A program made the translations under genes and the position numbers. 64,000 nt of DNA from a virus. The notes beneath the pieces are model-generated. The model had not been told where the DNA came from. It did no database searches and saw nothing but the letters and a program-made list of their open reading frames with translations. This document shows, in pieces, positions 1 through 64,000 of this stretch (positions within the stretch are counted from its first letter, which is position 1; every line of letters begins with the position of its first letter). The DNA lies in the IMG/VR virus record IMGVR_UViG_3300020274_000001, positions 32,001 to 96,000 of that record; one strand, given 5' to 3'.

Positions 1-1
1 A

Positions 2-499
2 GAGTGTAAGCAAGAAGGAATTGAATTCCTATTTGGCAACCTTCCAGACATCAATATCGATACACCAGAAGGTAAAATGCTCCTTACGCAGATGTCTTCT
101 GTGGGTGAATATTTCCGTAATGACGGTAAGAGAAAGACCCGAGCAGGTATGGCCAGATTGAAGGCTGAAGGTCGTTGGCTCGGAGCAACTCCATACGGAT
201 TTTATGCCATTACTAAGCATGAAGACGAAGACAATTATGGGCTACTTCTTTACGACTTTGCAGAGTTAGATGCGCTGGTAAAATTGTTCCGTCACTTTAC
301 TACTTCTCGGCCACCATCATATTCCGCAACAGCCAAGTATTTGAATGAACAAGGGATACCTACACGCAGGGGGGGCCAATGGTCCAGAAAGCATGTTCAA
401 AAGTTACTAACGCACGCTGTGATGCGGCGTTACAGAGATGAATTGGGCCGCAAATACGGCGAATATTTTCCAGATGGAATTGTGGAAGAGGAGGAATGA
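2..499 (+). CDS. Serine recombinase/resolvase, 5'-truncated by window edge
   Basis: Frame open from nt 2; IDTPEGKMLL..GEYFR, TRAGMARLKAEGRWLG.TPYGF, recombinase domain AKYLNEQGIPTRRGGQW. Confidence 0.85.
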   Translation, partial: ECKQEGIEFLFGNLPDINIDTPEGKMLLTQMSSVGEYFRNDGKRKTRAGMARLKAEGRWLGATPYGFYAITKHEDEDNYGLLLYDFAELDALVKLFRHFTTSRPPSYSATAKYLNEQGIPTRRGGQWSRKHVQKLLTHAVMRRYRDELGRKYGEYFPDGIVEEEE

Positions 500-702
500 A
501 AATGCCAGTAAAATTGAATGAAGGAGAGATGAGAGAAGCAGAATGGTGGTGTAGACACCACAAGGATAACGTGGCATACTTGTGCGTAGTCTTGCGCAGA
601 ATAATGAGGGCGCATGAAGAAAATGATGCAGAAGATATGGCAGTAAACATCAGAATGATGCAAGCGCAATTGCCTGCTTTTGAAGAAATATCGAGGTCGT
701 GA
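496..702 (+). CDS. Hypothetical protein
   Basis: 68-aa ORF overlapping previous stop, GGAGG-like SD. Confidence 0.55.
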   Translation: MKMPVKLNEGEMREAEWWCRHHKDNVAYLCVVLRRIMRAHEENDAEDMAVNIRMMQAQLPAFEEISRS

Positions 703-703
703 A

Positions 704-1162
704 ATGGGCGGAATCAAAGACGCTGTAAAGCGAGATTTAGTCCTGTGGAATGACATTGCGCAGAAGATATGGTTTAGCGTTACCCGTAATCAACCATCAG
801 ATATCAAAGAGGCGTTGATGTTCGACATCACTACTCAAAAGATGGCAGAAGTAGCAACTCTCAAAGATGAAAAATTGATTCGTGCTTCGTTTGAAGCAAT
901 GGTGGAGGTTGTAACTCGGCGGAAGAATCTTATCGAAATAATCACTTCGACCATCGGAGGTAAAGAAGAATTCTCTCGGATTGACCTCGATTGGGCACTA
1001 CGATACGGTGCGGAATTCTTTCCAGAAAGTGTAACAGATTGCTTTGAAAAAGAACGAAAAGAAGTATTCGAAAGGATGATGGATACCGGAATGAGGACCA
1101 GAGTCAAGTCAATAATTGACAATGTTGGCGAGGTTAACCTTGATAACCCATACGAAACATAG
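704..1162 (+). CDS. Hypothetical protein
   Basis: ORF in tight operon; in-frame ATG at 704. Confidence 0.6.
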   Translation: MGGIKDAVKRDLVLWNDIAQKIWFSVTRNQPSDIKEALMFDITTQKMAEVATLKDEKLIRASFEAMVEVVTRRKNLIEIITSTIGGKEEFSRIDLDWALRYGAEFFPESVTDCFEKERKEVFERMMDTGMRTRVKSIIDNVGEVNLDNPYET

Positions 1163-1169
1163 TGGTAAC

Positions 1170-1598
1170 ATGGGCAAGACATACTATACCTATGAAGGAA
1201 AGAAAAAGACACTCGGAAAACTATCTGCAATGTTCAACGACCTCGTTCTCGTCGAAGATGAATGGGTTGCCGCAATCCAGAAACAATTCAACAAATCTGG
1301 ATATATGCACCTACTTGCATTCGTAAAGAAAGTGGTTCGCCACGAATTATCTGTTGACTTGACAGATGCACAAGCATGGTTGGTTCTTCACGACTTGACC
1401 AATGATGGCGTCCCAATGGCTCTCCGAGATGTTGAGTCAGACGAAGATGCGAACGCCGCTAAAATCCTAAAGAGTGCGGTTGCTGGTGTTGCTAACACTG
1501 TAATGGTGCCTTTTGAGGCCACTGCGCAGGCTTTCAAGAAAAAGAAAAGCACCGAAATCGATGAGGAACTCCCAACAGAAGAAACTGTTGAAGAGTGA
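1170..1598 (+). CDS. Hypothetical protein
   Basis: ORF in operon; ATG at 1170. Confidence 0.6.
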   Translation: MGKTYYTYEGKKKTLGKLSAMFNDLVLVEDEWVAAIQKQFNKSGYMHLLAFVKKVVRHELSVDLTDAQAWLVLHDLTNDGVPMALRDVESDEDANAAKILKSAVAGVANTVMVPFEATAQAFKKKKSTEIDEELPTEETVEE

Positions 1599-1654
1599 TT
1601 TGTTATAGGTTATTATCCGTAATCTCTATAACCATCTTATCTTTGGTTCTCGAC

Positions 1655-2242
1655 ATGCGAGCACGTGTTCCTATTGTCAAATATTTGTCAATGGTTTCTA
1701 AAGTGGAGCCTCACAAGAAGACTACACGGTTCTACTTGCAGATGTCAAACCACCCGATAGAAGCGGGGCATGTGCTGTTTGACGATAACCCTCGTGGCTC
1801 AAACAACATGCATGTTCTCACTACTTTACTCGACTACTTGAACGCTGGAAAGTCATGTCCTAAGTGTGGGTCAAAAGACTCGGCATTAAGCCAACATCGG
1901 GGCATCGATTACCACATTTGTTCAGAATGTAATAACCGGTGGATACCGTCTTCAAACTTACCGGATGACTTCATGGGAACCACCCCTGTCTATCGACCGA
2001 AGAAAGAGAAAGACGAGTTCAAAGGTGTAAGTGCTATTGAAGTCGGAGAAGCCGGGCTCTTAGAGGGATGGCACAAAAAGGACTCTGAATGCTACGCATG
2101 TCGTTGTCCTGTTCACAACGGACAAAGTGTCAACAGTATGGTAGTGTTCAATGACGGACACTTCTACTGCCACATGAATTGTGATGGTAAAGAGATATAC
2201 CGAGTGCTGAAAGAATTGAAGAAAGAAGGAGGAGTTGAGTAA
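1655..2242 (+). CDS. Zn-ribbon plus CHC2 primase-type Zn-finger protein
   Basis: CPKC..CSEC and CPVH...FYCHMNC motifs. Confidence 0.6.
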   Translation: MRARVPIVKYLSMVSKVEPHKKTTRFYLQMSNHPIEAGHVLFDDNPRGSNNMHVLTTLLDYLNAGKSCPKCGSKDSALSQHRGIDYHICSECNNRWIPSSNLPDDFMGTTPVYRPKKEKDEFKGVSAIEVGEAGLLEGWHKKDSECYACRCPVHNGQSVNSMVVFNDGHFYCHMNCDGKEIYRVLKELKKEGGVE

Positions 2243-2730
2243 TGGAAACAATATACATGACTGAATTAGAACACAAAGGAAACTTACGAATCGTGGTCGA
2301 GGTTCATACTTCTACCGATGGTTTTTCTAATTTAGAAAGCAGGAAACCGAGAATGATTCTAAGACCTGTCCGTAAAGAAAATGAAAACCCGAGAAATCTA
2401 CCAGAAAGAGAATTGCCTCGTAACTACAATGTAAGGGCAAGGTATCTTCGTGACGAAGAGAGTTATGATGTCAACTTCGACATTGACTCCACTAAGGCGT
2501 TTGAATGGTTTCGAATGGTCGAGAAGGATGAACACCCATACAGGGCCGCATATTACTTTACGAACATGTTCCTTGCCGCAGGACTGCCTGTCGGATTGCA
2601 ACTTACCAAGGCCAGCATCGACCAAATCAATTATTCGCTATCTTCGATAATCCAACACCAGAAGTGGATATCCGAAGGACATGTCGGAACAGAATACATG
2701 CACTACATGTTACCGGAGGACTTACTATGA
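2242..2730 (+). CDS. Hypothetical protein
   Basis: 162-aa ORF, stop/start overlap. Confidence 0.6.
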   Translation: METIYMTELEHKGNLRIVVEVHTSTDGFSNLESRKPRMILRPVRKENENPRNLPERELPRNYNVRARYLRDEESYDVNFDIDSTKAFEWFRMVEKDEHPYRAAYYFTNMFLAAGLPVGLQLTKASIDQINYSLSSIIQHQKWISEGHVGTEYMHYMLPEDLL

Positions 2731-3050
2731 AACTTTACGGCAATCATCTATTGCAACAAATGCGTCAAATGATGATGAGAGGCAAAGTGAATCCTAACGA
2801 GATGGCAAGATACAATGAAATTGTGCGAGTTGGAGACGCAGTTATCAACAGAAACACCAATACTATTGCCAGAGTCATCAGAAAAGACGAGGTAATTGCT
2901 GGAGCATACTTTAACATGGTTACCGTCTACGTCCTACAATATCCAGACAATACCACCCATCGATGGGGCTTCAATGATATGGCAGAATGCTGGAATCTAT
3001 GTCAACCACCAGCCATGGAGGAGTCAATGCTACCGGAGGAATTGAGATGA
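2727..3050 (+). CDS. Hypothetical protein
   Basis: ATGA overlap, GGAGG SD. Confidence 0.55.
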   Translation: MKLYGNHLLQQMRQMMMRGKVNPNEMARYNEIVRVGDAVINRNTNTIARVIRKDEVIAGAYFNMVTVYVLQYPDNTTHRWGFNDMAECWNLCQPPAMEESMLPEELR

Positions 3051-3156
3051 AAGAAACAGACGTCAAACTACTTGCAATGTTACTAATGAACACCATTTAC
3101 AATGACATTCGTATGATTGTCAGAGAGGAATTAGAGAGAGCAAAGGAGGAATAGAA

Positions 3157-6100
3157 ATGGTCACAATTATCAACAGTGTATTGAAGAACGGAGAAGATGT
3201 AGGTCTGATTTCTGTAAGATGGAGAGATGAAGACGGTAATCGACAAGAAGATGTGTTCCGTCACAATCCGTATGTCTACCTTGACCCTGCAAATGTCAAC
3301 CAATTGCAATCAACGAAAGAAGTGGTAGCAGGGACACCTCGTGCTTCATTCCCGCTTTCAGAGAAAGCATTTGCTCGCCGTCTGAAAGAGTGGCGTCGTA
3401 AGAAATCATACGACAATAGAGCCATCTGGGAACAGGGCGTAAAGATGGATGGAGTTGTCCATGTCGAAGAAGACCCCGACACTGTCACAAGAGATGGTGT
3501 CACTTTGACTCGTGTTGAATTCAGAGATGCACGCTCCCGTTCTGCTTTCCGTCGTGCCTATTCCGGTCTATCTGCTTCCAGAACCAAGCATGAGGAACAG
3601 TTCTGTATACGCCCTCCTATGGAGAAGGATTCTTTCGAATCGTTGTTTAACGACTCTCCTACACATACGCTATACTTTGACCTTGAATTACTCCAATATC
3701 ACGGTAATGGAGACTTCCCCAAATACACAGATATGCGTAATCCTCGGCACGATGTCCGCATAGGATTGAACAGTGCTGGGCTACAAGAGATGTCTCTGAT
3801 TGCAGTATACGCTGATTGGCTCGACCAATACCTTGTATGGGCACATCACCCTAACTTTGCCGAGTATGATACCGGTGCTTTACCGAGAGAGTATGCAGAT
3901 ATGGGAGAAGTCCGATACTTCAACGATGAGCGAGAGATGCTTGAGAATTTCGTGCAATGGATAGATATTATGGACCCAGACATGCTTGTAGCATGGAATG
4001 GTGACGGATACGATTTACCTATGCTACGCTACCGTCTTGAGGTAACAGGAGTCGGTGCTGACCGCATGTCTCCACGAGTGTCCTCTTCTAACGGTCAATT
4101 TACTACTACACCAGATTACCTGCCACCGTCTGACAATTGGACAGAGGAAGGAGAGCGTGTAATGAAGGGCAAATATGCCGCTTCCCGACAACCAATTCGT
4201 GGTAGGGCGAGTATTGACTTGCAACCTGCTTTCGTAGGTTGGTGGCGTTCTACCAAAGGACAAACACTTGGGTCGTATATATCGCTCGACAGGGCTACAA
4301 ATGACCTTCTCAAAGACTACATTAGTGTGGGTAAAGCAACAGACTTCAAGCCAGACTTTGACGACAAGACCTATGATACCTTCATTGAGGATTATATCTA
4401 CTATAACATAGTTGACGTAGCCGCTATGGTTGAAATCGAACGATATGCAAATGTCATCGAATTGCACCTTGCTATGCAGAATTTCTTGAAGGTTCCATTT
4501 GGCTCTACTTTCAACTCTACTCGCTTCTGTGGTGTCATGTTCAGTAAGGAGGCAGGGTTCCTTCCTGTCGACCCTGTATGGGATAATCAGCCCTATCAGA
4601 CCTATTGGGCATACGACCCCGAAACAGGAGAGCGTAGCGATACTGGAAACTTGCTTGACCCGAAGAACAAAGACGACGGTTTGGCGTATGAAGGTGCAGA
4701 AGTCGTGGACGTTCTATCCGAAGGTAACAAAGGATTACACTTCAATGTAGCCGCTTTCGACGCAAAGTCAATGTATCCATACAACATTGTGGGTAAGAAC
4801 ATCTGCTGGTTGACGGCATACAAGCCTCAAGAGGGCGACCCTAACGCCGTGTGGTTCGATATTCACTTGAGGAAAGGAAAGAAAGTGGTCGGTCGAGAAT
4901 CGATTGCTTTCCACCCAGCCGACAAGATGGAAGGCTCTTTGCCACGCATCGTATCTGTTGTCCTTGAGCGTCGTGCTCATTACAAGAAGGTGGCCAAGGA
5001 GTGCCGTCTTGCTGGTGACGACCTTGGTGCAAAGCAAGCCGATAACATGCAGAAGGCTGTGAAGGTTGTAGCCAATTCCTTCTATGGTGTTCTTGGTAAT
5101 GCTTGGGAATGGGGTCGAGATTCTCTTGACTTTGCTACATTCGGCCTTGCAGGTGCTACTACCAAATTCGGTAAGAAACAGGTTCAAAGTTGCCGTAAAT
5201 ATTGTGAGGACCTTGGTTACAAATCTATCTTCGGGCACACTGATTCTGTGTTCGTGAAGATGGGAGACGACAGGACTGTCGAGGACTGTATCGAGCAATG
5301 CCTAACCTTGGCCGATGACATCAGTGCCCACATCCAAAAAGACCTTGGTCACACAGGCGCAGAGTGGGAATTCGAGCAATTCATGGACCGATATTTCATT
5401 GCGAAAAAGAATCGGTATGCTGGTCGTATTGCATGGGTCGATGGTGAAATGGTTACCGATAAGCCGCTATCTCAACGACTGAAAGCGTCTGGATTTGAAT
5501 TGAAAGCCGCTAACACTTCCAAGGTTGTCCGAGATGTCCAATTGGAGACTCTGTCGTTGATGTTTGACGGTGCTGGTTTCAACGAGGTTGTTGATTTCTG
5601 CCGAGATAAATACGATACTGTGGCCTCTGGTAAAGTCCCTGTGGCTGAATTGGCTCCCCGTATGACAATCCAACAACATCTACCCCACCGATATCAGAAA
5701 ACTGGTTGGAATCGCTACTCTCCTTGTAGTTGTGGTGGATGCCCCATTATGGTCACTAAGGGGATGACAAAGGCCCAGAAGGGCGGACTTCGTAAGAATC
5801 GCAAGGATGACCTATGTTATACCATACAGGGTCCTCGTGGGTCAGACCACAGACGATACACCGTAGGTGAGCCTCTATGGAGACTAATGGATGAGCGTGC
5901 ATCTGCGGCGGCTTGGTTCAATGATTTCATTGCTAATGAGAATGAGCCTCCTATTGTCAAGGGTGAGTCGTTTTACTCCATACCTGTCCGAGATGGTCCC
6001 CATCCTGTCCCATACAGGAATAACAAGGTTCTGGGCCGTCAGTATGGCTTCATTGGTGTCCGTAGCATAGAACAAGCCGGGGCGTTCACTCCAGACTTTG

Positions 6101-6219
6101 AGGCTCTTGCCAATTCTACTGTTGTTGAGCCTCTCAAGAACGTGTTTGAAGGTATGCAGTGGGATATTGAAATCATCCGTGGTTTCAGACCTCCTACTCT
6201 CCAAGAATTTCTCTACTAA
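3157..6219 (+). CDS. polB: Family B DNA polymerase
   Basis: Exo motifs YFDLE, WNGDGYDLP, YNIVD; pol motifs FDAKSMYP, KVVANSFYG, FGHTDS. Confidence 0.95.
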   Translation: MVTIINSVLKNGEDVGLISVRWRDEDGNRQEDVFRHNPYVYLDPANVNQLQSTKEVVAGTPRASFPLSEKAFARRLKEWRRKKSYDNRAIWEQGVKMDGVVHVEEDPDTVTRDGVTLTRVEFRDARSRSAFRRAYSGLSASRTKHEEQFCIRPPMEKDSFESLFNDSPTHTLYFDLELLQYHGNGDFPKYTDMRNPRHDVRIGLNSAGLQEMSLIAVYADWLDQYLVWAHHPNFAEYDTGALPREYADMGEVRYFNDEREMLENFVQWIDIMDPDMLVAWNGDGYDLPMLRYRLEVTGVGADRMSPRVSSSNGQFTTTPDYLPPSDNWTEEGERVMKGKYAASRQPIRGRASIDLQPAFVGWWRSTKGQTLGSYISLDRATNDLLKDYISVGKATDFKPDFDDKTYDTFIEDYIYYNIVDVAAMVEIERYANVIELHLAMQNFLKVPFGSTFNSTRFCGVMFSKEAGFLPVDPVWDNQPYQTYWAYDPETGERSDTGNLLDPKNKDDGLAYEGAEVVDVLSEGNKGLHFNVAAFDAKSMYPYNIVGKNICWLTAYKPQEGDPNAVWFDIHLRKGKKVVGRESIAFHPADKMEGSLPRIVSVVLERRAHYKKVAKECRLAGDDLGAKQADNMQKAVKVVANSFYGVLGNAWEWGRDSLDFATFGLAGATTKFGKKQVQSCRKYCEDLGYKSIFGHTDSVFVKMGDDRTVEDCIEQCLTLADDISAHIQKDLGHTGAEWEFEQFMDRYFIAKKNRYAGRIAWVDGEMVTDKPLSQRLKASGFELKAANTSKVVRDVQLETLSLMFDGAGFNEVVDFCRDKYDTVASGKVPVAELAPRMTIQQHLPHRYQKTGWNRYSPCSCGGCPIMVTKGMTKAQKGGLRKNRKDDLCYTIQGPRGSDHRRYTVGEPLWRLMDERASAAAWFNDFIANENEPPIVKGESFYSIPVRDGPHPVPYRNNKVLGRQYGFIGVRSIEQAGAFTPDFEALANSTVVEPLKNVFEGMQWDIEIIRGFRPPTLQEFLY

Positions 6220-6528
6220 AGCGCATACGTTAGGGGTTAAAAAAAATTAAAGTAGTTTTTTTCGGGGCACTGCGCCTATGAAAAAACGTTAATTGGAATT
6301 TAAGCCACCTAAGCAGGCTCTCTGTGATGCGAATTTTAGAGTTAGTGTGAAACATTAACGCATTCTATAATTTTTCAGACGTCGGAACCATGCTTATTGA
6401 TTGCAATAACGACTTGGAATATGTTCTAAGACACTTTTACTTTTTATCACCCGTCCCCCCGGAAATACGTGCCGCATACGTTAGGGTAATCTTGCTTTCG
6501 CTAAACCATGCGAGTAGCATGTCACTAC

Positions 6529-9500
6529 TCACTCGGTATACTTGAGTAACTCTTGACCGACCAACGGTGCTCTTCCTGCTATTGTTGAGCCTGTGACAGA
6601 GCGCATATCGGATACATTTCCAATCACTACTCCTCCTCGCAATTGCTTCTTCACGTCTTCCATAGCCATCGAATCGAAAGTATTGACGGAATTCGTCCCT
6701 ATGTTGCCAGAACCCGGACCTAAACCAATCAGTTTACCTTTAGCAGATATTGCTTCTGCGATAGTAGTGACATACCGGTAATCATAGTCACCTATTCCGC
6801 TTGAAGCATTCATCTGATAATTCAGTTGGTCCGCTACACAGGCTTGAGCGGCTTCTATTCCGAGGAACTTCTCTACTGTCTTAGGGTTGTCACACCATAT
6901 TGAGTCAACGTCAACATAATCTCCAAGTAATCGGACAAGGCCATCCCACACCTGTTCATGAGCAGAATCAATTTGCAAACCATACTTTCCATCTTTACGG
7001 GTGATGTATGTGGAACCTCCTTGTGGTAATCCGGATACTTGAACCAGAGAAATGTAGTCTCGCATGTTTAGCATTGCTCTGGCAGAAGTAGAATTCACCT
7101 TGATAACGAAGTTATCTCCTTCACCAATCTCTGCTCTCAACTCTCCGTCTGGTGAACTTTGCAGGTCACGGAAGACCCTTCTCACTTGTCTCATGGCAAA
7201 CTCAAGGTCGATGCTCTTATCTCGGGCCTTCTTTCTATCAACATAGAAGATACATAGCCCGTTCTCTACATCGTAGTCTACAACATCAAGTATGTCGCCA
7301 ATAAATTGAACTGAACACCAATCTGCAATACGGTCAGCGTCTTCCTCATTCCAATACTCTGGCTTCAGAGTGACGTAGGTAAACACCTGCTTACCCGGGT
7401 CGCTTTGGTCGGAACACTGGACAATTTGGTCAAGACGGTCCACAGATGTTCCCTGTCCTTTACCACCAGCGTGGAATGTTCTAAGTGAACCCTGTGTTGC
7501 CGGTTCTGCGAGACAACCTGCGGCGGTAGAACCGATTGCTTCTCCGGGCTTAACCTTGTTCTCTTCAATCCACCAGAGTAATTTGTCTACCATTGTTTTT
7601 ACCATGGGCTTCATGACCTCTCTTTTAGATAGAACATGTTTTACAGCCGAAATTAGTTTGTTAAGGTCGTGTTTCTTGGAAATTTCGTCTTCGAAGAACT
7701 CTATATGGGCACTTCCTTTAACACACTCGTCGCAATCCATCCCAAGTGGAACCTTGTGTTTACATGTAAAGTCGAAGAAATACGGTTGTAATTCTATGGT
7801 AAAGTCTTCGTCGGGCCCGCTAACAGTAAAGTCTTCTTTTACCTGTCCGTCTGGGAATCGGTGAACCATCTTAGCAGAGTATGGTCGGAACCCGTCTCCA
7901 CCGGCTCTGAAGGATATAACCGAGTTATCTTTCAAGTCTATGGTCTTTCCATCCTTATCTACCACAAGTGATTCTAATGCTCTCCTTACCCTGTTAGCGA
8001 GATAACCAGAGTCTTGTAGAGCACCAGATGAAGATTCCATGTCTGACCTTCTTCCGGCAACAGAAGCCATGAAGTATTCGTGTGGCTCCATTCCGGTGTA
8101 ATATGAGTTACGAGTATATCCATTGTGTATTGGGTGCTCTATATCGTATCCACTAAGAGGATAGTGAGAAAAGTTTCGTGGTAGAATCGTGGTATGTTGT
8201 ATTATTTCTTGAGGGGCCATTTCTCCATCTTCATTCTCTTGATAATTCTTGTATGAAGTCCACCCTTTACTTTGGAAGCCTCGCACTGGCAGAACTCCAG
8301 AAATCCTAACTTGTCCGTATGCCGCCCCCATCTGTTGGATGTTGAGTTCCTTACCTCTGCCCCCAGACCTAACTGCAATCTCCATAGCGTTGTCTGCACC
8401 AGCGATTTGAGATACTGCCATAGCGACACCATCTTCCCAAGGTGCCTGTGCTTCGTAAATGAGCATTTGACGGAACTGATATGGATTCTTATCGAGAATC
8501 TGTTGCTTCTCTGATTTAGAATAATCTGGAGAAAGCCATTTGTCACTATCCACATACCTCTGTAAGTTATAATTAGCGAAGTCGATATTTATCTGCTTGC
8601 ATACTTCGGAGGTTGTATCATAACCCGCTCGTATGTCTTCATAGTATTCCATAGGTAAACCACAATCTGCAACACCCATCGAATAACCTACTGCGTGATG
8701 TGCGGCAAATCCAAGACGGCACAACATATCGATGAATTTCTGCATCTGCTTACCGCCTTCTTCGTAACCAAAGCGATAATAGAACGCGGGAGCAATTGTT
8801 CCCTTTTCTTTACCTGCGAATGTCTTGTCAAGCGTTCCCGTAATCATCTCACCGTCAATGATTACCGTCGTGTCTTTTTCGGGCTTTCCTTTATCGTTGA
8901 GAACCATAGAGCCGTCTTCTTTGTAAAGTATACCAGACTTGAATTTAGCATTGATTCCATCTGGTAGTAGGAGACTTATGCACCGATATCCAGAATAGTA
9001 TTTGCCTTTGACATCGGGTTTACCAATGTCTTCGATATATTGGATACGAGCGTCTCCATCTGGTAGTAGGCTTCCGTCTTTGTGGTATACTTTACTGAAT
9101 AATTCAAGCATACTCTTCTTACTGAAATAAACTACGCCATCTGAATCGAAACCGACACCGATGGACTCGTTGAAAGTATTAGCCTTACTCTTATGCTTCA
9201 TTGTCAAGAGATAAACACCAGAAGTCTGGTCGTGGTCTGTTCCAATTACCAACTTACCCATACGGTGATGAAGCATATTGTCCCTCAACTGTAACTTATC
9301 TCTTATTTCGTTCATGGCCTCTTCAGACCCCGGAACATAGATGTTCATTTGGTCACCGTCATAATCTGCGTTAAATGGAACACAAATCGCAGGATTAAAC
9401 GATATCGAATGCTGGTCTAACGGAACTACTCTCAATCCATTCAATGATTGACGATGTAGGGAAGGCTGTCGGCCAAACAAAACATAATCTCCGGGCAATA

Positions 9501-11523
9501 AGTTACGAGCGACAACATCTCCGACTCTTAATTTAACAGACCCTTCTGGTCCAAACATTTCTCTACGCCTCTCCATGTTCTTTTCCCACTCAAACATCCA
9601 TTCTTCTCGCTTCATTTTTTTAGCGAAATCTACGGTGCTATTTTCGTCTGGCTTAGGTATAGTCTTCTTGTGCTCTACCCATTCTTCGCCGATGGCCCCC
9701 CATCTTCCGTTGTTCCAGAGAGGGGTATCATCAAGTTTCCACCTTCTGACTTCCTTGAGTCCGAATGGTTCAATCCACATCGCTCCCGGATATCTTTGCT
9801 TTACAATATCTCCGAGAGACCAATTGTGTGTAATTGACCGCTTTTCAGAAGGCACCCCTCTAATGACGAGTTCTGTTAATTGGTCTATGTTTTCTTCCGT
9901 TACCTTCACTCTCACATACGTGTTCATACACGCCGCAGTAGGCACTCCAACTTCGTTAATCGAAAGGTCTCCGTTAGCCGTAATTACCGACCGTATGACA
10001 TTGTTAACCACTTTGGAGTTCATCCTTCTCCGAAAGATGGTTTTCTTGCTTCCATATCCCGACACCGTATCGAGGATACCGGCCCTAATTGTCCGCTTTT
10101 CTCGCCCTGCTTTCGTGCGGACCATCTTGGCTCTGAACATACCAATGCTGGCGTTCTGATTGTAGAAGCAATGGGCGACGGAACGGAACAAGTCGCCCAC
10201 CATACGGGTTTGAATTTGACCGGGGTCGTAAGCACGTTGTTTCGCTTGCTTAATCTGATTATTGACACGGACAACTTGCGAATACATCATAGTGAGGTCG
10301 TTCTCCATCGGTCTACCTGTCTTGAAGTCTTCTTGCATTGGTCGCATAGTATTGGGCGCAACCGGCAGAACCTTCATCATCATGTATTCGGGACGCATAG
10401 TAGGGGCGTCAAAGCCCATCATACGAGCATTTTCGTCTGTAATCGACTGTAATAGAATATACACGTTAGAGTAAGGATAGAATCGGGGCCCAACCTTCTT
10501 CTTTAGTGCTGGTTGTAAAAGGAACATTCTTTGTCTTATGTTCCATGTTACTAACGGTGAATCTTTCTCACAATGAGGGCAAATAAGAACGCCTCTATTG
10601 GAATCCCTATTCTTTTCTTTCCTAATCGCTGTATTGATTAAGTTACGAATCCTACCCACGCCGCTTGGGTTCTTGGATATTCGGTGAATCCTCTCTATTT
10701 TCGGTGATAACTCATCATACCTTTCATCAGATATTGGAATCTTGAAACAATGGTGGCAGAACATGTTCAAGACGGAATCAAATGAATTCGGATTGGAGGC
10801 TATTGCGAACAAAACATGGGGAACAGGTTCAGCGAGTTCGATGTGTCCAAAGTGACCGGGGCAGTAGGGTGGGTTGTCGAGTAAGCCCTCACATGTTTGA
10901 CATTGTCCACTTCTTTCACTTGCCCCAAGTCTGCCGTCTACTGGACCATTCATTACGGGAGTAGGTTGTCGAGTCTGTGTTATTGTAGTGTGATTGTTTA
11001 CCTGTAATACAGACATCGCTCGTATATCTTCTGGAGACATCATATTCATTCCTACACGACGAATTACCTTCTCGTCGGTGGTCACTACCGTATCTTTCAC
11101 ATTTACTTTCGCTGTGAATCGAATAGGGGTTGAAACATATACTCCTCGCATACCCATGTCATCGAATTCATCTGGATATTGCTCGGATAAGTCATACACA
11201 TCTTCTGTTTCATAGAAGGTAGCCGGGATTGTAGGAACAACCCCTTCTTCGTCGGGGGTATCATCAAATGTTCCTACATTAACTTGACCTACGAGATAAT
11301 TAATTTTACTCGACCGTAATCCTTCTGCGTCAGGATGCATGTAAAAATATGCAATGGCGGCTGTTTCTCTGTCTGGTAGAAACCTTCGGTCTCCCCCAGA
11401 AATATCAATATCTGCTACTGTAATTTCCTTTCCGTTTTCCAACAACTCTGACCTAAGTTGGTCTTTACGGAAGAACCAATAGAATGAGGTAACTTTGAAT
11501 GGCCCTTCTTGTTCTTCATCCAT
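6529..11523 (-). CDS. rpo1: DNA-directed RNA polymerase largest subunit, fused A'+A'' (Rpo1/Rpb1-like)
   Basis: CPGHFGHIELAEP, RQPSLH, catalytic NADYDGD, bridge helix (SGYLANR), PGEAIG..AEPATQ..LRTFH. Confidence 0.95.
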   Translation of the reverse strand: MDEEQEGPFKVTSFYWFFRKDQLRSELLENGKEITVADIDISGGDRRFLPDRETAAIAYFYMHPDAEGLRSSKINYLVGQVNVGTFDDTPDEEGVVPTIPATFYETEDVYDLSEQYPDEFDDMGMRGVYVSTPIRFTAKVNVKDTVVTTDEKVIRRVGMNMMSPEDIRAMSVLQVNNHTTITQTRQPTPVMNGPVDGRLGASERSGQCQTCEGLLDNPPYCPGHFGHIELAEPVPHVLFAIASNPNSFDSVLNMFCHHCFKIPISDERYDELSPKIERIHRISKNPSGVGRIRNLINTAIRKEKNRDSNRGVLICPHCEKDSPLVTWNIRQRMFLLQPALKKKVGPRFYPYSNVYILLQSITDENARMMGFDAPTMRPEYMMMKVLPVAPNTMRPMQEDFKTGRPMENDLTMMYSQVVRVNNQIKQAKQRAYDPGQIQTRMVGDLFRSVAHCFYNQNASIGMFRAKMVRTKAGREKRTIRAGILDTVSGYGSKKTIFRRRMNSKVVNNVIRSVITANGDLSINEVGVPTAACMNTYVRVKVTEENIDQLTELVIRGVPSEKRSITHNWSLGDIVKQRYPGAMWIEPFGLKEVRRWKLDDTPLWNNGRWGAIGEEWVEHKKTIPKPDENSTVDFAKKMKREEWMFEWEKNMERRREMFGPEGSVKLRVGDVVARNLLPGDYVLFGRQPSLHRQSLNGLRVVPLDQHSISFNPAICVPFNADYDGDQMNIYVPGSEEAMNEIRDKLQLRDNMLHHRMGKLVIGTDHDQTSGVYLLTMKHKSKANTFNESIGVGFDSDGVVYFSKKSMLELFSKVYHKDGSLLPDGDARIQYIEDIGKPDVKGKYYSGYRCISLLLPDGINAKFKSGILYKEDGSMVLNDKGKPEKDTTVIIDGEMITGTLDKTFAGKEKGTIAPAFYYRFGYEEGGKQMQKFIDMLCRLGFAAHHAVGYSMGVADCGLPMEYYEDIRAGYDTTSEVCKQINIDFANYNLQRYVDSDKWLSPDYSKSEKQQILDKNPYQFRQMLIYEAQAPWEDGVAMAVSQIAGADNAMEIAVRSGGRGKELNIQQMGAAYGQVRISGVLPVRGFQSKGWTSYKNYQENEDGEMAPQEIIQHTTILPRNFSHYPLSGYDIEHPIHNGYTRNSYYTGMEPHEYFMASVAGRRSDMESSSGALQDSGYLANRVRRALESLVVDKDGKTIDLKDNSVISFRAGGDGFRPYSAKMVHRFPDGQVKEDFTVSGPDEDFTIELQPYFFDFTCKHKVPLGMDCDECVKGSAHIEFFEDEISKKHDLNKLISAVKHVLSKREVMKPMVKTMVDKLLWWIEENKVKPGEAIGSTAAGCLAEPATQGSLRTFHAGGKGQGTSVDRLDQIVQCSDQSDPGKQVFTYVTLKPEYWNEEDADRIADWCSVQFIGDILDVVDYDVENGLCIFYVDRKKARDKSIDLEFAMRQVRRVFRDLQSSPDGELRAEIGEGDNFVIKVNSTSARAMLNMRDYISLVQVSGLPQGGSTYITRKDGKYGLQIDSAHEQVWDGLVRLLGDYVDVDSIWCDNPKTVEKFLGIEAAQACVADQLNYQMNASSGIGDYDYRYVTTIAEAISAKGKLIGLGPGSGNIGTNSVNTFDSMAMEDVKKQLRGGVVIGNVSDMRSVTGSTIAGRAPLVGQELLKYTE

Positions 11524-12361
11524 GTCTACACCGCACCTTGAATTTCAATTGGCGGGTGATACGATGGTTTTGCGTTCCCTCTTTTGCGAATGCTGGCCTG
11601 TCAACATCAGCAAAAAGAAGTCCCGTGAGGTCTACGACCTGTCCCGCCGGAACATAGTCGTAACCCTTTCTGTTGACGTTTCGGCGAACACGCTCTTTTC
11701 CGCTACCTACTTTGTCATAAAGGGCCTCATCTGTCGCAAACCATTCTACTACCAGAGGTCTGGCCGAATAGATTTGCGGGACCATAGTGAATCTCATTTG
11801 ATAATTGGCCTGCTTTAGCATGCCGTCAAAGTATCCTTCTTCTATATCTGAAGTTACTTCGATTGTCCATACTCTGTTTTTTTCTCCATCAGATTTAATA
11901 TCGAATATATCCGAAATAGGTATATGTGTTCCTTGACGGAGGTTAGTTTTGATACTGTTACCAAAGTTAACTATGGCGAAAGGCTTTCCGCCTTGTTGTA
12001 ATTTTACATTGTTTCCATACTCTCCGAGTTTAGACCACGGAGCATCTCCGGGCACAACATTCCGAGAATCGGATAGCATTGCTTTCTGCATTGCGTTGCC
12101 AAAGTTAGCGACACGTATATTCGGCTTATATCCTTGACAAAACCAATTAGTATGAACCTTGACTAACCGTCTCGTTTTCTTTTCCCATAAAACACAACCC
12201 CCATACTGTCCTTTACCGACAGGTTTGTAGAATTTACAGGTCCCACACTTCTTTTTATCGTTGGGTGCTATGGTTTCTATTTTAGTCCCGCGAATAGACT
12301 TCAAGGCGGCGGCAATGGTGGGAGTTGGAACCATCCCTAACCCACGCTTGTAGAAGTCCAT
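11516..12361 (-). CDS. Hypothetical protein with Cys-rich N-terminal motif
   Basis: 281-aa ORF, CGTCKF..C..WFC. Confidence 0.65.
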   Translation of the reverse strand: MDFYKRGLGMVPTPTIAAALKSIRGTKIETIAPNDKKKCGTCKFYKPVGKGQYGGCVLWEKKTRRLVKVHTNWFCQGYKPNIRVANFGNAMQKAMLSDSRNVVPGDAPWSKLGEYGNNVKLQQGGKPFAIVNFGNSIKTNLRQGTHIPISDIFDIKSDGEKNRVWTIEVTSDIEEGYFDGMLKQANYQMRFTMVPQIYSARPLVVEWFATDEALYDKVGSGKERVRRNVNRKGYDYVPAGQVVDLTGLLFADVDRPAFAKEGTQNHRITRQLKFKVRCRHG

Positions 12362-12378
12362 CGATACACCCCAAGCGT

Positions 12379-12837
12379 TCAGTCATCATAAGGATAACCC
12401 GTAGAGCATACATATGCCAACTTATCTACGAACTCGTTTAGCGGTTCTCCGCTATGTCCTCTCACCCATTCGTATTCGGGTTCAGCAGGAAGGTCTCCCG
12501 AGATATTGTCTATCTTTTCCATGATTGGCTTCAAATTGGGAGACTGTATGTCATATTCTCCTCGTAGTCCTTTAACAGATACTTCACTATCCGAATATAC
12601 TACGAGAGACATGACCTCTCCCTCAATCTTTTCGGTAACTTCCTCTAAGCACCGCATGATAGCGTAAAGTTCGGCATAATTGCTGGTCTGGGTGCCTATG
12701 AACTCTGCTCCGCAGAACAATATGTCGTTACCATCTGTGACGGCGTAAGCAATTCCGCAGTCTCCTCGGCCACTGTTCTTTCTCTTGATTGTTGAACCGT
12801 CTGTCCAACATTCAAGTATCACATCAGTCATTGACAA
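12379..12837 (-). CDS. rnhA: Ribonuclease HI
   Basis: WTDGS, TSNYAELYA, VYSDS, WVRGHSGEPLNEFVDKLA. Confidence 0.92.
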   Translation of the reverse strand: MSMTDVILECWTDGSTIKRKNSGRGDCGIAYAVTDGNDILFCGAEFIGTQTSNYAELYAIMRCLEEVTEKIEGEVMSLVVYSDSEVSVKGLRGEYDIQSPNLKPIMEKIDNISGDLPAEPEYEWVRGHSGEPLNEFVDKLAYVCSTGYPYDD

Positions 12838-13075
12838 TCAGCCTCCATGTGAGTAATTTGCCACTCACAAGGTCATCTCTTTCAATCTGAACGATGTCTC
12901 CAACTTCCATGTCTTGTCCTTCTGCTCTCATGCGAACCAGCACGGCATCACTGAACAGAATGCGAGGCATTCTTTCGATGTCGTCTACTTTTTGTTGTTT
13001 GAGTATGAGGTTGCCTTGTGCTTTAGTTAAAACTTTGTGAATGGGGACTCTGCGGTGCTTTAGTGGGTCTGCCAT
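12824..13075 (-). CDS. rpo5: RNA polymerase subunit Rpo5 (RpoH/Rpb5 C-terminal domain)
   Basis: H.RVPIHKVL..MPRILFSD..GDIVQIER..G...WRLIV. Confidence 0.85.
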   Translation of the reverse strand: MADPLKHRRVPIHKVLTKAQGNLILKQQKVDDIERMPRILFSDAVLVRMRAEGQDMEVGDIVQIERDDLVSGKLLTWRLIVND

Positions 13076-13248
13076 GGTTCGGGGACGTTGTTGTCAGACA
13101 TATCCCTTTCCCGAGATAGGCGTATCCACCCCGCTACACCCATGAACACAGATAACAAGAATAATCCGACAAAAAATAGACTAATACCGTCTATCCACAC
13201 ACCCAGAAAGACGGTAAGCAAACCAAGAAAGCAACAAATGACGTCAAC
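13060..13248 (-). CDS. Small membrane protein (start approximate)
   Basis: Two hydrophobic segments. Confidence 0.4.
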   Translation of the reverse strand, partial: VDVICCFLGLLTVFLGVWIDGISLFFVGLFLLSVFMGVAGWIRLSRERDMSDNNVPEPWQTH

Positions 13249-13288
13249 TACGCCCAACCCGAAGTTGCTTTCTTCTCTTGAGAGTAAA

Positions 13289-13798
13289 TCATTCCCAATC
13301 GTCATCCCAATCATCGTCGTCGTCATCGTCGTCGTCTGAAGTGTCGTTCCCTTTGCTCATTAGAGAGTTTAATCCCCATTCGTCATCAGAATTTTCAGAT
13401 TCTTCTTTCTCTTCGGGTTCTTCCTCTGGTTCTTCCTCTGGTTCTTCCTCTGGTTCTTCTTCGTCATCATCTAAAGAATCCCAATCGACATCATCATCTT
13501 CGTCCCAATCTTCGTCTTCGTCTTCGTCTAAGGAGTCCCAATCTGCGTCATCCCACTCTGGGTCCCACTCTTCTTCCTCTGGTTCTTCTTTCGCCTTTTT
13601 CTTAGAAAGAGTCTTCTTTTTGGTAGCAGGCTTCTTGGTAGAAGGTGCATTATCGGACAAATCGACGCTTTTGAGCGTGATTGAGTCGTTCTTCTTGAGT
13701 GCGAGGCTTGGTTCTAACCAACCCGATAATTTATTCTTCACTGACTCAAGGTTCTTGCCTTTAATTGATACCGTTATGTCGAAATCGAATTCCTTCAT
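13289..13798 (-). CDS. Protein with extremely acidic Trp-punctuated C-terminus
   Basis: D/E-rich tail with EEPE repeats. Confidence 0.7.
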   Translation of the reverse strand: MKEFDFDITVSIKGKNLESVKNKLSGWLEPSLALKKNDSITLKSVDLSDNAPSTKKPATKKKTLSKKKAKEEPEEEEWDPEWDDADWDSLDEDEDEDWDEDDDVDWDSLDDDEEEPEEEPEEEPEEEPEEKEESENSDDEWGLNSLMSKGNDTSDDDDDDDDDWDDDWE

Positions 13799-13894
13799 GG
13801 ACGTGGCAGGTTAATATTGGACATAAAGAATGCGGTCAATCTCTATTTCTCATAAAAAGTAACAGTTATAGGTGAAACCGTCTTGGACTTATCA

Positions 13895-14053
13895 ATGGCG
13901 AACAATGATTCATCGGTCGAAGACGCCTTTACCACTATCCGAATTCGCCGTTTTGACCATGACCGATTGAGTAACTTGCGCCGGCCAAGAGAATCTTGGT
14001 GGGAAGTTGTGCGACGTTTACTTGACGCACACGACTTGGATAAAGGTGAATAG
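13895..14053 (+). CDS. Small ribbon-helix-helix-like protein
   Basis: Manual translation TTIRIRRFDHDRLSNLRRPRESWWEVVRRLLD. Confidence 0.55.
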   Translation: MANNDSSVEDAFTTIRIRRFDHDRLSNLRRPRESWWEVVRRLLDAHDLDKGE

Positions 14054-14054
14054 T

Positions 14055-14444
14055 GTGCCCAAAGGTGACAGGAAAGTAAATCAAATCAAATCAGCGTTTC
14101 TTGATATTCAAATCAAAAACGACGTAAACGAAGTATCCATTAGGGCTGTGGAAACGTGGCTCAATTGCAACACCAAGGATGGAATGTCCTTGATGAAGTT
14201 AGCAAATCTTCTTTCAAAGCGACCATCATTCAAGATGGTTCGCAGAGAACGCAAGCGTGGGACTACTGAAACCGAGTCTTTCTGGACTATGCCAGAGAAC
14301 ATGAGTGGCCCATATGGTAAGACGGCGACCAGAGACGGGTGGGTAGTAGACCGAGGACACTGTGCAAAGTGTGACCAATTCCTACAATTGAACCAAGAAG
14401 CCCTCTGTGACAACTGCTACATCTACTCTACAAGGCTTGCATGA
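14055..14444 (+). CDS. DUF3860-like winged-helix protein with C-terminal Zn ribbon
   Basis: MSLMKLANLLSK..F...W pattern; CAKC..CDNC. Confidence 0.55.
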   Translation: MPKGDRKVNQIKSAFLDIQIKNDVNEVSIRAVETWLNCNTKDGMSLMKLANLLSKRPSFKMVRRERKRGTTETESFWTMPENMSGPYGKTATRDGWVVDRGHCAKCDQFLQLNQEALCDNCYIYSTRLA

Positions 14445-14462
14445 TACACCACATATGTAGGC

Positions 14463-14492
14463 CACGCACACTCATATAATGAAGGAGGAGAG
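14463..14492 (+). promoter_or_regulatory. Conserved promoter-like repeat, copy 1
   Basis: CACGCACACTCATATAATGAAGGAGGAGAG identical at 14463, 15800, 23553. Confidence 0.7.
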
Positions 14493-15003
14493 ACTACAAT
14501 CTCTCAACTAATTGATTGTAAATCTTGGAAGAACCAAGTGCGCGTCTCTCTCCTTCACAGACCAAGGCAGGTTCTTTTGAGCCTGCTGTCCTCTTGTGGC
14601 CTAACCTTCGGGTTTATCAGTGCCACTTGAGGAATCGCAAAAGTCCTACCCCTCCAAGGGTAGGCGAAAAAAAAATCTCCTAAAAGTAATGGAGATTACT
14701 GTAACGAGGTGGTAGAATGGTCGAGAGGCCGGGGGCCGGCCAGTGGAAACACTGCACGGAACGCCACAATTAGCAATACATTCCTGAGAAACAGGACTGC
14801 GACTACGAACCACATTTAATTGTGGCATCCCGTAAGGGATGAAGAAGAATGTGCTTGTGCTCACGCAAAGGTGTCGTCCCGGGTCATGCCGGCGATACTG
14901 ACACAAGAGGAAACTCGCGGAAGTTATAGTAATTATTGATATTACTCGTGGTTTAGCAACCACATAGAAACTTGGGGTGGCTCCCCTTAGCAAAAAGCCA
15001 TAG

Positions 15004-15129
15004 ATGAACGTTCAAGACCTACTTGACAACCCGATGGTTGAGAAGCATATATTTCTCGACTTTGACGGTAACATCGTATGCCGCTTTGAGCATCCGGAAT
15101 TCATTTTCGAGATGACTCAAGAAGCATAA
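15004..15129 (+). CDS. Small hypothetical protein (41 aa)
   Basis: ATG directly after hairpin-ATAG signal. Confidence 0.5.
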   Translation: MNVQDLLDNPMVEKHIFLDFDGNIVCRFEHPEFIFEMTQEA

Positions 15130-15149
15130 CTTGGCCCAATGGGTCACAG

Positions 15150-15431
15150 ATGTCGTTTAATTACGCATTTATCAAAGCAGACACCAAGGCGGAAGTCCTT
15201 GAGGCAGTTTCAAACTTGCCTCATGAACCGAAGCAAGCGGTTTCTGGAACACAGGCCCATGGCCTGTCATTCAGCGGTCCTGCCGCTGATGAGAGAACAA
15301 CCATATGGTATGACTTGGCTAACCCCCAATACTCCATAATGTTCATCCGAACATTTGTCGACGAAAACGACTATGATGGTAGAGAAATCGACCCATCAGA
15401 GTGGGCGTCGACTATGGAAAGACTCTCATGA
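15150..15431 (+). CDS. Hypothetical protein
   Basis: GGCCC-AAT-GGGTC-ACA-G-ATG start. Confidence 0.65.
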   Translation: MSFNYAFIKADTKAEVLEAVSNLPHEPKQAVSGTQAHGLSFSGPAADERTTIWYDLANPQYSIMFIRTFVDENDYDGREIDPSEWASTMERLS

Positions 15432-15799
15432 TGACCCAATGGGTCACAGATTAGAGCACAAACAGACTGTTGTGGAGGTAGAGAACTGTCTCTGCCCAAA
15501 CGACAGGTGCGTTGACAATCCCTTAGACACGGTTCGGTGGTGCTAAGGAGTATATGAACCGAATAGGAATACAGTGATACAGAAGACCTATGTCACATCT
15601 GCCGGCGAGGCAGAGTAATCCGAAATTCGTCTTCGGTGATGTGTAGAACATATTTTAAGTCCAAAAGACCGAGAATATGTAATACACAAGGTAGGGATGG
15701 GAGTTCGAATATTAGATTTGAACATATATTTGCAAATATATGTGCCAAAAATAGTATTCGAACGTAGTAAATAGAGATGTGTGCATCACATATGTGACT

Positions 15800-15829
15800 C
15801 ACGCACACTCATATAATGAAGGAGGAGAG
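15800..15829 (+). promoter_or_regulatory. Conserved promoter-like repeat, copy 2
   Basis: Identical 30-mer. Confidence 0.7.
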
Positions 15830-16435
15830 GGGAGTATCCTAAAAGGACCCCTCAGAGACAACCAACTCCTTCACAGACGCCTAACCGGTCTTGTTTTGTC
15901 GTAAAAAACAATAAGAAGAACGGTAAACAGAAAGAGAGGGATAGAGGGTCCCTCACAGATTGGGCAGGGAAAGACATCTTGTTGATACTGTCTGTGTTTG
16001 CAAAGATTCTGCATTTATGTAGAATCTGCGTAAACTGCATTTAATTGCAAGCAGGCAGAGGAGAGATGGACGGAACTGTCCGAACACATACAACACAGAA
16101 AAGTTGTAACAGTAAAGCCGATGGTCACTTTGAGAAATCAACGTGACTGTCGGCTATTTTTTATGGCCCCATTGGGGTCTTAGGTTGGGATGAGCCATGT
16201 AAGCGGAACTCAAGATATGTCCATGAGAGACCTCTGTTGAGAATTAAAAAACTCACTTGCTAAATCATCCTCAGATTTGTGGGGGAACCCACATATCACA
16301 AGGAGGTGAAACCTTGAATTTATAATACACAACTTTGCGCAATTAGGAACCGATGATGGAGGGTGGATGCCCGTTGATGTCATTGTGCGGTGTAGCAAAG
16401 TGGGCCCCGTTAGAACATGCCGCCGCGGGCCACAG

Positions 16436-16711
16436 ATGAATATCTGCATCCTTTATGCTGATAATCGTCATGTCGATAACATCGACATGTTGTTTCTCTC
16501 AATGAGAGAAAGCCCTGCACGAATCATCGTGCACGAAAATGGCGTTGAGAACGTTGGACTAATTCAGTCCATTCAACGCGAGGACGGCTCTGGGCGGTCG
16601 TTCAATGTCACCGTTTTGGTTGGCGACGAATACCACACGTATTACGTCGGAGAGTATGAAAATAATCCTACTCGACCACGACGAGGAATCAGAGTATTTG
16701 ATTCCGAGTGA
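16436..16711 (+). CDS. Hypothetical protein
   Basis: ATG after GGGCC-ACA-G. Confidence 0.6.
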   Translation: MNICILYADNRHVDNIDMLFLSMRESPARIIVHENGVENVGLIQSIQREDGSGRSFNVTVLVGDEYHTYYVGEYENNPTRPRRGIRVFDSE

Positions 16712-16942
16712 CGGAGCCTATGGTTCCACAGATAAACATGCCAACTATTTCTAAAGTAGTCGGTCACGTCAACGGCACTCCTATATGGGCCGATGTAGAG
16801 ATTAACACCCTTTACACCTGCTCTGACTGCCAGCGTGGTCGATGCAAGATATCGCATGAAGACCAAGTTTGAATCTCATTTCAGACTAATCTTCGACGAA
16901 GTTAATGACTTCACAGAAACAATAGTTTCAGGATTGATAAAT

Positions 16943-17236
16943 ATGAACAAAAATAAGAAATCAAACAAAGCAAGCAAAATATACACAAAAATGTTCTGGG
17001 GACCTTTGCGTCGACTCGAACTTGGGCAATATGCCATGGCTACCAGCCGTGCTATTCCTAAGCCACCCGTAGTCAACTCGAAGGCCAAGAAGGACCCAAC
17101 TGGAAGAGTATCATTCGAAATGATGGGAATCCGGTATGACCTAACTTGGGCCCAACTGCGTGACCATTACCCGTTTTATGCGAGTATGGTGGCGAGTAGT
17201 GTGCAATCGTTCGAGGAGAGGGCTCAAGCCCAATGA
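16943..17236 (+). CDS. Hypothetical basic protein (start uncertain)
   Basis: ORF track. Confidence 0.4.
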   Translation: MNKNKKSNKASKIYTKMFWGPLRRLELGQYAMATSRAIPKPPVVNSKAKKDPTGRVSFEMMGIRYDLTWAQLRDHYPFYASMVASSVQSFEERAQAQ

Positions 17237-18387
17237 CTCTCGGCACACACTGTTGCGTATAGAAAAACCAAGACCTCCAAAGGGGGCGAGTAGAACGACG
17301 ATTCCGTCTACTGGAGGTAAAAGTCAGTCAACAATACCTCTCGCATAACAGACCTTGCGTAAAGTTGACTTAGATTGGTCGTAATTGGTGATGTTAATCA
17401 TCAATTACGACAGTATGATGTTGGTCGTAATTGGTTAAAGTTAATGTAAGTCCCCTCTGAACTCAAGGGCATTCGACGCTCCCAATAGGCTGAGAACATC
17501 AAAAGGAGTGCGAATAATGGCAAGGTCTGAGACAAACTCAAAAATCCTTCGCTATTGAAAAGGTCGCACAGATTATGAGTTGGAGGGCACTCGTATATCA
17601 CACATTAACCGTGTTGTATTATTACAACACGGTTGATTTTTTGGGTTATTGTAACCCATAGAAAACCCATGAAGTGTAAAACTTGTGGGCGACGTATGTC
17701 GAAGAGAACCAACTACCCGTTTGGTCGCTCAAACAAACCTATGCGTAACAAGCGCAGAGAGTCTGTTAAGCGAAACAGCGGTGGGGTTACCTCGATAACT
17801 TGCCAATACTGTGCTTACCGTAAAGAGTAAGCCAATTTGGTAAGTGGCCGCTGAAAGGCGGGTCGCGGGCGGTGACCGAACACCAAGGTGACTTTACCTA
17901 ATGTGCCTCGAACATTAAACTAAGTGAAGCAAGAATCTATTGAAAAACCAACTATGGCCCAACGTCTATGACCGAGGAGAACCACTGGTGGCGAGTAATT
18001 AGGTAGTAATGCATATATTAAACAAAAAAAAGGCCCCAAAGGGCCCCAGAATGGCTAATGACTTTGTTATTGACCACGAGACCAATACCGCTTGGATGTG
18101 GGCCACCACAACCCAAGAAATGGTCGAAATGACAATGCTCCTTATGGGGAACATTGTTGCTGGAGGGTTCCGTCTGGAACAACATATCCAGCCAAACAGA
18201 CCGGATAATATGCCGGTTTGATAAGGCCCCATGGGCCACAGATGTCAGAATGACTATCGTTCTACGAATGCAAATCTTACCCGAGTGCGTTCAACATATA
18301 CACGTGTTATGTTCTCGAAGGCCCATGTGGTCGGTAGAGGTAGAATATTGAGGGTGAATAAATGAAGTCAATGACTTCGCAGAAACC

Positions 18388-18624
18388 ATGCAACTTAATT
18401 TTGCAAATGGATGGGGAGTATCCATCGTCGACTTCGGTTACGGAGCCGAGGAAGGACTTTCCGAATTGGCCGTCTTGAAAGACGGTAGACTGCACTACGA
18501 AAACCCCGTTGCTCGGGGCGACGTTCGCGGTTGGCTTACCGATGACGATGTGGGTAAACTCACATCCGAGGTTGAGTCTTGGTCTTCGGACCAAACTTTT
18601 CCCGAATGGGAAGAGGAAGAATGA
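18388..18624 (+). CDS. Hypothetical protein, tandem paralog 1
   Basis: LNFANGWGV...QTFP shared with next ORF. Confidence 0.7.
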   Translation: MQLNFANGWGVSIVDFGYGAEEGLSELAVLKDGRLHYENPVARGDVRGWLTDDDVGKLTSEVESWSSDQTFPEWEEEE

Positions 18625-18639
18625 CCTAATGGGTCTCAG

Positions 18640-18909
18640 ATGCAAGAAATAATTGATTTTACTTCATCTCTTTATTTTGGAGATGAAGAAAAACTGAATT
18701 TTGCAAATGGTTGGGGAGTCTGCGTCGGCCTGATGATGGCTGGTTGTGGACAGCGGCTCTTCCGCTTGACCGTCCTGAAGAATGGTGACCCATACTTCAA
18801 CGACGACAGAGAATGGAGATGGCTTAAGGAGGCAGATGTCGCAAGACTGTCTGCCATCGTCAAGTCATGGACACCTAACCAAACTTTCCCCGGAGGGGAA
18901 GAAGAATGA
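18640..18909 (+). CDS. Hypothetical protein, tandem paralog 2
   Basis: LNFANGWGV...QTFP. Confidence 0.7.
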   Translation: MQEIIDFTSSLYFGDEEKLNFANGWGVCVGLMMAGCGQRLFRLTVLKNGDPYFNDDREWRWLKEADVARLSAIVKSWTPNQTFPGGEEE

Positions 18910-18924
18910 CCTAATGGGTCGCAG

Positions 18925-19101
18925 ATGGAAGAAATTCCACTATTTTTTTTGGACAGAAAGCACCTCTGGGTGGATAAGGACCTCAAGCCTACTGACGAGT
19001 GGGAACGAGCCGAATTCATCATGGAAGGGTCACTTCCAGTTCGAATTGCGAAACCCGGCTCTTTTGGAGCATGGGTTCACGAACTCCGCAAGACGGAGTA
19101 A
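18925..19101 (+). CDS. Small hypothetical protein
   Basis: Bounded by hairpin-NCAG signals. Confidence 0.5.
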   Translation: MEEIPLFFLDRKHLWVDKDLKPTDEWERAEFIMEGSLPVRIAKPGSFGAWVHELRKTE

Positions 19102-19118
19102 CCGGCCAATGGCCACAG

Positions 19119-19355
19119 ATGTATTCCAATACATATGGATTCAGCAGGAATCCCCCCATTTATAGGGGCATTCCCGGAGCAGGAAAAAGCGTTGCCGCTT
19201 TTGACTTGAGAAAACTTAACGAAATCGAAGTTACTGATTTTATTACAGAGTTCGAAAAAGCACTTTCGGGAATACAAGAAGAAAGAAAACTGATTGCCGC
19301 AGATAAAATCCGAAAGGCATTCCGTGCCTATATGGCGAGAACACGCGGAAAATGA
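19119..19355 (+). CDS. Hypothetical protein
   Basis: ATG after GGCC-AAT-GGCC-ACA-G. Confidence 0.55.
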   Translation: MYSNTYGFSRNPPIYRGIPGAGKSVAAFDLRKLNEIEVTDFITEFEKALSGIQEERKLIAADKIRKAFRAYMARTRGK

Positions 19356-19377
19356 CCCAATGGGTCGCAGAGTAAAC

Positions 19378-20013
19378 ATGTCAAACATAACTGATAATGG
19401 AAACCGCATGGTCGTTGATGACGACCTACATACCTACGCAATGGTTGCGTGGGTGGCGTCGCTGGCGCATAAAGACCAGCAACGTAAAACTGGAGGCGCG
19501 TATATTATGCACCCGTTGGGTGTATCGTGCCTAATCGACCCTGCATGGTCGAAACTTGATAACATGTGCGTGGCCGTTTGCCACGACGTCCTTGAAGACG
19601 TTCCACACATGTTGGATTACGCTAAGGAAGAACTCACTAAATATGGGTTTGGAATTAGTGCTGAAACAGAGCCTTGGGACTTCCTTTCCCCGAAAGGAAA
19701 ACTCACCCATTTGCTGGCTATATGCAGCAATGGGAACACGAGATGGGCTCGCTCTATTACTTCTAAAGTGATGGAACTTACGGTAGTTTGGCCTCGGCCA
19801 GACCATCCGGAAGATGACCCTAAAGACAAAGTTGCGAAGAAGGCGTGGGAAGTCGAGAGGATTCAGAACCTTTCGATGGATGCCGCATCCGTGACGAAGG
19901 CCGATAAGACCTTCAATTCGCTGAACCCAATCCCGGGTCGAGACCCGGTGAAGGAGGCGGCAAAGTATCAGCGATACTTTGACGCTGTTGACGCTCGAAT
20001 GTCGGAGGAGTAA
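19378..20013 (+). CDS. HD-domain hydrolase (RelA/SpoT-HD, Mesh1-like)
   Basis: AHKDQQRKTG.AYIMHP, HDVLED, KADK.FN. Confidence 0.8.
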   Translation: MSNITDNGNRMVVDDDLHTYAMVAWVASLAHKDQQRKTGGAYIMHPLGVSCLIDPAWSKLDNMCVAVCHDVLEDVPHMLDYAKEELTKYGFGISAETEPWDFLSPKGKLTHLLAICSNGNTRWARSITSKVMELTVVWPRPDHPEDDPKDKVAKKAWEVERIQNLSMDAASVTKADKTFNSLNPIPGRDPVKEAAKYQRYFDAVDARMSEE

Positions 20014-20045
20014 GACCGACTCGGTTCCCTAATGGGGGACCCCAG

Positions 20046-21083
20046 ATGTCAGACGACATTGAATTGTATGATGAGGTAGACCTCATCAAAAAGATGACGA
20101 GAGATTTGAAAAAATCGTCATCTTCATTGAAGAAACCGGAAGTTCGGTTTCTGGTTGATGCATACTACCGTATGCAGGAAAAGCGTATCCAATACGCCAG
20201 CCAGATTCGAACTATGAAGGAATTCGGTGAGCCGCACGAACTACTAACATGGTTCTACACGCAGGCTCATACCCTTGAAAAGCAAATTGCTGGAGCACTC
20301 GATGCTTACAGCACGAGCAATAAAGTGGGACAATGGATGCGAAGCATTCCGGGCATTGGTCCGGTAATTGCGGCTGGATTCATGGCTCACCTTGATATTG
20401 CTCCGTGGCGTTGTCATAACGTCGGACTCAAGGGCAAGAAAAACCTTCCTTGCACCGCTGAAAAGGGTGCCTGCACAGACAATTGTGGCCACGAGCCTAT
20501 CAATTACGCTGGACAATGGCACACGTTTGCAGGAATGAATCCTCGCATCCAGTGGGAAAAGAAAACACGCCGACCATGGAACACAGCACTCAAAACGCTG
20601 TGTTACAAGTTGGGTGAATCGTTCGTAAAGGTTCAAAACCATAAGGACGATTTCTACGGTCAAATCTTCGTTGCGCGTAAATCCCAAGAATGGGAGCGCA
20701 ACTTCAATGGTGAGAATGCCAAAGCGGCAGAACTTGCTTTGAAGAAAAACATCGGAAAGAACACGAATGCCTACAAGTGGTATTCTGGAGCAGTGGCCAG
20801 TGATTGGGCACGTTCAGAGTGGGAATCCGATAAGAAAGGACAGAAGTTTGGAGGAGCAACGCTCCCCAAGAAAGCAATTGTTGAAGACGGAACACCTATG
20901 CTTCCGCCGGCACACATTCACGCACGAGCGCGACGCTATGTCGCCAAGTTGTTCTTGTTCCACCTGCATCAAGTTATGTGGGAAGTTGAACAAGGTGAAT
21001 CACCGCCACCACAGGCTTTCTTCCAAGACAGTGAAAACATCATTGAGGTGCCAACTGTCTTCCCGAACTCTCCGTTCGTTTGA
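20046..21083 (+). CDS. Nop-domain RNA-binding protein, TasA-like (IS110 Tnp/Nop5-related, no nuclease domain)
   Basis: RFLVDAYY..Q..RI coiled coil, SIPGIGPVIAA, W.FAG..P, RPWN..LK, H..ARARRY..KLFL; no N-terminal DEDD RuvC or HNH. Confidence 0.8.
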   Translation: MSDDIELYDEVDLIKKMTRDLKKSSSSLKKPEVRFLVDAYYRMQEKRIQYASQIRTMKEFGEPHELLTWFYTQAHTLEKQIAGALDAYSTSNKVGQWMRSIPGIGPVIAAGFMAHLDIAPWRCHNVGLKGKKNLPCTAEKGACTDNCGHEPINYAGQWHTFAGMNPRIQWEKKTRRPWNTALKTLCYKLGESFVKVQNHKDDFYGQIFVARKSQEWERNFNGENAKAAELALKKNIGKNTNAYKWYSGAVASDWARSEWESDKKGQKFGGATLPKKAIVEDGTPMLPPAHIHARARRYVAKLFLFHLHQVMWEVEQGESPPPQAFFQDSENIIEVPTVFPNSPFV

Positions 21084-21272
21084 AGAAAAACAACGGCCCC
21101 AGTGGCCATAGAATGATGTCTTTTGAGACTGAACATGGATTGGTAACAATCCACTTTGATGATAAGAGTTTGATGATTACTTCCAGTAAGCAGGTAATGA
21201 ATATTGAACTCTTTCAAGCCTTCATTGGCTACATGGAACGTATTAATGCTGTTCCGGCTCAATGAGCCATAG

Positions 21273-21455
21273 ATGCTGTGTTATGCACGTATTGAAAAGG
21301 GTAGCGCATGGAAAATATGTGGTCACAAAATGAGTGACTACGTTCCATTTGCTGGACGCATGCAATGCCCTACTTGTGGAGTGAAAGGAAGTTTCCGCTC
21401 TCCAGAATATGTTGAGAATGAACCAAGATATATTTTGGTTAATCCAGCAGAATAA
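21273..21455 (+). CDS. Small Zn-finger protein
   Basis: CPTCG; hairpin-ATAG-ATG. Confidence 0.55.
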   Translation: MLCYARIEKGSAWKICGHKMSDYVPFAGRMQCPTCGVKGSFRSPEYVENEPRYILVNPAE

Positions 21456-21470
21456 AGGCCAATGGCCATA

Positions 21471-21605
21471 GAACCAACCATCATACAAGAATTGCACTAT
21501 GCACGAATGGTTCACAGAGCACGCTATTAATGAGGAACTGCAAAAGCGGCGAATGCTCATAGAACCAAATCAGAGCCAATGTAATATATTTGAAAAGTAA
21601 GGTTC
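21471..21605 (+). ncRNA. TIGR-like guide array, 3 units
   Basis: Spacers TCATACAA/CTATGCAC; TTAATGAG/AAAGCGGC; GAGCCAAT/TTTGAAAA. Confidence 0.85.
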
Positions 21606-21609
21606 ACAG

Positions 21610-21771
21610 ATGACACAAAAAAGTTGTCCGAATTGTGGAAAGGTCTACGAGACCGATTTCCCTACTCGTGAAGAAGCAGTTGCCAATGGTGGCACCGCTA
21701 TTCAAAGAGAGCAACACCAAACAGGAATCTGTTCCGACAAATGTTGGGATGAATTCCTTGGTCTTGCTTGA
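21610..21771 (+). CDS. Small Zn-finger protein
   Basis: CPNCG...CSDKC; ACAG-ATG. Confidence 0.55.
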   Translation: MTQKSCPNCGKVYETDFPTREEAVANGGTAIQREQHQTGICSDKCWDEFLGLA

Positions 21772-21791
21772 AACGGTCTTATGGACCACAG

Positions 21792-22037
21792 ATGTCGAAG
21801 CAAAACGACAAAGCATACACAACCGAAGATATCGGTAAAGAAGTAACGTTGAATATTGATGGCGTTGCTCTCAACGATGTCGTGGTCGAAGTTGCACTAC
21901 CCGGAAGGGGAAGCATCATCGGCCCTACATTTGTGTGCGCTCACATATTTGCTCGTCTGACTATGATGGAGGCCATGATGGCCGCATCAGCACACGCCAA
22001 CCGAGAGCGTGATGATTGGTCAGACGAAATGGCTTGA
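21792..22037 (+). CDS. Hypothetical protein
   Basis: Hairpin-ACAG-ATG. Confidence 0.55.
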   Translation: MSKQNDKAYTTEDIGKEVTLNIDGVALNDVVVEVALPGRGSIIGPTFVCAHIFARLTMMEAMMAASAHANRERDDWSDEMA

Positions 22038-22062
22038 TGCCAGACGGTCCTATGGACCACAG

Positions 22063-22200
22063 ATGAAATGTCCACACTGTGACAAATCTATCGCTGTCCG
22101 GCTTGAACAACCGGGCAAGAAGGCGGCTCGCCGTCGAACTCTTCGTGCCCGTAAGGCAGAGAAGTTGAGAGAAATCCAACCATCTAACGAAGAAGAATGA
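22063..22200 (+). CDS. Small basic CPHC protein
   Basis: Hairpin-ACAG-ATG. Confidence 0.5.
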   Translation: MKCPHCDKSIAVRLEQPGKKAARRRTLRARKAEKLREIQPSNEEE

Positions 22201-22215
22201 CCCAATGGGTCGCAG

Positions 22216-22803
22216 ATGTTCTCTAAAAAAGACATTTATGATGATATGATTGGCAATGCCAGTCCCGATGTTATTCGGTATATGAAGGAATATTACGGTT
22301 CACCCCGTAATTTCTTCAACGAAAATGAGGTAGAGGCTTACAACCCTAAACCTCAAAAGCCGAAAAAGAAAGGCACGGTAATCATCTATCGTGGTTTGCC
22401 CGGAAGTGGCAAATCAACTTCCATCTCTAAAAGGTTCCCGAACGCCGCCGTGTGTTCGGCGGACCACCATTTCTATGGTGAAGATGGAGAATACAATTTC
22501 AAACCATGGGAACTTCCCATGGCACATCAAGAGTGTTACTATAATTTCGTCAACCTTCTCTTCGCTGAAGAGGAATTGGTGATTGTAGACAACACGAATA
22601 TGTGTAGATGGGAGTATATGAATTATGCTCTCCTCGCCCAAAAGATGGGATACAAAGTGAGAATCATTTGCATGGCCCCCGGTCTGCATGATTCGACCTC
22701 TATCCCGACACTCGCCGAGCGAAACAAGCATGGAGTGGATGTTGATACCATCTGCAAAATGCAGTCTCGTTATGAACCCGAGTATGGGGAAGAAATTGAG
22801 TAA
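22216..22803 (+). CDS. P-loop kinase (AAA_33/N4BP2-like polynucleotide kinase)
   Basis: IYRGLPGSGKST, CSADH, VIVDNTN, RNKHGV. Confidence 0.85.
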   Translation: MFSKKDIYDDMIGNASPDVIRYMKEYYGSPRNFFNENEVEAYNPKPQKPKKKGTVIIYRGLPGSGKSTSISKRFPNAAVCSADHHFYGEDGEYNFKPWELPMAHQECYYNFVNLLFAEEELVIVDNTNMCRWEYMNYALLAQKMGYKVRIICMAPGLHDSTSIPTLAERNKHGVDVDTICKMQSRYEPEYGEEIE

Positions 22804-23552
22804 CGGTCCAATGGACCATAGTCTGGTAGTTACGAGGTGGCAATAACCCGCCTTAATCGTCCGAGGGTCGCTCCCTTGGGGCCTCGTAGCAACCTCGCTT
22901 GGGTGGAGGCTTTCCACCGCTTGACTTCCTCGGACTTCGGTCCTTGCCGTTCCCAAGACGGGAGGATTAGGTGGGTGCCAGACATCCAAGCGTAGATTAA
23001 AATGAGTATGAAATCGAAGACGCAGACTTTCGTGGTCTGCATGACTTTGATGATGTTCGGTCTTTTCACGACCGTCATCATGCAACTCGGCTAATGGCCA
23101 CAGAGCAACATGGGTAACAGAGGAAATCCATCACGCAAGTCTCGTTGGAGCGGAAAAGCCCATATTAAGGCTGAAGAGAAGCGAAGACGAAGAGAAGAAG
23201 CAAAACAAGCGATAAGGGAAGCACAAATAGAAAGGGTGGAATGTGAAAACGAAGTAATACTCTACCGAAGAATCCCTATTCGATATGATGGCGTAATACG
23301 CAATCATAATTGATTCTTAACGGCCAATGGCCACAGAAAACTGTTAAAGACAATCCGAAGTATGGAGTGACATGCAAGACTACCAAGTCCGATGCACCGT
23401 TGCGGCCATGCTTTATGTCGGAGGGCAAGTTAAGTCCTACGAAGAAGCATTGAAAATTGCAGACAGCATGTTGAATGCTTCTAAGCAGTATCAAGGTTAA
23501 TCGCACATATGTGCCAAAAAAAACCATAGAACAGGGCACAACATATGTGCCT

Positions 23553-23582
23553 CACGCACACTCATATAATGAAGGAGGAGAG
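23553..23582 (+). promoter_or_regulatory. Conserved promoter-like repeat, copy 3
   Basis: Identical 30-mer. Confidence 0.7.
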
Positions 23583-24716
23583 GACCACCAATCCAGAATC
23601 CTTCATAACCCGAGTGTCGCGGAATACTAATTCCGAATGTCACTCGGGTTAGTGTTATTTCATAGAAGGGAGTTTGCTCGAAGCCGAGCATCCCCACAGA
23701 ATACCTACGTGTAAACCCACAAGTGCCTCTTCGGAGGTTGGCCTAATCAGAGGTCCTCGGCGAAAGCCGACCTAATTGTGGTCTCGTAGGGGACACCACC
23801 CCTCCGGCTTGGCCGGTTGGAGTGTGGATTGTGTGTCTTACCGGGGAGTAGCATGAAGACTCCCAAGGTAGGGCTTGGGTATGGTCCGTTCAAAAGGACC
23901 ATAATGCGCAATTGAACACAAGAAGAAAAAAGACAGGAAAATAGTTTGCCGGTAATCAACCCGGGGCTATGGACGTGTTCGCCTTCGGGCGAAGAAGATG
24001 TGCCGGGAAGAGGAAACCCGGTTGTTCTTGGAAACATTACTGCCGTATTCTGGCTGGCACCAGAAGGAGTAGTGGAGAAAGGAGACCCCCTTGGGGGGAT
24101 ACGGAATCATGCTGGGCCTGCACTAACACTGCGGGGTTCCCGGTGATTCTAACGCGCCTGCGGGTTGATAACCGCAGGCCACCGACCATGACGTGAAAAC
24201 CAAAAGGTCGGCATCTGACACAACCGAGAAATCGGACTTTAGTAGATTAACACTCGAACGAGATTTTCTGAATTGTGGACCTGCCGGTTTAAGACCGGAC
24301 GGGCCGAAAGGTATCAATTGGACTGAGGGACCGCTGAATAAGCGGGTCGGCGTTTTAGTCGTTTACCGAAACAAGGAATGGACACGTATCAACGATAATG
24401 ACTTATCACCAATGAACGTCTTACGGTTAGTTCCGTTCCTGTGAATAACTCAAATGCTCTTGGAGAATGTAGCCGTAAGACGTTAAATTCTCTGTCAATA
24501 GAGCCTCCCCATGCCTCCCCGGATGGACACACGTAGATGATGAACTTATTTCATCCGCCACGCTTTGTGAAAGCAACTACGACAGCAGACAAGGAAGGAA
24601 CATCTTCCTTAACTGCATCATTGAAAGCACTTCACGGCGACATGGTGCGAAGAGGATATCCTCCGAGCACTACAACAACTAAAACAAGAGTGGATTGAAG
24701 TTCACTCTTTTTTTTG
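23571..24716 (+). ncRNA. Putative long structured ncRNA region
   Basis: No credible ORF; many GC stems; ends in hairpin plus T-run. Confidence 0.45.
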
Positions 24717-24779
24717 GGATTCGAAACATAGAATATGAAATTTATTTAGAATGAACGAACTCGAATCTCTTAGGTTAAA

Positions 24780-26264
24780 ATGTCAAACAAAAAGACAAAC
24801 AACAACCGCAAATCCGGTAATGCCGGAAAGGGAGGCAATGCCTCCAAGCGAGGAAACCACAAGCAGGGGCGCGGGAAACCAGCCTCTCGTGATGACCTCA
24901 AAGGTGGGAGCAGTAATGGTTACAACCATCGCTCTCCTATCGGAAATCGTAAGTCAAAGAGACACAACACTCACCGAGTGAGTGCTGATAAAGCCTCTGG
25001 CAAGCAAAACACGAAACCGAAGATGATGCCGAAAGGTAGAATTCCTCGGAACAGCAAGGCACCAATGGTTCCTTGGGTAGAACTTCCAAAGTCTGCTCAA
25101 GTCCACCATTACTACTTTGTTATTCGTGAATGTCTTGAAGGTGCTTACGAATGGGATGCGAAAAACAAGGCTCGAAACCTTGGAATTCGCCAACTCGACC
25201 TGCACGGCTCAACAGCCGGCTCTGTCGAGTCTATGTTGACCCAAACCGCTCGACTACGTCGTGATTGGAGAGCCGTTGTTGGTATTCTAAGAATGCTACA
25301 CGCGGACGACCTAATCTCGGCTTCATTTGTCGAGAAGATACTGAACAACCATCCTCTAACGGGTGCTAAGTCAGTAAGGGTCACCCAAGACACTGAATTC
25401 GTTAGCGATTACATTCGTGACAAGAGTTCTCTGTCGAACAAATCATGGGTAAAAGATGCGAAAGCATCGTATACTCGTGCACTCAAACGCATTCGTGCTG
25501 ATTGGGAGAAGGAAACGGTTGACGCTGAAAAAGCGAAATACCCAGACCTCTCTGATGAACAATACGCACATGCGGCCAGCGTTGCATGGAAAGCAATGTC
25601 GAATGACCGAAAGGCACCGACAATTGAAGTGGATGGTGAATCTATTCTGTGTAAAACAGAGGATGCCTTCGTTTCTGCTCACATGCAACGTCGAGCACGC
25701 AAGGAAGCCGCAAGGCTCCCTGCCCTATACCGCCTCAAAGGTGGAGTATCTTACAAGATGTTGGATAAAGACGGCGAGATTGTTTCTCGTTCCGACTTCG
25801 TTAACATCGAATACGCTGTAAGAAACAACGGCAAAATTTTCATTGCCGTCGTCAATGGAGGAGGAAGAGGAAAGGTGGCTAATTCACCATTCCGCTCCGA
25901 AGCATACAACATGAAATCCCGTAAGGGAGATGAGTTGCACATTGATGATGTTGGAACGCCCACAGAGGTGGAAACCAACGTAATTCAGCGTGAGATACCC
26001 GAAACCGAGGGAGCAAAACTCCCATCAGACCCTAAGCGTCTGAAAGAGGTTCTTGGTGACGAAAAGAGGATGAATAAAATCCTTGAACCGGACATGCATC
26101 TTCCCGTCGAGGAAGTTATTGACCGGATGAACCAAGCACAATGGGGAGTTCCTTCGCAATCGAAAGATAAAGCGAAGAAACGCTCAAAGAAGGCGACGAG
26201 AAAGGTGGACATGTCCGCTAACCGTCGTGCTGGTCGACGCTCTGACAAGAGCGAAGATGAGTGA
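24780..26264 (+). CDS. Hypothetical protein with basic disordered termini
   Basis: 494-aa ORF. Confidence 0.75.
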   Translation: MSNKKTNNNRKSGNAGKGGNASKRGNHKQGRGKPASRDDLKGGSSNGYNHRSPIGNRKSKRHNTHRVSADKASGKQNTKPKMMPKGRIPRNSKAPMVPWVELPKSAQVHHYYFVIRECLEGAYEWDAKNKARNLGIRQLDLHGSTAGSVESMLTQTARLRRDWRAVVGILRMLHADDLISASFVEKILNNHPLTGAKSVRVTQDTEFVSDYIRDKSSLSNKSWVKDAKASYTRALKRIRADWEKETVDAEKAKYPDLSDEQYAHAASVAWKAMSNDRKAPTIEVDGESILCKTEDAFVSAHMQRRARKEAARLPALYRLKGGVSYKMLDKDGEIVSRSDFVNIEYAVRNNGKIFIAVVNGGGRGKVANSPFRSEAYNMKSRKGDELHIDDVGTPTEVETNVIQREIPETEGAKLPSDPKRLKEVLGDEKRMNKILEPDMHLPVEEVIDRMNQAQWGVPSQSKDKAKKRSKKATRKVDMSANRRAGRRSDKSEDE

Positions 26265-26276
26265 TGTCGGGGGCCA

Positions 26277-26738
26277 ATGGCCCCCCCAGTGCAAACCGAT
26301 ACTAACACTATTGATTACACGCAAGCCGTCAATGACGGTATAGTCGTTCTTCAGAACGGCGTCCGGGTGCTTAACAGTTCACCCCACTCCTTCGTCTTCG
26401 ACGATGGGACTACGGTGCCGTCTTGCGGCATCAGCCTCAACTGTGACTTTGTCGAAAACGAGGCTAACCCGAAAGACATTTTCAGCGACCTCACGTTTGT
26501 GACGATTGCGAAGATGCCGCGAGCAGAGGGCATTGCGTTCCTCGACGTCGTTCCAATCGACGTTCTCGTGCTCGGGTCTGCACATGCGGCAGAAGCCTAT
26601 GGCTTTCCTGTCGTTATGCCGGTTCCAACACCGGATTCTAAAAGAGGCTCCTTCGCTGATAGGAGAGTCTGCTCTGACCGTTTCACGGTTACCCAGACTC
26701 CACCCGTTCGTTCGGGGGTCTCTTTGGACAGTCTTTGA
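26277..26738 (+). CDS. Hypothetical protein
   Basis: 153-aa ORF between hairpin signals. Confidence 0.6.
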   Translation: MAPPVQTDTNTIDYTQAVNDGIVVLQNGVRVLNSSPHSFVFDDGTTVPSCGISLNCDFVENEANPKDIFSDLTFVTIAKMPRAEGIAFLDVVPIDVLVLGSAHAAEAYGFPVVMPVPTPDSKRGSFADRRVCSDRFTVTQTPPVRSGVSLDSL

Positions 26739-26846
26739 GACGGCCAATGGCCACAGTAAACATACAAGGCGATGCCTGCGGAAACGCAGTCATCGCTTAT
26801 TTTTTTGGGCGAGATATTCATATACTCTCGCCGTAGAGGTAAAGAC

Positions 26847-27341
26847 ATGAGTCATTACACTGAAGTAAAGTCGGCATTCAGCAGTGAACACACTACTGAA
26901 ATGGTGTCGGCTTTGGAGGAATTGTGGCCAGAAGCCACAATTCTTGTTAGCGAAGAAGGAACCGCTAAATGCCGTGGATGGCCGGGGCAACAGCCCCGTA
27001 ACTGCCACGTTGTTGTTCGTTTCCGAAACCCAAATATCGAAAAGCAAGGAAACTATGATATTGGGTTCATCAAGAGAGCCGATGGCTCTTATGCGATGAT
27101 TTCTGATTGGTATGCTTGCACATACCCAGAAGCAACGAACGACCAAGGGCGAACCGGTTCTAACGCAGTAGAGGGAATGATTAAGCCACTCTACACTAAG
27201 AATCTGATGAAGAAGACTTTGAAGAAGAACAAGCGATTGCGAGGCTTCAAAGACATCAGTAAGAAGAACGACATTATCACAAAGAAGGATAAGAACGGAA
27301 AGAGTGTTCGATACGCTCGACTACGTTACCAAAGGACGTGA
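26847..27341 (+). CDS. DUF1257 (Ycf35-like) protein
   Basis: MSHYTEVK...YDIGF....GSY.MI.DW. Confidence 0.8.
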   Translation: MSHYTEVKSAFSSEHTTEMVSALEELWPEATILVSEEGTAKCRGWPGQQPRNCHVVVRFRNPNIEKQGNYDIGFIKRADGSYAMISDWYACTYPEATNDQGRTGSNAVEGMIKPLYTKNLMKKTLKKNKRLRGFKDISKKNDIITKKDKNGKSVRYARLRYQRT

Positions 27342-27345
27342 TTTA

Positions 27346-27564
27346 ATGGGTAAAACGAAATCAGAAATAATCGAGGTTCTAATCCCTGTGGATGACCCCG
27401 ATGTGCCCATCAGTATTGATGCGCTGAATTTCGAAGGTGACGCTTGTTCACTTGCCACCGCAGAGTTTGAAAAGGCTCTCGGTAAGGTCGAGTCGAAGAA
27501 GTTGAAACCAGAGTTTCGAAAGAAAAAGGTCAAGGCAAAACGCAACATTCAGTTGGGTAATTGA
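27346..27564 (+). CDS. DUF2997 protein
   Basis: F.GDAC..AT..FEKALG...KPEF. Confidence 0.75.
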   Translation: MGKTKSEIIEVLIPVDDPDVPISIDALNFEGDACSLATAEFEKALGKVESKKLKPEFRKKKVKAKRNIQLGN

Positions 27565-28200
27565 CCGGAGGAATATCCTCCATAGATGGAAGTATAACAA
27601 CCCATACGCTTGCGTGTGAATTGAATTAGTTCAATTCATACGCACTTGAAACCCTTGCCCTAATGGGGCGAGCATAATCCTCGTGAGGAGGAGGTTATGG
27701 AACGCAAAGACCCGAATCGTAATTACGTCTCCTTGGGAGATGTAATGCGACAGAGGCAACGGCAAAATTCAATTACAGCACCACAGACAAAACGTCCGTG
27801 CTCTCCTGTTTTTGACTCTGAGCACTATCCTCATAGAAAGCAGACGATATTAAAATAGACACACCACATAGTAAGAAGACCGCAACGTCTGCGTATAAGT
27901 CTTGGTCGAAAGGCCAACAGTGGTGTGTCGTTCGGTGAACGGGTGATGCCGCATCGAGGGGTCCGACAATAGAGGGCGAGAGCCGCATGTTTGACGGGGT
28001 TTCACCGCCTCGGAGTGCCGGAATATGGTGTCGCAACCATTTCACAAACTCAATTATCACGGACTTTGCTAAAGCGGTTATAAGCCGCAGGCGAAATCTT
28101 CTGAACCGAATATGGGAATACCACCGTCTGGTAAACGGCCCCATGTTCTTAGGGTGAAAACTCGAGGCATTGCGAGAGTGCAATGCATTCGATGACCATA

Positions 28201-28347
28201 CGAGTATTCGTATCTCGCGGGTCGCACAAAATTTCTCGCCAGACTACGTCTGGAACGAAATTTAGAAGCGACAAGAAGCGAATTCTAATGAATACTCCAC
28301 CTACGCACAATACACTCATGCACATCCCCGCGAGATACGAATACTCG
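28201..28347. repeat. 21-bp perfect inverted repeat
   Basis: CGAGTATTCGTATCTCGCGGG (28201-28221) and its reverse complement (28327-28347). Confidence 0.85.
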
Positions 28348-28504
28348 TGCCGCGGCATGCATGAAAGACGTGTAAGTTGTCTATGACGAGCATATGGCGT
28401 TGGAATATCTTCTAACGACTATTATGCACGGCGTGCACAAAGGTCCTATCGTAACGTTAGGGCCCATGGATATCTATCGAATGATAAAAACAAATTATAG
28501 TGCA

Positions 28505-30125
28505 GGAATATAGTCTTGCAACTTATAATGACTTAATCAACGAACATCCAATGAATATTTACCGGTATCTTGACACCCGTTGTTAACCAACAGTTGTCCT
28601 AAGTATTGGGAAAACCATTCGTTTGGTATGAAGAACCATTTGTTATTGAGCCAGAGAAGACTACGTGTCTTACGGTTAAACAATGGAGATGTAACAGAAA
28701 GATGTTCTAAGAGGAATTCTTAGAGCGTTTTTTGTCGACAGTATATAAAGACAGGAATTTTAAGCCTGCATATAAACATTTGACACCGACAAGATGTATC
28801 TTACCCGAGACGGTAAGGATACAACTAAAGAAGACTGAGGTCTCTGACGAGCACTCAATCTTCTCTACTTGTCTTCTGTTGCATCCATCCTTGTGGGACA
28901 TTGTCCCATTTTGCTTTCGCTACGGAAAGGAAGTTGCGTAACTGCGACTTACCCTCCGATGAGGGAGCGGCGTCCCCACCATTATTTGGCTGGGATGTTA
29001 AGGAAAGTTCGTCCAACCCGTCCTCCTCACTTGAGGTGGAAGGTAAAGACATCTCGTTGGTTCCAAGTGACTCTGCATGTAAGGTTGTAACCTCTTGCAA
29101 GGTGTCACCACCATCACTGGAAAGAGACGTAGAATCTTCTACATTTTCTCTTTCTTCGGCGATGGAATCGGTAGTGTTCTTGGACATAACCAGAGGTATG
29201 GTTTCCGAAATATATACATTTCGGGACAATATCTGCTGTAAAACATATTCCAAGGACAAATTGTGGTATTGAACGATACTGCATTCCCATAAACAGGTAG
29301 CAAAGTTCCTCAAGAGTTTTGCTAATACAGTGGCATCATACTGACGTCACAAGTAATCCAGAGATACTCTGGGCATAACCTGCAATATAGGGTAAGAAGA
29401 TATTCTAAGCACAATTGGTGGGTATCCCCACCCCGTGGCCATCTCAACTGGGGCTCTTCGAACAGAGGAGTATCCACAAAAGGTGAATACGGAAAGGCAA
29501 TTTGCAATTGCAAAATTCTTGTTGATAAGTAATTCAACAGGGCAGTGATATCGATGATGATGGTAGTCACTCTATTGATAGAGTAGATAAAGCCAATATA
29601 GTCAACAAAGATATTCTAAGTGTATTAACTATTGTAAAGAATAAGTTTTGCCACGCTCGCGTCTCATGATGTTAGTTGGTCAAAACTGCAAACTAAAGAA
29701 AATGGAATTACGACCGTATTACGACAAGCCGGCTCGGCTTGAGTTTGAGAAAGGTCGTGAGAAACATAGTCTTTGAAGAATAACATAAGGATAGGACATT
29801 CTTATTCAAGAGTGGAAGTATACCCGGTGACCTGACTTTATTGTCAGGGAGAACACAAAAATGTAGAGCAGTCTATCGAATAGACATTGAAATCTACGTA
29901 ATAACAAACCGGCTTCACGCATGCGCAAGAAGAACAACATGTTCTTCCAGCATATGCGGGTTGGACTAATGCTTGAAACATATTCTAAGACTATTATTGA
30001 CATGAAAGGTCGCTTCAAACGTTCCACCCCGGTGGGACCTCTGTGAGCACTACTTTGTTCGGAAGAAAGAAGAGGCGAGAAACGATTCTGCCTTGTTTCA
30101 GAACCATGTCAAGAACATATTCTAA
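28505..30125 (+). repeat. Dispersed AA(C/G)ATATTCTAA motif array
   Basis: Copies near 28505, 28698, 29241, 29397, 29608, 29762, 29975, 30113. Confidence 0.7.
28855..29187 (-). CDS. Possible acidic Ser-rich small protein
   Basis: 110-aa ORF occupying a gap in the motif array. Confidence 0.35.
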   Translation of the reverse strand: MSKNTTDSIAEERENVEDSTSLSSDGGDTLQEVTTLHAESLGTNEMSLPSTSSEEDGLDELSLTSQPNNGGDAAPSSEGKSQLRNFLSVAKAKWDNVPQGWMQQKTSRED

Positions 30126-30379
30126 AGCATATCTGCTACTAAATGATGGTAACGAAGAAGGCTGTGTCTTTCTTCTTTCCAATCTTCTTGCTTGTGCAAG
30201 AGCGTGGTAGTAAGATTGCTTGGACTTGCAATCAATTACGATGGCGTATGCGTATGCGTTTTGGAGGGCTGTTTAGCAGTGTGTCCCCGACCCCGGGAAG
30301 CGTTATCAGCGCATTACACACGAAGCCCACCGCCTCGAGGTTAAACACCCCTCGGTTATACGTGACTAAGTCACACAGA

Positions 30380-32206
30380 ATGGAATCTAAAGATTTCGGA
30401 GATACCCTTAACGGGGCTATGACGGCACACGTTCCAATCGTGGCCGCACATACATCAGAGGTTGATGCTACAATCGCTGAAGTATTGAAATTTGGTCTGA
30501 CGACCGTTCCGGAGATGAGAGTAAAGGGCCCCGAAGGGGGACCTATTCGAGTCCCCATGAACAAGAAGGCCAAGACGTTTGTATGGCGACAAGCAGACGA
30601 AGGTTTCCGTGAATGGAACCTTTACTACCCGGGCGGACACCCTCAACAATTCCAAATTGTGAATAGGGTCGAAGGTCCGGAAGATGAAGACTTGGAAATT
30701 GCGGCTCCCAACCATGGGACCGAGATTATCCTATGTGATGGACAAGAGACAGGCGACCCCTTCCGAGAAACAATTGAATATATTGAAAATTGGGACTGGA
30801 AGGCTGACGGACCTGCGCAGTTCATCTTGCGAGATATGCACTATCATCTCAACCCGTTGCAAGGGACCCAAAAAGGTCTCGGTGCAGACGACATGGAAGA
30901 GAACGTTGATAGATTGGCTCGCGCTTGTGAACGTATTGCTGGAATGGCAAAATACGTCCAAATCATCATCTTGCACGAAACTCGCTGGCATGTTCCAGCA
31001 GAGTTGGACGGCTTTGTATACCGTGTCAGAATTCACCCTCCTAACAAGGAGTCTCGAATCGAAAAGATTCGATACATGAAGGAAGGTATTGAAGAAGACG
31101 CAAGCAGTATACAGTCGTATCCTAAAGTCGCAAACATGACAGACGTCGACATTGAAGACGTTGCTGATGCTGGAGCCGGTTTGACTTCTACACAATTTGA
31201 AAATCTATTGTGTATGAGTCTTGCCAATAATGCCGATATGAGTGGCCAATTTATCCTTCGAGAGAAGGCAAAGTTGGTCGAACAGGCTGGTTTCAAACTC
31301 ATCACGCCAAAAGAGTCCTTTGACAACATCGGTGGTCTTGAACCACTGAAGAAATGGGCTCGCCGCCGAAAGCGTCGATTTACTGACGCCGCTGGCTTGT
31401 ATGGATTCCGTCGCGCACCGCGAGGAATGCTACTTGCTGGTGTCCCCGGCTGTGGGAAGACTCTACTCGCTAAGGCTACGGCCAAAGAGTGGAACATGAA
31501 CATTATCGCTGTTCGAGCACCTGACTTGAAAGGGTCATTGGTGGGCGAATCAGAAGAGAAGACACAAAAGTTGCTTGATATGGCTGAAGCGAATGGACCC
31601 TGTGTGGTCTTTATCGACGAAGCCGAGAAGTTGCTTGGTTCTCAAGATTCTGTAAGAGATGGAGGAGCACACGACGCCGTTCTGGCGCAGTTCCTTTCAT
31701 TCATGCAGGACAACGAGGCTGGTGTATACTTCATCTTCACTGCGAATCAAATGAACAAATTCCCGCCAGAACTGGTTGACCGATTTGAAGGTCGCTGGTT
31801 CGTTGACTTGCCAAGCGCAGACGAGAGAGAAGGTATTCTGAATATCCACCTCACTTTGAACGCAAGCGACAACAACGGACTTTTGGAAATTGCTAATGAT
31901 GAATCCATTATGGAGAAACTCATTAAGAAGACCGAAGGTTTCAGTGGTCGTAACATTGAGCAAGCAGTCGAAGAGGCGATGGACCTCGGGTTCGAAGAGA
32001 ACCGACCTGTGACAATCAAAGACTTTAACGAAGTCTTTAACCCAACCACAGGTATGAAGCCTACCTCCGAAACGAGGAAGGCAGACATCGAGGCTATGCG
32101 TGAATTCGTTGGCAACGGAACAATGCGTATCGCAAACACCCCGGAGAACACAGTTGATGGTAAATCAACGTTCGAGGCTTTCAAGCCAAACCGAGGTTTT
32201 GCTTGA
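30380..32206 (+). CDS. Ycf46-like AAA+ ATPase
   Basis: IGGLEPLKKW, GVPGCGKT, VFIDEAEK; start after GTGAC-TAA-GTCAC-ACA-G. Confidence 0.9.
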   Translation: MESKDFGDTLNGAMTAHVPIVAAHTSEVDATIAEVLKFGLTTVPEMRVKGPEGGPIRVPMNKKAKTFVWRQADEGFREWNLYYPGGHPQQFQIVNRVEGPEDEDLEIAAPNHGTEIILCDGQETGDPFRETIEYIENWDWKADGPAQFILRDMHYHLNPLQGTQKGLGADDMEENVDRLARACERIAGMAKYVQIIILHETRWHVPAELDGFVYRVRIHPPNKESRIEKIRYMKEGIEEDASSIQSYPKVANMTDVDIEDVADAGAGLTSTQFENLLCMSLANNADMSGQFILREKAKLVEQAGFKLITPKESFDNIGGLEPLKKWARRRKRRFTDAAGLYGFRRAPRGMLLAGVPGCGKTLLAKATAKEWNMNIIAVRAPDLKGSLVGESEEKTQKLLDMAEANGPCVVFIDEAEKLLGSQDSVRDGGAHDAVLAQFLSFMQDNEAGVYFIFTANQMNKFPPELVDRFEGRWFVDLPSADEREGILNIHLTLNASDNNGLLEIANDESIMEKLIKKTEGFSGRNIEQAVEEAMDLGFEENRPVTIKDFNEVFNPTTGMKPTSETRKADIEAMREFVGNGTMRIANTPENTVDGKSTFEAFKPNRGFA

Positions 32207-32636
32207 CGATATAACGTGCCCTTGTGGCACATAGGAAGAGGAAGACTGCATTCTGAATGGGTGTGGTCGAGGATATTAGCAGTAATTGTAAAGTCGGTTG
32301 CACCGTTCTCGTTTTACGGACGAGCAAAGAAACAGTTGCGTTGACATGCAGGTGCAATCCCATCCTTAACCACAACTCATGAATGATGTTTCATCAAAAC
32401 ACCCACTTCGAACAAGTTACCAACAGGTGACATGTATTGTGGCAATCTTTTGATGTATCAAGCGGAGACGTAACCGGCGAGTAAGGGGCTGGGTTACGGG
32501 CCTTACGGCCATAGGTTGGACAGGAAGCAGAGAGTGCCGTTTATGTGGTGCATCCCATCCCTTTTCCTGTCCACCACAGAAAATTTGCGTGACATGGCGA
32601 TGCTGAATGGCAATCGTTGTGTCACGTATTTTTTTT

Positions 32637-32680
32637 GGACCGAACCACACTATGCGAACTACATCAAAGCCGCAAGGTCC
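32637..32680 (+). ncRNA. TIGR-like guide unit
   Basis: GGACC/GGTCC stem; CACTATGC/TCAAAGCC. Confidence 0.8.
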
Positions 32681-32684
32681 TTAG

Positions 32685-32936
32685 ATGCTATCAGATAGCA
32701 TATTTGAAGTGCGAGAAGCCCTAATGAGTGCTTATCGACACTATTGCATGGACACCGACACTTTCGCAGGAGTCTATGACGAAGAAATGAAATCGAGAGT
32801 TCGTCAACTTGTGACGGACATGACTCGAATACTTCTCACACCGGGGATGGACATTCCACCGGTAGCAGAAGCACCATTGGTTGAAGATTGGGACCCTACC
32901 GTATGGCAGGACCTATATCCTCAACCCGAGACTTGA
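32685..32936 (+). CDS. Hypothetical protein
   Basis: TTAG-ATG after guide. Confidence 0.6.
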   Translation: MLSDSIFEVREALMSAYRHYCMDTDTFAGVYDEEMKSRVRQLVTDMTRILLTPGMDIPPVAEAPLVEDWDPTVWQDLYPQPET

Positions 32937-32945
32937 GTCTCATAG

Positions 32946-33332
32946 ATGGTATGCGTTACATACATCAAAACCGGTGCAGACACCGGATTGGTCGTGCCGT
33001 ATGATACGGGCGACTACCACACATGGAAAGGGCACGAAGCAGACTTGCTTCTAAAAGACCCTCCGAGAGAACTCTCGGGAATGGAAAAGTGCTACCACGT
33101 TAAGTGGATAAACAAGACGCCTCGAATGACAAATAAGCAAATTATTTCTTCTGAAGAATTTGCCGAAAAGTATGAGGTTAATTGTGAAAGAATTGAAGGA
33201 AATACTCCTACATTCCATGTTACACGAGGTGGCGGATTTACAATCAAAGTCACTAACGGCAATGGGGCTTTTGGCCACTTGGACTATGTCGCACGCCCAC
33301 TTTGGGTAACAGGCGATAAGAGGACTCGTTAG
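32946..33332 (+). CDS. Hypothetical protein
   Basis: Hairpin-ATAG-ATG. Confidence 0.6.
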   Translation: MVCVTYIKTGADTGLVVPYDTGDYHTWKGHEADLLLKDPPRELSGMEKCYHVKWINKTPRMTNKQIISSEEFAEKYEVNCERIEGNTPTFHVTRGGGFTIKVTNGNGAFGHLDYVARPLWVTGDKRTR

Positions 33333-33364
33333 AGTTCATAACCGGTCGATACATCGACCATAGG

Positions 33365-34030
33365 ATGAGAGTCATATGGAATGACGATAAAAGGGCACTA
33401 AGGACACACGAATGTCTATCTGCCCTTTCCATCTACCACGCCTACAAAGAGGCTGGAGATAACTATCTTGACGAAGTCGACGTAGCAAGACAAGGCTATG
33501 TGGTTCGTCGAGATATTCGGAATACCACACCGGCATCTGTATTTGAGGTCTTTACAGAACTCTACCAATCATTGGTGGAAGACATAGACAACCTATACAA
33601 TGACCGAGATGGTTTGCGTCAAAGAATGCAAGAAGGTTCATGGGACCCAATTGACGAATTGATGAATGATGGCCGAATGAAAAACGCTATTGGCGTATTC
33701 CTACAAAGGAAGAACATGATTGTTAATCGTATGCCGGAAAATAAAGCATACGACAAGGCTCGAGATGACTTGAGTTCTGCAATCGAGGATATGAAGGGAT
33801 TCATCGGAGCGTTCCTATCGGATGCTTCACAAACACTCTTGACAGCAATTTCACGAAATGGTTTGAAAGACGGAAAGGACATCGGGGCACTCAAGCCTCG
33901 CGTTCTCGGTCTTGACTGGAGTGGTCTTGTTGTTCGCATTGATGTGGACGAACAGACCATCATGCTGAATGAAGAGAAAGAGAAAGAAGACAAGGACACA
34001 AGTCCTTCGTTTGACCCTTCGTATGGTTGA
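33365..34030 (+). CDS. Hypothetical protein
   Basis: 221-aa ORF. Confidence 0.7.
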   Translation: MRVIWNDDKRALRTHECLSALSIYHAYKEAGDNYLDEVDVARQGYVVRRDIRNTTPASVFEVFTELYQSLVEDIDNLYNDRDGLRQRMQEGSWDPIDELMNDGRMKNAIGVFLQRKNMIVNRMPENKAYDKARDDLSSAIEDMKGFIGAFLSDASQTLLTAISRNGLKDGKDIGALKPRVLGLDWSGLVVRIDVDEQTIMLNEEKEKEDKDTSPSFDPSYG

Positions 34031-34047
34031 CGGCCTTATGGCCATAG

Positions 34048-34245
34048 ATGATGCACACATCATTAGTATGTCCAATCTGTTGTTCTGAACACACCCAAGC
34101 GGTAATGATTGACCCCGGCGAATTATATTTGCCAGACTCCAATCCAAAGCGTATATTCGCTTGTTCAGAATGCGATTGTTCTTGGGAGGTTGAATACTTC
34201 CCTGCGAAGAAGAAGATTCTTCACAAACTCCCGGTCTCTGCATGA
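34048..34245 (+). CDS. Small Zn-ribbon protein
   Basis: CPIC..CSEC. Confidence 0.6.
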   Translation: MMHTSLVCPICCSEHTQAVMIDPGELYLPDSNPKRIFACSECDCSWEVEYFPAKKKILHKLPVSA

Positions 34246-34252
34246 GGCCATA

Positions 34253-34342
34253 GAGCAAAACATGCAGGATGTAATGTTAAAAACACCGTATGCTCATAGA
34301 ACCACAACATATGGCCGGAATTGTATATATGGTGAATGGTTC
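34253..34342 (+). ncRNA. TIGR-like guides, 2 units (degenerate third follows)
   Basis: TGCAGGAT/AAAACACC; TATGGCCG/TATATGGT. Confidence 0.8.
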
Positions 34343-34385
34343 ACAGAGCGAATCGCTTATGGCTGATTGTAACTTGGCAGATAAC

Positions 34386-34667
34386 ATGCCAAGTGCACTA
34401 CAAAAGAAAGTTCAGCCAGTCGGACCCCTTGCAGATATTGTGGGTTCAAAGAAATTAACTCGTGGAGAAATCGTAAAGAAATTATGGGCTCACATTAAGA
34501 AGCACAAACTCCAAGGAGAGAAAGGTGACACCTGTAAATACAACGGTAAGACCTACAAGGGAGGTCAAGTCATTTTCTGCGAGACAGATGAAATGTATGC
34601 ACTTTGTGGCAAAGACAAAATTGCCATGACTGAATTAACAGCAATTGCAAACAAATACATCGACTAA
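34386..34667 (+). CDS. SWIB/MDM2-domain protein
   Basis: LADIVG...TRGEIVKKLWAHIKKHKLQ. Confidence 0.85.
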   Translation: MPSALQKKVQPVGPLADIVGSKKLTRGEIVKKLWAHIKKHKLQGEKGDTCKYNGKTYKGGQVIFCETDEMYALCGKDKIAMTELTAIANKYID

Positions 34668-34693
34668 GTAGACGATATTCAAATCGTCTTAGA

Positions 34694-35134
34694 ATGCCTA
34701 AGACGGCAGACAAAGAAGACGAGGATTCCTATGAGAAGACTCGTGAAGTGATTGGCTCGACTACGAGCGTAATCATAACTCCAGACGGAGAAGACAATGA
34801 GTTCCCAGAAGGAACCATGTGGCTTTACTCCATTGGAATGTATGAAAATTACGGGATACCCGATATCGAAATGAGAGGGGTAGATACTCGATTTGCGAAG
34901 GCCGCAAGTCAAGTAATCAACGAGATGAATGCTTACCGTCTTTTGAACTTGGATAAGCCCATGTTAGTGGGCCAAACCGTTCAATGGAATACTGGTAACT
35001 TCATCATTACTGAATCTGAAGAATGGGATGGAATGTATTCATGGAATGAAGAAACCATGATTCGAATGTCATCTCGTGAAATGGAAATACACTGCACTTC
35101 ATGTCAAATGGAAGATGCAGGAGCAGAGGCTTGA
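34694..35134 (+). CDS. Hypothetical protein (DUF4262-like)
   Basis: YSIGM...GIPDIEMRG. Confidence 0.55.
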   Translation: MPKTADKEDEDSYEKTREVIGSTTSVIITPDGEDNEFPEGTMWLYSIGMYENYGIPDIEMRGVDTRFAKAASQVINEMNAYRLLNLDKPMLVGQTVQWNTGNFIITESEEWDGMYSWNEETMIRMSSREMEIHCTSCQMEDAGAEA

Positions 35135-35143
35135 TGCCTCATA

Positions 35144-35187
35144 GAACCTAATCATACCTTTTGTAATGCACCATGCGGGCAAGGTTC
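35144..35187 (+). ncRNA. TIGR-like guide unit
   Basis: TACCTTTT/CCATGCGG. Confidence 0.8.
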
Positions 35188-35191
35188 ACAG

Positions 35192-35413
35192 ATGTCTAAC
35201 GAAAAGACAGCGACACGAGCATGGAAAGCCACGCTCGTTTTTGGAGAGTTTGCCGACCTACGTGCATTCCTCCAGCAACATGGAGTCCGCATATCTGACT
35301 TCGCAATCACCGACAAAGACGGGAATCATCTCGGTTTTGACGACGTGGTGTTGTCTATGCCTCAATCAGTTGATGAGACGCAGACAACTCTGTATAGCGG
35401 AACCGAGGCTTGA
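35192..35413 (+). CDS. Hypothetical protein
   Basis: ACAG-ATG. Confidence 0.6.
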   Translation: MSNEKTATRAWKATLVFGEFADLRAFLQQHGVRISDFAITDKDGNHLGFDDVVLSMPQSVDETQTTLYSGTEA

Positions 35414-35422
35414 TGCCTCATA

Positions 35423-35510
35423 GAGCAAACAAATAACCTGTGTTACATAACTTATGAATGCTCATAGAACCGAACCATTACATGGGAAATACACATGGCC
35501 AGAAAGGTTC
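35423..35510 (+). ncRNA. TIGR-like guides, 2 units
   Basis: AATAACCT/TAACTTAT; TTACATGG/CATGGCCA. Confidence 0.85.
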
Positions 35511-35514
35511 ACAG

Positions 35515-35769
35515 ATGAATTTCATTGGAGATTTCATGACGCCGGATGAACTTTCGGCGGACTTCGCCAGAACTGGCGGATACGGCAACATCAGAGACTT
35601 ATCAAAGGAAGGTGGGCCGACTCTGGAACAACAGCACGAAATTAATCGTGTATGGTTGAATCAACAATTTTCTATGCTGAAAGTTGGCGGGATATGGGCG
35701 TGGCCCGAAACCCGTAGACTATTCAAGAAAGTTGATAGAGACCATTTCAGAGAAATTGACGGACCTTGA
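35515..35769 (+). CDS. Hypothetical protein
   Basis: ACAG-ATG. Confidence 0.6.
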   Translation: MNFIGDFMTPDELSADFARTGGYGNIRDLSKEGGPTLEQQHEINRVWLNQQFSMLKVGGIWAWPETRRLFKKVDRDHFREIDGP

Positions 35770-35776
35770 GTCCATA

Positions 35777-35818
35777 GAGCAAAACATACCCTCCGAGTTA
35801 CAACTCATGTGTATGCTC
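35777..35818 (+). ncRNA. TIGR-like guide unit
   Basis: TACCCTCC/ACTCATGT. Confidence 0.8.
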
Positions 35819-35821
35819 ATA

Positions 35822-35921
35822 GGAGAGAGGATGCGAGCAGTCGTCCTATGCAATAACTGCCACTTCCAAAGATGGGAAGTATCGGGTGCGAGCAGTCCCC
35901 GAATCAATACTGTGCCTCTCC
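35822..35921 (+). ncRNA. Structured RNA cassette with two pseudoknot-like repeats
   Basis: GGAGAG/CTCTCC closing stem; TGCGAGCAGT..CAATA(A)CTG twice. Confidence 0.6.
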
Positions 35922-35924
35922 TTA

Positions 35925-36011
35925 GAGCAAACAGACGGTTTGTAATGCAAAGATTACGTTGCTCACAGAACCGAACCAAACACGTTGCAATGTATTGAAA
36001 ATGTATGGTTC
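35925..36011 (+). ncRNA. TIGR-like guides, 2 units
   Basis: GACGGTTT/AAGATTAC; AACACGTT/TTGAAAAT. Confidence 0.8.
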
Positions 36012-36016
36012 ACAGA

Positions 36017-37063
36017 ATGGTGAAAATGAACATCACTATACAGTTGGATGACAATGATATCAGTTTAACTGAATTGTTATCGGCTATAATTCACAAGGAA
36101 CATGTTCCTGTGAATGATGTGCCTGTTGTGAAAGTAGAAGAACCTACTCCACAAAAACAGGAAGAGGAAGCACCTACAAAGAAGCCGAGGAAGAAATCTA
36201 AGGCTCGTAAGAATAAAAATTACGTTTGTAGAAAGTGTGGCGCAACCGAATCATCACAATGGAGGCAACGAACAGACCCAAGAGGAACTATGTGCAATAT
36301 TTGTCATATGAAAGAGTATAGACAGATGAGAAACAATGCTCTTGGGAAATCAAAGCCCGTTGTGGAGATAGTTGAGGAGCCCGTTGAGAAAGTAGAAGTA
36401 ATGAAGAAGCCGGTTGTAAAACCACGAATCATTACTCCGAAAAGACGGACTACTAAGCCAAAACTAAAGATTCCTCGAAAGAAGAAGAAGGAAAACCAAC
36501 GCCCCGAACTAAGGGACATTGGCGGACTTGTGGATTCTGACAGACTTGCTCTGCTCAAGAATTCTAACTTCAACACCGTTAGACGGTTTGCGCAAGCACA
36601 CCCGGACAAGTTGATGTCCGTAATGGGTTGTTCTTTGAACGAACTTGAAGCATTGGAAAATGCTCAAAGAAAGGCGGCGGCTCTACACCGGAAATATTCT
36701 ATGATTTCTGCGGCAGAGAGAAACGCTGAACGACTAAAGGACCAGCCCGATGAAAAACCGAAGTGGGAGAAATCAAAAACTCTATCGACGGTTTGGAACG
36801 GAATCGAAGGACGTGAAGTGGGGGCATACATGCTCTCCGACGTAGTGGACAAAGCATATCACATTGCTACTACAAACTACGAAGACACACCTAAGAAGAA
36901 GAAATTCAAAAGTCAACTTCTAACGGCAGGACAAGAAATGTTCGAAAAGATAGTGAAGGCGGCTAACAGCCCTAACTTCTCTATCTTGGGAATGGGCGAC
37001 AACATCGCTCTTCTTGTTCTAAACAAAAAAGACTGGCCCACTCTACGGGACATCGAGGCTTGA
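36017..37063 (+). CDS. GATA-type Zn-finger plus HhH-like DNA-binding protein
   Basis: CRKCGATESSQWR...MCNIC. Confidence 0.7.
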   Translation: MVKMNITIQLDDNDISLTELLSAIIHKEHVPVNDVPVVKVEEPTPQKQEEEAPTKKPRKKSKARKNKNYVCRKCGATESSQWRQRTDPRGTMCNICHMKEYRQMRNNALGKSKPVVEIVEEPVEKVEVMKKPVVKPRIITPKRRTTKPKLKIPRKKKKENQRPELRDIGGLVDSDRLALLKNSNFNTVRRFAQAHPDKLMSVMGCSLNELEALENAQRKAAALHRKYSMISAAERNAERLKDQPDEKPKWEKSKTLSTVWNGIEGREVGAYMLSDVVDKAYHIATTNYEDTPKKKKFKSQLLTAGQEMFEKIVKAANSPNFSILGMGDNIALLVLNKKDWPTLRDIEA

Positions 37064-37075
37064 TGCCTCATAGGT

Positions 37076-37372
37076 ATGGCACAAAACCCTATCAAGAAAG
37101 GCGAGGAGACGAAAATCGTCACCGTTCGCATGGCTGAATCCGACTACAAGTTGATTCAGATGAGAGCAAAGGCGGCCAGCATGACTATTGCTGACTATAT
37201 CCGTTTGCTCGTCCTTGATGCCGAAAGACTTCGTGATTACGTTAGTGACGCTAAAGTGGTCACTGACAAGATACAGAAGGTAATGGCATCAATGGACCTA
37301 CAACCAGAAACCGAAGACGAAGAAGAATACGATAAAATTTCATTCGAAGGTCTCGGTAGTTTGTTTGGGTGA
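37076..37372 (+). CDS. Ribbon-helix-helix (MobC-like) DNA-binding protein
   Basis: VTVRM.E.DY..I..RA.AASMTIADYIR. Confidence 0.7.
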   Translation: MAQNPIKKGEETKIVTVRMAESDYKLIQMRAKAASMTIADYIRLLVLDAERLRDYVSDAKVVTDKIQKVMASMDLQPETEDEEEYDKISFEGLGSLFG

Positions 37373-37377
37373 TTGCG

Positions 37378-37791
37378 ATGACTAACATCGAAATCAACCT
37401 AACACTGGAAGGCGAAGAGGCACTACGTGTTCTACAAGCCATCCTAAACAAAGGAGCAGAAATACCTGTTACCCACACACCTGTGGTGGAGAAAACCGCC
37501 AAACCGGAGACTAATAATTGGACCCACCAGAAAAATACACGGTGGACCGAAAGGCAAATCGATTATCTTTCTTGCATGGTCAGAGACCATTATGCAGAAC
37601 ACGGCTTGATTTCGTTCCGTCATGAAGACCGAATGAAAGTGGAAGCCGAATTCTGGGACCTGTGTGGAGCAATCCGCTCTTGGAAAGGAATGAACGTCAG
37701 AACCTCGATTATGAGGGGCAAAGGCGACAAGCGTTTCTTCCCAGACGGTAAGAAGAAGGTTAAACGTAAGAAAACTCCTAAACGGTCTTGA
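37378..37791 (+). CDS. Hypothetical protein, possible Myb/SANT-like helix domain
   Basis: RWTERQIDYL; N-terminus shared with ORF at 55933. Confidence 0.6.
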   Translation: MTNIEINLTLEGEEALRVLQAILNKGAEIPVTHTPVVEKTAKPETNNWTHQKNTRWTERQIDYLSCMVRDHYAEHGLISFRHEDRMKVEAEFWDLCGAIRSWKGMNVRTSIMRGKGDKRFFPDGKKKVKRKKTPKRS

Positions 37792-37800
37792 TTGACCATA

Positions 37801-37844
37801 GAACCAAACCAAATGGAATGTATTTTACATTATTCGAATGGTTC
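37801..37844 (+). ncRNA. TIGR-like guide unit
   Basis: AATGGAAT/CATTATTC. Confidence 0.8.
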
Positions 37845-37848
37845 ACAG

Positions 37849-38109
37849 ATGGCCCTATCGGTTATTGAAAACAACGTCATGAATGCGCAACTGCATTTCA
37901 TGAGAGACATGCTTGAAGTTCAAAAGAACCAAGCAGAGGCAATGGAAAGAATTGCTAATCAACTCGAAGAGATGATGAAGTTCCTACATGGGACTACCAT
38001 CGAACAAGTCGAAAGAAAACGACAACAAATGAAGAAGAAGACTCAAAAGAATGAAACTTCTGAAGTTGAAGCCATGAAGGAATTCATGCAAAAAACAAAA
38101 GAGGCTTAG
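37849..38109 (+). CDS. Coiled-coil hypothetical protein
   Basis: ACAG-ATG. Confidence 0.6.
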   Translation: MALSVIENNVMNAQLHFMRDMLEVQKNQAEAMERIANQLEEMMKFLHGTTIEQVERKRQQMKKKTQKNETSEVEAMKEFMQKTKEA

Positions 38110-38119
38110 TCCTCATAGA

Positions 38120-39292
38120 ATGAATGCAAACGACATTCAAACCCTCCACGACAAATATAGTGCCTTTACTGGTATTCCTATGGCGGACAGTAAAATGTTC
38201 TACATTGAATACACTGGTATGGGCGACCTTTTCGAAGGTGCACCAGTAGGTGGTCGTGTCGTGAAGGGACTCGAGTTTACATATCGACATGGAGACTTGT
38301 GGATTACTACTCTGTATGAAGAAAGATTCGAACAGAGGAAGTTTCCAAAAAACACGCTTGAGGGCAACTGCCCCGAGTTTATTTGTTCATGGGACGGCAA
38401 TTCCACCATTATGAATGTGGGAAGGTGCGACGTTCTACTCATTTTGCTTGATTTGCGAAATGGAAGACATCACATGACACTACAACACAAAGGTTCAACA
38501 CTTTTCCGACACATGGGAGGAAATTTTACTTGGAACAGTGGTGTAGACACAGAATTCTTGCCGAGGATAGACTTGGAACGGACATGTAGAACATGGGCCG
38601 TTTCTGGTGAACTTGGATTAGAATTGATGCAGAACATTACAGGAGAGGGCACAAGACATGCCCCGTATACTGCTATCATACATGGTAGAGCCTCCAATAT
38701 TGGAGTTTCTTACTATGATGACAACGGCGGAGACTTTGTGGAAACAAAGGCTCTCGCTCAAAGATACGGCTCTAAATATATCGGAAGGACCACTTCGTGG
38801 GACGAGGTTTCTGACACCAGAAGTTTTCTTCTTCACGAAGACCACAGTGTGTGGCACAACAGAAGAAGGATGAACTCGATAAAAATCATGGAACTTCATT
38901 TTCCAAGAAATGATATCGAAACTGCTAACGCAACCTACGACATATTTGGAAACGCAGACAAGAAGCAAGCGTGCGGCTATTCTCTGATTTATGAGAATGG
39001 CGAAATGGAACGCTACCTCTTTATGGCCCCTTTCAAACGAGGCCACCCTCTTAACGAATTTTTGCCAAAAACAAGATTCAAGGAAATCTATATTCCAGAG
39101 CAACTACCGGTTGACTACTGGACATGGGTATCCGAAGTAATTCAAGGAGACGATGAATTGAACAAAGAAGAAAAACAAATGGTTGGTAAGTGGTTTACAG
39201 GCTACATTACCAATATGATTCGTAAGGGAAAACAACCCTCTGACGAAGAAATCGAGTTTGCTAAAAGACTCGGCGTTTACAAAGGAGAATAA
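38120..39292 (+). CDS. Hypothetical protein
   Basis: 390-aa ORF. Confidence 0.75.
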   Translation: MNANDIQTLHDKYSAFTGIPMADSKMFYIEYTGMGDLFEGAPVGGRVVKGLEFTYRHGDLWITTLYEERFEQRKFPKNTLEGNCPEFICSWDGNSTIMNVGRCDVLLILLDLRNGRHHMTLQHKGSTLFRHMGGNFTWNSGVDTEFLPRIDLERTCRTWAVSGELGLELMQNITGEGTRHAPYTAIIHGRASNIGVSYYDDNGGDFVETKALAQRYGSKYIGRTTSWDEVSDTRSFLLHEDHSVWHNRRRMNSIKIMELHFPRNDIETANATYDIFGNADKKQACGYSLIYENGEMERYLFMAPFKRGHPLNEFLPKTRFKEIYIPEQLPVDYWTWVSEVIQGDDELNKEEKQMVGKWFTGYITNMIRKGKQPSDEEIEFAKRLGVYKGE

Positions 39293-39301
39293 TCTCCATA
39301 G

Positions 39302-39919
39302 ATGGCAATAGACCACGAATCACAAATGCCTTGGAGGGATAGTGACATTAAGGAGTTGGATAAAAAATTCCATACCATGTTCGCATTTCCCAAGGTATTT
39401 TCAGAGTTGAACCAACTGTCCAACTCTAAAGTGAAATTCGAGATTAAACTGCACATCATGCGCCTTTTGCAAGAAATTGTAATACAATTTGAAAACGAAG
39501 ACAAAAGAGCGAGTCAAGAAGCCAACCGGCACTTTGCTTGGGCATTTTTGCCTATTGCAACGGGTTGGAGGCGACTCGCTGAAAGTGATTTTAAGAAAGA
39601 AGATGACGGAAATCTCCAGATTCTAAGTAATAATACACATCACTTGGGAACCATGATGTATCAATTTGGGGCAATGAACTTTAGTTTGTTGACACTCATA
39701 TCTCGAAGCCCGTATGGTAAAGAATACCAAAACAGATATCATCGCAACCTAATGACGATGATAGACCATATGGGAGCGCAAATACCTCAAAAGGTAAACA
39801 CTTGCGCTAAAACTAAGATTTTTTGGAAGACAGAAAATATGGGCCTTGGAAATCAGAATGCGGAGGAACCTCTCATTCATATTCTTGAGGCATTGTTCAG
39901 AGGTATCCGATATGGTTGA
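39302..39919 (+). CDS. Hypothetical protein
   Basis: 205-aa ORF. Confidence 0.7.
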   Translation: MAIDHESQMPWRDSDIKELDKKFHTMFAFPKVFSELNQLSNSKVKFEIKLHIMRLLQEIVIQFENEDKRASQEANRHFAWAFLPIATGWRRLAESDFKKEDDGNLQILSNNTHHLGTMMYQFGAMNFSLLTLISRSPYGKEYQNRYHRNLMTMIDHMGAQIPQKVNTCAKTKIFWKTENMGLGNQNAEEPLIHILEALFRGIRYG

Positions 39920-40457
39920 CCGCAAATGGTTGAAATACCGAATCCGAGACGAAGACGTTTCCGGAGATGGTGCCTTCCGAAACAAAACATATTCTCTAAG
40001 CGATGGTAGTGAAATGCCGCTATCAAAAGAAGAATGCATGGTAATGATTGTTAGCAGACCTTTCTGCTTGATGTTAGAAAACACATACAATTGCGCCACT
40101 GTTCGATTTTCTTGGGAAGACACGAAGGACATAATCCATCACGGAATACTTGCCTATCGTGTTGATTGGGATTGGAAATACATTCCAGACCACTACACCA
40201 AGCATGAAGACGAACTGTATTACGTCTTCTTGGACCCGGCACAGATATCAATTGATATCTTGGAAGACGTTCTTGGCAACAAAGCATACAGGAACGTTCA
40301 CACTACTACTCTAAAGCAAATCGTTAGTCATATGGAACTGCATGTCGCTTCAGACGGCAAGTTCAGAACGCAACCTTCTGCCATTATGGCAACAGTTGCA
40401 ATGGCTATCGGTATCCAAGAAATGGAAATCGCACAAGTAGTGCGTAACGAGGATTAA
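39912..40457 (+). CDS. Hypothetical protein
   Basis: Overlaps upstream stop. Confidence 0.65.
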   Translation: MVDRKWLKYRIRDEDVSGDGAFRNKTYSLSDGSEMPLSKEECMVMIVSRPFCLMLENTYNCATVRFSWEDTKDIIHHGILAYRVDWDWKYIPDHYTKHEDELYYVFLDPAQISIDILEDVLGNKAYRNVHTTTLKQIVSHMELHVASDGKFRTQPSAIMATVAMAIGIQEMEIAQVVRNED

Positions 40458-40465
40458 TCCTCATA

Positions 40466-40509
40466 GAACCGAACCACATCGAGTGAAATGCAATTATGAT
40501 GAATGGTTC
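40466..40509 (+). ncRNA. TIGR-like guide unit
   Basis: CATCGAGT/ATTATGAT. Confidence 0.85.
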
Positions 40510-40513
40510 ACAG

Positions 40514-40807
40514 ATGGAGCAAAATGCTACCAGCAACGTAGAAGAGCAAGAACCGTCATTCTCACTAAGAGAAGGCGTGCTTTTCTTCCAAGGGAAGATT
40601 CGTGAAACGACTGTTCTCAATAGCGGAGATAACATCCAAGTATGGACAAATGACCGCCGCCGGTCGGGAGAAAATCCTGCAACCGGTAAACCATATCAAG
40701 ACCCAGAACTCTATGTCAAGGTCTTGTCAAAGGAACAACAAGAGAAAGGCAATTTTGCCTCTCGGGTTATTTCTGGACTATGGTCTCGACTTAAACGTCA
40801 AAATTAA
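40514..40807 (+). CDS. Hypothetical protein
   Basis: ACAG-ATG. Confidence 0.6.
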   Translation: MEQNATSNVEEQEPSFSLREGVLFFQGKIRETTVLNSGDNIQVWTNDRRRSGENPATGKPYQDPELYVKVLSKEQQEKGNFASRVISGLWSRLKRQN

Positions 40808-40839
40808 AAACGGTCGCCGATGAGTGACCATAGGATAAC

Positions 40840-41793
40840 ATGACTAAAGATATAGTCAACGGTTTTGGATTCGTCGTTCTCGAGGTTTCCAAAGATGTAA
40901 GGCGGGTAAAAACCAGTGCCTTATTTGATAATCCGAACAGAGGATACAAAGCAAATCCAAAATGGAGCCATTTCATAAAAGGTGTAAGCCCGTCAAAGGT
41001 TTGGACCGACATCGGTGGCCCTGCGACGGTAATATTTCAGTTGAATAACTATGTTGTCACAAAAGGCAACAGAATGGTTCCCTGTATTGTTTCAGTCGAC
41101 AGAAGCCTAACCAACAGCGGAGATTCTGTCGGTGGGTGGAAGATATTTGGCTTTGTTAGGTTCACAATAGAATTTGAAGGTAAGACTTTCAAGAAGTGGG
41201 CCATGGTTCATGGTGGATGGGGAGATAACAAACTCATCTCATACAAGTGGGCCGACGCTGTTCAAAGCGCACAGTGTTCAAAAATTACGAGAAATGTGAA
41301 TCACAAAACACATCTCATTGCACCAAAGGAAAGTGGAAACCCCGGAGCCAATCTGGTCCCAAGGGCTACTGACTTGGTGAAAGAACCTGTGCAGAAAGCG
41401 ACTTTCGTTGCAGAAAGTAAGCGTAAATCTCTCGGAATGAAGAGAGTAAAAGCAGGCAACAGAACGTTTGTCAAAATCAGCGACGCTGATAGACTAATTG
41501 ATGTCGAAGCAGGCAACATGTCTAAATTGATGGTTCCGGGTTTCCAAAGCCCGGTATTCAATGTAAGGTCGACAACTACGTTCAGAGAAGACAAAGATGA
41601 CAACAAAGTCTTCTCTCTAACTGCTGGAAGATGGATGTGCGAACAAGGTGAAGGAACCTATCAGAACATCGAAATCTTCGACATTGCGTTTGGAGCCGCT
41701 CACCGTGCATCGGTGTCCGTGGCTTCTACCCCTGCAAAGAAAGATATTCAGAAGAAGCGTTTCAAGAACAAGAACGTATTCCGAAGACTGTGA
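40840..41793 (+). CDS. Hypothetical protein
   Basis: 317-aa ORF. Confidence 0.75.
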   Translation: MTKDIVNGFGFVVLEVSKDVRRVKTSALFDNPNRGYKANPKWSHFIKGVSPSKVWTDIGGPATVIFQLNNYVVTKGNRMVPCIVSVDRSLTNSGDSVGGWKIFGFVRFTIEFEGKTFKKWAMVHGGWGDNKLISYKWADAVQSAQCSKITRNVNHKTHLIAPKESGNPGANLVPRATDLVKEPVQKATFVAESKRKSLGMKRVKAGNRTFVKISDADRLIDVEAGNMSKLMVPGFQSPVFNVRSTTTFREDKDDNKVFSLTAGRWMCEQGEGTYQNIEIFDIAFGAAHRASVSVASTPAKKDIQKKRFKNKNVFRRL

Positions 41794-41809
41794 AGGCCAA
41801 GTGGCCATA

Positions 41810-41899
41810 GAGCGAAACAGGGTATGCGAAATACATGATGGATGAACGCTCATAGAACCAAACCCAACGAAACTGAAATACAAGTAAGTCGTATGGTTC
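41810..41899 (+). ncRNA. TIGR-like guides, 2 units
   Basis: GGGTATGC/TGATGGAT; ACGAAACT/AGTAAGTC. Confidence 0.85.
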
Positions 41900-41903
41900 A
41901 CAG

Positions 41904-42119
41904 ATGACCAAGAAAATATGGTCTTGCGATGTTATACTCCACTACAAAATATTGGGGTATGACGATAAGACATTCTTGAAGAAGAAGTTTGAGAATGTCA
42001 TGGGAAGCAACCCAAATGAGTGCTACGGTAAAGCCGTAGAGATGCTCAAAGAACAATTCAAAGAAGAGGAAGGTCTCGAAATACTCGGAGGCTCTGCTTC
42101 TTTCAATTTCGAGGAATAG
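41904..42119 (+). CDS. Hypothetical protein
   Basis: ACAG-ATG. Confidence 0.6.
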   Translation: MTKKIWSCDVILHYKILGYDDKTFLKKKFENVMGSNPNECYGKAVEMLKEQFKEEEGLEILGGSASFNFEE

Positions 42120-42127
42120 TCCTCATA

Positions 42128-42171
42128 GAACCGAAACATGGTGCGAGAATTATAGCCGGCGCGTATGGTTC
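42128..42171 (+). ncRNA. TIGR-like guide unit
   Basis: TGGTGCGA/GCCGGCGC. Confidence 0.8.
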
Positions 42172-42175
42172 ACAG

Positions 42176-42628
42176 ATGACACAGAGCGACTGTGACACAA
42201 ACTGTCTTGACTGCTATTGTCAAGATTGTGGAGAACCTTGGCCAGAAGGGTCAGAGTTCAAACTAAGCGAAGGCTGTAAAGCCTACAAAGGTAAATTTTA
42301 CATCGAGCGAGAATGCTCTAAATGCGTTACCTCTGTCTCCATCCTTTGGTATGATAGAGAGTATGATAAGCAATCTTATGATAAGATGAGAAGCAAACTT
42401 GAACGACTTGAAAGAGACTACTACGTTGGTTGGGTAAACATACCAAAAGACGATAGTAGCGACACAGAAAGATGTCGGGTTCTAAAAGCACGATGCAAAC
42501 AGTGCAACACACATTTCATTGAGTTAGAAAGAAATCAAGAAATCGTTATGTGTGCTGGTTGTGAATTGATGCCACGAAAGCACCTCGTCATGGAAGACGG
42601 GGCGTGGCTTACTGACGCTTGGACTTAA
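42176..42628 (+). CDS. Cys-rich Zn-finger protein
   Basis: Multiple CxxC. Confidence 0.65.
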   Translation: MTQSDCDTNCLDCYCQDCGEPWPEGSEFKLSEGCKAYKGKFYIERECSKCVTSVSILWYDREYDKQSYDKMRSKLERLERDYYVGWVNIPKDDSSDTERCRVLKARCKQCNTHFIELERNQEIVMCAGCELMPRKHLVMEDGAWLTDAWT

Positions 42629-42637
42629 TGTCCTTAG

Positions 42638-44023
42638 ATGTCTGAAGAGACTCAAAACAACTCTCCGAGTAACGACTCGGGGGGATATGTATCCTCCAAT
42701 GCGAGGAATACAACAGTAGCGATGCTCGGGCACATGGTCACACTAAAGATGGCCGAGAAAGCAGATTGCGCATATTCAAATGATTTTGAATCAGCAGTCG
42801 AGCAAGCAAAGAGCATCGGTCTTGGGCGCAAACACCTTGCGATACCACGTTTTGGAAGTGACGCATTCCGTGTCGCTCTAAGAACACTCAAGACGAACCC
42901 ACATGAGGTAACAGTGCCTCTTGACCAAGGGATAGCCTACGACAATATGCGTTGCAAAGTATGGTATGATACTGTGAACATGGGTAGAGAATACGTTGTT
43001 CGCAGACACACTACTGGCCTTGTAAACGGCAAAGAAGAACACGATATGGACAAATTGTATCGTGTCTCGTATCGGGCGGCAAGCGGAGACGTGATTGCCC
43101 GAACACATCACAGAGCATACGTGAAGCGTGCTTGGGAAGGGGCAGAGTCCTTGACCGAAGCAGAGCAAGCGGCTCTTGATAGTGACAACGGTGTTGATAA
43201 TATCGAGATTGAACCTTATGACGAAGGTAACGTTATCGATATGTCAACAATGCAGAAATTCTTGGAGGCTGTAAGAGGTCGATACCAAGAGGAGTGCACC
43301 CGTATTGATACGAGAAGGTGGCGGATACAAATCCGTAAGATTCTGGATAAAGAACTGAATGCGATTCCGTTTACTGCGGTTCGCGGTGCGGTTATCATTC
43401 CAGACACCAGAAGTAGTGAAGAAGCCAAAGATGCAGACGGAAAGCGAACCTCTCCGCCGTATCTTGACACACTTGACGCACTGAACACACTGATGTATTG
43501 GTTCGGAACAGGGGCAACCCTTACTACCGGAACAGTGCAGTTTGAAGATGAAGTGATTCCGGGTCTTGACCCAGAAGAAACCGAAGATAATACAGTCGTA
43601 GCAACGATTGTTGAAAACGTTCAAAATCTCAATGTTTCGCCTTGTCAGATGACCGTAATGGGATACATCGACGACGCGGCTCAAAGAGCGGACCTTGAAA
43701 GAGAGATGACTCATCACGTCAACGAGAAGTTGAATGAGTATCTTAACGAGTTTACTAACACCTTGTCTCGTCTTAATGACGACGACCAAGAGGACGTAAA
43801 CAAAGCAATCAGAAAGTTCGCCAAGCGCAAAGAAAAGATGCAGAGTATGCTGAAGTTCTATTGTGGCGGAGATTTCGTAAACAACGTCGGTATTGACTCC
43901 ACCATTGGAGGAGATGACCGTCTTTCGGGATTGAGAACACGAATTAACAACCTTGGTTCTGGAACAGGAATCAATGTTAACGGACTTCGTGAACTCGTCG
44001 ACTTCGAACAATCGGACCAATGA
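42638..44023 (+). CDS. Hypothetical protein (DUF6744-like)
   Basis: 461-aa ORF; DAFR.A, GAV.IP patterns. Confidence 0.7.
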   Translation: MSEETQNNSPSNDSGGYVSSNARNTTVAMLGHMVTLKMAEKADCAYSNDFESAVEQAKSIGLGRKHLAIPRFGSDAFRVALRTLKTNPHEVTVPLDQGIAYDNMRCKVWYDTVNMGREYVVRRHTTGLVNGKEEHDMDKLYRVSYRAASGDVIARTHHRAYVKRAWEGAESLTEAEQAALDSDNGVDNIEIEPYDEGNVIDMSTMQKFLEAVRGRYQEECTRIDTRRWRIQIRKILDKELNAIPFTAVRGAVIIPDTRSSEEAKDADGKRTSPPYLDTLDALNTLMYWFGTGATLTTGTVQFEDEVIPGLDPEETEDNTVVATIVENVQNLNVSPCQMTVMGYIDDAAQRADLEREMTHHVNEKLNEYLNEFTNTLSRLNDDDQEDVNKAIRKFAKRKEKMQSMLKFYCGGDFVNNVGIDSTIGGDDRLSGLRTRINNLGSGTGINVNGLRELVDFEQSDQ

Positions 44024-44032
44024 GGTCCATAG

Positions 44033-44422
44033 ATGTCTACTCAAGACAGAATCAAACGCCCTAACGGGGCGGAATGGGACACGGTGAAGTTCGCCTGTCC
44101 CAATTGTGGAGCGACACGACATTTCGCATTCCACATGATTGATGACGAGCAACATTTCGTGATGAAGTGTCATAACATGATTGCAACATACATGATTTGC
44201 ACATGGCAATCAGAACGCTACACTCACCTCCCATCTGATGTGGAGGCACCAGAATGGCCGTTTGAGCCTGTCGTAGACGACACTCAAACAGTCGAAGTGC
44301 TCGTTCCTATCGATGACGATGGGAAGATTATAGCGGAAGTTGCAGACTTCCGTGGAAAAGATTGTGACGTTGTTCTTCCAGAAGTCGCCAATTCGCTTGG
44401 CAACATAACAGAAGAACGCTGA
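44033..44422 (+). CDS. Zn-ribbon plus DUF2997-like protein
   Basis: CPNC; IDDDGKIIAEVADFRGKDC...LG. Confidence 0.6.
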   Translation: MSTQDRIKRPNGAEWDTVKFACPNCGATRHFAFHMIDDEQHFVMKCHNMIATYMICTWQSERYTHLPSDVEAPEWPFEPVVDDTQTVEVLVPIDDDGKIIAEVADFRGKDCDVVLPEVANSLGNITEER

Positions 44423-44499
44423 CGGCCTTACGGCCATAGGAGAGGAGGGCTATGATAATAACCGATGACGATTGGGTCATGGTGCCATAATCTCCCCAG

Positions 44500-44994
44500 A
44501 TGTCAAACGAAAGGATTGACCTTAATCAGTTTGAAGCAATAACCAAAGGAAAATGGGAAGTGATTAACCTTCCCGGCGGAGGAATTGACATTGGCGTTAG
44601 ATACACTAACCATGGACATAAGCCAATAGTCAACTTCACCCAGCGCATGGGAGAGCAAGTCAGCAAAATCGAACGCGATGTTGCAGACATGAACGCTATT
44701 GCCGCAGTTCCCGAACTAATTGCTGAACTGAAAGACTTGAGGTGGAAACACATGCAAGTCCTAAGAGAGAGAAAAGACTTGCGAGACGAAGGTCTTCGCT
44801 TGGCTAAGAAACTTGATTCCGAACGAAATCGGATAGAGACTCTTATCGACGCTTTGCGATTTATACGAGATGACTTGAACGAGGCAATCGCTCAAGGACA
44901 TCTGCCAATCACATCTACGAATGGGATTGATGCTACGAAGATTCGTAACTTCGCAAACGGATGCTACACGTTGAGTAGCAACTCTCGGTCTTAA
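44500..44994 (+). CDS. Hypothetical protein (phage Ead/Ea22-like)
   Basis: T.GKW...AIAAVPELIAEL. Confidence 0.6.
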   Translation: MSNERIDLNQFEAITKGKWEVINLPGGGIDIGVRYTNHGHKPIVNFTQRMGEQVSKIERDVADMNAIAAVPELIAELKDLRWKHMQVLRERKDLRDEGLRLAKKLDSERNRIETLIDALRFIRDDLNEAIAQGHLPITSTNGIDATKIRNFANGCYTLSSNSRS

Positions 44995-45003
44995 CGGCCA
45001 TAG

Positions 45004-45186
45004 ATGGACATAATGGGTATCATCATGTTAGTGCTAACATACACGCTGATAGGCTTCGGCTTTGCGTGTGGTTTCGCACTATTCCGTTGGGTTTCCGCCA
45101 AAAGAAAATCCAACAAAAAAAAGAAATCTGGTTCGACTGCTCCCCAAGAATCACAATGGGAGAGAATAAGAAACCGGATTCCTTAG
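45004..45186 (+). CDS. Small membrane protein
   Basis: One TM helix plus basic tail. Confidence 0.55.
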   Translation: MDIMGIIMLVLTYTLIGFGFACGFALFRWVSAKRKSNKKKKSGSTAPQESQWERIRNRIP

Positions 45187-45200
45187 AGCACTTGCTCATA

Positions 45201-46461
45201 GGACGCTGAACCAAGGAAAACGAGGGCGCAAGCCCGATGACCTTGATTCGCAATCGCACGCTCGCGTCAAGAACGAGCGGCGACATAAAACGCAAAAATA
45301 CACGCATTCGCGCTCACGTGCGATTGCGAATACAGTTGCAATGAAAAAAAAAGTGAAAGGAGAATATAGGTGCGGCACTCTGCGTGCTGACCAATTCTGC
45401 TTGCTGGGAACTGTTGGACAATGGTCCACACGGTCCGTGTGAAGCAGCACTGGAGGCGATGTATTATGGCTATCGAGCCATCATCGCTGACAAACATATT
45501 CTATCACAGATGGATACTTCCACTGGAAGTTCCGGAATCATTGCCCAACCTTGCGTTCACTAATCTGAGGTCTGGGAAATATTTCCCCCGACCGGTCGAC
45601 CGATGGAATTCTTCTTTACAGGTGTTCCATGGTGGCTAATTAGTGATGAAACATATTCTAACACGAATGTGCCCTCAGTAAGTAGAGACTACTCAACTTG
45701 CGTTGCAAGAAGATGTCAAATTTGACAAAAATCTTGGGACTGAAAATGAGAGAGCGCATTCAATACCCAATCACACCGCTACTCATTGCAGAGTAGTTCG
45801 GAGAAAACCCAGAGCAATCTGGAGTATACTCAGGGGATTGGCGATAGAACATAGTCTAAGTCGTAATCCGTGCCTATGAGCACGAGATGCTGAAGAATAA
45901 CCAGAATATTTTCTGGTCACCGACGAAAATTTTCGGAATTAACTGTCCGCATATGCGGACTGATTTACGAACGTAATTGGGACCAACATCCGCAATGGAC
46001 GACGTCAGTCGTCAATATAAGGCTGATTTGGATGAGAAACATATTCTAAAGCATTTAAGTCTGGGTAAACCAGACCGGATACAGCCGAATAACAGCAGAA
46101 AATTCATATGAATTATTTTGCTATTCCAAAATCGATACGATATTTCTTGCTACCCTTATTGGGGATAAAGGAACGAAGGTGAGGACTCACCTCTTTCTCT
46201 ACGTTAAAGTAGACAGAATATCTGACAAACATGTTCTAAGACAAATAAGGACTCTATCTGGATGCGGTTACGAAGTAATCGATTACCCGGGTAGAAACTC
46301 AGTTCGTGGTGTTGTCCAACTACCATACCAATGACTAACCACTTTTCCAAGTGGAGTTCCTCGTTGGGTGGTAGATGAGACACCGAATATGACCAAAGCG
46401 AATACGATGGAACGGTAGGGTTGACCCCCTTTACCGATTTCCTCCTTGGGGAAAGGCGTCC
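45201..46461 (+). ncRNA. Putative 1.26-kb end-paired non-coding cassette
   Basis: Ends GGACGCT..CCAAGG / CCTTGG..GGCGTCC pair; flanked by ATA and CCA-G. Confidence 0.5.
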
Positions 46462-46464
46462 CCA

Positions 46465-46508
46465 GAACCGAACCAATGCAAATGAAATGCATCTTGCCCG
46501 TATGGTTC
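46465..46508 (+). ncRNA. TIGR-like guide unit
   Basis: ATGCAAAT/TCTTGCCC. Confidence 0.85.
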
Positions 46509-46513
46509 ACAGA

Positions 46514-47242
46514 ATGGGATTTGAAATACACCCAGCAGGGAGACCAGACTACCAAGCCAAACTTACGGTTTGGGAATGGAGCCGGTTTCTCGACTTGCTT
46601 CTGCATTCGGCAGGAGCAATAAGCATGGAGCAGATGTTGAACAATATTGTTCATATCTCCATGATGGAGGCACAAGCACTTAATCACGGTAAGAGCGACG
46701 AAGAAATCGCTAACTTTGATGTGACTGAATACAAGAAAAATGTAGAAGTCGTAAAGAAGGCTGACCGTTCAAAAATGGAACTGATTGACGAAAATATGCC
46801 AGACGGCAGTAGAATGTTCATCGGTGCTAAATTGATGCTGAAAAAAGGCACTCCAGAAAAAGCAATAGATTCAATGGTCGAAATGGTGGCCGTTTCTGTT
46901 GCTTGCTTCCAACATATGGAAGACAAGATGTTTGCGGCGAGGGAAACAGTCCCTTGCTTTCGAGCGTTTGGACAAAACGGACTGACGGTCAAAGGAGATG
47001 ACATTTGGGCAATCTATGATTGCATGAATAACTTCTTTGGTAACGACGTTCCAGACCTATTGAGAATGATGGAATTTCCTAACAAGAAGAGAGTTATTCC
47101 TAAATTATCTGATAAAGACAGTAAAGCGTTTGTTGAATTTATCAAGGAAAATATCCAACCGCACGACGTAGAAAATTGGCCCCGATTATTCGGAGTCATT
47201 TGTCAAGCACTTGGTGATGAGGATGACCTCATCATATTGTAG
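46514..47242 (+). CDS. Hypothetical protein
   Basis: ACAGA-ATG. Confidence 0.7.
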   Translation: MGFEIHPAGRPDYQAKLTVWEWSRFLDLLLHSAGAISMEQMLNNIVHISMMEAQALNHGKSDEEIANFDVTEYKKNVEVVKKADRSKMELIDENMPDGSRMFIGAKLMLKKGTPEKAIDSMVEMVAVSVACFQHMEDKMFAARETVPCFRAFGQNGLTVKGDDIWAIYDCMNNFFGNDVPDLLRMMEFPNKKRVIPKLSDKDSKAFVEFIKENIQPHDVENWPRLFGVICQALGDEDDLIIL

Positions 47243-47256
47243 GCCAAAGGGCCATA

Positions 47257-47300
47257 GAACCGAACCATGGACGCTGTATTGTATATCCCCCGTGTGGTTC
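47257..47300 (+). ncRNA. TIGR-like guide unit
   Basis: TGGACGCT/TATCCCCC. Confidence 0.8.
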
Positions 47301-47304
47301 ATAG

Positions 47305-47628
47305 ATGTGGAATAATACTCCCATGGTAAAGGATGATGGTCAACACATTATCCTAATTACCGGTGACGTCGAAGAAGACGAGGCCGGATGGATTGTGGCA
47401 GAAATGCCTTATCCAGATGAAGAGACGTTGCGTCTCGAACAACAGAAGAGAGCCATGATGATTAGTGGCCTACCTCTTGCTTACAAAGTCTTACAAGACA
47501 TCAGAGAAGATGCACTTAGGATGATGGAAGGTAGTAGTGGACATTTTGCCCACCTCAATACCTTCGTGCTACAAGCAGAACGAGCCTTGGCATTCATGCC
47601 GTGGCTTGACGAGGAAAAGGAGGAATAA
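47305..47628 (+). CDS. Hypothetical protein
   Basis: ATAG-ATG. Confidence 0.6.
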   Translation: MWNNTPMVKDDGQHIILITGDVEEDEAGWIVAEMPYPDEETLRLEQQKRAMMISGLPLAYKVLQDIREDALRMMEGSSGHFAHLNTFVLQAERALAFMPWLDEEKEE

Positions 47629-47636
47629 CCTCCATA

Positions 47637-47681
47637 GAACCTAAACACAGACAAGGAAGTGCATTGAAGCATGAAAGGTTC
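47637..47681 (+). ncRNA. TIGR-like guide unit
   Basis: CAGACAAG/TTGAAGCAT. Confidence 0.8.
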
Positions 47682-47685
47682 ACAG

Positions 47686-47967
47686 ATGGACGACAGTTTT
47701 GACGAACTGTATGATTTTCTTTTTCGAGACGCCGCCAATACACTTGGTAAACACGGAAGATTTGTTCCAAAGGTGTCTCAAAAAATGCAATCACTAAGCC
47801 CCATGTTAGGGGTTATAGCAATGTCAATGGCTCTTATTGAAGAAGAAGACCAATACCGTGTTGGCTTCGGCAGAATGTTTGTCGTAGCCCACGCAACAGC
47901 ATTGCAATTATCGACATTAATTACTATTGACTCAATGGAATTATTGCTCGATGAAGCGGACAGATAG
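47686..47967 (+). CDS. Hypothetical protein
   Basis: ACAG-ATG. Confidence 0.6.
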   Translation: MDDSFDELYDFLFRDAANTLGKHGRFVPKVSQKMQSLSPMLGVIAMSMALIEEEDQYRVGFGRMFVVAHATALQLSTLITIDSMELLLDEADR

Positions 47968-47974
47968 TCCATAG

Positions 47975-48337
47975 ATGCAACCTACAATTGCAGAATACCT
48001 CACTATTAGGAGGTCAAGAGACAGGGAAATTAGTAGTCCCTATCTCTCAATGAACAACGACGGCGAAGTGCTATACAAGTATGCCATTAATGGCGACTTT
48101 TCTATCATTGAGCAAATGTGCCGCGATTTTGTAAAAGAATTATATGAAGATGATAATGGACCCGAATTGCTCCGTCTTTACGACACAGGAGTTAACTTCG
48201 TAGTGTATCATTTGATTCGAGCGTGGAACATATGGCATGAGCGAACAGGCAACGTTAATCATAGCCTATCGGTCATGATGTTCGACAAAAAGAATGGCAA
48301 ATGGATTGAAAACATTTGGTATACAAACCGGCTGTGA
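47975..48337 (+). CDS. Hypothetical protein
   Basis: ATAG-ATG. Confidence 0.6.
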   Translation: MQPTIAEYLTIRRSRDREISSPYLSMNNDGEVLYKYAINGDFSIIEQMCRDFVKELYEDDNGPELLRLYDTGVNFVVYHLIRAWNIWHERTGNVNHSLSVMMFDKKNGKWIENIWYTNRL

Positions 48338-48346
48338 TGGCCATAG

Positions 48347-48589
48347 ATGGGGACTGAAAGGTTCACACTACACCGACCCGGTGGACACCAAGAACAACAT
48401 AACGTAAACTACGTTTCTGGTGAACTCTCACACGACAACGGTGTTGCTTGCATCAATCTTTCAATGATTGGGCGAGGCTTTGAGGGGACTCTGAGAATAG
48501 GGTATGATGGCAATAAAATCATTATATTCCTAAAAGATTCAGAGAAAGAATCTCACGTGATACACATGTATCCTAAAACCGAGGAATAA
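48347..48589 (+). CDS. Hypothetical protein
   Basis: ATAG-ATG. Confidence 0.6.
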   Translation: MGTERFTLHRPGGHQEQHNVNYVSGELSHDNGVACINLSMIGRGFEGTLRIGYDGNKIIIFLKDSEKESHVIHMYPKTEE

Positions 48590-48598
48590 TTCCTCATA

Positions 48599-48687
48599 GA
48601 GCAAAACATGGTGACTGAATTGCAGTTTAAAAGAACGCTCATAGAACCGAACCAAGTCAGATGAATTGTAAAAACGTTGATTGGTTC
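48599..48687 (+). ncRNA. TIGR-like guides, 2 units
   Basis: TGGTGACT/GTTTAAAA; AGTCAGAT/AAAACGTT. Confidence 0.85.
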
Positions 48688-48691
48688 ACAG

Positions 48692-49903
48692 ATGAATTGG
48701 CGTGAAGAACACACGCAATGTCTACACCGTAAGAAAGACGGAACCCGTTGTCAACTTGACACGGCTCCCGGAGATTACGTGTGTGGACATCACACCATCG
48801 GTCTCGAAGACATCTTTGAGGACCCGATGGCAGTAGTCGCTAAATTCCGACTATACTTCCCGAAGAATCACCACCCAGCATGTGACAGGAAAGGACAGAA
48901 CGATTGTGATTGTCCAGACCGCACATTTGGGGAACTTCTCGGGCTTGCCTACAAGCGAGCCGCAATCACCAGCCTGCAAAGGACAAGGTTGCACCGAGCA
49001 ATGGTTCGAGCGGAAATGCGAGACAGGACTCGATTGATTCGAGCCTATTACAACTCGATAACGGAAGACGACTTGTGGTTAGGAATGCCTAACCCCAAGT
49101 GGCGACAAATTCGATACTTCGTATGGAACGATAATGAGGAGCGAATGATAGTGAAGAAGCACGATAGAAGCATAAGAACAAAGAAACAATTGCTTGACCT
49201 GCTACGACGCGAAGCACCTCATCACGTTTACTACACCACCTCACAATGGAGAAATCCAGCAGAGGTTGGTCCCGACCCGTTCTCTAAATCGGGTCGAGAC
49301 AAATACATCAAGAAGAATGCAAAGAGACTTGCTAAGAAGGAAGGCTCGAAAGACAAAGGTCGTATCAAAGCATTGATGCATCCTGTGTCGAAGTGGTCAG
49401 ATTATGGCAACGCATTCATTGAACAGGAACTCTATTTCGACGTTGATTACGAAATGGAAACTTTCCAAGAGTCAGCCGAAGAAACATTGAGGTTGGCTGA
49501 ATTCTATGAGACCGTAGAATTTGCAGACTGTGAGAAAGACATACGATTTGTCTTCTCTGGTGGCAAAGGGTTTCACATGATTGATTACGGATTCAGTATC
49601 CGAAGAGCCGTTGGTGAGAAAAACTACGGCACGAGAATCAAGAACATATTGGAAGGTGAAAAGGCAAGGAGTGGACTGATGAAAGGTCACGCCTTCGCCG
49701 CCATGAAGATAAGTCGTAACGTTAAGAAGCGACTCATCAAGAAAATCAGAAAGAAAGGAATCCTACTTGATTACGAAGTGACCGTCGACCCTCGACGAAT
49801 CATTCGACTACCCGGTTCAATACACGGAAAACGTGGACGGGTTTGTAGATTGATAACCAAAGAGGACTTGACGGATTTCGACCCCGGACCTACCTTATGG
49901 TAA
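48692..49903 (+). CDS. Archaeo-eukaryotic primase small subunit-like (AEP) with N-terminal Zn motif
   Basis: ELYFDVD, FSGGKGFH, D..VT.D..RIIRLPGS.H. Confidence 0.85.
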   Translation: MNWREEHTQCLHRKKDGTRCQLDTAPGDYVCGHHTIGLEDIFEDPMAVVAKFRLYFPKNHHPACDRKGQNDCDCPDRTFGELLGLAYKRAAITSLQRTRLHRAMVRAEMRDRTRLIRAYYNSITEDDLWLGMPNPKWRQIRYFVWNDNEERMIVKKHDRSIRTKKQLLDLLRREAPHHVYYTTSQWRNPAEVGPDPFSKSGRDKYIKKNAKRLAKKEGSKDKGRIKALMHPVSKWSDYGNAFIEQELYFDVDYEMETFQESAEETLRLAEFYETVEFADCEKDIRFVFSGGKGFHMIDYGFSIRRAVGEKNYGTRIKNILEGEKARSGLMKGHAFAAMKISRNVKKRLIKKIRKKGILLDYEVTVDPRRIIRLPGSIHGKRGRVCRLITKEDLTDFDPGPTLW

Positions 49904-49915
49904 ATAGGTCATAGA

Positions 49916-50374
49916 ATGGTAAACATCTACACAGATGGTGCCTGTATCAACAATGGACTACCAGATGCCAAAGGAGGCATGGGTGTGTTCAGTCAAGAAA
50001 TGGACCTTGAGTTGTCCATACCGTGGGAGATGGAAGTCGAACCTACGAATCAAAGATGCGAAATGGGAGCAGTAGTATACGCTCTTATCGCAATCAAGAA
50101 GACTGAACCAAGTCAAGATACGGTTTTTCAGATTCTAAGTGATTCTGAATACGTTGTTAAAGGAATGAATGAATGGATGAAACAGTGGAAGAACCGTGGC
50201 TGGAAGACAGCCAAGGGAAAGGAAGTAAAAAACCGCTGGCTTTGGGAATTGCTTGATTCGCAATCCAAAGGACTCAACGTCATTTACAAACATGTTCGAG
50301 GACACTCTGGTGTTCTCGGCAACGAAAAAGCAGACTCGCTTGCGCTGTCTGCTGCTGAATCGTTAAAGTTGTGA
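49916..50374 (+). CDS. rnhA: Ribonuclease HI (second copy)
   Basis: IYTDGAC, TNQRCEM, SDSEY, HVRGHSG..GNEKAD. Confidence 0.92.
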   Translation: MVNIYTDGACINNGLPDAKGGMGVFSQEMDLELSIPWEMEVEPTNQRCEMGAVVYALIAIKKTEPSQDTVFQILSDSEYVVKGMNEWMKQWKNRGWKTAKGKEVKNRWLWELLDSQSKGLNVIYKHVRGHSGVLGNEKADSLALSAAESLKL

Positions 50375-50413
50375 AACTTTGTTTAACAATGATTAAGGGC
50401 TTAATGTCCATAG

Positions 50414-50752
50414 ATGGCTACAATGTCAGAAGATGTAGATGACAGTCTCGAGATGTATCGAGAGTTGGCACTACTCGCATCGCATGGTGTTGAAGAATAC
50501 CTTGCGGTGGTAGCAGAATTGCTTGATGCAAGCATACTGCTAAATGGATTGCCCTGCGAAATTTCGCAGAAGGCAGAGGCATGGGCTGAAGAAATATCAG
50601 TCGAAGTGTCTCAAAAAATGGAAGAACAAAATATCATCCCGCACTACTATATAGCGGCGTTGATAGAACAATTGCACAAAGTTGGAGTTATGTCTTTCAC
50701 GACAGGTTTCAATCAAATGGCTTGTCGTAAATTTCAGGAGGCTTACTCTTGA
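50414..50752 (+). CDS. Hypothetical protein
   Basis: ATAG-ATG. Confidence 0.6.
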   Translation: MATMSEDVDDSLEMYRELALLASHGVEEYLAVVAELLDASILLNGLPCEISQKAEAWAEEISVEVSQKMEEQNIIPHYYIAALIEQLHKVGVMSFTTGFNQMACRKFQEAYS

Positions 50753-51090
50753 TTGAAGACTATGAAAATGTAACAGATGAAGAGTTGAAACTTCTTCTCG
50801 ATAGAATTTCCGAATTCGCATTTGACTTTATGTCTAACAAAATAGAGCAATTTGGTGGTCTTACACAGGAGTATTCTCATGAGGATGGCTCTAAGACCGT
50901 TGTTGTTGTTCCAAAAGGGAATGAGGATGTATGCGTAGAGTGGACGGAATGTCCACATGGCAGGGTTGAAGTATTTCACATAACCCCTGTCGGTCTCGAA
51001 ATACCAAGACTCATAATCCCCGCTCCGACAATGATACAGGAACACATCAGTATACCTATTGATGCGTTCACTATGAAATTGGAAGAGTAG
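50749..51090 (+). CDS. Hypothetical protein
   Basis: Overlapping start. Confidence 0.5.
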   Translation: MIEDYENVTDEELKLLLDRISEFAFDFMSNKIEQFGGLTQEYSHEDGSKTVVVVPKGNEDVCVEWTECPHGRVEVFHITPVGLEIPRLIIPAPTMIQEHISIPIDAFTMKLEE

Positions 51091-51108
51091 CGGCCCTGTG
51101 GGCCATAG

Positions 51109-51570
51109 ATGGCAGACGACATCAAAAGCACCGACAGCGACTTGTCCGGCATTAAGTTCGGACTTGACACATCGGGAAACACTCCTACGATTGTGGTAGA
51201 GGGTGTTCGAAATATCGGTTTGAAACAACCGGTGACCCAAGAAAGGTTCAATGAACTCATCGAAACAATGGGAGACAAAATGACAAGCATACTATCTATT
51301 GTTGAAGATGCTTGTAGAAGTCTACGTGACTTAATGAATGAAATGTCTGATGATGAGAAACTCATTGCAACTTACTTGATTGAACATACTACGTGGCAAT
51401 ATGCTGTCGCTTCAGACACGCCACTGTTTATGTTTAATCCTCGACATCTACCAGATGAAGTAGTAGTTGATAACAAATCAAATACAGTAGAAGGGGCCTT
51501 TACTAAGAAAAAAGGCGGCTTCGTTTCTGTCCGAAAGGGCGGAAAGAAATATTGGGAAAAGAAAAAATGA
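51109..51570 (+). CDS. Hypothetical protein
   Basis: ATAG-ATG. Confidence 0.65.
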   Translation: MADDIKSTDSDLSGIKFGLDTSGNTPTIVVEGVRNIGLKQPVTQERFNELIETMGDKMTSILSIVEDACRSLRDLMNEMSDDEKLIATYLIEHTTWQYAVASDTPLFMFNPRHLPDEVVVDNKSNTVEGAFTKKKGGFVSVRKGGKKYWEKKK

Positions 51571-51588
51571 AACGGCCTTATGGCCATA

Positions 51589-51632
51589 GAACCGAACCAG
51601 AGAAAATGAATCACAATCAAAGTGAACGGTTC
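51589..51632 (+). ncRNA. TIGR-like guide unit
   Basis: GAGAAAAT/ATCAAAGT. Confidence 0.85.
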
Positions 51633-51636
51633 ACAG

Positions 51637-51813
51637 ATGGTCACAGACCCCAAAAAAGGACAATGCCCGACATGCGGGCGTTTAACGCTGATATATATTG
51701 ACAGCGAAGTGCACACAGAATGGTGCGAAAAATGCGGGTGGGAACACACCGTCAGTTGGAATGAATTAAGCCCCGACTGGTGGCACAAACAATCAAACAA
51801 ACCGAGCGAGTAA
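51637..51813 (+). CDS. Small Zn-ribbon protein
   Basis: CPTC..CEKC. Confidence 0.6.
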   Translation: MVTDPKKGQCPTCGRLTLIYIDSEVHTEWCEKCGWEHTVSWNELSPDWWHKQSNKPSE

Positions 51814-51821
51814 GGCTCATA

Positions 51822-51865
51822 GAACCGAATCATAACTCGGGAATTACAAATCACCTGTATGGTTC
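51822..51865 (+). ncRNA. TIGR-like guide unit
   Basis: TAACTCGG/AATCACCT. Confidence 0.85.
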
Positions 51866-51869
51866 ACAG

Positions 51870-52196
51870 ATGGATGACAATGAAGACATCATCAGAATTG
51901 CCTCAATGTGGTATCCCTTTGTGGGGGACATAAAGGCAAGACTCGCTATTGGCTTGGAAACATACGGCCATGGCGTGCGTGTCGAAGATGACACAACTCA
52001 ATGGGGCACAGAGGTAAACTCTTGGCTCGAAATGGGATTAGAGGAAATCGATGACTTGGCAATCTATGTCATGGCACAACTCCTCCGAGAAAAAAAGAAA
52101 AACTACGACAACTTGAATGAATTCGCTGGTATACTCAAAGAATTGAGAGACACCAGAAGAAGAATCATGGAAGTCATGTTAAGAGAAGACGCTTGA
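51870..52196 (+). CDS. Hypothetical protein (dimeric all-alpha NTP-PPase-like)
   Basis: G...YG...W..M..EE..D..IY. Confidence 0.55.
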   Translation: MDDNEDIIRIASMWYPFVGDIKARLAIGLETYGHGVRVEDDTTQWGTEVNSWLEMGLEEIDDLAIYVMAQLLREKKKNYDNLNEFAGILKELRDTRRRIMEVMLREDA

Positions 52197-52204
52197 GCGT
52201 CATA

Positions 52205-52250
52205 GAATCAAATCAAAAAGTCGGTATTTTAGACACCACGAGTATGATTC
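52205..52250 (+). ncRNA. TIGR-like guide unit (covariant stem GAATC/GATTC)
   Basis: AAAAGTCG/GACACCACGA. Confidence 0.75.
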
Positions 52251-52288
52251 ACAGTAATCTATAAATTATACATAGTATACGCTATACT

Positions 52289-52498
52289 ATGTCGAGGGTC
52301 GCTAATTGTGCCGTGAGAATCATGGAGCAACACAGTGGCCCGCTTTCTATTTACGAAATACACGCAAGAATGAAAGAGCAAATGAGGAATGTCCCAAAAG
52401 TAGGAGTCCTTGCTCGCAAACTTGGCGGTTGTGACGATATCAGAAGAGTAGGTTACGGTCAGCCATCTATGTGGGTATTGAAGCCGTCACGCTCATAA
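52289..52498 (+). CDS. Small winged-helix (DUF3860-like) protein
   Basis: GPLSIYEI....RNVP....L...L....I. Confidence 0.55.
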   Translation: MSRVANCAVRIMEQHSGPLSIYEIHARMKEQMRNVPKVGVLARKLGGCDDIRRVGYGQPSMWVLKPSRS

Positions 52499-52524
52499 AG
52501 CAGTGACCTTCGGATGCCAATTAG

Positions 52525-52776
52525 ATGGCCCAGATGAATGCCAAGATTAAGGCAATTCCAGAAAGTTCTACGAGAACAGAAAAGGAAATTAAGGACATGC
52601 TTAGACAGGCTGTTCTCACTCGTAACAATTGGCTTGAAGCGTTTGAAAGTTGCAAACAGTTTCAAGACCGACACGGCATGATGGATGCCGCGAGGAACGC
52701 TAAAGCACTTGAAGGCGTTATCAAAACTTTACGTTGGACCCTTGGAGAAAGGGGTATCAACAATCCGCTCTCATGA
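52525..52776 (+). CDS. Hypothetical protein
   Basis: RN.KALEGVIKTLRWTLG. Confidence 0.6.
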   Translation: MAQMNAKIKAIPESSTRTEKEIKDMLRQAVLTRNNWLEAFESCKQFQDRHGMMDAARNAKALEGVIKTLRWTLGERGINNPLS

Positions 52777-52785
52777 AAGAGCATA

Positions 52786-52829
52786 GAACCAAACTAATTC
52801 ACTCGTATTACAAAAGATGCGAATGGTTC
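52786..52829 (+). ncRNA. TIGR-like guide unit
   Basis: ATTCACTC/AAAGATGC. Confidence 0.8.
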
Positions 52830-52833
52830 ACAG

Positions 52834-53121
52834 ATGAACATTGAGAACATCAATGAACTGCAAGAGCAATACGGCCTTGCAGAATGGCAACGGATGATTA
52901 ATGACGGAAGTTGCTGGACCCTTGAGGGTTGGTATGGTAGAAGAGCAGTGGCATTACTCGAGATGGGTGCCTGCTATTTGCCAGAAGAACCACATCACGA
53001 TTACTACGGTAACCAAGTGCCAGCGAGGCACATGCTACAAGCGGGAACAAAAGGAACGCTTGAATTGAGTCAGACCTTCTGGTCTGACGAAAGCAATTAC
53101 GGATTGTTTGAGGAAGAATAA
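52834..53121 (+). CDS. Hypothetical phage-type protein
   Basis: WQ.MI..G..W.LEGWYGR.A. Confidence 0.65.
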   Translation: MNIENINELQEQYGLAEWQRMINDGSCWTLEGWYGRRAVALLEMGACYLPEEPHHDYYGNQVPARHMLQAGTKGTLELSQTFWSDESNYGLFEEE

Positions 53122-53288
53122 GGTCATATTGACCATAGATGCCTAATTCACAAAAAGGTAGAGAGGCCATACTGGGCCTTAATAATTTGAGAGAGAACAA
53201 TAGACTACTCCGAATTCAAAATAGAATGATACAGACTCTTATTGACGAGATTAGAGATATCAGAAGAAGAGGCTTGTGATGCCTCATA

Positions 53289-53330
53289 GAGCAAAACACA
53301 GGGCATGAATTGCAGGGGAACGGTATGCTC
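53289..53330 (+). ncRNA. TIGR-like guide unit
   Basis: CAGGGCAT/GGGGAACG. Confidence 0.85.
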
Positions 53331-53334
53331 ACAG

Positions 53335-53703
53335 ATGGAAGTATCATTTGATACAGATTACGGCCTACAATGGTTTAGAGCCGAAGCGTCTGCTCTCTCT
53401 TACGAGAAGCGACGACATCTATACGACAAAATCTCTCGATGGGAGTATATGGCCAAGAACGGTCCTCAAGGTTGGGCTCACGCCCAAGGCGAGGCCGCAA
53501 GAGAGTTGAGCCGTCGTCCTTTAACGGGACACATGAGAGAATTGTTAATTGAAATCAAAGGAATAGCATGGGTCGAAGAAACCGACTATGCGCACCTAAG
53601 AAAAAAACAAAAGGAAGAAAGAGAAAGGTTAGAACGCAAACAGAAACAGGAAGCCTACTTCGCTAAACTTGATTCTGCGCTTGACGACCTTTTGAAAGAG
53701 TAA
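53335..53703 (+). CDS. Hypothetical protein
   Basis: ACAG-ATG. Confidence 0.6.
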   Translation: MEVSFDTDYGLQWFRAEASALSYEKRRHLYDKISRWEYMAKNGPQGWAHAQGEAARELSRRPLTGHMRELLIEIKGIAWVEETDYAHLRKKQKEERERLERKQKQEAYFAKLDSALDDLLKE

Positions 53704-53721
53704 GGAGGAATACCTCCATAG

Positions 53722-54303
53722 ATGGTGAAAAACACCTTCAAAATTGTGGCTGTCGTCAAAGAGGAAAACAAGCAATTGATTTGGGACCTCTTACAAATTG
53801 CACTAAAGCATGACGACATCTATTTTGCATTTGAGGAAGGCAAGCCCTCCGAAATAATGCATAAACCAGCCGACATCAAAAAACTGTCGAAAAAGAAGAA
53901 GAAACCGGAGAAACCTACTCTATCAAGAAAGGAAGTATCCAAGTTGACCAAAGAAAGCATGAAGAAACTCAAAGCAGAGAAACGTGTTTTCACTGGAGCA
54001 GTATTCGGTTGGGATAATCAAAAAGATGGCACAATGAAGCCAAACTGGAAAGAACAAGAAACCATAGACATGATGCGATACTTTTACTACGAAAAGAAGC
54101 AATCATTCTCTTTTATTGCGAAGTGGCTCAATGCCAACGACGTAAAGGGAAAGCGTGGTGGAAAGTGGCAAAGTTCGGGAGTATCAAGAGTCGTTCACAA
54201 CGACTTCCATGCTTCTCGAAATGACTTCAAGAAACCTAAGTGGTTTTTGAAGAAGACCTATCCAGAAATGACATGGGGTAAGAACCCAAAAATCGTCTCG
54301 TAA
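53722..54303 (+). CDS. Serine-recombinase DNA-binding domain protein (no catalytic domain)
   Basis: FGW...EQETI..M...S..FIAKWLN...KRGGKW....V. Confidence 0.7.
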   Translation: MVKNTFKIVAVVKEENKQLIWDLLQIALKHDDIYFAFEEGKPSEIMHKPADIKKLSKKKKKPEKPTLSRKEVSKLTKESMKKLKAEKRVFTGAVFGWDNQKDGTMKPNWKEQETIDMMRYFYYEKKQSFSFIAKWLNANDVKGKRGGKWQSSGVSRVVHNDFHASRNDFKKPKWFLKKTYPEMTWGKNPKIVS

Positions 54304-54311
54304 GGGACATA

Positions 54312-54402
54312 GAGCAAAACAAGTCGTGGGTATTGCACATATTCCATGTATGCTCATAGAACTGAATCAATAAGGTTGTATTGCAATTGGCCAAAAAGGT
54401 TC
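54312..54402 (+). ncRNA. TIGR-like guides, 2 units
   Basis: AGTCGTGG/CATATTCCAT; ATAAGGTT/ATTGGCCA. Confidence 0.8.
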
Positions 54403-54406
54403 ACAG

Positions 54407-54634
54407 ATGGATGTTAAAGAACTACATCAATATGTCTCGCAACTGCGAGAATACATTGTGACGCTTGAGCGTCGCATTGCTACACTTGAAAAACAAGTGA
54501 ATCCGCCACAGACCAAGGACCTTGGTAACGGGCGGAGAACGTTCACACGTTCAGGTATCAACAACCTGCTCGACGGAATGATTGGGAGGCACCGAAAGGA
54601 CCCCGTCACCGGAGAGTGGCACAAAGTGAATTAG
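54407..54634 (+). CDS. Hypothetical coiled-coil protein
   Basis: ACAG-ATG. Confidence 0.6.
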   Translation: MDVKELHQYVSQLREYIVTLERRIATLEKQVNPPQTKDLGNGRRTFTRSGINNLLDGMIGRHRKDPVTGEWHKVN

Positions 54635-54648
54635 GCCAATAGGCCATA

Positions 54649-54692
54649 GAACCTAAACACAAGAAGGGAATTACATGAGCCCCGAATGGTTC
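54649..54692 (+). ncRNA. TIGR-like guide unit
   Basis: CAAGAAGG/TGAGCCCC. Confidence 0.85.
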
Positions 54693-54696
54693 ACAG

Positions 54697-55212
54697 ATGT
54701 CTGTAAAAGAATACGTGCAGATACGTGCTGACCAATACAAACAGCATGACAACGTCTGGGGGGATTTACCCCGAGATGCGCCAATTAGATTGGCTGATAT
54801 CTTTGAATGGATATTACAGAATGGACAAACCTTTAGCGGGACCAATATGGATGCCGCTGATGAAATTGTCGAGCATTCTTTTCGTGCACCAGAAATAAAG
54901 GCGTGCTACCATAATGCGTTTTTAGTCCCCCCAGAAGTAAGATACTTCGAGGGATGGTGGGCAGGAATTATTCCTGTCGAACATGCGTGGAATGTCGTAG
55001 ACGACAAAGTCGCTGATGTAACGCTCACTATTGAGCAACATCGTGAACGAGCGTTGAGAGACAGACAAGAATACTTTGGAATTGAAATTCCAAGGGATTG
55101 GATGTGGAAGCAAGTAAGTAAAGGAACACACTTTAGGCCAGAAGGCTCGAGTGGTCCTTTCATCTACGACTACGTTATGGAGCAAATCGCAAAAGAACGA
55201 GAAGAGGAATAA
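54697..55212 (+). CDS. Hypothetical protein (transglutaminase-like Cys-His-Asp)
   Basis: CYHNA..Y.EG...EHAWNV....DVT. Confidence 0.65.
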   Translation: MSVKEYVQIRADQYKQHDNVWGDLPRDAPIRLADIFEWILQNGQTFSGTNMDAADEIVEHSFRAPEIKACYHNAFLVPPEVRYFEGWWAGIIPVEHAWNVVDDKVADVTLTIEQHRERALRDRQEYFGIEIPRDWMWKQVSKGTHFRPEGSSGPFIYDYVMEQIAKEREEE

Positions 55213-55221
55213 TTCCTCATA

Positions 55222-55310
55222 GAGCAAAACATGATACCAGCATTACAGCCAATCCGAATGCTCATAGAACCGAATCAAGTTTCACGTATGGCAAGTTCGT
55301 CGTATGGTTC
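55222..55310 (+). ncRNA. TIGR-like guides, 2 units
   Basis: TGATACCA/GCCAATCC; AGTTTCAC/AGTTCGTC. Confidence 0.85.
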
Positions 55311-55314
55311 ACAG

Positions 55315-55731
55315 ATGGCATTAACATGTCCAGATTGCGGTCAAGAGACCGCTTATGTGCGTGTCGGCATTTACGTCGACCCACATGACACAAGTGTCGA
55401 GGCCCTGTCTGAACAGGTCAGCGACATCATAGGCACAGGACCGGAAGACTTCGACGACGAACTTCCTACGGTCTGTGCAGAGTGCGAATGCCAAGTCCCA
55501 TACAGACTTGCATTTGCCGCCACTGTAAGAAAGCAGGCTCACAAGAATGACGAAGAAGCGGCAATGGCTTACCGTCATGCGCTTGCTGGAGTTGTCCATT
55601 TCTTTGGACGCCTACCAATCGCCGAAAATGAGGCTTGGACAGAGGACCAGCATGAAGCCTATGAAGCAACACACCGTTTGTTCGCTGTTCTTGATGAACC
55701 CGAACAAGACGAAACCTCGGAAGAGGAATGA
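55315..55731 (+). CDS. Zn-ribbon hypothetical protein
   Basis: CPDC..CAEC. Confidence 0.6.
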   Translation: MALTCPDCGQETAYVRVGIYVDPHDTSVEALSEQVSDIIGTGPEDFDDELPTVCAECECQVPYRLAFAATVRKQAHKNDEEAAMAYRHALAGVVHFFGRLPIAENEAWTEDQHEAYEATHRLFAVLDEPEQDETSEEE

Positions 55732-55932
55732 CGGCCTTACGGCCATAGATGGCATGGAAAGATGACATTTGGAGATTGGCTAATCAGTTAAATCTCGAGT
55801 ATAAGCGTGATATGTGGTCTCCCGTTCACGCTTTTAATGCAATCGTAGCAGAACTTGAACGTCTTCGTGATGAAGACCTTTCAGACTGTTACATTACACC
55901 CGATAGTTAATCGGTCGGCCCTGCGGCCATAG

Positions 55933-56574
55933 ATGAAGACAAACATCAACATCCAACTCGAAGGCGAAGAAGCCCTCGAGGTTATACGGGCTTTGCTTGG
56001 AAACCCAAGTAAGTCTGTCAAGGTAGAAGTTCTACCAGACGATACACAAACGACAGAAAGTCGTAAAATGACAGAAGAACCAGACAACACTCGACATTGC
56101 ACAAGATGTGGAGTGAAATTAGAATCTTCTGTAAATATCAAAACAGGTAGATTTATTCGAAGAGAATTTGTCTGCAATGGTTGTTATTCTGGAAGCAGAA
56201 AGGGCAAGAAGGTGAACCGAACAGGTTCCAATCACTGTCGTAAATGCGGAGTAGAATTGACAACAGATAATTGGCAGAGTAAACGAAGTTATATCTGCAC
56301 ATCTTGTAAAGTCAAAAAATCGGATGACCACGTTACTATCACGGCTGAACAGCGAACCCAGTGGGCTCGTGAACGTCGTGAAATCATAGGCGGCAAAATC
56401 ACACAAGTAGGAACCTTCCAAGGTGCGCTCATCGTAGAGCATATCCGAGGAACACACTACAAGATACAACTCCCAAGCGGAGCAGTGATTGACGCCAAGC
56501 ACAAGAAGCAGAAGACCCTTGGTGGGGACGAACTCGGTGCTGGTTGGAGTAAGTGGGAGAAACGGTCTGGATAG
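55933..56574 (+). CDS. Double Zn-finger protein
   Basis: CTRC..CNGC, CRKC..CTSC. Confidence 0.65.
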   Translation: MKTNINIQLEGEEALEVIRALLGNPSKSVKVEVLPDDTQTTESRKMTEEPDNTRHCTRCGVKLESSVNIKTGRFIRREFVCNGCYSGSRKGKKVNRTGSNHCRKCGVELTTDNWQSKRSYICTSCKVKKSDDHVTITAEQRTQWARERREIIGGKITQVGTFQGALIVEHIRGTHYKIQLPSGAVIDAKHKKQKTLGGDELGAGWSKWEKRSG

Positions 56575-56580
56575 ACCATA

Positions 56581-56668
56581 GAGCAAACAAGCCATCCGAA
56601 ATATACAAAATGTGAAGGCTCATAGAACCCAATCAAGTGATTTGAAATACAGGAAATTTGAATGGTTC
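56581..56668 (+). ncRNA. TIGR-like guides, 2 units
   Basis: AGCCATCC/CAAAATGT; AGTGATTT/GGAAATTT. Confidence 0.85.
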
Positions 56669-56673
56669 ACAGA

Positions 56674-57333
56674 ATGCCTAATTGGGCTTACAACAATATG
56701 ACCGTTGAGTCAGACGGAAGCGAAACAGGTGATGAACAATTGCGCTGTTTCGTTAATGTCGCTATCACTGAAGATAGCGAATTGACTTTTAGCGGTCACT
56801 TACCTATGCCGAAAGAACTCGACATAGGCAATGCTCCCTTTGCTGGAATAAAGGATGATGAATCTCTGCTCGAGGCGTTAGCCAAGATAGAGAATCCAGA
56901 AACGCCGGAGTTTACAAAGGGGAACTTACTAAAACAAATCAAGATGTATCAGAACAAGAAAGAATTCGGATACTCTTCTTGGTATGACTGGAACTGTGCC
57001 AAGTGGGGGACAAAGTGGGATGCTTCGCAATCCAATGTCTCCTCTTTCGGAAATAGTGTTCAAATCAGTTTCAATACTGCTTGGGACCTACCGAGAGGTT
57101 GGCTTTTTCATATAATGAACTTAGCAGAATGCTCACACCTGCGAATACGCCTTGTGTGTGAAGCAGAAGGTGAAGCAGTTATACTGGACTCCAATGGAAA
57201 GGAAGTCCCGTATGAAGAAAATGTAGACGGACAATGGTTTCACCATGCCGAATATGTTGAGAAAGAGCCTAATGGTAAAATCAGTCATTACAATAAAACC
57301 GCCGAACAACGGTGGAAAGACGGAGAATTTTAA
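56674..57333 (+). CDS. YubB/DUF1281-like protein
   Basis: MPNW..N, WYDWN..KWGTKWD, F.TAW. Confidence 0.8.
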   Translation: MPNWAYNNMTVESDGSETGDEQLRCFVNVAITEDSELTFSGHLPMPKELDIGNAPFAGIKDDESLLEALAKIENPETPEFTKGNLLKQIKMYQNKKEFGYSSWYDWNCAKWGTKWDASQSNVSSFGNSVQISFNTAWDLPRGWLFHIMNLAECSHLRIRLVCEAEGEAVILDSNGKEVPYEENVDGQWFHHAEYVEKEPNGKISHYNKTAEQRWKDGEF

Positions 57334-57341
57334 TCTCCATA

Positions 57342-57430
57342 GAGCGAATCATTCAGCCTGTATTGCACAGCCTAAGAACGCTCATAGAACCGAACCATCA
57401 TTGAGGAATTACAAAACACCAGAATGGTTC
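57342..57430 (+). ncRNA. TIGR-like guides, 2 units
   Basis: TTCAGCCT/CAGCCTAA; TCATTGAG/AAACACCA. Confidence 0.85.
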
Positions 57431-57434
57431 ACAG

Positions 57435-57815
57435 ATGTCAGAAATTATTCATGACAGCCACGTTGAGTTAGAGAGTCTATCTCGACGATACATTGAGGAG
57501 CAAAGAGCCCTCAAGCAAGCGAAGGATTCAGTAGAATCCATCAAAAAGGATATACAGAAAATCCTTGGGAGTTCACGTTTTGTGGAAACCCAGCACTTCA
57601 CCGTAGAGGTGAAGGAAGTGGAACAGAAGAGAATGATGAGTAAAGACGATTTTATTCGCAAACATTCTCCACCAATGAAGGATTCACAAGGCAACGTCAT
57701 GCTGAATCCAGACAACGAACCAATCCTTGACACTGCTGTTGGAGCGAAATTCTACAACGAACATCTTGTAGAGCGTCCTTCCAACAGATTCTATGTGAAG
57801 AAAAAACCGGTCTGA
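57435..57815 (+). CDS. Hypothetical protein, paralog of 58785
   Basis: Coiled coil then G..ET..FT motif. Confidence 0.6.
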   Translation: MSEIIHDSHVELESLSRRYIEEQRALKQAKDSVESIKKDIQKILGSSRFVETQHFTVEVKEVEQKRMMSKDDFIRKHSPPMKDSQGNVMLNPDNEPILDTAVGAKFYNEHLVERPSNRFYVKKKPV

Positions 57816-57825
57816 AAGGACCATA

Positions 57826-57915
57826 GAGCAAAAACATCGTCTCTGAAATGCACAAGAAAGGAATGCTCATAGAACCAAATCAAGCATGCTGAATTGCAGG
57901 TGATTCGTAAGGTTC
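57826..57915 (+). ncRNA. TIGR-like guides, 2 units
   Basis: TCGTCTCT/CAAGAAAG; AGCATGCT/GGTGATTC. Confidence 0.85.
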
Positions 57916-57921
57916 ACAGAA

Positions 57922-58569
57922 ATGCGTTATTTCAAAAATTATGACGACGCTTGGAGTTATCTCCAAAGAGGTCGAAACATCGAGAAGGGGAGACCTATCG
58001 GTGCGCACACCAGAATTTACAAACGTAAAGATGGAACAATAGCAATCAGATATCACAGCACTGATATTGTTCGCTATTACAAGCATAAGAACGGAAAGCA
58101 ATGGATGTCATTTGACAACGAGGGATGGACCTCCACGACAACATTGCAAAGACTGCATTACGTCATGCCCAATGGCATAGGCGTCGATACGAGTCTAAAC
58201 CGATTCATAGGACAGTGGTTTACCAGATGTAACGGTGAATTATACAACCTAAACCATCACGTAAAATTCGATGAAAATCTTAACGTAAAAAACAAGAAAC
58301 AGATGTCTCTGAAAACGATGGACAATATCAGTGATGCTGGGACAAGAATAAGAAAATTGTTAGCATCATCATTGAGTTCAATTGAAAGAGATGTTTCAAA
58401 GAAGAGGCAAGAAAATGCCGAACTCTCCTACGAGAGAATTCAACTTCGTGGCGAAATAATGGCTTTCGAAGAAATGAGAGAAACACTTCGTGGAGAAGTA
58501 GGATACTTGTTGAAACTAAAGAAGGGCGACACCGATAATGGTGCAAAAGACGTCCTCAACAGGGTGTAA
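57922..58569 (+). CDS. Hypothetical phage-type protein
   Basis: IRYH.T.IV...GW...TT..RL. Confidence 0.65.
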   Translation: MRYFKNYDDAWSYLQRGRNIEKGRPIGAHTRIYKRKDGTIAIRYHSTDIVRYYKHKNGKQWMSFDNEGWTSTTTLQRLHYVMPNGIGVDTSLNRFIGQWFTRCNGELYNLNHHVKFDENLNVKNKKQMSLKTMDNISDAGTRIRKLLASSLSSIERDVSKKRQENAELSYERIQLRGEIMAFEEMRETLRGEVGYLLKLKKGDTDNGAKDVLNRV

Positions 58570-58577
58570 TGCCCATA

Positions 58578-58780
58578 GAGCGAAACATCGAACCCGAATT
58601 ACATTGAACCCGTAATTCGCTCATAGAGCGATAGGTCATAGGACTAAACCATAACAAAAGAAATACAAGAGGTCTGAAAAGTCCATAGAGCAAACAACAA
58701 CGAAGAACTGTATACAATTAGAATGCTCATAGAACCGAACCACACCAAATATGCCGAATTACAGGGTGGCAGAATGGTTC
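58578..58780 (+). ncRNA. TIGR-like guide array, 4 units
   Basis: TCGAACCC/TTGAACCC; TAACAAAA/AGAGGTCT; ACAACGAA/TACAATTA; AATATGCC/GGGTGGCA. Confidence 0.85.
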
Positions 58781-58784
58781 ACAG

Positions 58785-59168
58785 ATGTCAGACGACATAC
58801 AATACGTCATGGCCAGAATTAAGGCCATGGAAGATGTGAGAAAGAATCTCGCATCTGCGATAAAGAAAGACAAAGAATATGTCAGAGAAACAATGGGTGA
58901 AAGGGAAGTCTTGGAGACCCCAGCCTTCACTGCAAAGATTGTTACTCGGACTTCAACACGATTGTTGGGGATAGAACATATTCGTAACCTATTAGGGTCG
59001 ACAACCGTGGATAAAATCACGAAGACGTCGGAATCTAAGTCGCTGTCAATCAAAGAAACGTTGGCTAATTTTGAACCGTTCGAAGTCGAAGACCTCGAAT
59101 TAGTTCCAGATTGGGCCAAGTCTGCCGCTATTACGCTACAAGTGAGGGAATTACTTGGCGAGAATTAG
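58785..59168 (+). CDS. Hypothetical protein, paralog of 57435
   Basis: ACAG-ATG. Confidence 0.6.
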   Translation: MSDDIQYVMARIKAMEDVRKNLASAIKKDKEYVRETMGEREVLETPAFTAKIVTRTSTRLLGIEHIRNLLGSTTVDKITKTSESKSLSIKETLANFEPFEVEDLELVPDWAKSAAITLQVRELLGEN

Positions 59169-59427
59169 GCGAGCATCGGACAGATATCATACTCAAATCG
59201 AAACGATATTGAGAGAAAAAGGTCCGCTTGTTGCTTATGACATCCGTCAAGCAATGGTTGGGCGTTGGAAAAACGTCCCTACTCCGAATCAACTCGGAAA
59301 CCTATTAGCGAAAAACAAGAACATTAAATCATTAGGACCGGGACACAAAAAATCGTTCTCGGCTCTACTCGATGGTTCTGGCACAGGAGGTGTAAACCTC
59401 TGGGCTTTGGTTGAACAAGGGGATTGA
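59155..59427 (+). CDS. DUF3860-like winged-helix protein
   Basis: GPL..YDI...VPTPNQLGNLLAK..NI...G...LWAL. Confidence 0.65.
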   Translation: MARIRRASDRYHTQIETILREKGPLVAYDIRQAMVGRWKNVPTPNQLGNLLAKNKNIKSLGPGHKKSFSALLDGSGTGGVNLWALVEQGD

Positions 59428-59434
59428 CCCCATA

Positions 59435-59570
59435 GAGCAAAACAGGCACGGTGAAATACATAGGACACGTATGCTCATAGAACCAAAACACTTTGTCGGT
59501 ATTGCATACTTGTAGTGTGGTTCACAGAATCGAATCAAGTATACAGTATTGTAGAACAAAAGAATGATTT
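59435..59570 (+). ncRNA. TIGR-like guide array, 3 units
   Basis: GGCACGGT/TAGGACAC; CTTTGTCG/TACTTGTA; AGTATACA/GAACAAAA. Confidence 0.85.
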
Positions 59571-59573
59571 ATT

Positions 59574-59618
59574 GAGAGAGAAGTAGACAGAAATGTCCAC
59601 TTCTCTCTCTTTTTTTTT
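59574..59618 (+). terminator. Hairpin plus T-run terminator ending the + strand region
   Basis: GAGAGAGAAGT.GACA-GAAA-TGTC.ACTTCTCTCTC-T9. Confidence 0.8.
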
Positions 59619-59634
59619 GGCTCAAAAAATCACA

Positions 59635-60957
59635 TTAAGCGGCGGCGACTTCTTCGGAGGTCGTCGTCGCTTTTTCTTTTTCGACCTTTACATCCATGCA
59701 TAGAATCGAGTATGCTTCGTAGCGAGGGACAGTGTAAGTCCCCGGTGCTACGACTCTATCAAGAACGTGCACATTGCACTCGTTCTTGACTTCGATTTCT
59801 ACCATGTCTCTACCAACAGAGTCTCTAATGTGCTCAAACATGAGGTCCAAGTCATCAAGCATGTCATAGGTGATTTCGATACAAGGCATACCAGAAGTAG
59901 TGTGCAAGGAACCAATCAATCTCAATTGACGATTCAATTCTTTGGTAATGGCGTCAGCCTCCACTCCTTTTGTCAGTTGTGCTCTTTGAATGACCATTCG
60001 GATAAGGTGCTTCAAGCCGGTTGACTTGAGACCAGCCGCATTGGCGTGGCGAGTCAAAGCCCAATCCTTTGTCAGTTGCTCAAGCACATACTGATTAGTT
60101 AGGAAGTCGTGTATTTGCTGGTATACTCCATCTGTAATCTTGACAGTCTCTTTCGATGTGAAAGAAGGTCGCTTGAACGTAGAGTCTTTGATGCTACCTT
60201 GGTGTATTGGAGTCCAAGACTTCAATCGTTCCATCTTCATCTCATCTGTTGGCAAAGAGTAGTATTCGTTTACCATCTCAATGAAAGTCTGCGTGAACAG
60301 TCCTCCCCATCCGGGGACATTGTTCGGATACAGACGATATTGAAATTGTCCTTTCTTGTTAGCCCATACTCCTTGGTGATTGGATACATGAAGGAACCCA
60401 CTCAAGTGGACCTCGTGTCCTCGCACATAATTCTCGATGTTTGCTCGCTCGGCTGTTCCCATAGACAGTAGAGATTCGTCAGTGACAACCATGTGATATC
60501 CACGGTGTCCAGAAAATCGTATAGAGATGTATTGTGGGTCAATAGCGAGGTCTTTCGTCAAGAAAAAGTAGAGTCTCTTCGCGTTTTCCTTTGCATGTTC
60601 AAGACCATGACGGTAAGAACGAATGTTAGGCAAGTGGTCGTAATCGATATCAAAACCAATGTCAATACCAGCATGACCTTTGTCATTCATTCCCCAACGA
60701 ACATGCTCATCGGGGCTCATGTTCTTGGTAGCGTATGGTTCTCTTCGCTCTGGGTCAAAGTATCGGGCCAGACTGTGGGTAATAGAGACGGGGGCCGTTT
60801 CTATGGCATACTCTCGAAGTGCGTCGACAGACGGGAACGCTTTATGGCGAGACTGGTGGCTGAACATGAATTCTCTGCGCTCGACCGCCTTCACATCGAG
60901 GTCTGTCGTTTCATAGAACGACTTGATTGCCTCTTCAAAGGTGCCAATGGAGAACAT
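59635..60957 (-). CDS. priS: DNA primase small subunit (archaeal PriS)
   Basis: RREF.F, DIGFDID, FSGHRGYH, R.LRL.GSLH. Confidence 0.88.
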   Translation of the reverse strand: MFSIGTFEEAIKSFYETTDLDVKAVERREFMFSHQSRHKAFPSVDALREYAIETAPVSITHSLARYFDPERREPYATKNMSPDEHVRWGMNDKGHAGIDIGFDIDYDHLPNIRSYRHGLEHAKENAKRLYFFLTKDLAIDPQYISIRFSGHRGYHMVVTDESLLSMGTAERANIENYVRGHEVHLSGFLHVSNHQGVWANKKGQFQYRLYPNNVPGWGGLFTQTFIEMVNEYYSLPTDEMKMERLKSWTPIHQGSIKDSTFKRPSFTSKETVKITDGVYQQIHDFLTNQYVLEQLTKDWALTRHANAAGLKSTGLKHLIRMVIQRAQLTKGVEADAITKELNRQLRLIGSLHTTSGMPCIEITYDMLDDLDLMFEHIRDSVGRDMVEIEVKNECNVHVLDRVVAPGTYTVPRYEAYSILCMDVKVEKEKATTTSEEVAAA

Positions 60958-60961
60958 GTGT

Positions 60962-61729
60962 TCACTCTCCTAACAAGTTTTCCAATGCCTTGATTGCTTC
61001 TGTGGCATCGTGTTCGGAAAGGTCACCTTTGCCGACAATCTTGACACTACCACTTCCAACCAATGATTGTAGTGTAATGTTGCCTTCGTCGACTGCTACG
61101 TTAATTGCGTCGAGCAATTGTTGGGCGGTATATCCTTGTGGGAAGATATCCTTAGCAAGACCGTTGATTTGGTCCCACTGTTCCTGTGTTGCTTTGTTCA
61201 AAACAGACTGCGCCATCGTTCCTGTCGATTGAGAAGGGATAGATATGTCATTAGATGGGTTGTCTCTCGGGTCTACTCCGAGGTCGCCCTCTATGTTATT
61301 TCCACTCGCTACAAACATCGGCTGTAATTCTTTGTAGGTATTGCCTGTAAATTTGGACTCTCTCTCACGAATTCGGAATTTGAATTCGATTGGGTAGTGG
61401 TGTCCGTCTTCTTTGGCTTTCTCAAGCATGGCGGATAGGCGGTCTCGGAAGATACTGTTTCTTCCATTTGATGAAGTAGAAGCAAACCACCAATCCATGC
61501 GGTTTCCATCTCTTAGGTTTACGATGTTTACTGCCACAGAAGGGGCCCATGTAGGGTTCTTCGATGGTATCTCCCACGAGGGTTCTCGTAGGATTGCTAT
61601 TCGGTCGTATACTTTTCCAACCTCTGGTTTGAATTTGTCATTGTTACCACCACGGGCAGGGACAACGACACTCGCTCCAAAGGCATTCCATTCTTCGTCA
61701 AATTCGGCGTTTTTCTTTTCTTGGGACAT
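60962..61729 (-). CDS. Hypothetical replication-associated protein (possible SSB)
   Basis: Lies between MCM and PriS; GGAGG SD before ATG. Confidence 0.6.
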   Translation of the reverse strand: MSQEKKNAEFDEEWNAFGASVVVPARGGNNDKFKPEVGKVYDRIAILREPSWEIPSKNPTWAPSVAVNIVNLRDGNRMDWWFASTSSNGRNSIFRDRLSAMLEKAKEDGHHYPIEFKFRIRERESKFTGNTYKELQPMFVASGNNIEGDLGVDPRDNPSNDISIPSQSTGTMAQSVLNKATQEQWDQINGLAKDIFPQGYTAQQLLDAINVAVDEGNITLQSLVGSGSVKIVGKGDLSEHDATEAIKALENLLGE

Positions 61730-61788
61730 GATTATTTCCTCCAAAAGTAGGGGACGTGTCCCCACCTATAAATGATTCTACGGATTAT

Positions 61789-63987
61789 TCATAGACCCTT
61801 TACTCCGAGCATCTGACCTTTGCGTTCGATTTTATTTTGCTTAGACAATGCTGTCAAGAAAGTATCGAAATCTCTCTCTATTGGACATGGATAATCAGCA
61901 GAATCAAGTTCCCAGAATTTCTTCACGTATGCATAAGCATCCTTCTTGTTGCCATAATCCTTCATACCTAATTCAATTCCAGCCCAGACTTCAAGGAGGC
62001 GCATAATTTCATCCATGACCTTAGACTGCTCTTGACCAAGACCGGTGCCCCCTTCATTAACCATGTTAGGTTCTTTGGTAGTCAACGATTCTATGAGAAT
62101 TGAATGTGCGTAGTCAATGTGCTCTTTGTTGACAGATGAAGAAAGGTCAAGACGGGCCACTGCGCAAGACAAGCGTTGCAACGCCGCTCCCCATCGGAAG
62201 TTAACAGTAGCACCGTTCACTCGATTCTGTCGAGTTTTTACGAAGATATCTGTCAAGTGCTTAGTAGCCTCGTCGTCAAATAAGACCGGTGCCGCTTGAA
62301 CATCCCTACATAGTTGCAGGTATTTGCGGTAGCCGTCTTGAACAGGGAATAATTCGTTAGGGTCAACCTCGGAATGATTCATACCAGCAGTCATACCCTC
62401 CATGATAGAAGCATCTCTTTCATCATTAACAACATCGAGGAATACGAAAATCAAGTCGAACCGAGAAACGAATGACACAGGTAGTCTTGCTTGCTCTATC
62501 AGAGGGATACCAGAATACAAGTCGAAACGACTGTTGTCTCCACCTTTTGGATTTGCACAACCGAGAATAGGTGTATTGGTCTGTATGGTTCCTTTCATTT
62601 GCATCTGCACGGAAACTTGCCCTGTCTCCATAGCATCATTGAGAGCAGTAAACACATTCTGGTCTCCTAAAGCGTGCATCTCATCGATACCTGCTATTGC
62701 ACCCGGAGGAATCAAAGCGAGCATTCCCGGAGAAAGAGATGTTCGACTTGCACCTAACAACCTCTGATTCTCGGACTTACCACCTATCAATCCGGGGATA
62801 GAAGACCTCGCACCGGTTGCCATGTTGCTACCGGGGTGCATGTTACCATTTCGACAAGCGAAATTCAGTAATTGTGACTTAGCGGTTCCGGGGTCTCCGA
62901 TTAAGAGAACGTGAACAAAGGGCCGCTTGCCGTCTGGAAGACCAGAATAAGAACCGACTGCTTGTAAGAGAAGAGCCTGCTTTTCTCGAGTATGTCCTAT
63001 GACATGCGGGGCTGTTACCCTTGTAAGAATCTCCATAATCTCATCAAGAGAGTGCTCTTCTTTCCAAGCCGCAAGAGCATGACGCTCTGTATCGTTAACC
63101 TCTATGACGGAATCCTGTGATGTCCGAGTAAGGTCGGTCGCATGAAGAACGCACATGCGCTCATTCTTGCCACCTGTTTTGTCAACATGCGTTCCAAAGA
63201 TACCGGTGATGACGACATCCTCTCCTTGATTCATAGCATGGACATGTGTCCCACGGACTTCGACAAGTAGAGTAGGTGGAGTGGTCATTTGGGTATTGGT
63301 TTGTCGTAGCATTAGTCGTTGGAAAGTAATGAACGATGAATTCGGTGCACCGTCTTGAACCCATGCGGTTCTGGGGTTACCCTGCATACCTGCACCGCAA
63401 TGTGGACAGTTATCGGGTTTGATTTCTGAATCTTCGAAAAAGTCGGGGAAGGTATTGACGATTCCTCCGCAATTGTCGACTTTACATTTCCATGCTATCT
63501 TGATTGCTCGCTTTCGTGCATCTCCCATTTCGAGAACCTGTCCTATGATTTTGACAAGACGACCGTCTTGTTGAGTAGAACAAATCAAGTCGTTGATTGA
63601 CATTTCATCATCGATTCCGGACATTCGGATTTCTGGTGGAGCAAAGGAATCGGTGCCGAGAGCAAGGCGTAGTGCCATGTCAGCGTTGATAATTGAACCG
63701 AAAGTCTGCCATACTGTGGCTTTCAATTGCTCAATAACTTCATTGGGGAAGTTGGTGATACAGATTCCTAATTCCATGTATGCATTTCTGAAGTCGGAGT
63801 AGTCGGCAAAGGTAACAACATCAGAAGATGCCAAACCTGCTTGCCCTACTTGAATCGTTAATGGAGAGGGTATGTTAGCCGATTCGCTCGAATTTGGAAG
63901 AGGTAGGTGTAGTGCTCTCTGTAAGACACCCCTGTCCATGCAAATTGCTTCGGTTCCTATTTCTGAAAAGTATGAATCGAATGACAT
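61789..63987 (-). CDS. mcm: MCM replicative helicase
   Basis: Zn ribbon, HVLLIGDPGTAKSQLL, IDEMH, ANPK, SRFDLIF. Confidence 0.93.
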   Translation of the reverse strand: MSFDSYFSEIGTEAICMDRGVLQRALHLPLPNSSESANIPSPLTIQVGQAGLASSDVVTFADYSDFRNAYMELGICITNFPNEVIEQLKATVWQTFGSIINADMALRLALGTDSFAPPEIRMSGIDDEMSINDLICSTQQDGRLVKIIGQVLEMGDARKRAIKIAWKCKVDNCGGIVNTFPDFFEDSEIKPDNCPHCGAGMQGNPRTAWVQDGAPNSSFITFQRLMLRQTNTQMTTPPTLLVEVRGTHVHAMNQGEDVVITGIFGTHVDKTGGKNERMCVLHATDLTRTSQDSVIEVNDTERHALAAWKEEHSLDEIMEILTRVTAPHVIGHTREKQALLLQAVGSYSGLPDGKRPFVHVLLIGDPGTAKSQLLNFACRNGNMHPGSNMATGARSSIPGLIGGKSENQRLLGASRTSLSPGMLALIPPGAIAGIDEMHALGDQNVFTALNDAMETGQVSVQMQMKGTIQTNTPILGCANPKGGDNSRFDLYSGIPLIEQARLPVSFVSRFDLIFVFLDVVNDERDASIMEGMTAGMNHSEVDPNELFPVQDGYRKYLQLCRDVQAAPVLFDDEATKHLTDIFVKTRQNRVNGATVNFRWGAALQRLSCAVARLDLSSSVNKEHIDYAHSILIESLTTKEPNMVNEGGTGLGQEQSKVMDEIMRLLEVWAGIELGMKDYGNKKDAYAYVKKFWELDSADYPCPIERDFDTFLTALSKQNKIERKGQMLGVKGL

Positions 63988-64000
63988 GCAAGAAATTGCT

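What the first reader, a model, noticed from the sequence alone, without database searches (positions are those of the whole stretch)
14481..59434. Universal 'hairpin-NYA-G' punctuation delimiting genes and RNAs, predicted to yield leaderless G-AUG mRNAs
Seen: more than 50 gene junctions end in a 4-8 bp G...C hairpin followed by ATA/ACA (rarely TTA, GCA, CCA, TCA) and then G, which is either the G before ATG or the first G of a guide stem. Examples: GACCC-AAT-GGGTC-GCA-G-ATG (22199), GAGAC-TTGA-GTCTC-ATA-G-ATG (32928), GGAGA-ATAA-TCTCC-ATA-G-ATG (39284), GGAGG-AATA-CCTCC-ATA-G-ATG (53704). Stem sequences vary but pairing is kept, and stop codons often sit in the loop. I did not see the signal in the core blocks (1-13.8 kb, 59.6-64 kb), which use SD-like motifs. 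Inference: one endonuclease site cuts long transcripts into monocistronic leaderless mRNAs and mature guides, so guide maturation is co-opted for gene expression. An alternative is an ssDNA/RNA cassette recombination site.
Basis: partly seen in the sequence, partly recalled or inferred. Interest (0 to 1): 0.9.

Follow-up and report, generated by a model that had tools for sequence, protein, structure and literature searches.

The report
Stem-plus-AYAG punctuation between genes
In a 45-kb one-way gene block of a marine archaeal virus-like element, almost every gene and about 42 small guide-like RNA units end in a short base-paired stem followed by ACA or ATA and then G, and RNA found in seawater starts exactly at that G, so it most likely marks where long transcripts are cut into leaderless messages and small RNAs.

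Summary
In window 14481-59434, a hairpin of at least 4 bp abutting A[CT]AG occurs 63 times on the + strand and 12 times on the - strand; shuffles give 9.2 +/- 2.7. A further 42 stem-closed 44-52-nt units carry the same stem-AYA|G ends. The signal is confined to this block of the 140-kb element. It is conserved in relatives with 62-66% RNAP identity.

- **RNA ends:** metatranscriptome contigs begin exactly at the predicted G at 4 of 13 distinct left ends (chance 0.003 each). No DNA contig end does (0 of 15).
- **Structure:** stems covary and tolerate G.U. No promoter-like signal lies upstream of the simple hairpins.
- **Transcription signals:** separate promoter-like and T-run terminator signals exist in small numbers.
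- **Guides:** a neighbouring protein is a TasA-like TIGR protein.

Best reading, about 55%: an RNA processing code that releases leaderless mRNAs and tigRNA-like units. Initiation at G by the element's own polymerase remains possible, about 25%. No nuclease was identified. The scan noted an analogous gene-start tag in another marine virus (e1-1063336).

The parts
14481..59640 (+). Unidirectional block of about 80 small genes, non-coding RNA stretches and small units, punctuated by stem + AYA|G
15133..15149 (+). Simple hairpin GGCCC-aat-GGGTC (one G.T pair) + ACAG, then ATG at 15150
   Evidence: identical in relative L128
18623..18639 (+). Hairpin GACC-taatg-GGTC + TCAG, then ATG; the TGA stop overlaps the 5' arm
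22199..22215 (+).
32928..32945 (+).
39284..39301 (+).
53704..53721 (+).
45186..45201 (+). Hairpin GAGC-actt-GCTC + ATAG; an RNA contig (45201-45670, depth 33, the highest listed) begins exactly at G 45201
21471..59526 (+). Span holding 42 stem-closed units of 44-52 nt. Type B (27): G-AACC..GGTTC-ACA. Type C (15): G-AGC..GCTC-ATA. Layout: stem, AAxCA, ~8 variable nt, GWAWTRCA, ~8 variable nt, GWA, stem, AYA. Units stand singly or as C+B tandems directly before genes
40466..40512 (+). Type B unit; an RNA contig begins at G 40513, followed by ATG 40514
46465..46511 (+). Type B unit; an RNA contig begins at G 46512 (G-A-ATG)
57826..57918 (+). Tandem type C (57826-57871) and type B (57872-57918) units; RNA contigs of two runs of one sample begin at G 57919
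52205..52253 (+). Unit with compensatory closing stem GAATC..GATTC instead of GAACC..GGTTC
20046..21083 (+). 345-aa TasA-like protein (Nop/IS110-C-terminal-like fold, no nuclease domain found), preceded by a hairpin + CCAG + ATG
45653..45665 (+). ATATTCTAACAC|G: a different, promoter-like motif; RNA contigs of two runs begin at G 45665. Six more + strand copies at 29400, 29611, 29980, 30117, 45496 and 46041
14446..14493 (+). First of three 48-nt repeats (also 15783-15830 and 23536-23583) with CATATAATG + AAGGAGGAGAG, each before a non-coding RNA-like stretch; candidate primary promoters
59575..59620 (+). Stem + run of 9 T closing the block. Similar T-run terminator-like sites at 16157, 17637, 24708, 26800 and 32629; the only other T-run (>=6) between 32.63 and 59.61 kb is one of 6 T at 39819

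Best explanation
The motif is an RNA-level punctuation mark. The block is transcribed from a few promoters into long precursors that stop only at a few T-run terminators. Every RNA segment in them, whether mRNA, non-coding RNA or 44-52-nt tigRNA-like unit, ends in a short stem followed by ACA or AUA. An endonuclease that recognises stem + AYA cuts before the next G.

This would leave upstream products with a protective 3' stem-AYA tail. Downstream products would begin with G: G-AUG leaderless mRNAs, or the first paired base of the next unit.

Shown: the motif, its strand and block specificity, stem covariation, conservation in relatives, and RNA 5' ends at the G.

Inferred: that the ends arise by cleavage, that precursors are long, and that one enzyme serves mRNAs and units. 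The enzyme is unknown, and could be an unrecognised protein of the element or a host RNase.
For: - **Enrichment:** 63 (+) vs 12 (-) vs 9.2 in shuffles. The signal is confined to the block. About 54 of the 63 sites lie at ORF boundaries and about 7-9 inside ORFs, which is the chance level.
- **Structure rather than sequence is kept:** more than 25 different stems occur. Unit closing stems are 95.5% paired, with changes on both sides in 5 of 6 pairs, and 0 of 500 shuffles reach this.
- **G.T is tolerated on the coding strand:** allowing it adds 12 hairpins, while allowing A.C adds 4. The sixth unit pair is G.U in 10 units, A-U in 7, U-A in 2 and G-C in 1.
- **No promoter-like signal:** there is no information upstream of -16 at simple hairpin sites, and -1 is a purine.
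- **One rule fits all junctions:** the same stem-AYA|G flanks genes, tandem units and conserved non-coding RNAs.
- **RNA ends:** 4 of 13 distinct RNA contig left ends lie exactly on G (40513, 45201, 46512, 57919; chance 0.0032 each). No DNA contig end does (0 of 15). DNA contigs run through these sites, so the ends are not repeat-induced assembly breaks.
- **Other signals are few:** distinct promoter-like motifs and hairpin + T-run terminators are rare. Between 32.63 and 59.61 kb the only T-run is one of 6 T.
- **Precedent:** stem-loop tigRNAs are matured at a conserved trinucleotide (CUU) at the stem base by an unknown nuclease (passages of bioRxiv 10.64898/2026.09.09.750476). The element encodes a Tas homologue.
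Against: - The RNA evidence comes from assembled contigs of one sample (two runs). Only 31 of 98 laid pieces were shown, and the tool warns that contigs cannot prove starts.
- End chemistry is unknown, so initiation at G is not excluded.
- No RNA contig right end lies at a hairpin (0 of 14).
- No precursor spanning a junction was seen in the same-sample RNA runs. Spanning contigs occur only in the oligo-dT run of relatives, which may hold DNA.
- The units carry a conserved GWAWTRCA centred about 24 nt before the G, where an archaeal TATA box would sit.
- No RNase III, EndA, beta-CASP or Cas6 gene is detectable.
- Host aCPSF1 cuts between C and A in vitro, one base away from the observed end.
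Confidence: 0.55

Rival explanations
1. Gene-start signal for transcription. The element's own multisubunit RNA polymerase, or the host's polymerase with element factors, initiates at the G. The units (AAxCA, GWAWTRCA at about -24, AATGG-stem-ACA) and perhaps the hairpins act as compact promoters or stop-start signals, so each gene gets its own leaderless transcript.
For: - RNA 5' ends at G fit initiation as well as cleavage.
- The element encodes a 1664-aa Rpb1-like subunit.
- The unit's central motif sits where an archaeal TATA box would.
- AATGG recurs at -11..-7 in early hairpins and in units.
- No same-sample RNA contig spans a junction.
Against: - Covariation and G.U tolerance of the stems have no role in a double-stranded promoter.
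- Simple hairpin sites have no conserved sequence upstream of -16.
- -1 is A, against the pyrimidine(-1)/purine(+1) preference of multisubunit polymerases (established knowledge, recalled).
- Tandem C+B units would be promoters firing into promoters to make 45-nt RNAs.
- The last units at 59435-59526 precede no gene.
- A different, TATA-like plus ATATTCTAA motif with its own RNA 5' end exists.
- No Rpb2 domain-6 match was found in the element.
Confidence: 0.25
2. Recombination or cassette site. The hairpin plus tetranucleotide is recognised in single-stranded DNA, as at integron attC, REP/RAYT or IS200 ends. Alternatively it simply offers microhomology, so that genes are gained, lost and shuffled as cassettes; expression effects would be secondary.
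For: - Gene order in the block differs among relatives. In L133, homologues of window genes at 18.4 and 26.3 kb are adjacent.
- Orthologous genes carry different stems or even a unit-type end.
- In close relatives 9 of 14 joint coordinates and 4 of 6 loose ends lie within 25 nt of a site, against 15% expected.
- T4-type PeSL cassettes are a precedent for regulatory repeats that mediate shuffling (PMC2839356 and PMC4122927, search listing only).
Against: - No Y1/HUH transposase or tyrosine integrase was found. The only recombinase found is one serine recombinase, in the core block.
- Recombination does not explain RNA ends at the G, strict coding-strand polarity with ATG 0-3 nt after G, or G.U tolerance.
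- Some joints may be alignment artefacts between similar units.
Confidence: 0.07
3. No cutting. The hairpins only stabilise or insulate polycistronic mRNA, and the AYAG-ATG context serves translational coupling or re-initiation without a Shine-Dalgarno sequence.
For: - Stop codons lie in or next to the hairpin, 7-25 nt from the next ATG.
- Many 5' arms are GGAG/GAGG-like.
- Cluster K mycobacteriophage start-associated sequences are a precedent for translation-linked gene-start tags (PMC3203893, listing only).
Against: - RNA contigs start exactly at G at four sites.
- The same signal flanks non-coding units and non-coding RNAs where nothing is translated.
Confidence: 0.06

Closest known systems
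Maturation of stem-loop tigRNAs of TIGR-Tas systems at a conserved CUU at the stem base (bioRxiv 10.64898/2026.09.09.750476, passages read; Faure et al. 2025, PMC12045711, passages read)
   Same: Small stem-closed RNAs with two ~8-9-nt variable segments around a conserved centre. A Tas (Nop-like) protein is encoded nearby. The boundary is marked by a conserved trinucleotide at the stem base, and the nuclease is unknown.
   Different: The trinucleotide is AYA followed by G, not CUU, and no recognisable CUU/UG or box C/D motifs are present. Units are dispersed singly or in pairs in front of about 30 genes over 38 kb instead of forming an array beside tas. The same mark also follows about 50 simple hairpins at the ends of protein genes.
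tRNA punctuation of mitochondrial polycistronic transcripts and RNase III sites in the phage T7 early region (both recalled, no call)
   Same: Long transcripts are cut at structured elements between genes into mature mRNAs. In mitochondria the products are leaderless or nearly so.
   Different: There are no tRNAs and no RNase III gene. The stems are only 4-7 bp, with a sequence-specific AYA|G tail.
PeSL promoter-early stem-loop cassettes of T4-type phages (PMC2839356, PMC4122927; search listing and abstract starts only)
   Same: Short repeated regulatory elements with a stem-loop lie between small accessory genes in a plastic region and are associated with modular gene shuffling.
   Different: PeSLs combine a terminator stem-loop with a sigma-70 early promoter. 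Here only 4 nt separate stem and ATG, no promoter consensus lies upstream, and no T-run follows the stems.
Histone pre-mRNA 3' stem-loop + ACCCA cleavage by CPSF-73 (recalled) and archaeal aCPSF1, which prefers single-stranded CA (PMC3553952, passages read)
   Same: A short GC-rich stem-loop is followed by an A/C-rich tail, with an endonucleolytic cut a few nt after the stem. The enzyme family is universal in archaea.
   Different: aCPSF1 cut after C of CA in vitro, one nt from the end seen here. ATA sites have no CA. In the histone case the downstream product is degraded, not used as mRNA.
Gene-start tags in other viruses: cluster K mycobacteriophage start-associated sequences (PMC3203893, listing only) and the heptamer-tagged gene array of another marine, probably archaeal virus in this scan (e1-1063336, not checked)
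   Same: A short conserved word lies immediately before many start codons in one gene block.
   Different: Those are sequence words without an obligatory covarying stem, and they do not also delimit small RNA units.

Membership tests
TIGR-Tas (stem-loop type) | Tas protein with Nop/IS110-C-terminal-like RNA-binding domain | tested here: met
   A profile of 25 homologues scores E 2.9e-19 against TasR 9MTY and 2.2e-6 against TasH. 9MTY is TasR. The AF2 model has pLDDT 86.5. The ten best Foldseek hits are TasH/TasR chains, E 1e-6 to 2e-5.
TIGR-Tas (stem-loop type) | Units with two short spacers around a conserved centre, closed by a stem | tested here: met
   There are 42 units. Two ~8-nt variable segments flank GWAWTRCA. 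The closing stem is 95.5% paired and covaries.
TIGR-Tas (stem-loop type) | Box C/D-like motifs (such as CUU/UG) next to the spacers | tested here: not met
   The consensus here is AAxCA ... GWAWTRCA ... GWA; no CUU/UG or UGAUGA/CUGA is present (compared with passages).
TIGR-Tas (stem-loop type) | Units arranged as a tandem array at or in the tas gene | tested here: not met
   Units are spread over 21471-59526, at most three in a row, mostly one or two before a gene. The first lies 388 nt after the tas-like gene.
TIGR-Tas (stem-loop type) | Units bound by the Tas protein and guiding it to DNA | not testable with these tools
   A self-target search with joined spacers gave 2 one-mismatch hits in 168 queries, which is the chance level.
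Intrinsic (hairpin + T-run) terminators | Stem followed by a run of T | tested here: not met
   Punctuation stems are followed by AYAG, not T. Separate T-run sites exist at six + strand places of the block.
Promoter-terminator cassettes (PeSL-like) / archaeal promoters | Conserved promoter elements upstream of the start site | tested here: not met
   Simple hairpin sites show no information upstream of -16. For units the result is inconclusive, because GWAWTRCA sits at about -24.
Integron attC / REP-RAYT / IS200-type hairpin sites | Cognate tyrosine or HUH (Y1) recombinase | tested here: not met
   PF00589 and PF01797 gave no match at E <= 1 in a six-frame search of the complete 140-kb record. 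Only a serine recombinase was found.
tRNA or RNase III punctuation | tRNA genes or RNase III-type long duplexes between genes | tested here: not met
   No tRNA, no Rfam family, no RNase III gene. Stems are 4-7 bp.
Magrovirus 'group D' elements of marine group II archaea | PolB, thermosome, resolvase and RNA polymerase A of archaeal type; no recognisable morphogenetic block | tested here: met
   PolB and the Rpb1-like subunit; thermosome and resolvase; 19 large ORFs outside the window without capsid, portal or terminase Pfam hits. The description is in PMC5434244 and PMC10160649 (passages). No tree was built.

The most novel reading that the evidence does not exclude
A single structural code, a short stem followed by AYA and then G, lets an archaeal mobile element cut 27-45-kb primary transcripts into about 100 pieces with one nuclease of a so far unrecognised kind. 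The cuts would release at once some 50 leaderless G-AUG mRNAs and some 42 TIGR-like guide RNAs. Guide-RNA biogenesis and mRNA maturation would then be the same reaction, and each gene would travel with its own guide unit as a shuffling cassette.
Probability: 0.3. Interest if true: 0.9.

Novelty: new variant of a known kind. Interest (0 to 1): 0.8.

Why it matters
**Gene expression in archaeal elements.** If the G ends are cleavage products, this would be, as far as my searches show, the first dense transcript punctuation system in an archaeal virus-like element. It would also be a natural case of leaderless mRNAs made by processing rather than by initiation.

**TIGR-Tas biology.** It would tie the recently described TIGR-Tas guide family to ordinary gene expression and give a precise, testable substrate (stem + AYA|G) for finding the unknown tigRNA-maturing nuclease.

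**Marine microbiology.** It gives the poorly understood 'group D magrovirus' elements of abundant marine group II archaea a first regulatory grammar. That grammar can be used to annotate gene starts, small RNAs and cassette boundaries in metagenomes.

**If initiation is the answer.** An unusually compact gene-start code for a virus-encoded multisubunit polymerase would still be new.

**Literature checked.** Searches found no description of the motif. 'Hairpin' and 'promoter' do not occur in either magrovirus paper, and 'intergenic' does not occur in the one where it was looked up. Supplementary files were not seen and could list group D contigs or arrays.

Tried and rejected
**Searches for relatives**
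- IMG/VR pattern scans for the unit ends gave only single, chance-level matches.
- Single-protein scans of IMG/VR found nothing.
- The RNAP alignment found only distant giant-virus contigs in IMG/VR and cellular archaeal or unrelated contigs in species genomes.
- As a result, units could not be compared across relatives. The metagenome loci reach only about 7.5 kb into the block.

**Structure and family searches**
- No tRNA and no Rfam family.
- Nuclease and recombinase families RNase III, EndA, beta-CASP, Cas6, Y1 transposase and tyrosine integrase gave no match.
- Rpb2 domain 6 gave no match.

**Ideas tested and dropped**
- Spacer self-targets: 2 one-mismatch hits in 168 queries, which is chance.
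- Punctuation as a general trait of TasA-bearing viruses: 80 IMG/VR loci with TasA-like genes have a median of 0.15 hairpin+AYAG per kb and a maximum of 0.73, against 1.42 here. It is not general.
- Host aCPSF1 as the cutter: it cuts C|A, one base off.
- RNase P or RNase Z logic (recalled): RNase P needs a stem downstream of the cut, which mRNA starts lack. RNase Z cuts one nt after a stem, not three.

**RNA data that carry no weight**
- Right ends of RNA contigs do not fall at hairpins (0 of 14).
- Stretches without RNA cover and the small-share runs X4-X19 were not used.
- The oligo-dT run X20 holds relatives 90-99% alike, with contigs that span junctions. It may contain DNA, so it is not counted as evidence for precursors.

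**Tools and files**
- Supplementary files of papers were not opened.

Full report
**What the DNA is.** The window is bases 32001-96000 of a single 140,336-bp record. The record is classed as a complete virus record with direct terminal repeats. Within the window it encodes:
- a family B DNA polymerase;
- an unsplit 1664-aa Rpb1-like RNA polymerase subunit;
- a primase small subunit and an MCM helicase.

Outside the window it encodes a thermosome-type chaperonin, a PD-(D/E)XK nuclease and a serine recombinase. The RNAP has homologues of 56-97% identity on marine metagenome contigs. More distant ones sit in bins labelled Poseidoniales. The gene set matches what Philosof et al. called 'group D' magroviruses: PolB, thermosome, resolvase, RNA polymerase A, no morphogenetic block, nature unresolved (PMC5434244, passages; PMC10160649, passages). 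I built no tree, so this assignment rests on gene content.

**The observation.** Region 14.4-59.6 kb is a one-way (+) block of small genes with a strong purine skew.

| Measure, window 14481-59434 | + strand | - strand | 40 shuffles |
|---|---|---|---|
| Hairpin >=4 bp, loop 3-8, abutting A[CT]AG | 63 | 12 | 9.2 +/- 2.7, max 15 |
| Same with stems >=5 bp | 35 | 4 | 2.2 |

Over the whole record there are 64 sites on + in the block, 20 on + elsewhere, and 12 and 22 on -. About 7-9 of the + strand sites lie inside ORFs, which is the chance level; the rest sit at ORF boundaries.

The stop codon of the upstream ORF lies in or overlaps the loop in 24 of 64 sites and abuts the hairpin in 16. Of 84 crude + strand ORFs >=50 aa, 52 have a stem or unit plus NYAG 0-3 nt before an in-frame ATG. 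The rarer tails GCAG, TCAG and TTAG occur at real junctions, mainly at 18-22 kb. Most CCAG and GTAG hits are chance.

**A second layer: stem-closed units.** Reading the junctions shows 42 units of 44-52 nt between 21471 and 59526.
- Each unit starts with the G that follows an AYA.
- Each ends with AYA before the next G.
- Its first 4-7 bases pair with the bases just before that AYA.

There are two types: GAACC...GGTTC-ACA (27 units, counting two with variant stems) and GAGC...GCTC-ATA (15 units). They stand alone or as C+B tandems directly in front of genes. Their layout is stem, AAxCA, about 8 variable nt, GWAWTRCA, about 8 variable nt, GWA, stem.

The closing helix is paired in 95.5% of cells. 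Five of its 6 pairs show changes on both sides. No shuffle out of 500 reaches the observed values, and slid registers fall to 18-50% paired. Part of this covariation is the B/C split, which may be a single event. Independent cases are GAATC/GATTC at 52205, GGACT/AGTCC at 58641, and the sixth pair (G.U 10, A-U 7, U-A 2, G-C 1).

**RNA or DNA structure.** Allowing one internal G.T pair adds 12 hairpins before A[CT]AG, several of them at clear gene starts. Allowing A.C adds 4, G.A 3 and C.T 2. Together with the G.U pairs in the units, this points to pairing in the + sense RNA. The numbers are small.

**Relatives.** On metagenome contigs with RNAP 62-66% identical, the stretch beyond the RNAP operon shows the same signal.

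| Locus | Same strand as in the window | Opposite strand | Shuffles |
|---|---|---|---|
| L133 | 18 | 2 | about 1.1 |
| L130 | 15 | 5 | about 1.2 |
| L136 | 9 | 1 | about 1.1 |
| L128 (95% relative) | 7 | 1 | about 1.5 |

L140 nearly duplicates L130. Non-coding RNA starts are conserved too: ACAG-ATTAGAGCAC and ACAG-ATTGGGCA have counterparts in L130 and L140.

Orthologous genes carry different stems, and in one case a unit-type GAATGGTTCACAG end. Gene order also differs. IMG/VR and the species genomes hold no close relatives.

**RNA ends.** One run search found two metatranscriptome runs from the sample that probably yielded this DNA, an oligo-dT RNA run that holds relatives, and DNA runs. All are kept as assembled contigs. 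I laid them on 40000-59600 and read the context of every listed piece end.
- Of 13 distinct left ends of the same-sample RNA pieces, 4 lie exactly on a predicted G: 40513, 46512 and 57919 (after type B units) and 45201 (after a simple hairpin). Site 57919 is seen in both runs.
- The chance of such a coincidence is 0.0032 per end.
- None of 14 RNA right ends and none of 15 DNA piece ends does so.
- DNA contigs run through these sites, so repeats did not break the assembly.
- A fifth left end (45665, both runs) follows a different motif, ATATTCTAACAC|G.

Limits: only 31 of 98 pieces were shown, the tool states that contigs cannot prove starts, and the two RNA runs come from one sample.

In the oligo-dT run, contigs of relatives join different neighbours. 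Nine of 14 joint coordinates and 4 of 6 loose ends lie within 25 nt of a site, against 15% expected. Some of these may reflect ambiguous alignment between similar units.

**Cleavage or initiation.** The following favour cleavage.
- Stems that covary and tolerate G.U have no role in a double-stranded promoter.
- Simple hairpin sites carry no information upstream of -16.
- Position -1 is a purine.
- Tandem units and the terminal units at 59435-59526, which precede no gene, make little sense as promoters.
- Separate transcription signals exist in small numbers:
  - three 48-nt repeats with CATATAATG;
  - seven + strand copies of ATATTCTA(A), three of them with CAATATA upstream and one with an RNA 5' end;
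  - hairpin + T-run sites at 16157, 17637, 24708, 26800, 32629 and 59610, with only a run of 6 T between 32.63 and 59.61 kb.

The following favour initiation, or at least do not exclude it.
- End chemistry is unknown.
- No same-sample RNA contig spans a junction.
- GWAWTRCA sits about 24 nt before the G.
- The element has its own polymerase subunit.

I put cleavage at about 55% and initiation at about 25%.

**The guide connection.** The 345-aa protein at 20046-21083 belongs to a large family (2523 hits).
- A profile of 25 members matches TasR (9MTY, E 2.9e-19), TasH (2.2e-6) and IS110-family recombinases.
- 9MTY is the TasR complex of Faure et al..
- The AlphaFold model (pLDDT 86.5) finds TasH and TasR chains as its ten best PDB matches.
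- The match covers the Nop-like part. There is no room for an N-terminal RuvC domain, so the protein is TasA-like.

Stem-loop tigRNAs are reported to be matured at a conserved CUU at the stem base by an unknown nuclease. That is the closest precedent for stem + trinucleotide. Here the trinucleotide differs, the box motifs are not recognisable, the units are dispersed before genes, and the same mark follows protein genes.

In 21 of 25 family members a His, and in 20 of 25 a Tyr or Phe, occupy two C-terminal tail positions that are Ser329 and Ala324 in the window's protein. I could not test whether these correspond to the published Y/H processing dyad.

TasA-bearing IMG/VR contigs do not share the AYAG punctuation.

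**The enzyme.** No RNase III, EndA, beta-CASP or Cas6 gene is detectable in the element. Host aCPSF1 prefers single-stranded CA but cuts between C and A, one base from the observed end. The cutter is therefore unknown.

**Translation.** Most genes of the block would be leaderless (G-AUG, or G plus 1-2 nt). Many genes elsewhere in the record have GGAGG- or GGTGA-like motifs upstream, 22 of 36 by a loose test. The element would thus use two initiation modes.

**Verdict.** I rate it a new variant of transcript punctuation and guide-array processing, found in a little-known archaeal element. An analogous gene-start tag was noted by this scan in another marine virus (e1-1063336, not checked here).

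Noticed in passing
window 14446-14493, 15783-15830, 23536-23583: Three copies of a 48-nt repeat (CACATATGTG..CACGCACACTCATATAATGAAGGAGGAGAG). Each precedes a structured-looking non-coding stretch that ends at a hairpin + T-run. They are candidate promoters of abundant non-coding RNAs.
   Followed up: partly
window 29400, 29611, 29980, 30117, 45496, 45653, 46041 (+ strand): Motif (G)AAACATATTCTAA(G), three copies of it with CAATATA 13-20 nt upstream. RNA contigs of two runs begin 12 nt after the motif start, at 45665. It looks like a true promoter or initiator class distinct from the punctuation.
   Followed up: partly
window 45201-45670: A 470-nt stretch without a convincing ORF is the most deeply covered RNA contig (depth 33) in the same-sample metatranscriptome. 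It is probably an abundant non-coding RNA that starts at a hairpin-ATA|G site.
   Followed up: no
whole record (G000): The element encodes an Rpb1-like largest RNAP subunit, but a six-frame search with Pfam RNA_pol_Rpb2_6 finds no second-largest subunit. Several ORFs of 900-2200 aa have no Pfam match.
   Followed up: partly
genome 120396-123200 (L163:10396-13200): A 934-aa protein combines a HAD/PNKP-type phosphatase domain and a NUDIX domain. It could act on RNA ends (decapping, pyrophosphate removal or 3'-phosphate healing).
   Followed up: no
genome 1-200 and 140137-140336: GC-rich tandem repeats of about 33-40 nt (..CACGGCGGCGSAAGWCA..) lie at both ends of the record, in direct orientation.
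   Followed up: no
window 20046-21083: The TasA-like protein has Ala324 and Ser329 where 20 and 21 of 25 aligned family members have Tyr/Phe and His. This may be a lost RNA-processing dyad.
   Followed up: partly
window 26270-26292 and many early hairpins: Loops of the early hairpins read AAT followed by GG, so an ATG sits in the loop. At 26277 the longest ORF starts at this loop ATG.
   Followed up: no
genome-wide, e.g. genome 3204, 25355, 116084, 126994: Genes outside the block often have GGTGA-, GAGGT- or GGAGG-like motifs 5-12 nt upstream, so the element seems to mix Shine-Dalgarno-led and leaderless genes.
   Followed up: partly
run X20 laid on window 40000-59600: An oligo-dT-selected marine RNA-seq run holds contigs 90-99% like this block, some of them spanning junctions. 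Whether this reflects A-rich internal priming, polyadenylation or DNA carry-over is open.
   Followed up: no

What the first reader, a model, noticed from the sequence alone, without database searches (positions are those of the whole stretch)
20046..21083. Nuclease-less TasA-like Nop protein with a Cys-rich insertion as the putative effector
Seen: coiled-coil plus Nop/IS110-Tnp motifs (SIPGIGPVIAA, FAG..P, RPWN..LK, H..ARARRY). There is no DEDD RuvC N-terminus, no HNH, and no P..xSG catalytic-serine motif as in IS110 recombinases. It has an insertion with four Cys plus His (CH...C...C...CGH) that may bind Zn. It lies ~390 bp upstream of the first 3-unit array. Inference: this protein binds the dispersed guides, and the insertion may recruit partners.
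Basis: partly seen in the sequence, partly recalled or inferred. Interest (0 to 1): 0.8.

Follow-up and report, generated by a model that had tools for sequence, protein, structure and literature searches.

The report
Viral TasA with scattered guide RNAs
This gene of a 140-kb marine virus encodes a nuclease-free, RNA-guided DNA-binding protein of the recently described TIGR-Tas family, and its roughly 43 guide RNAs are not in one array but scattered just in front of the start codons of about two dozen neighbouring genes.

Summary
ORF 20046-21083 (+, 345 aa) has the motifs, the Cys/His cluster and no nuclease domain, and a real 3-unit array starts 385 nt downstream. An AlphaFold model (pLDDT 91.5) matches solved TasH (Z 18.6) and TasR (Z 16.8) better than IS110 recombinases (Z about 12). 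A family profile hits TaTasR at E 5e-28. 74 of 80 related viral loci carry 34-37-nt tandem TIGR arrays beside the gene. It is therefore a TasA.

This genome has no tandem array. It has 43 units of about 52 nt, each NCA-N8-G twice inside a closing stem. They lie in 27 mini-arrays, all on the + strand over 38 kb, and 24 of 27 abut an ATG. In metagenomes the repeats are conserved, the spacers are replaced between near-identical strains, and units sit in different sites.

The Cys insertion (C-x12-C-x6-C/H-x3-C) looks like a zinc knuckle. It sits in the loop that touches box D in TaTasR, and about 30% of the family has it. This scan noted Cys modules in TasA before on other DNA. The Tyr/His guide-processing pair is lost here.

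No targets were found, and RNA binding is inferred. Partner recruitment by the insertion has no support. This is a new variant of a known kind.

The parts
20046..21083 (+). tasA gene, 345 aa, nuclease-less TIGR-associated Nop-domain protein
   Evidence: ORF; model pLDDT 91.5; Foldseek TasH E 1e-6 and TasR 2e-4; VIA Z 18.6/16.8; profile E 5.3e-28 to TaTasR
20067..20318 (+). coiled-coil hairpin (residues 8-91), the dimerisation element of Tas/Nop5 proteins
   Evidence: helices 8-25, 30-60, 65-91 in the model; aligned to the TaTasR coiled coil; dimer not tested (unavailable)
20343..20393 (+). helix-hairpin-helix SIPGIGPVIAAGFMAHL (residues 100-116)
   Evidence: invariant G103 and near-invariant G105, P106; weak Pfam H2TH_5 / Transposase_20
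20400..20501 (+). Cys-rich insertion (residues 119-152; C123, C136, C143, C147, plus H124, H149), a putative zinc knuckle at the box-D-contact loop before the wedge
   Evidence: absent from 70 of 80 viral-locus homologues, which have 'DITKAPT' there; pattern C-x(n)-C-x5-6-[C/H]-x3-C with C/H exchange at the third ligand; 33 of 110 family members; position mapped on TaTasR G194-G210
20523..20585 (+). wedge loop equivalent (residues about 160-180, FAGMNPRIQWEKKTRRPWN)
   Evidence: aligns to TaTasR G210-K230 (segment definition from Xu et al. methods)
20592..20606 (+). K183...Y187, the aromatic-basic pair of the DNA-unwinding junction
   Evidence: Y187 aligns to TaTasR Y238; the pair is described in 10.64898/2026.08.11.744272 section 5; K183 is nearly invariant
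20691..20906 (+). about 70-residue helical insertion at the 'insertion 2' position (residues 216-287), conserved in the family
   Evidence: TaTasR has 7 residues there; conserved N219, G222, T240, W245, Y246
21003..21053 (+). C-terminal loop in which the Tyr/His guide-processing pair is replaced (A324, S329)
   Evidence: SpTasH Y289/H296 (PMC13421893 passage) align to the family's P-Y...G-H; 81 of 110 have Y+H, 20 have F+H; the window and its 4 nearest relatives have neither
20026..20048 (+). GC hairpin plus CCAGATG directly at the tas start codon (an 'empty' site of the same kind that holds units elsewhere)
   Evidence: in L121 a full unit abuts the tas ATG instead
21468..21610 (+). first mini-array, three head-to-tail guide units ending in the ATG of ORF 21610-21771
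21468..59528 (+). whole field of guide units: 43 units in 27 mini-arrays (14 single, 11 double, 1 triple, 1 quadruple), each after a GC hairpin
   Evidence: covariance model R1: 42 hits at E <= 1.5e-7, all on +, plus unit 21514 found by pattern; array statistics

Best explanation
The ORF encodes a TasA, the nuclease-free form of the TIGR-associated Nop-domain proteins, in a 140-kb marine virus with archaeal-type replication genes. Shown: the fold, the family, the lack of a nuclease, and the guide-like units. Inferred: (1) Two copies dimerise through the N-terminal coiled coil. (2) The dimer binds one unit of about 52 nt, made of a closing stem GAACC/GGUUC or GAGC/GCUC, box C 'NCA', 8 variable nt, box D 'G', an 8-nt loop repeat GAAAUGCA, and a second NCA-N8-G. 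(3) The two spacers pair with opposite strands of a target of about 16-18 bp, which is bound and not cut, giving RNA-guided repression or blocking as shown for other TasA proteins. (4) The four-Cys insertion folds round a zinc ion in the loop that contacts box D in TaTasR. There it more likely grips the guide's extended edge or nearby DNA than recruits a partner. (5) Because the Tyr/His pair that lets dual-repeat Tas proteins cut their own precursor is lost, another nuclease must release the units, probably at the AUAGA/ACAGA motifs at the base of each stem. The 43 guides are transcribed as parts of the long + strand gene cluster, between genes.
For: Fold: Foldseek top hits are TasH (E 1e-6) and TasR (2e-4). 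VIA-align gives TasH Z 18.6 over 226 residues, TaTasR Z 16.8 at 25% identity, and IS621/ISCro4 Z about 12. Profile of 110 family members against PDB: TaTasR 5.3e-28, TasH 1.9e-17, IS621 7e-7. Family context: 74 of 80 related viral loci have a 34-37-nt periodic array next to the gene (examples). Units: strict 50-53-nt architecture, 31 on + and 0 on - by pattern; 42 covariance-model hits, all on + and all in genome 53,468-91,528; 99.5% of stem cells paired, A-U to G-C covariation in 9 units, and box pairs C-G 29 / U-G 2 and G-C 23 / G-U 8. Spacer length 8 and an 8-9-nt loop repeat GAA..CA as in L002, L004 and L006. Guide-like evolution: 310 distinct spacer pairs in 338 unit contexts from metagenome loci. 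At orthologous sites the downstream DNA is 92% identical, the repeats 86% and the spacers 40% (51 pairs). In a related strain, spacer A of unit 35141 is changed at 7 of 8 positions. DNA-unwinding pair K183/Y187 is kept. Zinc site: the third ligand alternates between C and H among homologues. There is a single tas gene in the genome. The tas ORF is covered by contigs from 4 RNA libraries (weak evidence).
Against: No binding, processing or expression of the units is shown. Contigs from RNA libraries cannot show RNA ends and may contain DNA. No DNA target was found: hits in the own genome and in 1.2 Mb of sibling sequence equal those of control geometries, and there were no exact matches. The host genome could not be searched. 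Naked units fold no better than shuffles (z -0.4 to -2.6). A re-implementation of the published stem-loop detector finds nothing above shuffles (4 hits against 0-5), so the units depart from the published box motifs. 24 of 27 arrays abut a start codon, which a pure DNA-guide role does not explain. Zinc binding and the insertion's position near box D rest on sequence pattern and alignment order, not on coordinates. The dimer could not be modelled.
Confidence: 0.7

Rival explanations
1. The protein is an RNA-binding regulator acting in cis. It binds the units within the viral mRNAs and controls processing or translation of the gene that starts right after each unit. On this reading the variable segments are not DNA guides.
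For: 24 of 27 mini-arrays end at an ATG with an ORF of at least 30 aa; in 20 of them the last A of ACAGA is the A of ATG. Unit-less hairpin+ACAGATG sites occur at other gene starts. The self-processing pair is lost. No DNA targets were found.
Against: The variable segments are replaced wholesale next to 92-100% identical genes. The same spacer pair sits in unrelated flanks in 13 of 31 matches, which does not fit gene-specific cis elements. The DNA-unwinding pair K183/Y187 is kept. Doublets to quadruplets of units are not needed for a cis switch.
Confidence: 0.15
2. The units are promoter, terminator or recombination cassettes of the virus with no link to Tas, and the Tas gene is an array-less relic.
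For: They sit at gene boundaries after GC hairpins. The A/T-rich loop repeat lies about 26 nt before the ATG, the distance of an archaeal TATA box from a leaderless start (my reading of the alignment; the distance rule is recalled). Strain joints fall at unit ends.
Against: Two equal NCA-N8-G modules, an 8-9-nt loop repeat like that of L002 and L006, and a closing stem reproduce tigRNA anatomy. Upstream units of doublets are not at promoter distance from any ATG. Units occur only in genomes or contigs of the lineage that also carries this Tas. Hypervariable segments inside a promoter have no rationale.
Confidence: 0.05
3. It works like an archaeal box C/D sRNP: the viral Nop protein and host L7Ae/fibrillarin use the units to methylate RNA.
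For: The Nop fold, box C/D-like order and an archaeal-type virus.
Against: There is no Nop5 N-terminal fibrillarin-binding domain, as the protein starts with the coiled coil. There is no Pfam Nop hit at E up to 10. Guides of 8 nt are shorter than sRNA guides (recalled). The nearest solved relatives are DNA binders.
Confidence: 0.03
4. It is a decayed IS110-family transposase, as PHROGs labels the family.
For: phrog_4285 'transposase' at 2e-29; weak Transposase_20; IS621/ISCro4 at Z about 12.
Against: No DEDD domain and no Ser domain. Tas structures score clearly higher. The family has about 1,950 representatives at 50% identity, with arrays beside them.
Confidence: 0.02

Closest known systems
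Dual-repeat TIGR-TasA (e.g. FpTasA; Faure et al. 2025, PMC12045711; sections read)
   Same: Nop domain only, coiled coil, no nuclease. Homologues at 36-47% identity sit next to 34-37-nt dual-repeat arrays. Same spacer length (8) and similar loop repeat as L002, L004 and L006. Long insertion 2, as reported for the dual-repeat branch.
   Different: No tandem array in the whole genome. The edge repeat is expanded into a 4-5-bp closing stem plus AUAGA/ACAGA. Units are scattered over 38 kb. The Tyr/His processing pair is lost.
Stem-loop TIGR-TasA (PlTasA, BlTasA, MbTasA; Xu et al. 2026, bioRxiv 10.64898/2026.09.09.750476, results read; Guan et al. 2026, 10.64898/2026.08.11.744272, section 5 read)
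   Same: Each unit is closed by its own stem. No Tyr/His pair. A conserved short motif lies at the stem base (CUU there, AUAGA/ACAGA here). Sub-arrays occur at flexible positions. TasA there is an RNA-guided repressor. PlTasA has an accessory hairpin B next to box D, at the same place in the chain order as the Cys insertion.
   Different: By sequence this protein groups with dual-repeat relatives. Stems and loop repeats are conserved rather than variable. The published box motif set does not detect the units. One to four units per site, at 27 sites abutting start codons, is not described in the passages searched.
SpTasH and TaTasR (PDB 9W04, 9MTY)
   Same: Best structural matches (Z 18.6 and 16.8). 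Wedge loop, HhH and unwinding aromatic are conserved.
   Different: No HNH or RuvC domain. About 31 extra residues with four Cys where TaTasR has DIDRFDSVSK. About 65 extra residues at insertion 2.
IS110/IS621 bridge-RNA recombinases
   Same: Shared coiled coil plus HhH RNA-binding core (Z about 12; E 7e-7).
   Different: No DEDD and no Ser catalytic domains. Guides are box C/D-type dual spacers, not bridge RNA loops.
TasA proteins with Cys4 modules noted earlier in this scan (e1-5771805, e1-6000394, e1-5348289)
   Same: Nuclease-free TasA with a four-Cys insertion near the wedge, some in archaeal viruses.
   Different: Those notes describe modules of 62-70 residues with two helices inside the wedge, or two inserts. 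Here about 31-34 residues without helices lie just before the wedge. I did not compare the sequences. One of those notes is marked 'in print'.

Membership tests
TIGR-Tas, TasA type | Coiled coil plus Nop-domain fold like solved Tas proteins | tested here: met
   Foldseek TasH E 1e-6, TasR 2e-4; VIA Z 18.6 (226 aligned, rmsd 3.1) and 16.8 (192 aligned, 2.4 A)
TIGR-Tas, TasA type | Sequence-profile relation to characterised Tas proteins | tested here: met
   Profile of 110 members: TaTasR 5.3e-28, SpTasH 1.9e-17; single sequence: TaTasR 9.8e-5
TIGR-Tas, TasA type | No RuvC or HNH domain (separates TasA from TasR/TasH) | tested here: met
   The coiled coil starts at residue 8; alignments start after the nuclease domains of TasH (residue 65) and TasR (residue 111); no nuclease Pfam
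TIGR-Tas, TasA type | Guide units with two spacers, each between a box C and a box D motif, encoded near the gene | tested here: met
   43 units NCA-N8-G ... NCA-N8-G, the first 385 nt downstream. They are scattered, not tandem, and box D is reduced to G (U before it in about half of spacer A ends)
TIGR-Tas, TasA type | Detection by the published array rules (TIGRFinder motifs) | tested here: not met
   My approximate re-implementation: 4 hits genome-wide against 0-5 in 10 shuffles; no period-30-79 array apart from coding repeats (positive control L036 found)
TIGR-Tas, TasA type | Aromatic-basic pair at the DNA-unwinding junction | tested here: met
   Y187 aligns to TaTasR Y238; K183 is nearly invariant (pair defined in the paper section read). 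By alignment only
TIGR-Tas, TasA type | Dimer binding one tigRNA; RNA-guided DNA binding | not testable with these tools
Dual-repeat Tas branch | Tyr/His pair in the C-terminal loop that processes the precursor (SpTasH Y289/H296) | tested here: not met
   Window has A324/S329; 81 of 110 relatives have Y+H and 20 have F+H; the window and P0003, P0004, P0005, P0007 have neither
IS110 recombinases | N-terminal DEDD RuvC-like domain and C-terminal catalytic Ser domain | tested here: not met
   Model residues 27-339 align only to chain residues 125-320 of IS621/ISCro4; there is no sequence before the coiled coil
Archaeal Nop5 (box C/D sRNP) | Nop Pfam domain and N-terminal fibrillarin-binding domain | tested here: not met
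   No PF01798 match at E up to 10; no N-terminal domain. Nop5 chains were not among the listed structural matches, which is inconclusive on its own
Zinc knuckle / ribbon | Four ligands in two pairs, conserved, with C/H exchange | tested here: inconclusive
   C-x12-C-x6-C-x3-C here; the third ligand is His in L005, L034, L075 and P0019; model pLDDT is about 79 there; ligand geometry and metal were not examined

The most novel reading that the evidence does not exclude
In this viral lineage the TIGR array has been broken up into mobile single-guide cassettes that occupy the hairpin-ACAGAUG junction in front of most genes of a 38-kb cluster. Cutting out each guide at the AUAGA/ACAGA stem bases, by a nuclease other than Tas, would at the same stroke cut the polycistronic RNA into mRNAs that begin at or next to their AUG. 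Guide production and gene expression would then be coupled. The cassettes hop or recombine between junctions and swap spacers, giving each strain its own set of 40 or more guides, probably against host or rival DNA.
Probability: 0.3. Interest if true: 0.85.

Novelty: new variant of a known kind. Interest (0 to 1): 0.7.

Why it matters
TIGR-Tas systems were described only in 2025-26. How arrays arise and turn over, what the nuclease-free TasA proteins do in nature, and whether 'array-less' Tas proteins have hidden guides are stated open questions (Faure et al. discussion; Xu et al. discussion). This lineage gives a natural case in which guides lie outside any array and escape the published detector. 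Hundreds of metagenome contigs show spacer replacement and cassette relocation between close strains. A Tas that has lost its own processing residues must depend on another nuclease. That makes guide turnover and maturation testable by comparison and by simple co-expression. The zinc-knuckle form of the box-D loop, present in about 30% of the family, is a ready structure-function variant.

Tried and rejected
1. Tandem arrays: Tandem Repeats Finder, box-chain scan and lag scan found only coding repeats (window about 13.3-13.6 kb; genome ends).
2. The genome-end repeats looked array-like but read as a basic RRRKSP-type coding repeat. The 55-bp terminal repeat lies inside it.
3. A TIGRFinder-like stem-loop scan gave chance level.
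4. Rfam: no match at gathering level. One chance-level lncRNA-family match (E 0.49, far below gathering) on 23000-24900.
5. No tRNAs.
6. Phage records: no tblastn match.
7. Viral contigs with the single protein and with the strict unit pattern: nothing. The own record may be left out of those scans.
8. Genome contigs: no close Tas relative. The unit pattern gave 13 single hits in unrelated bacterial MAGs, below my rough chance expectation of about 50, so no host handle was gained.
10. Self and sibling target searches gave chance level.
11. Conserved neighbour of tas: none across L104, L121 and L147. The HD-domain gene at 19294-20013 is not kept beside tas.
12. RNA-library contigs cover tas and some units but cannot show processing. 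Uncovered parts say nothing.
13. Naked-unit folding is not better than shuffles.
14. Complex prediction for the dimer with Zn was unavailable.
15. Faure et al. supplements: three contig ids and one peptide of this lineage were not found, but Table S1 is held cut (9,182 rows) and the PDF is unreadable.
16. Papers holding both 'tigRNA' and 'dispersed': none. 'TIGR-Tas' plus 'zinc': the 10 of 14 papers listed looked, from titles and abstract starts, like reviews or unrelated work on other zinc proteins.
17. The quick tree was not finished in careful mode and is midpoint-rooted. My 'cys' label there was crude (at least 3 Cys in residues 100-190) and mislabels at least L061 and L073. I use the tree only for the 5-row and 14-row starred groups.
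Full report
OBSERVATION. The ORF 20046-21083 (+) of 345 aa exists. It carries the quoted motifs: SIPGIGPVIAA at residues 100-110, FAGMNP at 161-166, RPWNTALK at 176-183 and HIHARARRY at 290-298. The Cys/His cluster is C123, H124, C136, C143, C147 and H149. Pfam gives only sub-threshold H2TH_5 (E 0.016) and Transposase_20 (E 0.11). PHROGs files it under phrog_4285 'transposase' (2e-29). There is one copy in the 140,336-bp virus record that holds the window (window = record 32,001-96,000).

FOLD AND FAMILY. The protein belongs to a very large unnamed family. The word-indexed search gave 2,523 hits among 4,171 candidates. The exhaustive search gave 1,947 representatives at 50% identity, 857 of them at E <= 1e-30.

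An AlphaFold2 model built on 110 members has mean pLDDT 91.5 and pTM 0.88. Foldseek against the PDB puts TasH entries first (E 1e-6), then TaTasR 9MTY (2e-4), then ISCro4/IS621 (2e-4 to 1e-3). Nothing else is credible. VIA-align gives TasH Z 18.6, TaTasR Z 16.8 (25% identity over 192 residues) and IS110-type recombinases Z about 12. A profile of the 110 sequences hits TaTasR at 5.3e-28, SpTasH at 1.9e-17 and IS621 at 7e-7. The model begins with the coiled coil at residue 8, so there is no room for a RuvC, HNH or DEDD domain.

RELATIVES CARRY TIGR ARRAYS. Of 502 pattern matches in viral contigs, 454 encode a relative, and the best 80 were kept (36-47% identity). A lag-identity scan finds a 34-37-nt periodic stretch, nearly always touching the gene, in 74 of 80 loci. 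Examples:
- L036: GAGCGAGCCA-N8-GAGCGCACCA-N8.
- L002 and L004: GAGCGAGCCA-N8-GAACATCA-N8.
- L006: GAGCGAGCCA-N8-GAATATGCA-N8.

These are the dual-repeat arrays of Faure et al. 2025 (sections read). Of the six loci without a signal, L005 and L066 still show short tandem arrays by motif listing. The protein is thus a TasA of the branch that normally has dual-repeat arrays.

THIS GENOME'S GUIDES. The genome has no tandem array (L036 served as positive control). My approximate copy of the published stem-loop detector finds only chance hits (4 against 0-5 in shuffles). Instead, strand-specific words are strongly over-represented: GGTTCACAGA occurs 24 times on + and 0 on -. They belong to a unit of 50-53 nt:

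ATAGA-ACC-gAAc-CA / N8-G / aAaTgCA / N8-G / aAtGGTTC-ACAGA

A second type is closed by GAGC...GCTC. Each half is NCA-N8-G, that is box C, an 8-nt variable segment and box D. The middle block has the length and form of the loop repeat of L002 and L006.

On the 31-unit alignment, 99.5% of cells of the proposed pairs are paired. One stem pair covaries (A-U in 22 units, G-C in 9). The two box C/box D pairs vary only C to U against G.

A covariance model finds 42 hits at E <= 1.5e-7 in the whole genome. All are on the + strand and all lie at record 53,468-91,528, which is window 21,468-59,528. With one more unit seen by pattern (21514), that makes 43 units in 27 mini-arrays: 14 singles, 11 doubles, one triple and one quadruple. 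Every array follows a GC hairpin. 24 of 27 end at an ATG with an ORF of at least 30 aa, and in 20 the last A of ACAGA is the A of the ATG.

Gene starts without units have the bare form, for example GGCC-AAT-GGCC-ACAGATG. This reads like a unit whose interior is missing. The tas gene itself starts at such a site (20026-20048).

POPULATION DATA. In the 191 loci fetched (458 kb, with overlaps) I found 338 unit contexts with 310 distinct spacer pairs. Only 11 are identical to pairs of the window.

For 51 pairs of sites with related downstream DNA (mean 92% identity over 120 nt, ungapped), the repeat blocks are 86% identical and the spacers 40%. One example is site 40463 against L117: the downstream DNA is 99% identical, but the spacers match at 0/8 and 1/8 positions.

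The reverse also occurs. Of 31 matches of a window spacer pair (at most 2 differences in 16) to a metagenome unit, 13 lie between flanks unrelated on both sides. About 10 share one flank (one of them borderline) and 8 share both. One caveat is that the ungapped flank comparison can be fooled by indels.

Contigs from an RNA library of a related strain (X17) show three things:
- Unit 35141 has spacer A changed at 7 of 8 positions.
- A 45-nt skip overlaps unit 35774-35823.
- A joint runs from the end of unit 37798-37849 to 34691.

In L120 a full unit sits where the window has the empty hairpin at 21257. So repeats are conserved, spacers are replaced, and whole units change place. That is how guides behave, not promoters.

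Tas homologues of 67-71% identity lie on unit-bearing contigs L104, L121 and L147/148, with units 0-312 nt from the gene.

SPECIAL FEATURES OF THE PROTEIN.

(a) Cys insertion. 70 of 80 viral-locus homologues have an 18-residue stretch 'LLAHIDITKAPTxGHIW'. The other 10 have 42-53 residues with C-x(n)-C-x5-6-[C/H]-x3-C. In the 110-sequence alignment, 33 have it. The C/H exchange at the third position is what zinc ligands do.

By the profile alignment, the insertion replaces TaTasR D195-S203. That segment contains R198, which Xu et al. report as contacting the box D uracil (passage). It ends just before the wedge, G210-K230 (segment definition). PlTasA has an accessory 'hairpin B' next to box D at the same place in the chain order.

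Relatives with the insertion still have tandem arrays, so the insertion is not tied to dispersal. It occurs on several branches of a quick, midpoint-rooted tree. Earlier notes of this scan report Cys4 modules in other TasA proteins.

(b) Processing pair. SpTasH Y289 and H296 (passage in PMC13421893) align to the family's P-Y...G-H. 81 of 110 members have Y+H and 20 have F+H. The window (A324/S329) and its four nearest relatives (P0003, P0004, P0005, P0007; 68-83% identity) have neither. These five form a fully supported group. It lies inside a starred 14-row group that includes L006, which has a tandem array. Xu et al. report the same link between stem-closed guides and absence of the pair.

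(c) Y187 aligns with the unwinding aromatic Y238 of TaTasR, and K183 is nearly invariant.

(d) About 70 residues occupy the 'insertion 2' position and are conserved in the family.

MECHANISM. The best reading is an RNA-guided, non-cutting DNA binder, as shown for MbTasA and PlTasA in the preprints. It would use 43 stem-closed dual-spacer guides cut out of the long + strand transcripts by a nuclease other than Tas.

What the guides hit is unknown. Paired-spacer searches in the genome and in 1.2 Mb of lineage DNA give the same few near-matches as control geometries. Host genomes could not be reached.

The tight abutment to start codons is not explained by guide function alone. It keeps alive a cis-regulatory reading, and it keeps alive the bolder idea that guide excision and mRNA 5'-end formation are coupled. 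A resemblance to the promoter-stem-loop cassettes that flank shuffled genes in T4-type phages is recalled from memory and was not checked.

CONTEXT. The record encodes family B DNA polymerase, a 1,664-aa Rpb1-like RNA polymerase subunit, MCM and two PriS-like primases. The host was not tested further.

KNOWN OR NEW. TasA, stem-loop guides, sub-arrays at flexible positions and TasA-mediated repression are in print. I found no passage on zinc or cysteine in Tas, or on dispersed units, in the texts I searched: Faure et al. and Xu et al. ('zinc', 'cysteine', 'dispersed', 'scattered') and Guan et al. ('zinc' only). The library searches found none either. Supplements were only partly readable.

The protein is a new member of a known family. 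Its guide layout, its lost processing pair and the cassette turnover make the system a new variant.

Noticed in passing
window 23725-24492 (ORF-less stretch about 23640-24720): Very abundant RNA: contigs from RNA libraries have depth 2,137-3,320 (X15), 543 (X16) and 1,269 (X18), against about 5-45 elsewhere on 19-39 kb. The stretch is rich in GC hairpins with tetraloops. It folds at -301 kcal/mol against -268 +/- 9 for shuffles (z -3.65). There is no credible Rfam match. It may be a large structured viral non-coding RNA of unknown kind.
   Followed up: partly
window 15434, 18226, 19104, 19355, 20026, 21257, 22047, 22200, 23322, 51093 and others: 'Empty' junctions: a 4-5-bp GC hairpin with an AAT-type loop followed by (C)A[CT]AGA and usually TG of a start codon, on the + strand only (15 on + against 1 on - in the window; 30 against 4 in the genome). 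They look like guide units without the spacer part. In L120 one such site (21257) holds a full unit.
   Followed up: partly
X17 contigs laid on window 34691-37849: A related strain shows a joint from 37846 back to 34691, a 45-nt skip at 35772-35818 over a unit, and a different unit before 37800. Gene order and unit content differ between strains, with breakpoints at unit ends.
   Followed up: partly
window 3157-6219 (+), 6529-11523 (-), 48677-49903 (+), 59635-60957 (-), 61789-63987 (-): Archaeal/eukaryote-type replication and transcription set: PolB, a fused Rpb1-like RNA polymerase subunit (domains 1-5), two PriS-like primase genes and MCM. This fits an archaeal virus.
   Followed up: partly
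G000:C1:1-240 and 140036-140336 (outside the window): The record's ends are an 18-21-nt periodic, GC-rich repeat that reads as a highly basic RRRKSP-type protein. The 55-bp 'terminal repeat' lies inside this coding repeat, so it may reflect circular assembly rather than true ends.
   Followed up: partly
window 21273-21455, 21610-21771, 22060-22200 (+): Three small ORFs (60, 53 and 46 aa) just downstream of tas each carry CxxC...CxxC-type zinc-ribbon motifs. The first two are conserved next to tas in close strains only. No family match.
   Followed up: partly
window 13311-13645: Short tandem repeats of period 12-57 in a coding region, with ORF 13289-13798 on the - strand. They also light up in the array scans. 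Not examined further.
   Followed up: no

Follow-up and report, generated by a model that had tools for sequence, protein, structure and literature searches.

Dual-spacer guide units interspersed with the genes of a marine archaeal virus: a probable gene-punctuating variant of nuclease-free TIGR-TasA

Results

Units between the genes of a co-oriented block

The window (the whole stretch analysed, 64,000 nucleotides, positions 32,001 to 96,000 of IMG/VR record IMGVR_UViG_3300020274_000001) belongs to a 140-kb "magrovirus group D"-type marine archaeal virus. It carries the gene tasA, whose start codon follows a hairpin and then CCAG, and, downstream of it, a co-oriented block of ~45 small genes. 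A total of 46 units of ~44 nt were found at 29 sites (1-4 units per site), all on the + strand within positions 21471-59570; three of them (24716, 54359 and 59527) are degenerate. The features are as follows (window positions; unit types A and B are described below).

20046..21083, +, tasA: 345 aa, coiled coil and Nop-type domain, no nuclease domain
21471..21605, +, site 1: three units, A 21471-21513, B 21517-21558, A 21562-21605; then ACAG, ATG 21610
24716..24769, +, site 2: degenerate unit right after T8; TTAG plus 6 nt, ATG 24780; covariance-model E 0.017
32637..32680, +, site 3: compensatory stem GGACC/GGTCC; T8 (32629-32636) directly 5'; then TTAG, ATG 32685
32942..55935, +, span of about 20 guide-less mini-hairpins: GC-rich stem of 4-7 bp, loop of 3-6 nt, then AYAG and ATG; examples at 32946, 34048, 39302, 44033, 47975, 48347, 51109, 53722, 55749 and 55933
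34253..34342, +, site 4: B+A pair
35144..35187, +, site 5: A; then ACAG, ATG 35192
35423..35510, +, site 6: B+A pair; ATG 35515
35777..35818, +, site 7: lone B; missing in relative L158
35925..36011, +, site 8: B+A pair; ATG 36017; relative L127 (98.6% identical) has a single, different unit instead
37801..37844, +, site 9: A; ATG 37849
40466..40509, +, site 10: A; ATG 40514
41810..41899, +, site 11: B+A pair; ATG 41904
42128..42171, +, site 12: A; ATG 42176
46465..46508, +, site 13: A; ATG 46514
47257..47300, +, site 14: A; ATAG, ATG 47305; precisely missing in relative L115
47637..47681, +, site 15: A; ATG 47686
48599..48687, +, site 16: B+A pair; ATG 48692 of a primase-like gene
51589..51632, +, site 17: A; ATG 51637
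51822..51865, +, site 18: A; ATG 51870
52205..52250, +, site 19: compensatory stem GAATC/GATTC; then ACAG, TAA, no gene start; covariance-model E 4e-8
52786..52829, +, site 20: A; ATG 52834
53289..53330, +, site 21: B directly 5' of ACAG; ATG 53335
54312..54402, +, site 22: B and degenerate A (stem GAACT/GGTTC, box D G replaced by A); ATG 54407
54649..54692, +, site 23: A; ATG 54697
55222..55310, +, site 24: B+A pair; ATG 55315
56581..56668, +, site 25: B+A pair; ATG 56674
57342..57430, +, site 26: B+A pair; ATG 57435; B missing in relative L090
57826..57915, +, site 27: B+A pair; ATG 57922
58578..58780, +, site 28: four units, 58578-58622 (7-bp stem GAGCGAA/TTCGCTC), 58641-58684 (GGACT/AGTCC), B 58688-58728, A 58737-58780; ATG 58785
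59435..59570, +, site 29: B 59435-59476, A 59480-59523, weaker last unit 59527-59570 (GAATC/GATTT); no gene 3'
59573..59618, +, likely terminator of the block: long GA-rich hairpin, then T9

An earlier note on this DNA had counted ~45 units at 28 loci and given a consensus for them; our tally is close to that count, and our alignments bear out the consensus. For the strict core GWAWTRCA-N8-GWAT we counted 13 occurrences, always on the + strand, where shuffles predict 0.12. A stem-anchored regular expression retrieved 37 + strand units (21469-59524) and a single - strand match, probably due to chance. When the whole 140,336-bp genome was scanned for the unit anatomy, all 40 + strand matches fell within genome positions 53471-91523, that is, window positions 21471-59523; one of them, at 45275, was judged spurious. 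Six of the seven - strand matches were reverse readings of partly palindromic + strand units. The covariance model that the note had proposed was built from 39 units and searched unfiltered; at E<=1 it returned 46 matches, none of them on the - strand, and its weaker matches were read by eye for the final list.

Each unit has the layout stem–(N)CA–N8–G–loop–CA–N8–G–stem. The closing stems, of 4-5 bp, are mostly GAACC/GGTTC or GAGC/GCTC, with rarer compensatory versions (GAATC/GATTC, GGACC/GGTCC, GGACT/AGTCC, GGGCC/GGCCC and GAGCGAA/TTCGCTC), three of which occur in the window. They are included in the minimum free energy folds of the units, for which no unusual stability was found (z from +0.04 to -2.46). 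When matches were anchored on the interior only, 180 of 215 had a stem of at least 4 bp; the others were register shifts or roughly the 11 expected by chance. Both segments were 8 nt long in 177 of 216 units among the matches listed, and in 177 units of the window's relatives no position of either segment exceeded 0.2 bit outside registration artefacts. The CA-N8-G interior is repeated in one direction and not mirrored, an arrangement more in keeping with RNA binding by a symmetric dimer than with a palindrome in DNA. Among the matches listed, ACAGATG follows 100 of the 137 type A units, and type B units lie upstream of type A and do not adjoin the ATG.

A hairpin, AYAG and ATG mark the gene junctions

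At 24-25 of the 29 sites, AYAG comes after the last unit, and an open reading frame starts with its ATG 0-3 nt further on, in line with the note's statement that the guides are dispersed between genes and mostly abut start codons. The same succession of hairpin, AYAG and ATG is found at other junctions, where the mini-hairpins stand, and it precedes nearly every gene of the block. Of 33 such sites on the + strand of the whole genome, 31 fall between 15 and 56 kb of the window; at none of the 111 AYAG+ATG sites of the - strand was a hairpin found. No Shine-Dalgarno sequence was found before the block genes, whereas GGAGG precedes genes elsewhere in the genome. T8 runs lie directly 5' of the units at 24716 and 32637. 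Between the T8 at 32.64 kb and the hairpin with T9 at 59.6 kb there is no oligo-T tract, no other + strand run of seven or more T being found in 32637-59609. This junction grammar is absent from the earlier reading, as are the Tyr/His loss and the cassette-like turnover of units described below.

TasA is a nuclease-free Nop-family protein

The 20046-21083 protein is a genuine Tas/Nop-family member that lacks a nuclease domain. A Pfam search gave no matches. A profile of the protein, with 33 sequences, matched TasR 9mty (E 2.1e-21), TasH (E 3.9e-8) and IS621 (E 9e-6), and the alignment spans the coiled coil and the Nop part only, hence our assignment of the protein as nuclease-free. In a Foldseek search with the AF2 model (pLDDT 85.5, pTM 0.83), the top ten matches were all TasH or TasR chains with probability 1.0, followed at lower ranks by IS110-family recombinases. 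The note's claim of a Nop-domain protein without a nuclease is thus confirmed by profile, model and structure search.

The nearest viral homologues of TasA are 36-47% identical. In an alignment, the processing residues of SpTasH, Y289 and H296, map to a P-Y-x5-7-G-H consensus of TasA homologues. At this position the window TasA instead reads Q[AT]FF..[SA][EDS][NTS], as do six of six distinct TasA C-termini from unit-bearing contigs. Judging by these alignments, the TasA clade with dispersed units has lost the array-processing Tyr/His pair. Loss of the pair is also reported, in the portion of the literature available to us, for stem-loop TIGR systems, and TasA proteins elsewhere are proven RNA-guided repressors according to the accessible part of a preprint (10.64898/2026.09.09.750476).

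Relatives and turnover of units

The same dispersed units are present on marine metagenome contigs, where at least 189 stretches hold at least 216 unique units; at least 249 unit instances group into at least 218 guide families. In 13 unit pairs whose flanking third codon positions differ by less than 10% (mean 5.4%), spacers differ at 43.8% of positions (91/208), so that at a given site the divergence of the spacers is about 8-fold that of adjacent synonymous sites. Counted per pair over the 16 spacer positions, the differences have a bimodal distribution (0, 0, 0, 5, 8, 8, 9, 9, 10, 10, 10, 10 and 12), and the conserved-motif positions of the units also vary above their flanks (10.6% vs 5.4%). 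Apparently, then, whole units are exchanged, which could be due to recombination between repeats and not to selection on guides.

Where relatives differ in the presence of a unit, the breakpoints lie exactly at CATAG junctions. A guide is shared (no more than 2 of 16 positions different) by 21 pairs of relative and window units, against 0.008 expected by chance; 13 of these pairs are syntenic, 6 non-syntenic and 2 unmapped. Gene order varies among relatives with breakpoints at units, and one of them, L157, has tasA between the genes found here at 34.0 kb. In contigs from RNA libraries, which are assembled and may contain DNA carry-over, distant units are joined; in one such contig, of a close strain, site 24 differs mainly in the spacers.

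Search for targets

The note had also suggested that the guides probably serve to bind or repress targets of the host or of competitors, and had proposed a target search. With 38 guides, both orientations, gaps of 0-4 and up to three mismatches, no excess of matches over permuted spacer pairings was found in the 140-kb genome. For 203 guides there was no exact match in 1.65 Mb of DNA from related viruses and from other viruses that carry Tas (controls, 0-3), and no target was found in 101 archaeal genomes for one guide in one orientation. The target-binding role was therefore overstated in the note, and we word it conditionally below.

Discussion

With a box C ending in CA, a spacer and a box D G, twice over and closed by a stem, the units have the layout of TIGR guides as far as the published descriptions available to us go, as the note had proposed. 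Its reading stands for the Tas protein, the layout and the dispersal, but the 8-nt spacer is not a novel variant, since SpTIGR spacers total 16 nt and the 36-nt arrays of homologues read CCA-N8-G. In the consulted parts of the accounts of stem-loop TIGR-TasA (Faure et al. 2025, PMC12045711; Xu et al. 2026, 10.64898/2026.09.09.750476), the Nop-domain protein is likewise free of a nuclease, likewise lacks the Tyr/His processing loop, and is likewise found in viruses, including archaeal ones; units may lie upstream, downstream or in sub-arrays hundreds of nt apart, as is similar here. In contrast to that system, there is no array in the window, the 46 units being spread over 29 sites, 38 kb and ~45 genes, mostly at start codons; the stems have only 4-5 bp, and the stem-base motif is AYAG and not the CUU given in those parts. 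Compared with the CNA set of TIGRFinder, as far as its description was available, box C is NCA (CCA, TCA, ACA or GCA) and box D a lone G.

By sequence, the window TasA appears to group with homologues that have dual-repeat arrays and not with the described stem-loop clades. Dual-repeat TIGR arrays of 34-36 nt adjoin the gene in 60 of 80 viral homologue loci (L001-L080), and their GA-rich repeats close with CCA, after which come 8 variable nt and a G, the same spacing as in the dispersed units. Unlike the latter, these arrays are tandem, with 3-16 units beside the gene, and their proteins keep Tyr...His (Phe...His in one subgroup), the pair that the dispersed-unit TasA lacks. In the window the edge repeat is split and extended to a stem and CATAG junction, with genes between units.

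Archaeal box C/D sRNAs are also two-segment guides of Nop-domain proteins that are scattered over the genome, often abut or overlap ORF ends and are co-transcribed, as would hold for the units here. The units differ from them in lacking RUGAUGA/CUGA boxes and a k-turn, in having AU and not GA next to the stem, and in guides of 8 nt instead of 10-12 nt; no Rfam match to the units and no fibrillarin or L7Ae partner near them was found. In the tRNA punctuation of mitochondrial polycistrons and in Cas6-type cleavage at the foot of repeat hairpins, structured RNAs between genes set the cuts that free a small RNA and the mRNAs on either side. Here a guide RNA would take the place of the tRNA as punctuation, and the cleavage is putative. 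IS110 bridge RNAs (8wt6, 9t56, among the lower-rank matches) resemble the present system in that the RNA-binding domain is homologous and the guide segments are split; the DEDD/RuvC domain, the catalytic serine domain and the element ends are absent here, and the units are of 44 nt with one loop pair.

One can also read the units as purely cis-acting RNA punctuation, that is, as signals for processing, stability or translation start, with TasA possibly an RNA chaperone and N8 a length-constrained filler that has no target in trans. The CATAG ... AYAG-ATG flanks and pre-gene position that units share with 33 guide-less mini-hairpins, the missing Shine-Dalgarno sequences of the block and the empty target searches all agree with this. 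However, a mini-hairpin is evidently enough for such a function, so the architecture of box C, spacer and box D needs another reason; it copies the CCA-N8-G spacing of the arrays beside homologues, and its segments keep their 8+8 nt while being almost information-free. In addition, no gene follows some units (52205, 59527), and type B sits before type A and not before an ATG. We consider this reading unlikely.

That the units are promoters is suggested by the A/T-rich loop GWAWTRCA, which occupies -29 to -22 counted from the ATG and so the place expected of an archaeal TATA box, ~26 nt before a leaderless start. AYAG would then be the initiator, the palindromic ends would bind a dimeric regulator, and N8 would serve as spacing. 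The T8 runs before units 24716 and 32637 could terminate upstream transcription, and a gene for the large subunit of an RNA polymerase is present in the virus. Yet stem changes preserve pairing and not sequence, the interior is a direct repeat and not a palindrome, ~20 block genes have a GC-rich mini-hairpin without an A/T-rich box, transcription from type B units would run into type A, there is no conserved BRE-like element because spacer A holds that position, and the link with a Tas protein is left without a reason, all of which makes promoters highly unlikely. The precise presence or absence of units at duplicated CATAG, the identical guides at non-syntenic sites, the rearranged gene orders (tasA of L157 included) and the joined units of the RNA-library contigs would also suit a cassette array in which hairpin-CATAG is an integron attC-like recombination site, tigRNA-like units being one class of sites or small mobile insertions. 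The block indeed consists of small one-direction ORFs of unknown function and includes a recombinase-domain ORF (53722-54303, Pfam E 2.6e-5). Homologous recombination among ~46 near-identical scaffolds yields the same patterns, though, no integrase of a known cassette system was found in the virus, and both the box C/D dual-spacer interior and the match to TIGR arrays are left unexplained. As a separate explanation this has hardly any likelihood, and it is compatible with the one we prefer.

We therefore favour, with moderate confidence, a dispersed, gene-punctuating variant of nuclease-free TIGR-TasA, with guides outside any array. The block would be transcribed as one or few long RNAs and cleaved at the conserved A-Y-A-G after every stem, of units and mini-hairpins alike, which would free guide RNAs of ~44-50 nt. 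The mRNAs left would start 0-3 nt before AUG and would thus be leaderless. Because its clade appears to have lost the self-processing pair, TasA would leave the cutting to another nuclease, host or viral. A TasA dimer would bind each pseudo-symmetric guide through the nucleotides of box C (..CA) and box D (G), and the two 8-nt spacers would guide it to a 16-bp DNA site, each to one of the two strands; bound there, it may keep host or rival DNA from being transcribed or replicated, without cutting it. With guides placed before start codons instead of in an array, guide making and mRNA maturation may be linked.

A nuclease-free Tas protein

Judged by the fold of its protein, the anatomy of its guides and the loss of a processing pair from the protein, the locus is a TIGR-TasA system whose guides are closed by stems. 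The gene tasA (window positions 20046–21083, + strand) codes for a 345-amino-acid product for which a Pfam search returned no match. Among 4,171 candidates, 2,523 were homologues at E ≤ 0.001, some of them annotated with PF02371, the IS110-type C-terminal domain. A profile of 33 homologues matched, in the PDB, the TasR chain 9mty (E 2.1e-21) and TasH (E 3.9e-8), and more weakly the IS621 and ISCro4 recombinases. The AlphaFold (AF2) model of the protein (pLDDT 85.5, pTM 0.83) was searched with Foldseek; the best ten matches were TasH and TasR chains at probability 1.0, with IS110-family recombinases next. Profile, model and Foldseek agree on the coiled-coil dimerisation region and the Nop-type RNA-binding domain that mark Tas proteins. 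Since the matches of the window protein are limited to these two parts, it is TasA, the nuclease-free form, and its assignment by the earlier note to the Tas/Nop family without a nuclease domain holds.

TasA residues about 120–150 (window 20403–20495) form a Cys-rich insertion with four cysteines and a histidine, possibly zinc-binding, located after the helix-hairpin-helix motif and before the helix that follows. The insertion is common to many but not all homologues, including some with ordinary arrays.

The ORF directly upstream of tasA (19378–20013, + strand), which is preceded by a mini-hairpin, has a weak Pfam match to HD_4 (E 0.005). We considered it as a nuclease partner and rejected it because of its HD motifs, which we take to be of the SpoT/RelA hydrolase type; judging by these motifs, it probably encodes an alarmone hydrolase.

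Array-bearing relatives and the lost Tyr/His pair

Homologues 36–47% identical to TasA are encoded at 80 viral loci, and at 60 of these 80 a 34–36-nt dual-repeat array lies beside the gene. The array repeats end with CCA, followed by 8 variable nucleotides and then G; the CA-N8-G spacing in the units of the window, two-spacer guides of about 44 nt, is therefore a family trait. The 8-nt spacer, which the earlier note had put forward as a novelty, is thus not one, the SpTIGR spacers likewise totalling 16 nt.

Two reports (PMC13421893; 10.64898/2026.09.09.750476) attribute the cutting of the precursor by dual-repeat Tas proteins to a Tyr/His pair of the protein itself, which in SpTasH is Y289 and H296. 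An HMM alignment maps these two residues to a P-Y-x5-7-G-H consensus of the homologues. Both residues are kept in distant homologues and a middle group has Phe...His, while the window protein and its 67–99% identical relatives have Q-[AT]-F-F ... [SA]-E-[NT] at this position. The pair is also replaced, by [AT]F..[EDS][NTS], in all six distinct TasA C-termini from unit-bearing metagenome contigs. The window protein thus lacks the C-terminal Tyr/His pair with which the dual-repeat clade cleaves its edge repeat, and would not be expected to cut a precursor by itself; loss of the pair is reported for stem-loop TIGR systems in the preprint of Xu et al. 2026 (10.64898/2026.09.09.750476).

Guide units are dispersed over 38 kb

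The strict core of the unit, GWAWTRCA-N8-GWAT, occurs 13 times, on the + strand only, against 0.12 occurrences expected; the motif described in the earlier note is therefore real and far above chance. A stem-anchored search retrieved 37 + strand units at 21469–59524 plus a single stray match to the − strand, and matches with the full anatomy were confined to window positions 21471–59523 when the complete 140,336-bp genome was searched. The covariance model that the earlier note had proposed was trained on 39 units and, with filters off, gave 46 matches at E ≤ 1, all 46 on the + strand. After the weak matches were checked by eye, the final list holds 46 units at 29 sites, one to four per site, three of the 46 being degenerate. 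The first site begins 388 nt past the tasA stop codon. With 46 units spread over 38 kb and a longest run of four, they do not form a tandem array.

Read 5′ to 3′, a unit consists of C-A-U-A, the stem GAACC or GAGC, R-A-A-H-C-A, N8, G-W-A-W-U-R-C-A, N8, G-W-A-W, the stem complement and A-Y-A-G. As can be seen in the alignments, both halves open with GWAW and close with (R/H)CA, which gives a pseudo-symmetric ..CA-N8-G-loop-CA-N8-G.. layout; spacer positions carry at most 0.2 bit each. Units with the GAACC stem mostly adjoin a start codon, and those with GAGC mostly lie directly upstream of a GAACC unit. Inside a unit, CA-N8-G occurs twice in direct orientation and not as a palindrome, which fits an RNA gripped by a symmetric dimer.

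A contiguous stem of at least 4 bp was present in 180 of 215 interior-anchored matches from the window and 77 related loci, the others being register shifts or about the 11 matches predicted by chance. GAACC/GGTTC accounts for 112 matches and GAGC/GCTC for 55, and compensatory variants were found as well (GAATC/GATTC, GGGCC/GGCCC, GGACC/GGTCC, GGACT/AGTCC and GAGCGAA/TTCGCTC), several of them within the window, at 52205, 58641, 32637 and 58578. Two-sided changes occur at four of the five stem pairs, in a pair count whose paired percentage is not independent evidence because its rows were preselected for pairing. The unit stems are real. At the stem base, C-A-U-A precedes the 5′ arm and A-Y-A-G follows the 3′ arm.

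RNAalifold predicted no structure for an alignment in which unit types A and B were mixed, since the two stem types were misaligned, and the stem was then supplied by hand. Minimum-free-energy folds include the closing stems at ordinary stability (z from +0.04 to −2.46); unremarkable fold stability is usual in RNAs that depend on a protein. No Rfam family matched at the gathering score across the window, and at E ≤ 1 the region 51.5–59.6 kb gave just two matches, which is the chance level. A tRNA scan returned no matches. The RUGAUGA box C and CUGA box D of archaeal box C/D sRNAs were absent from the unit alignments.

The virus and its relatives

The viral genome is 140,336 bp long with direct terminal repeats, the window being its bases 32001–96000. 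It encodes a family B DNA polymerase, an RNA polymerase large subunit, MCM, primases and a group II chaperonin, the same gene set that PMC5434244 describes for "magrovirus group D". A second large RNA polymerase subunit was not recognised among the Pfam-scanned ORFs, nor did Pfam recognise among the ORFs scanned an integrase such as would adjoin an integron-like cassette array with attC sites. The genes below are placed relative to the block, the co-oriented gene run downstream of tasA.

Assigned genes of the window (window coordinates)
3157–6219, + strand: family B DNA polymerase
6529–11523, − strand: RNA polymerase large-subunit homologue, 1,664 aa, with all five Rpb1 domains
12379–12837, − strand: RNase H, outside the block
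48692–49903, + strand: primase-small-subunit-like, inside the block
49916–50374, + strand: RNase H, inside the block
59635–60957, − strand: primase-small-subunit-like, outside the block
61789–63987, − strand: MCM helicase

The unit pattern had no matches in a viral contig collection from which the window's own record was possibly left out. Among marine metagenome contigs it turned up in at least 189 stretches, likewise dispersed; 262 raw matches at 77 loci yielded 216 unique, correctly flanked units. Several of the unit-bearing contigs carry TasA homologues with 67–96% DNA identity. A single-protein search of viral contigs with tasA returned nothing, whereas an alignment-based search did recover relatives.

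Gene starts and the transcription block

Almost every + strand gene between window positions of about 15 and 59 kb starts with a hairpin, A-Y-A-G and ATG and has no Shine-Dalgarno sequence. Two kinds of hairpin occur there, guide units and GC-rich mini-hairpins (stem of 4–7 bp, loop of 3–6 nt). Outside this region, genes carry GGAGG-type sites; the genome therefore uses two start grammars. Mini-hairpins precede 33 AYAG-ATG sites of the + strand, 31 of them within window 15–56 kb, and none of the 111 AYAG-ATG sites of the − strand. The start of tasA itself shows the hairpin-AYAG type of grammar. Of 137 type A units in the related loci, 100 continue into ACAGATG and 8 into ATAGATG. Since a mini-hairpin with AUAG is also found upstream of units, the junction is identical on both sides. 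The one relative retrieved by a primase-anchored search (L087, 42% identical) is without the hairpin-AYAG grammar.

About 30 genes at window 15146–55935 (+ strand) have guide-less mini-hairpins followed by AYAG and then ATG, without a Shine-Dalgarno sequence. AYAG-type genes are missing from the stretch 45000–46460 inside the block, where A8 and A9 runs read as oligo-T on the − strand and short ORFs may lie on that strand.

From 32637 to 59609, runs of seven or more T are absent from the + strand, which contains a single T6. The limits of the block are a T8 at 32629–32636 and a long hairpin followed by T9 at 59573–59618. The absence of such runs between the two boundaries suggests, on sequence grounds, one very long transcription unit. 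The block genes are mostly small ORFs without a family match, the exceptions being primase-like, RNase H, RHH-protein and recombinase-domain ORFs. The T8 runs at 24708–24715 and 32629–32636 abut units at 24716 and 32637, respectively.

In a comparison with four RNA runs, contigs assembled from marine RNA libraries (runs X1, X2 and X4), one oligo-dT library among them, cover parts of 51.5–59.6 kb in close strains; such assembled contigs do not resolve RNA ends or small RNAs, and the uncovered parts carry no meaning. Some of them join distant units (51615 to 55931 and 53294 to 55254), and the joins come either from rearranged strains or from assembly jumps over repeats. In the relative L157, tasA (91% identical) is located between genes that lie at 34.0 kb of the window (regions compared, 20044–21085 and 33226–34694). 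From this placement it follows that the gene order of the block is shuffled between strains, with breakpoints at hairpin junctions.

Spacers are replaced rather than drifting

Alignment of relatives to the window gave 78 unit-relative pairs, in 47 of which the unit was retained (motif mismatch ≤25%); 44 of these were binned by the third-codon-position divergence of the flanks. In the bin below 10% (13 pairs, mean 5.4%), 43.8% of spacer positions (91/208) and 10.6% of conserved scaffold positions are different. The differences per 16 spacer positions are bimodal: 0, 0, 0, 5, 8, 8, 9, 9, 10, 10, 10, 10 and 12. In the bins with third-position divergence of 13.9% and 30.3%, spacer divergence is 44.3% and 44.5%. 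Since it is flat across the bins, it is saturated, and spacers are replaced rather than drifting gradually.

In the alignments, entire units are present or missing precisely at the common CATAG, and others are swapped for different units. The same guide (at most two differences in 16) is shared by 21 relative/window pairs, the chance expectation being 0.008: 13 are syntenic, 6 are at sites 9–24 kb apart in window coordinates and 2 are unmapped. Altogether, 249 unit instances fall into 218 guide families. At 55222–55310, a contig from an RNA library, belonging to a close strain, agrees with this pattern. Such turnover fits guides under changing selection; recombination between the repeated scaffolds could also produce it.

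Target and host searches

In a search for self-targeting, 38 guides taken in two orientations with gaps of 0–4 and up to three mismatches matched the full viral genome as often as the permuted controls. There were no exact matches for 203 guides (both half-site orders, gaps 0–2) in 1.65 Mb of DNA from related and other Tas-bearing viruses, and no excess over controls when single spacers were compared with their ±400-nt surroundings for pairing in cis. One conserved guide, in one orientation (reverse complement of A, gap 0–2, B), had no matches in 101 archaeal genomes from the order of the genome that best matches the viral chaperonin. The viral thermosome, as this group II chaperonin is also called, is encoded at L082:16367–17899 (L082 carries the coordinates of the viral genome). 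In a search of genome contigs its matches, spread over many archaeal lineages and a few bacterial ones, were at most 44% identical; the best match among 301 genomes of one Thermoplasmatota-centred sample was 46% identical. Within the genomes searched, the thermosome gives no indication of a close host.

According to the preprint (10.64898/2026.09.09.750476), the TasA of other systems shows guide-dependent DNA binding and transcription repression. Of the window TasA, this would be the most likely activity.

Discussion

The window shares with TIGR-Tas systems the Tas protein and two-spacer units of box C/box D type, although its motif letters deviate from the published sets. TIGR-Tas arrays run head to tail next to the tas gene, whereas the units of the window are scattered. 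Typical TIGR-Tas units are transcribed and matured to small RNAs of unit length that co-purify with Tas, and spacers A and B pair with opposite strands of an adjacent DNA target. The palindromic stem around the spacer pair, with its compensatory variants, is shared with the stem-loop TIGR clade; that clade has a conserved CUU at the stem base, where the window has AYAG.

The literature searched contained no description of TIGR elements from magroviruses, but the supplements of the 2026 preprint or TIGRSafari may already include the family. Among the literature matches listed, no TIGR paper has the word "magrovirus", and one magrovirus paper has "TIGR" twice. The passages searched in the magrovirus papers PMC5434244 and PMC11706807 do not mention the unit repeats, and five metagenome contig names and the term "marine metagenome" are absent from four supplementary files of PMC12045711 (Faure et al. 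2025). Over other Tas loci, both a generic stem-loop tigRNA finder (55 matches in the window versus 36 in the shuffle) and a box C/D grid search proved too noisy.

How the guides would be made can be sketched from the sequence. The block may be transcribed into long polycistronic RNAs; cutting of these at the AYAG junctions would release the units and produce mRNAs with hardly any leader. As a tentative scheme, which we regard as possible but rather unlikely to hold in full, guides would be produced and mRNAs matured in a single process: a long early transcript would be cut at each hairpin-AYAG into some 46 TasA guides and leaderless mRNA 5′ ends, and the units would be mobile cassettes that swap intergenic sites, forming strain-specific repertoires that silence host or rival DNA without cutting it. 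Because of the proposed swapping, each viral strain would have a different repertoire. The scheme would be a guide-RNA counterpart of tRNA punctuation.

One branch of Tas proteins, according to the preprint (10.64898/2026.09.09.750476), occurs in compact viral genomes in which no arrays are detectable, and dispersed guides are one answer to this puzzle. Both the definition and the detection of TIGR systems rely on arrays, and a TasA whose guides sit in intergenic gaps of about 50 nt escapes array finders by their design; the window locus is a concrete model for such array-less cases. The gain, loss and movement of cassettes at the CATAG junction bear on how TIGR spacers turn over, and self-contained guides of 44 nt, closed by a stem and tolerant of whatever genomic surroundings they have, could be of use in engineering. 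The locus is a testable example of the natural use of nuclease-free TIGR systems, in which a guide-RNA system is tied to the gene-expression grammar of abundant, uncultured viruses of ocean archaea.
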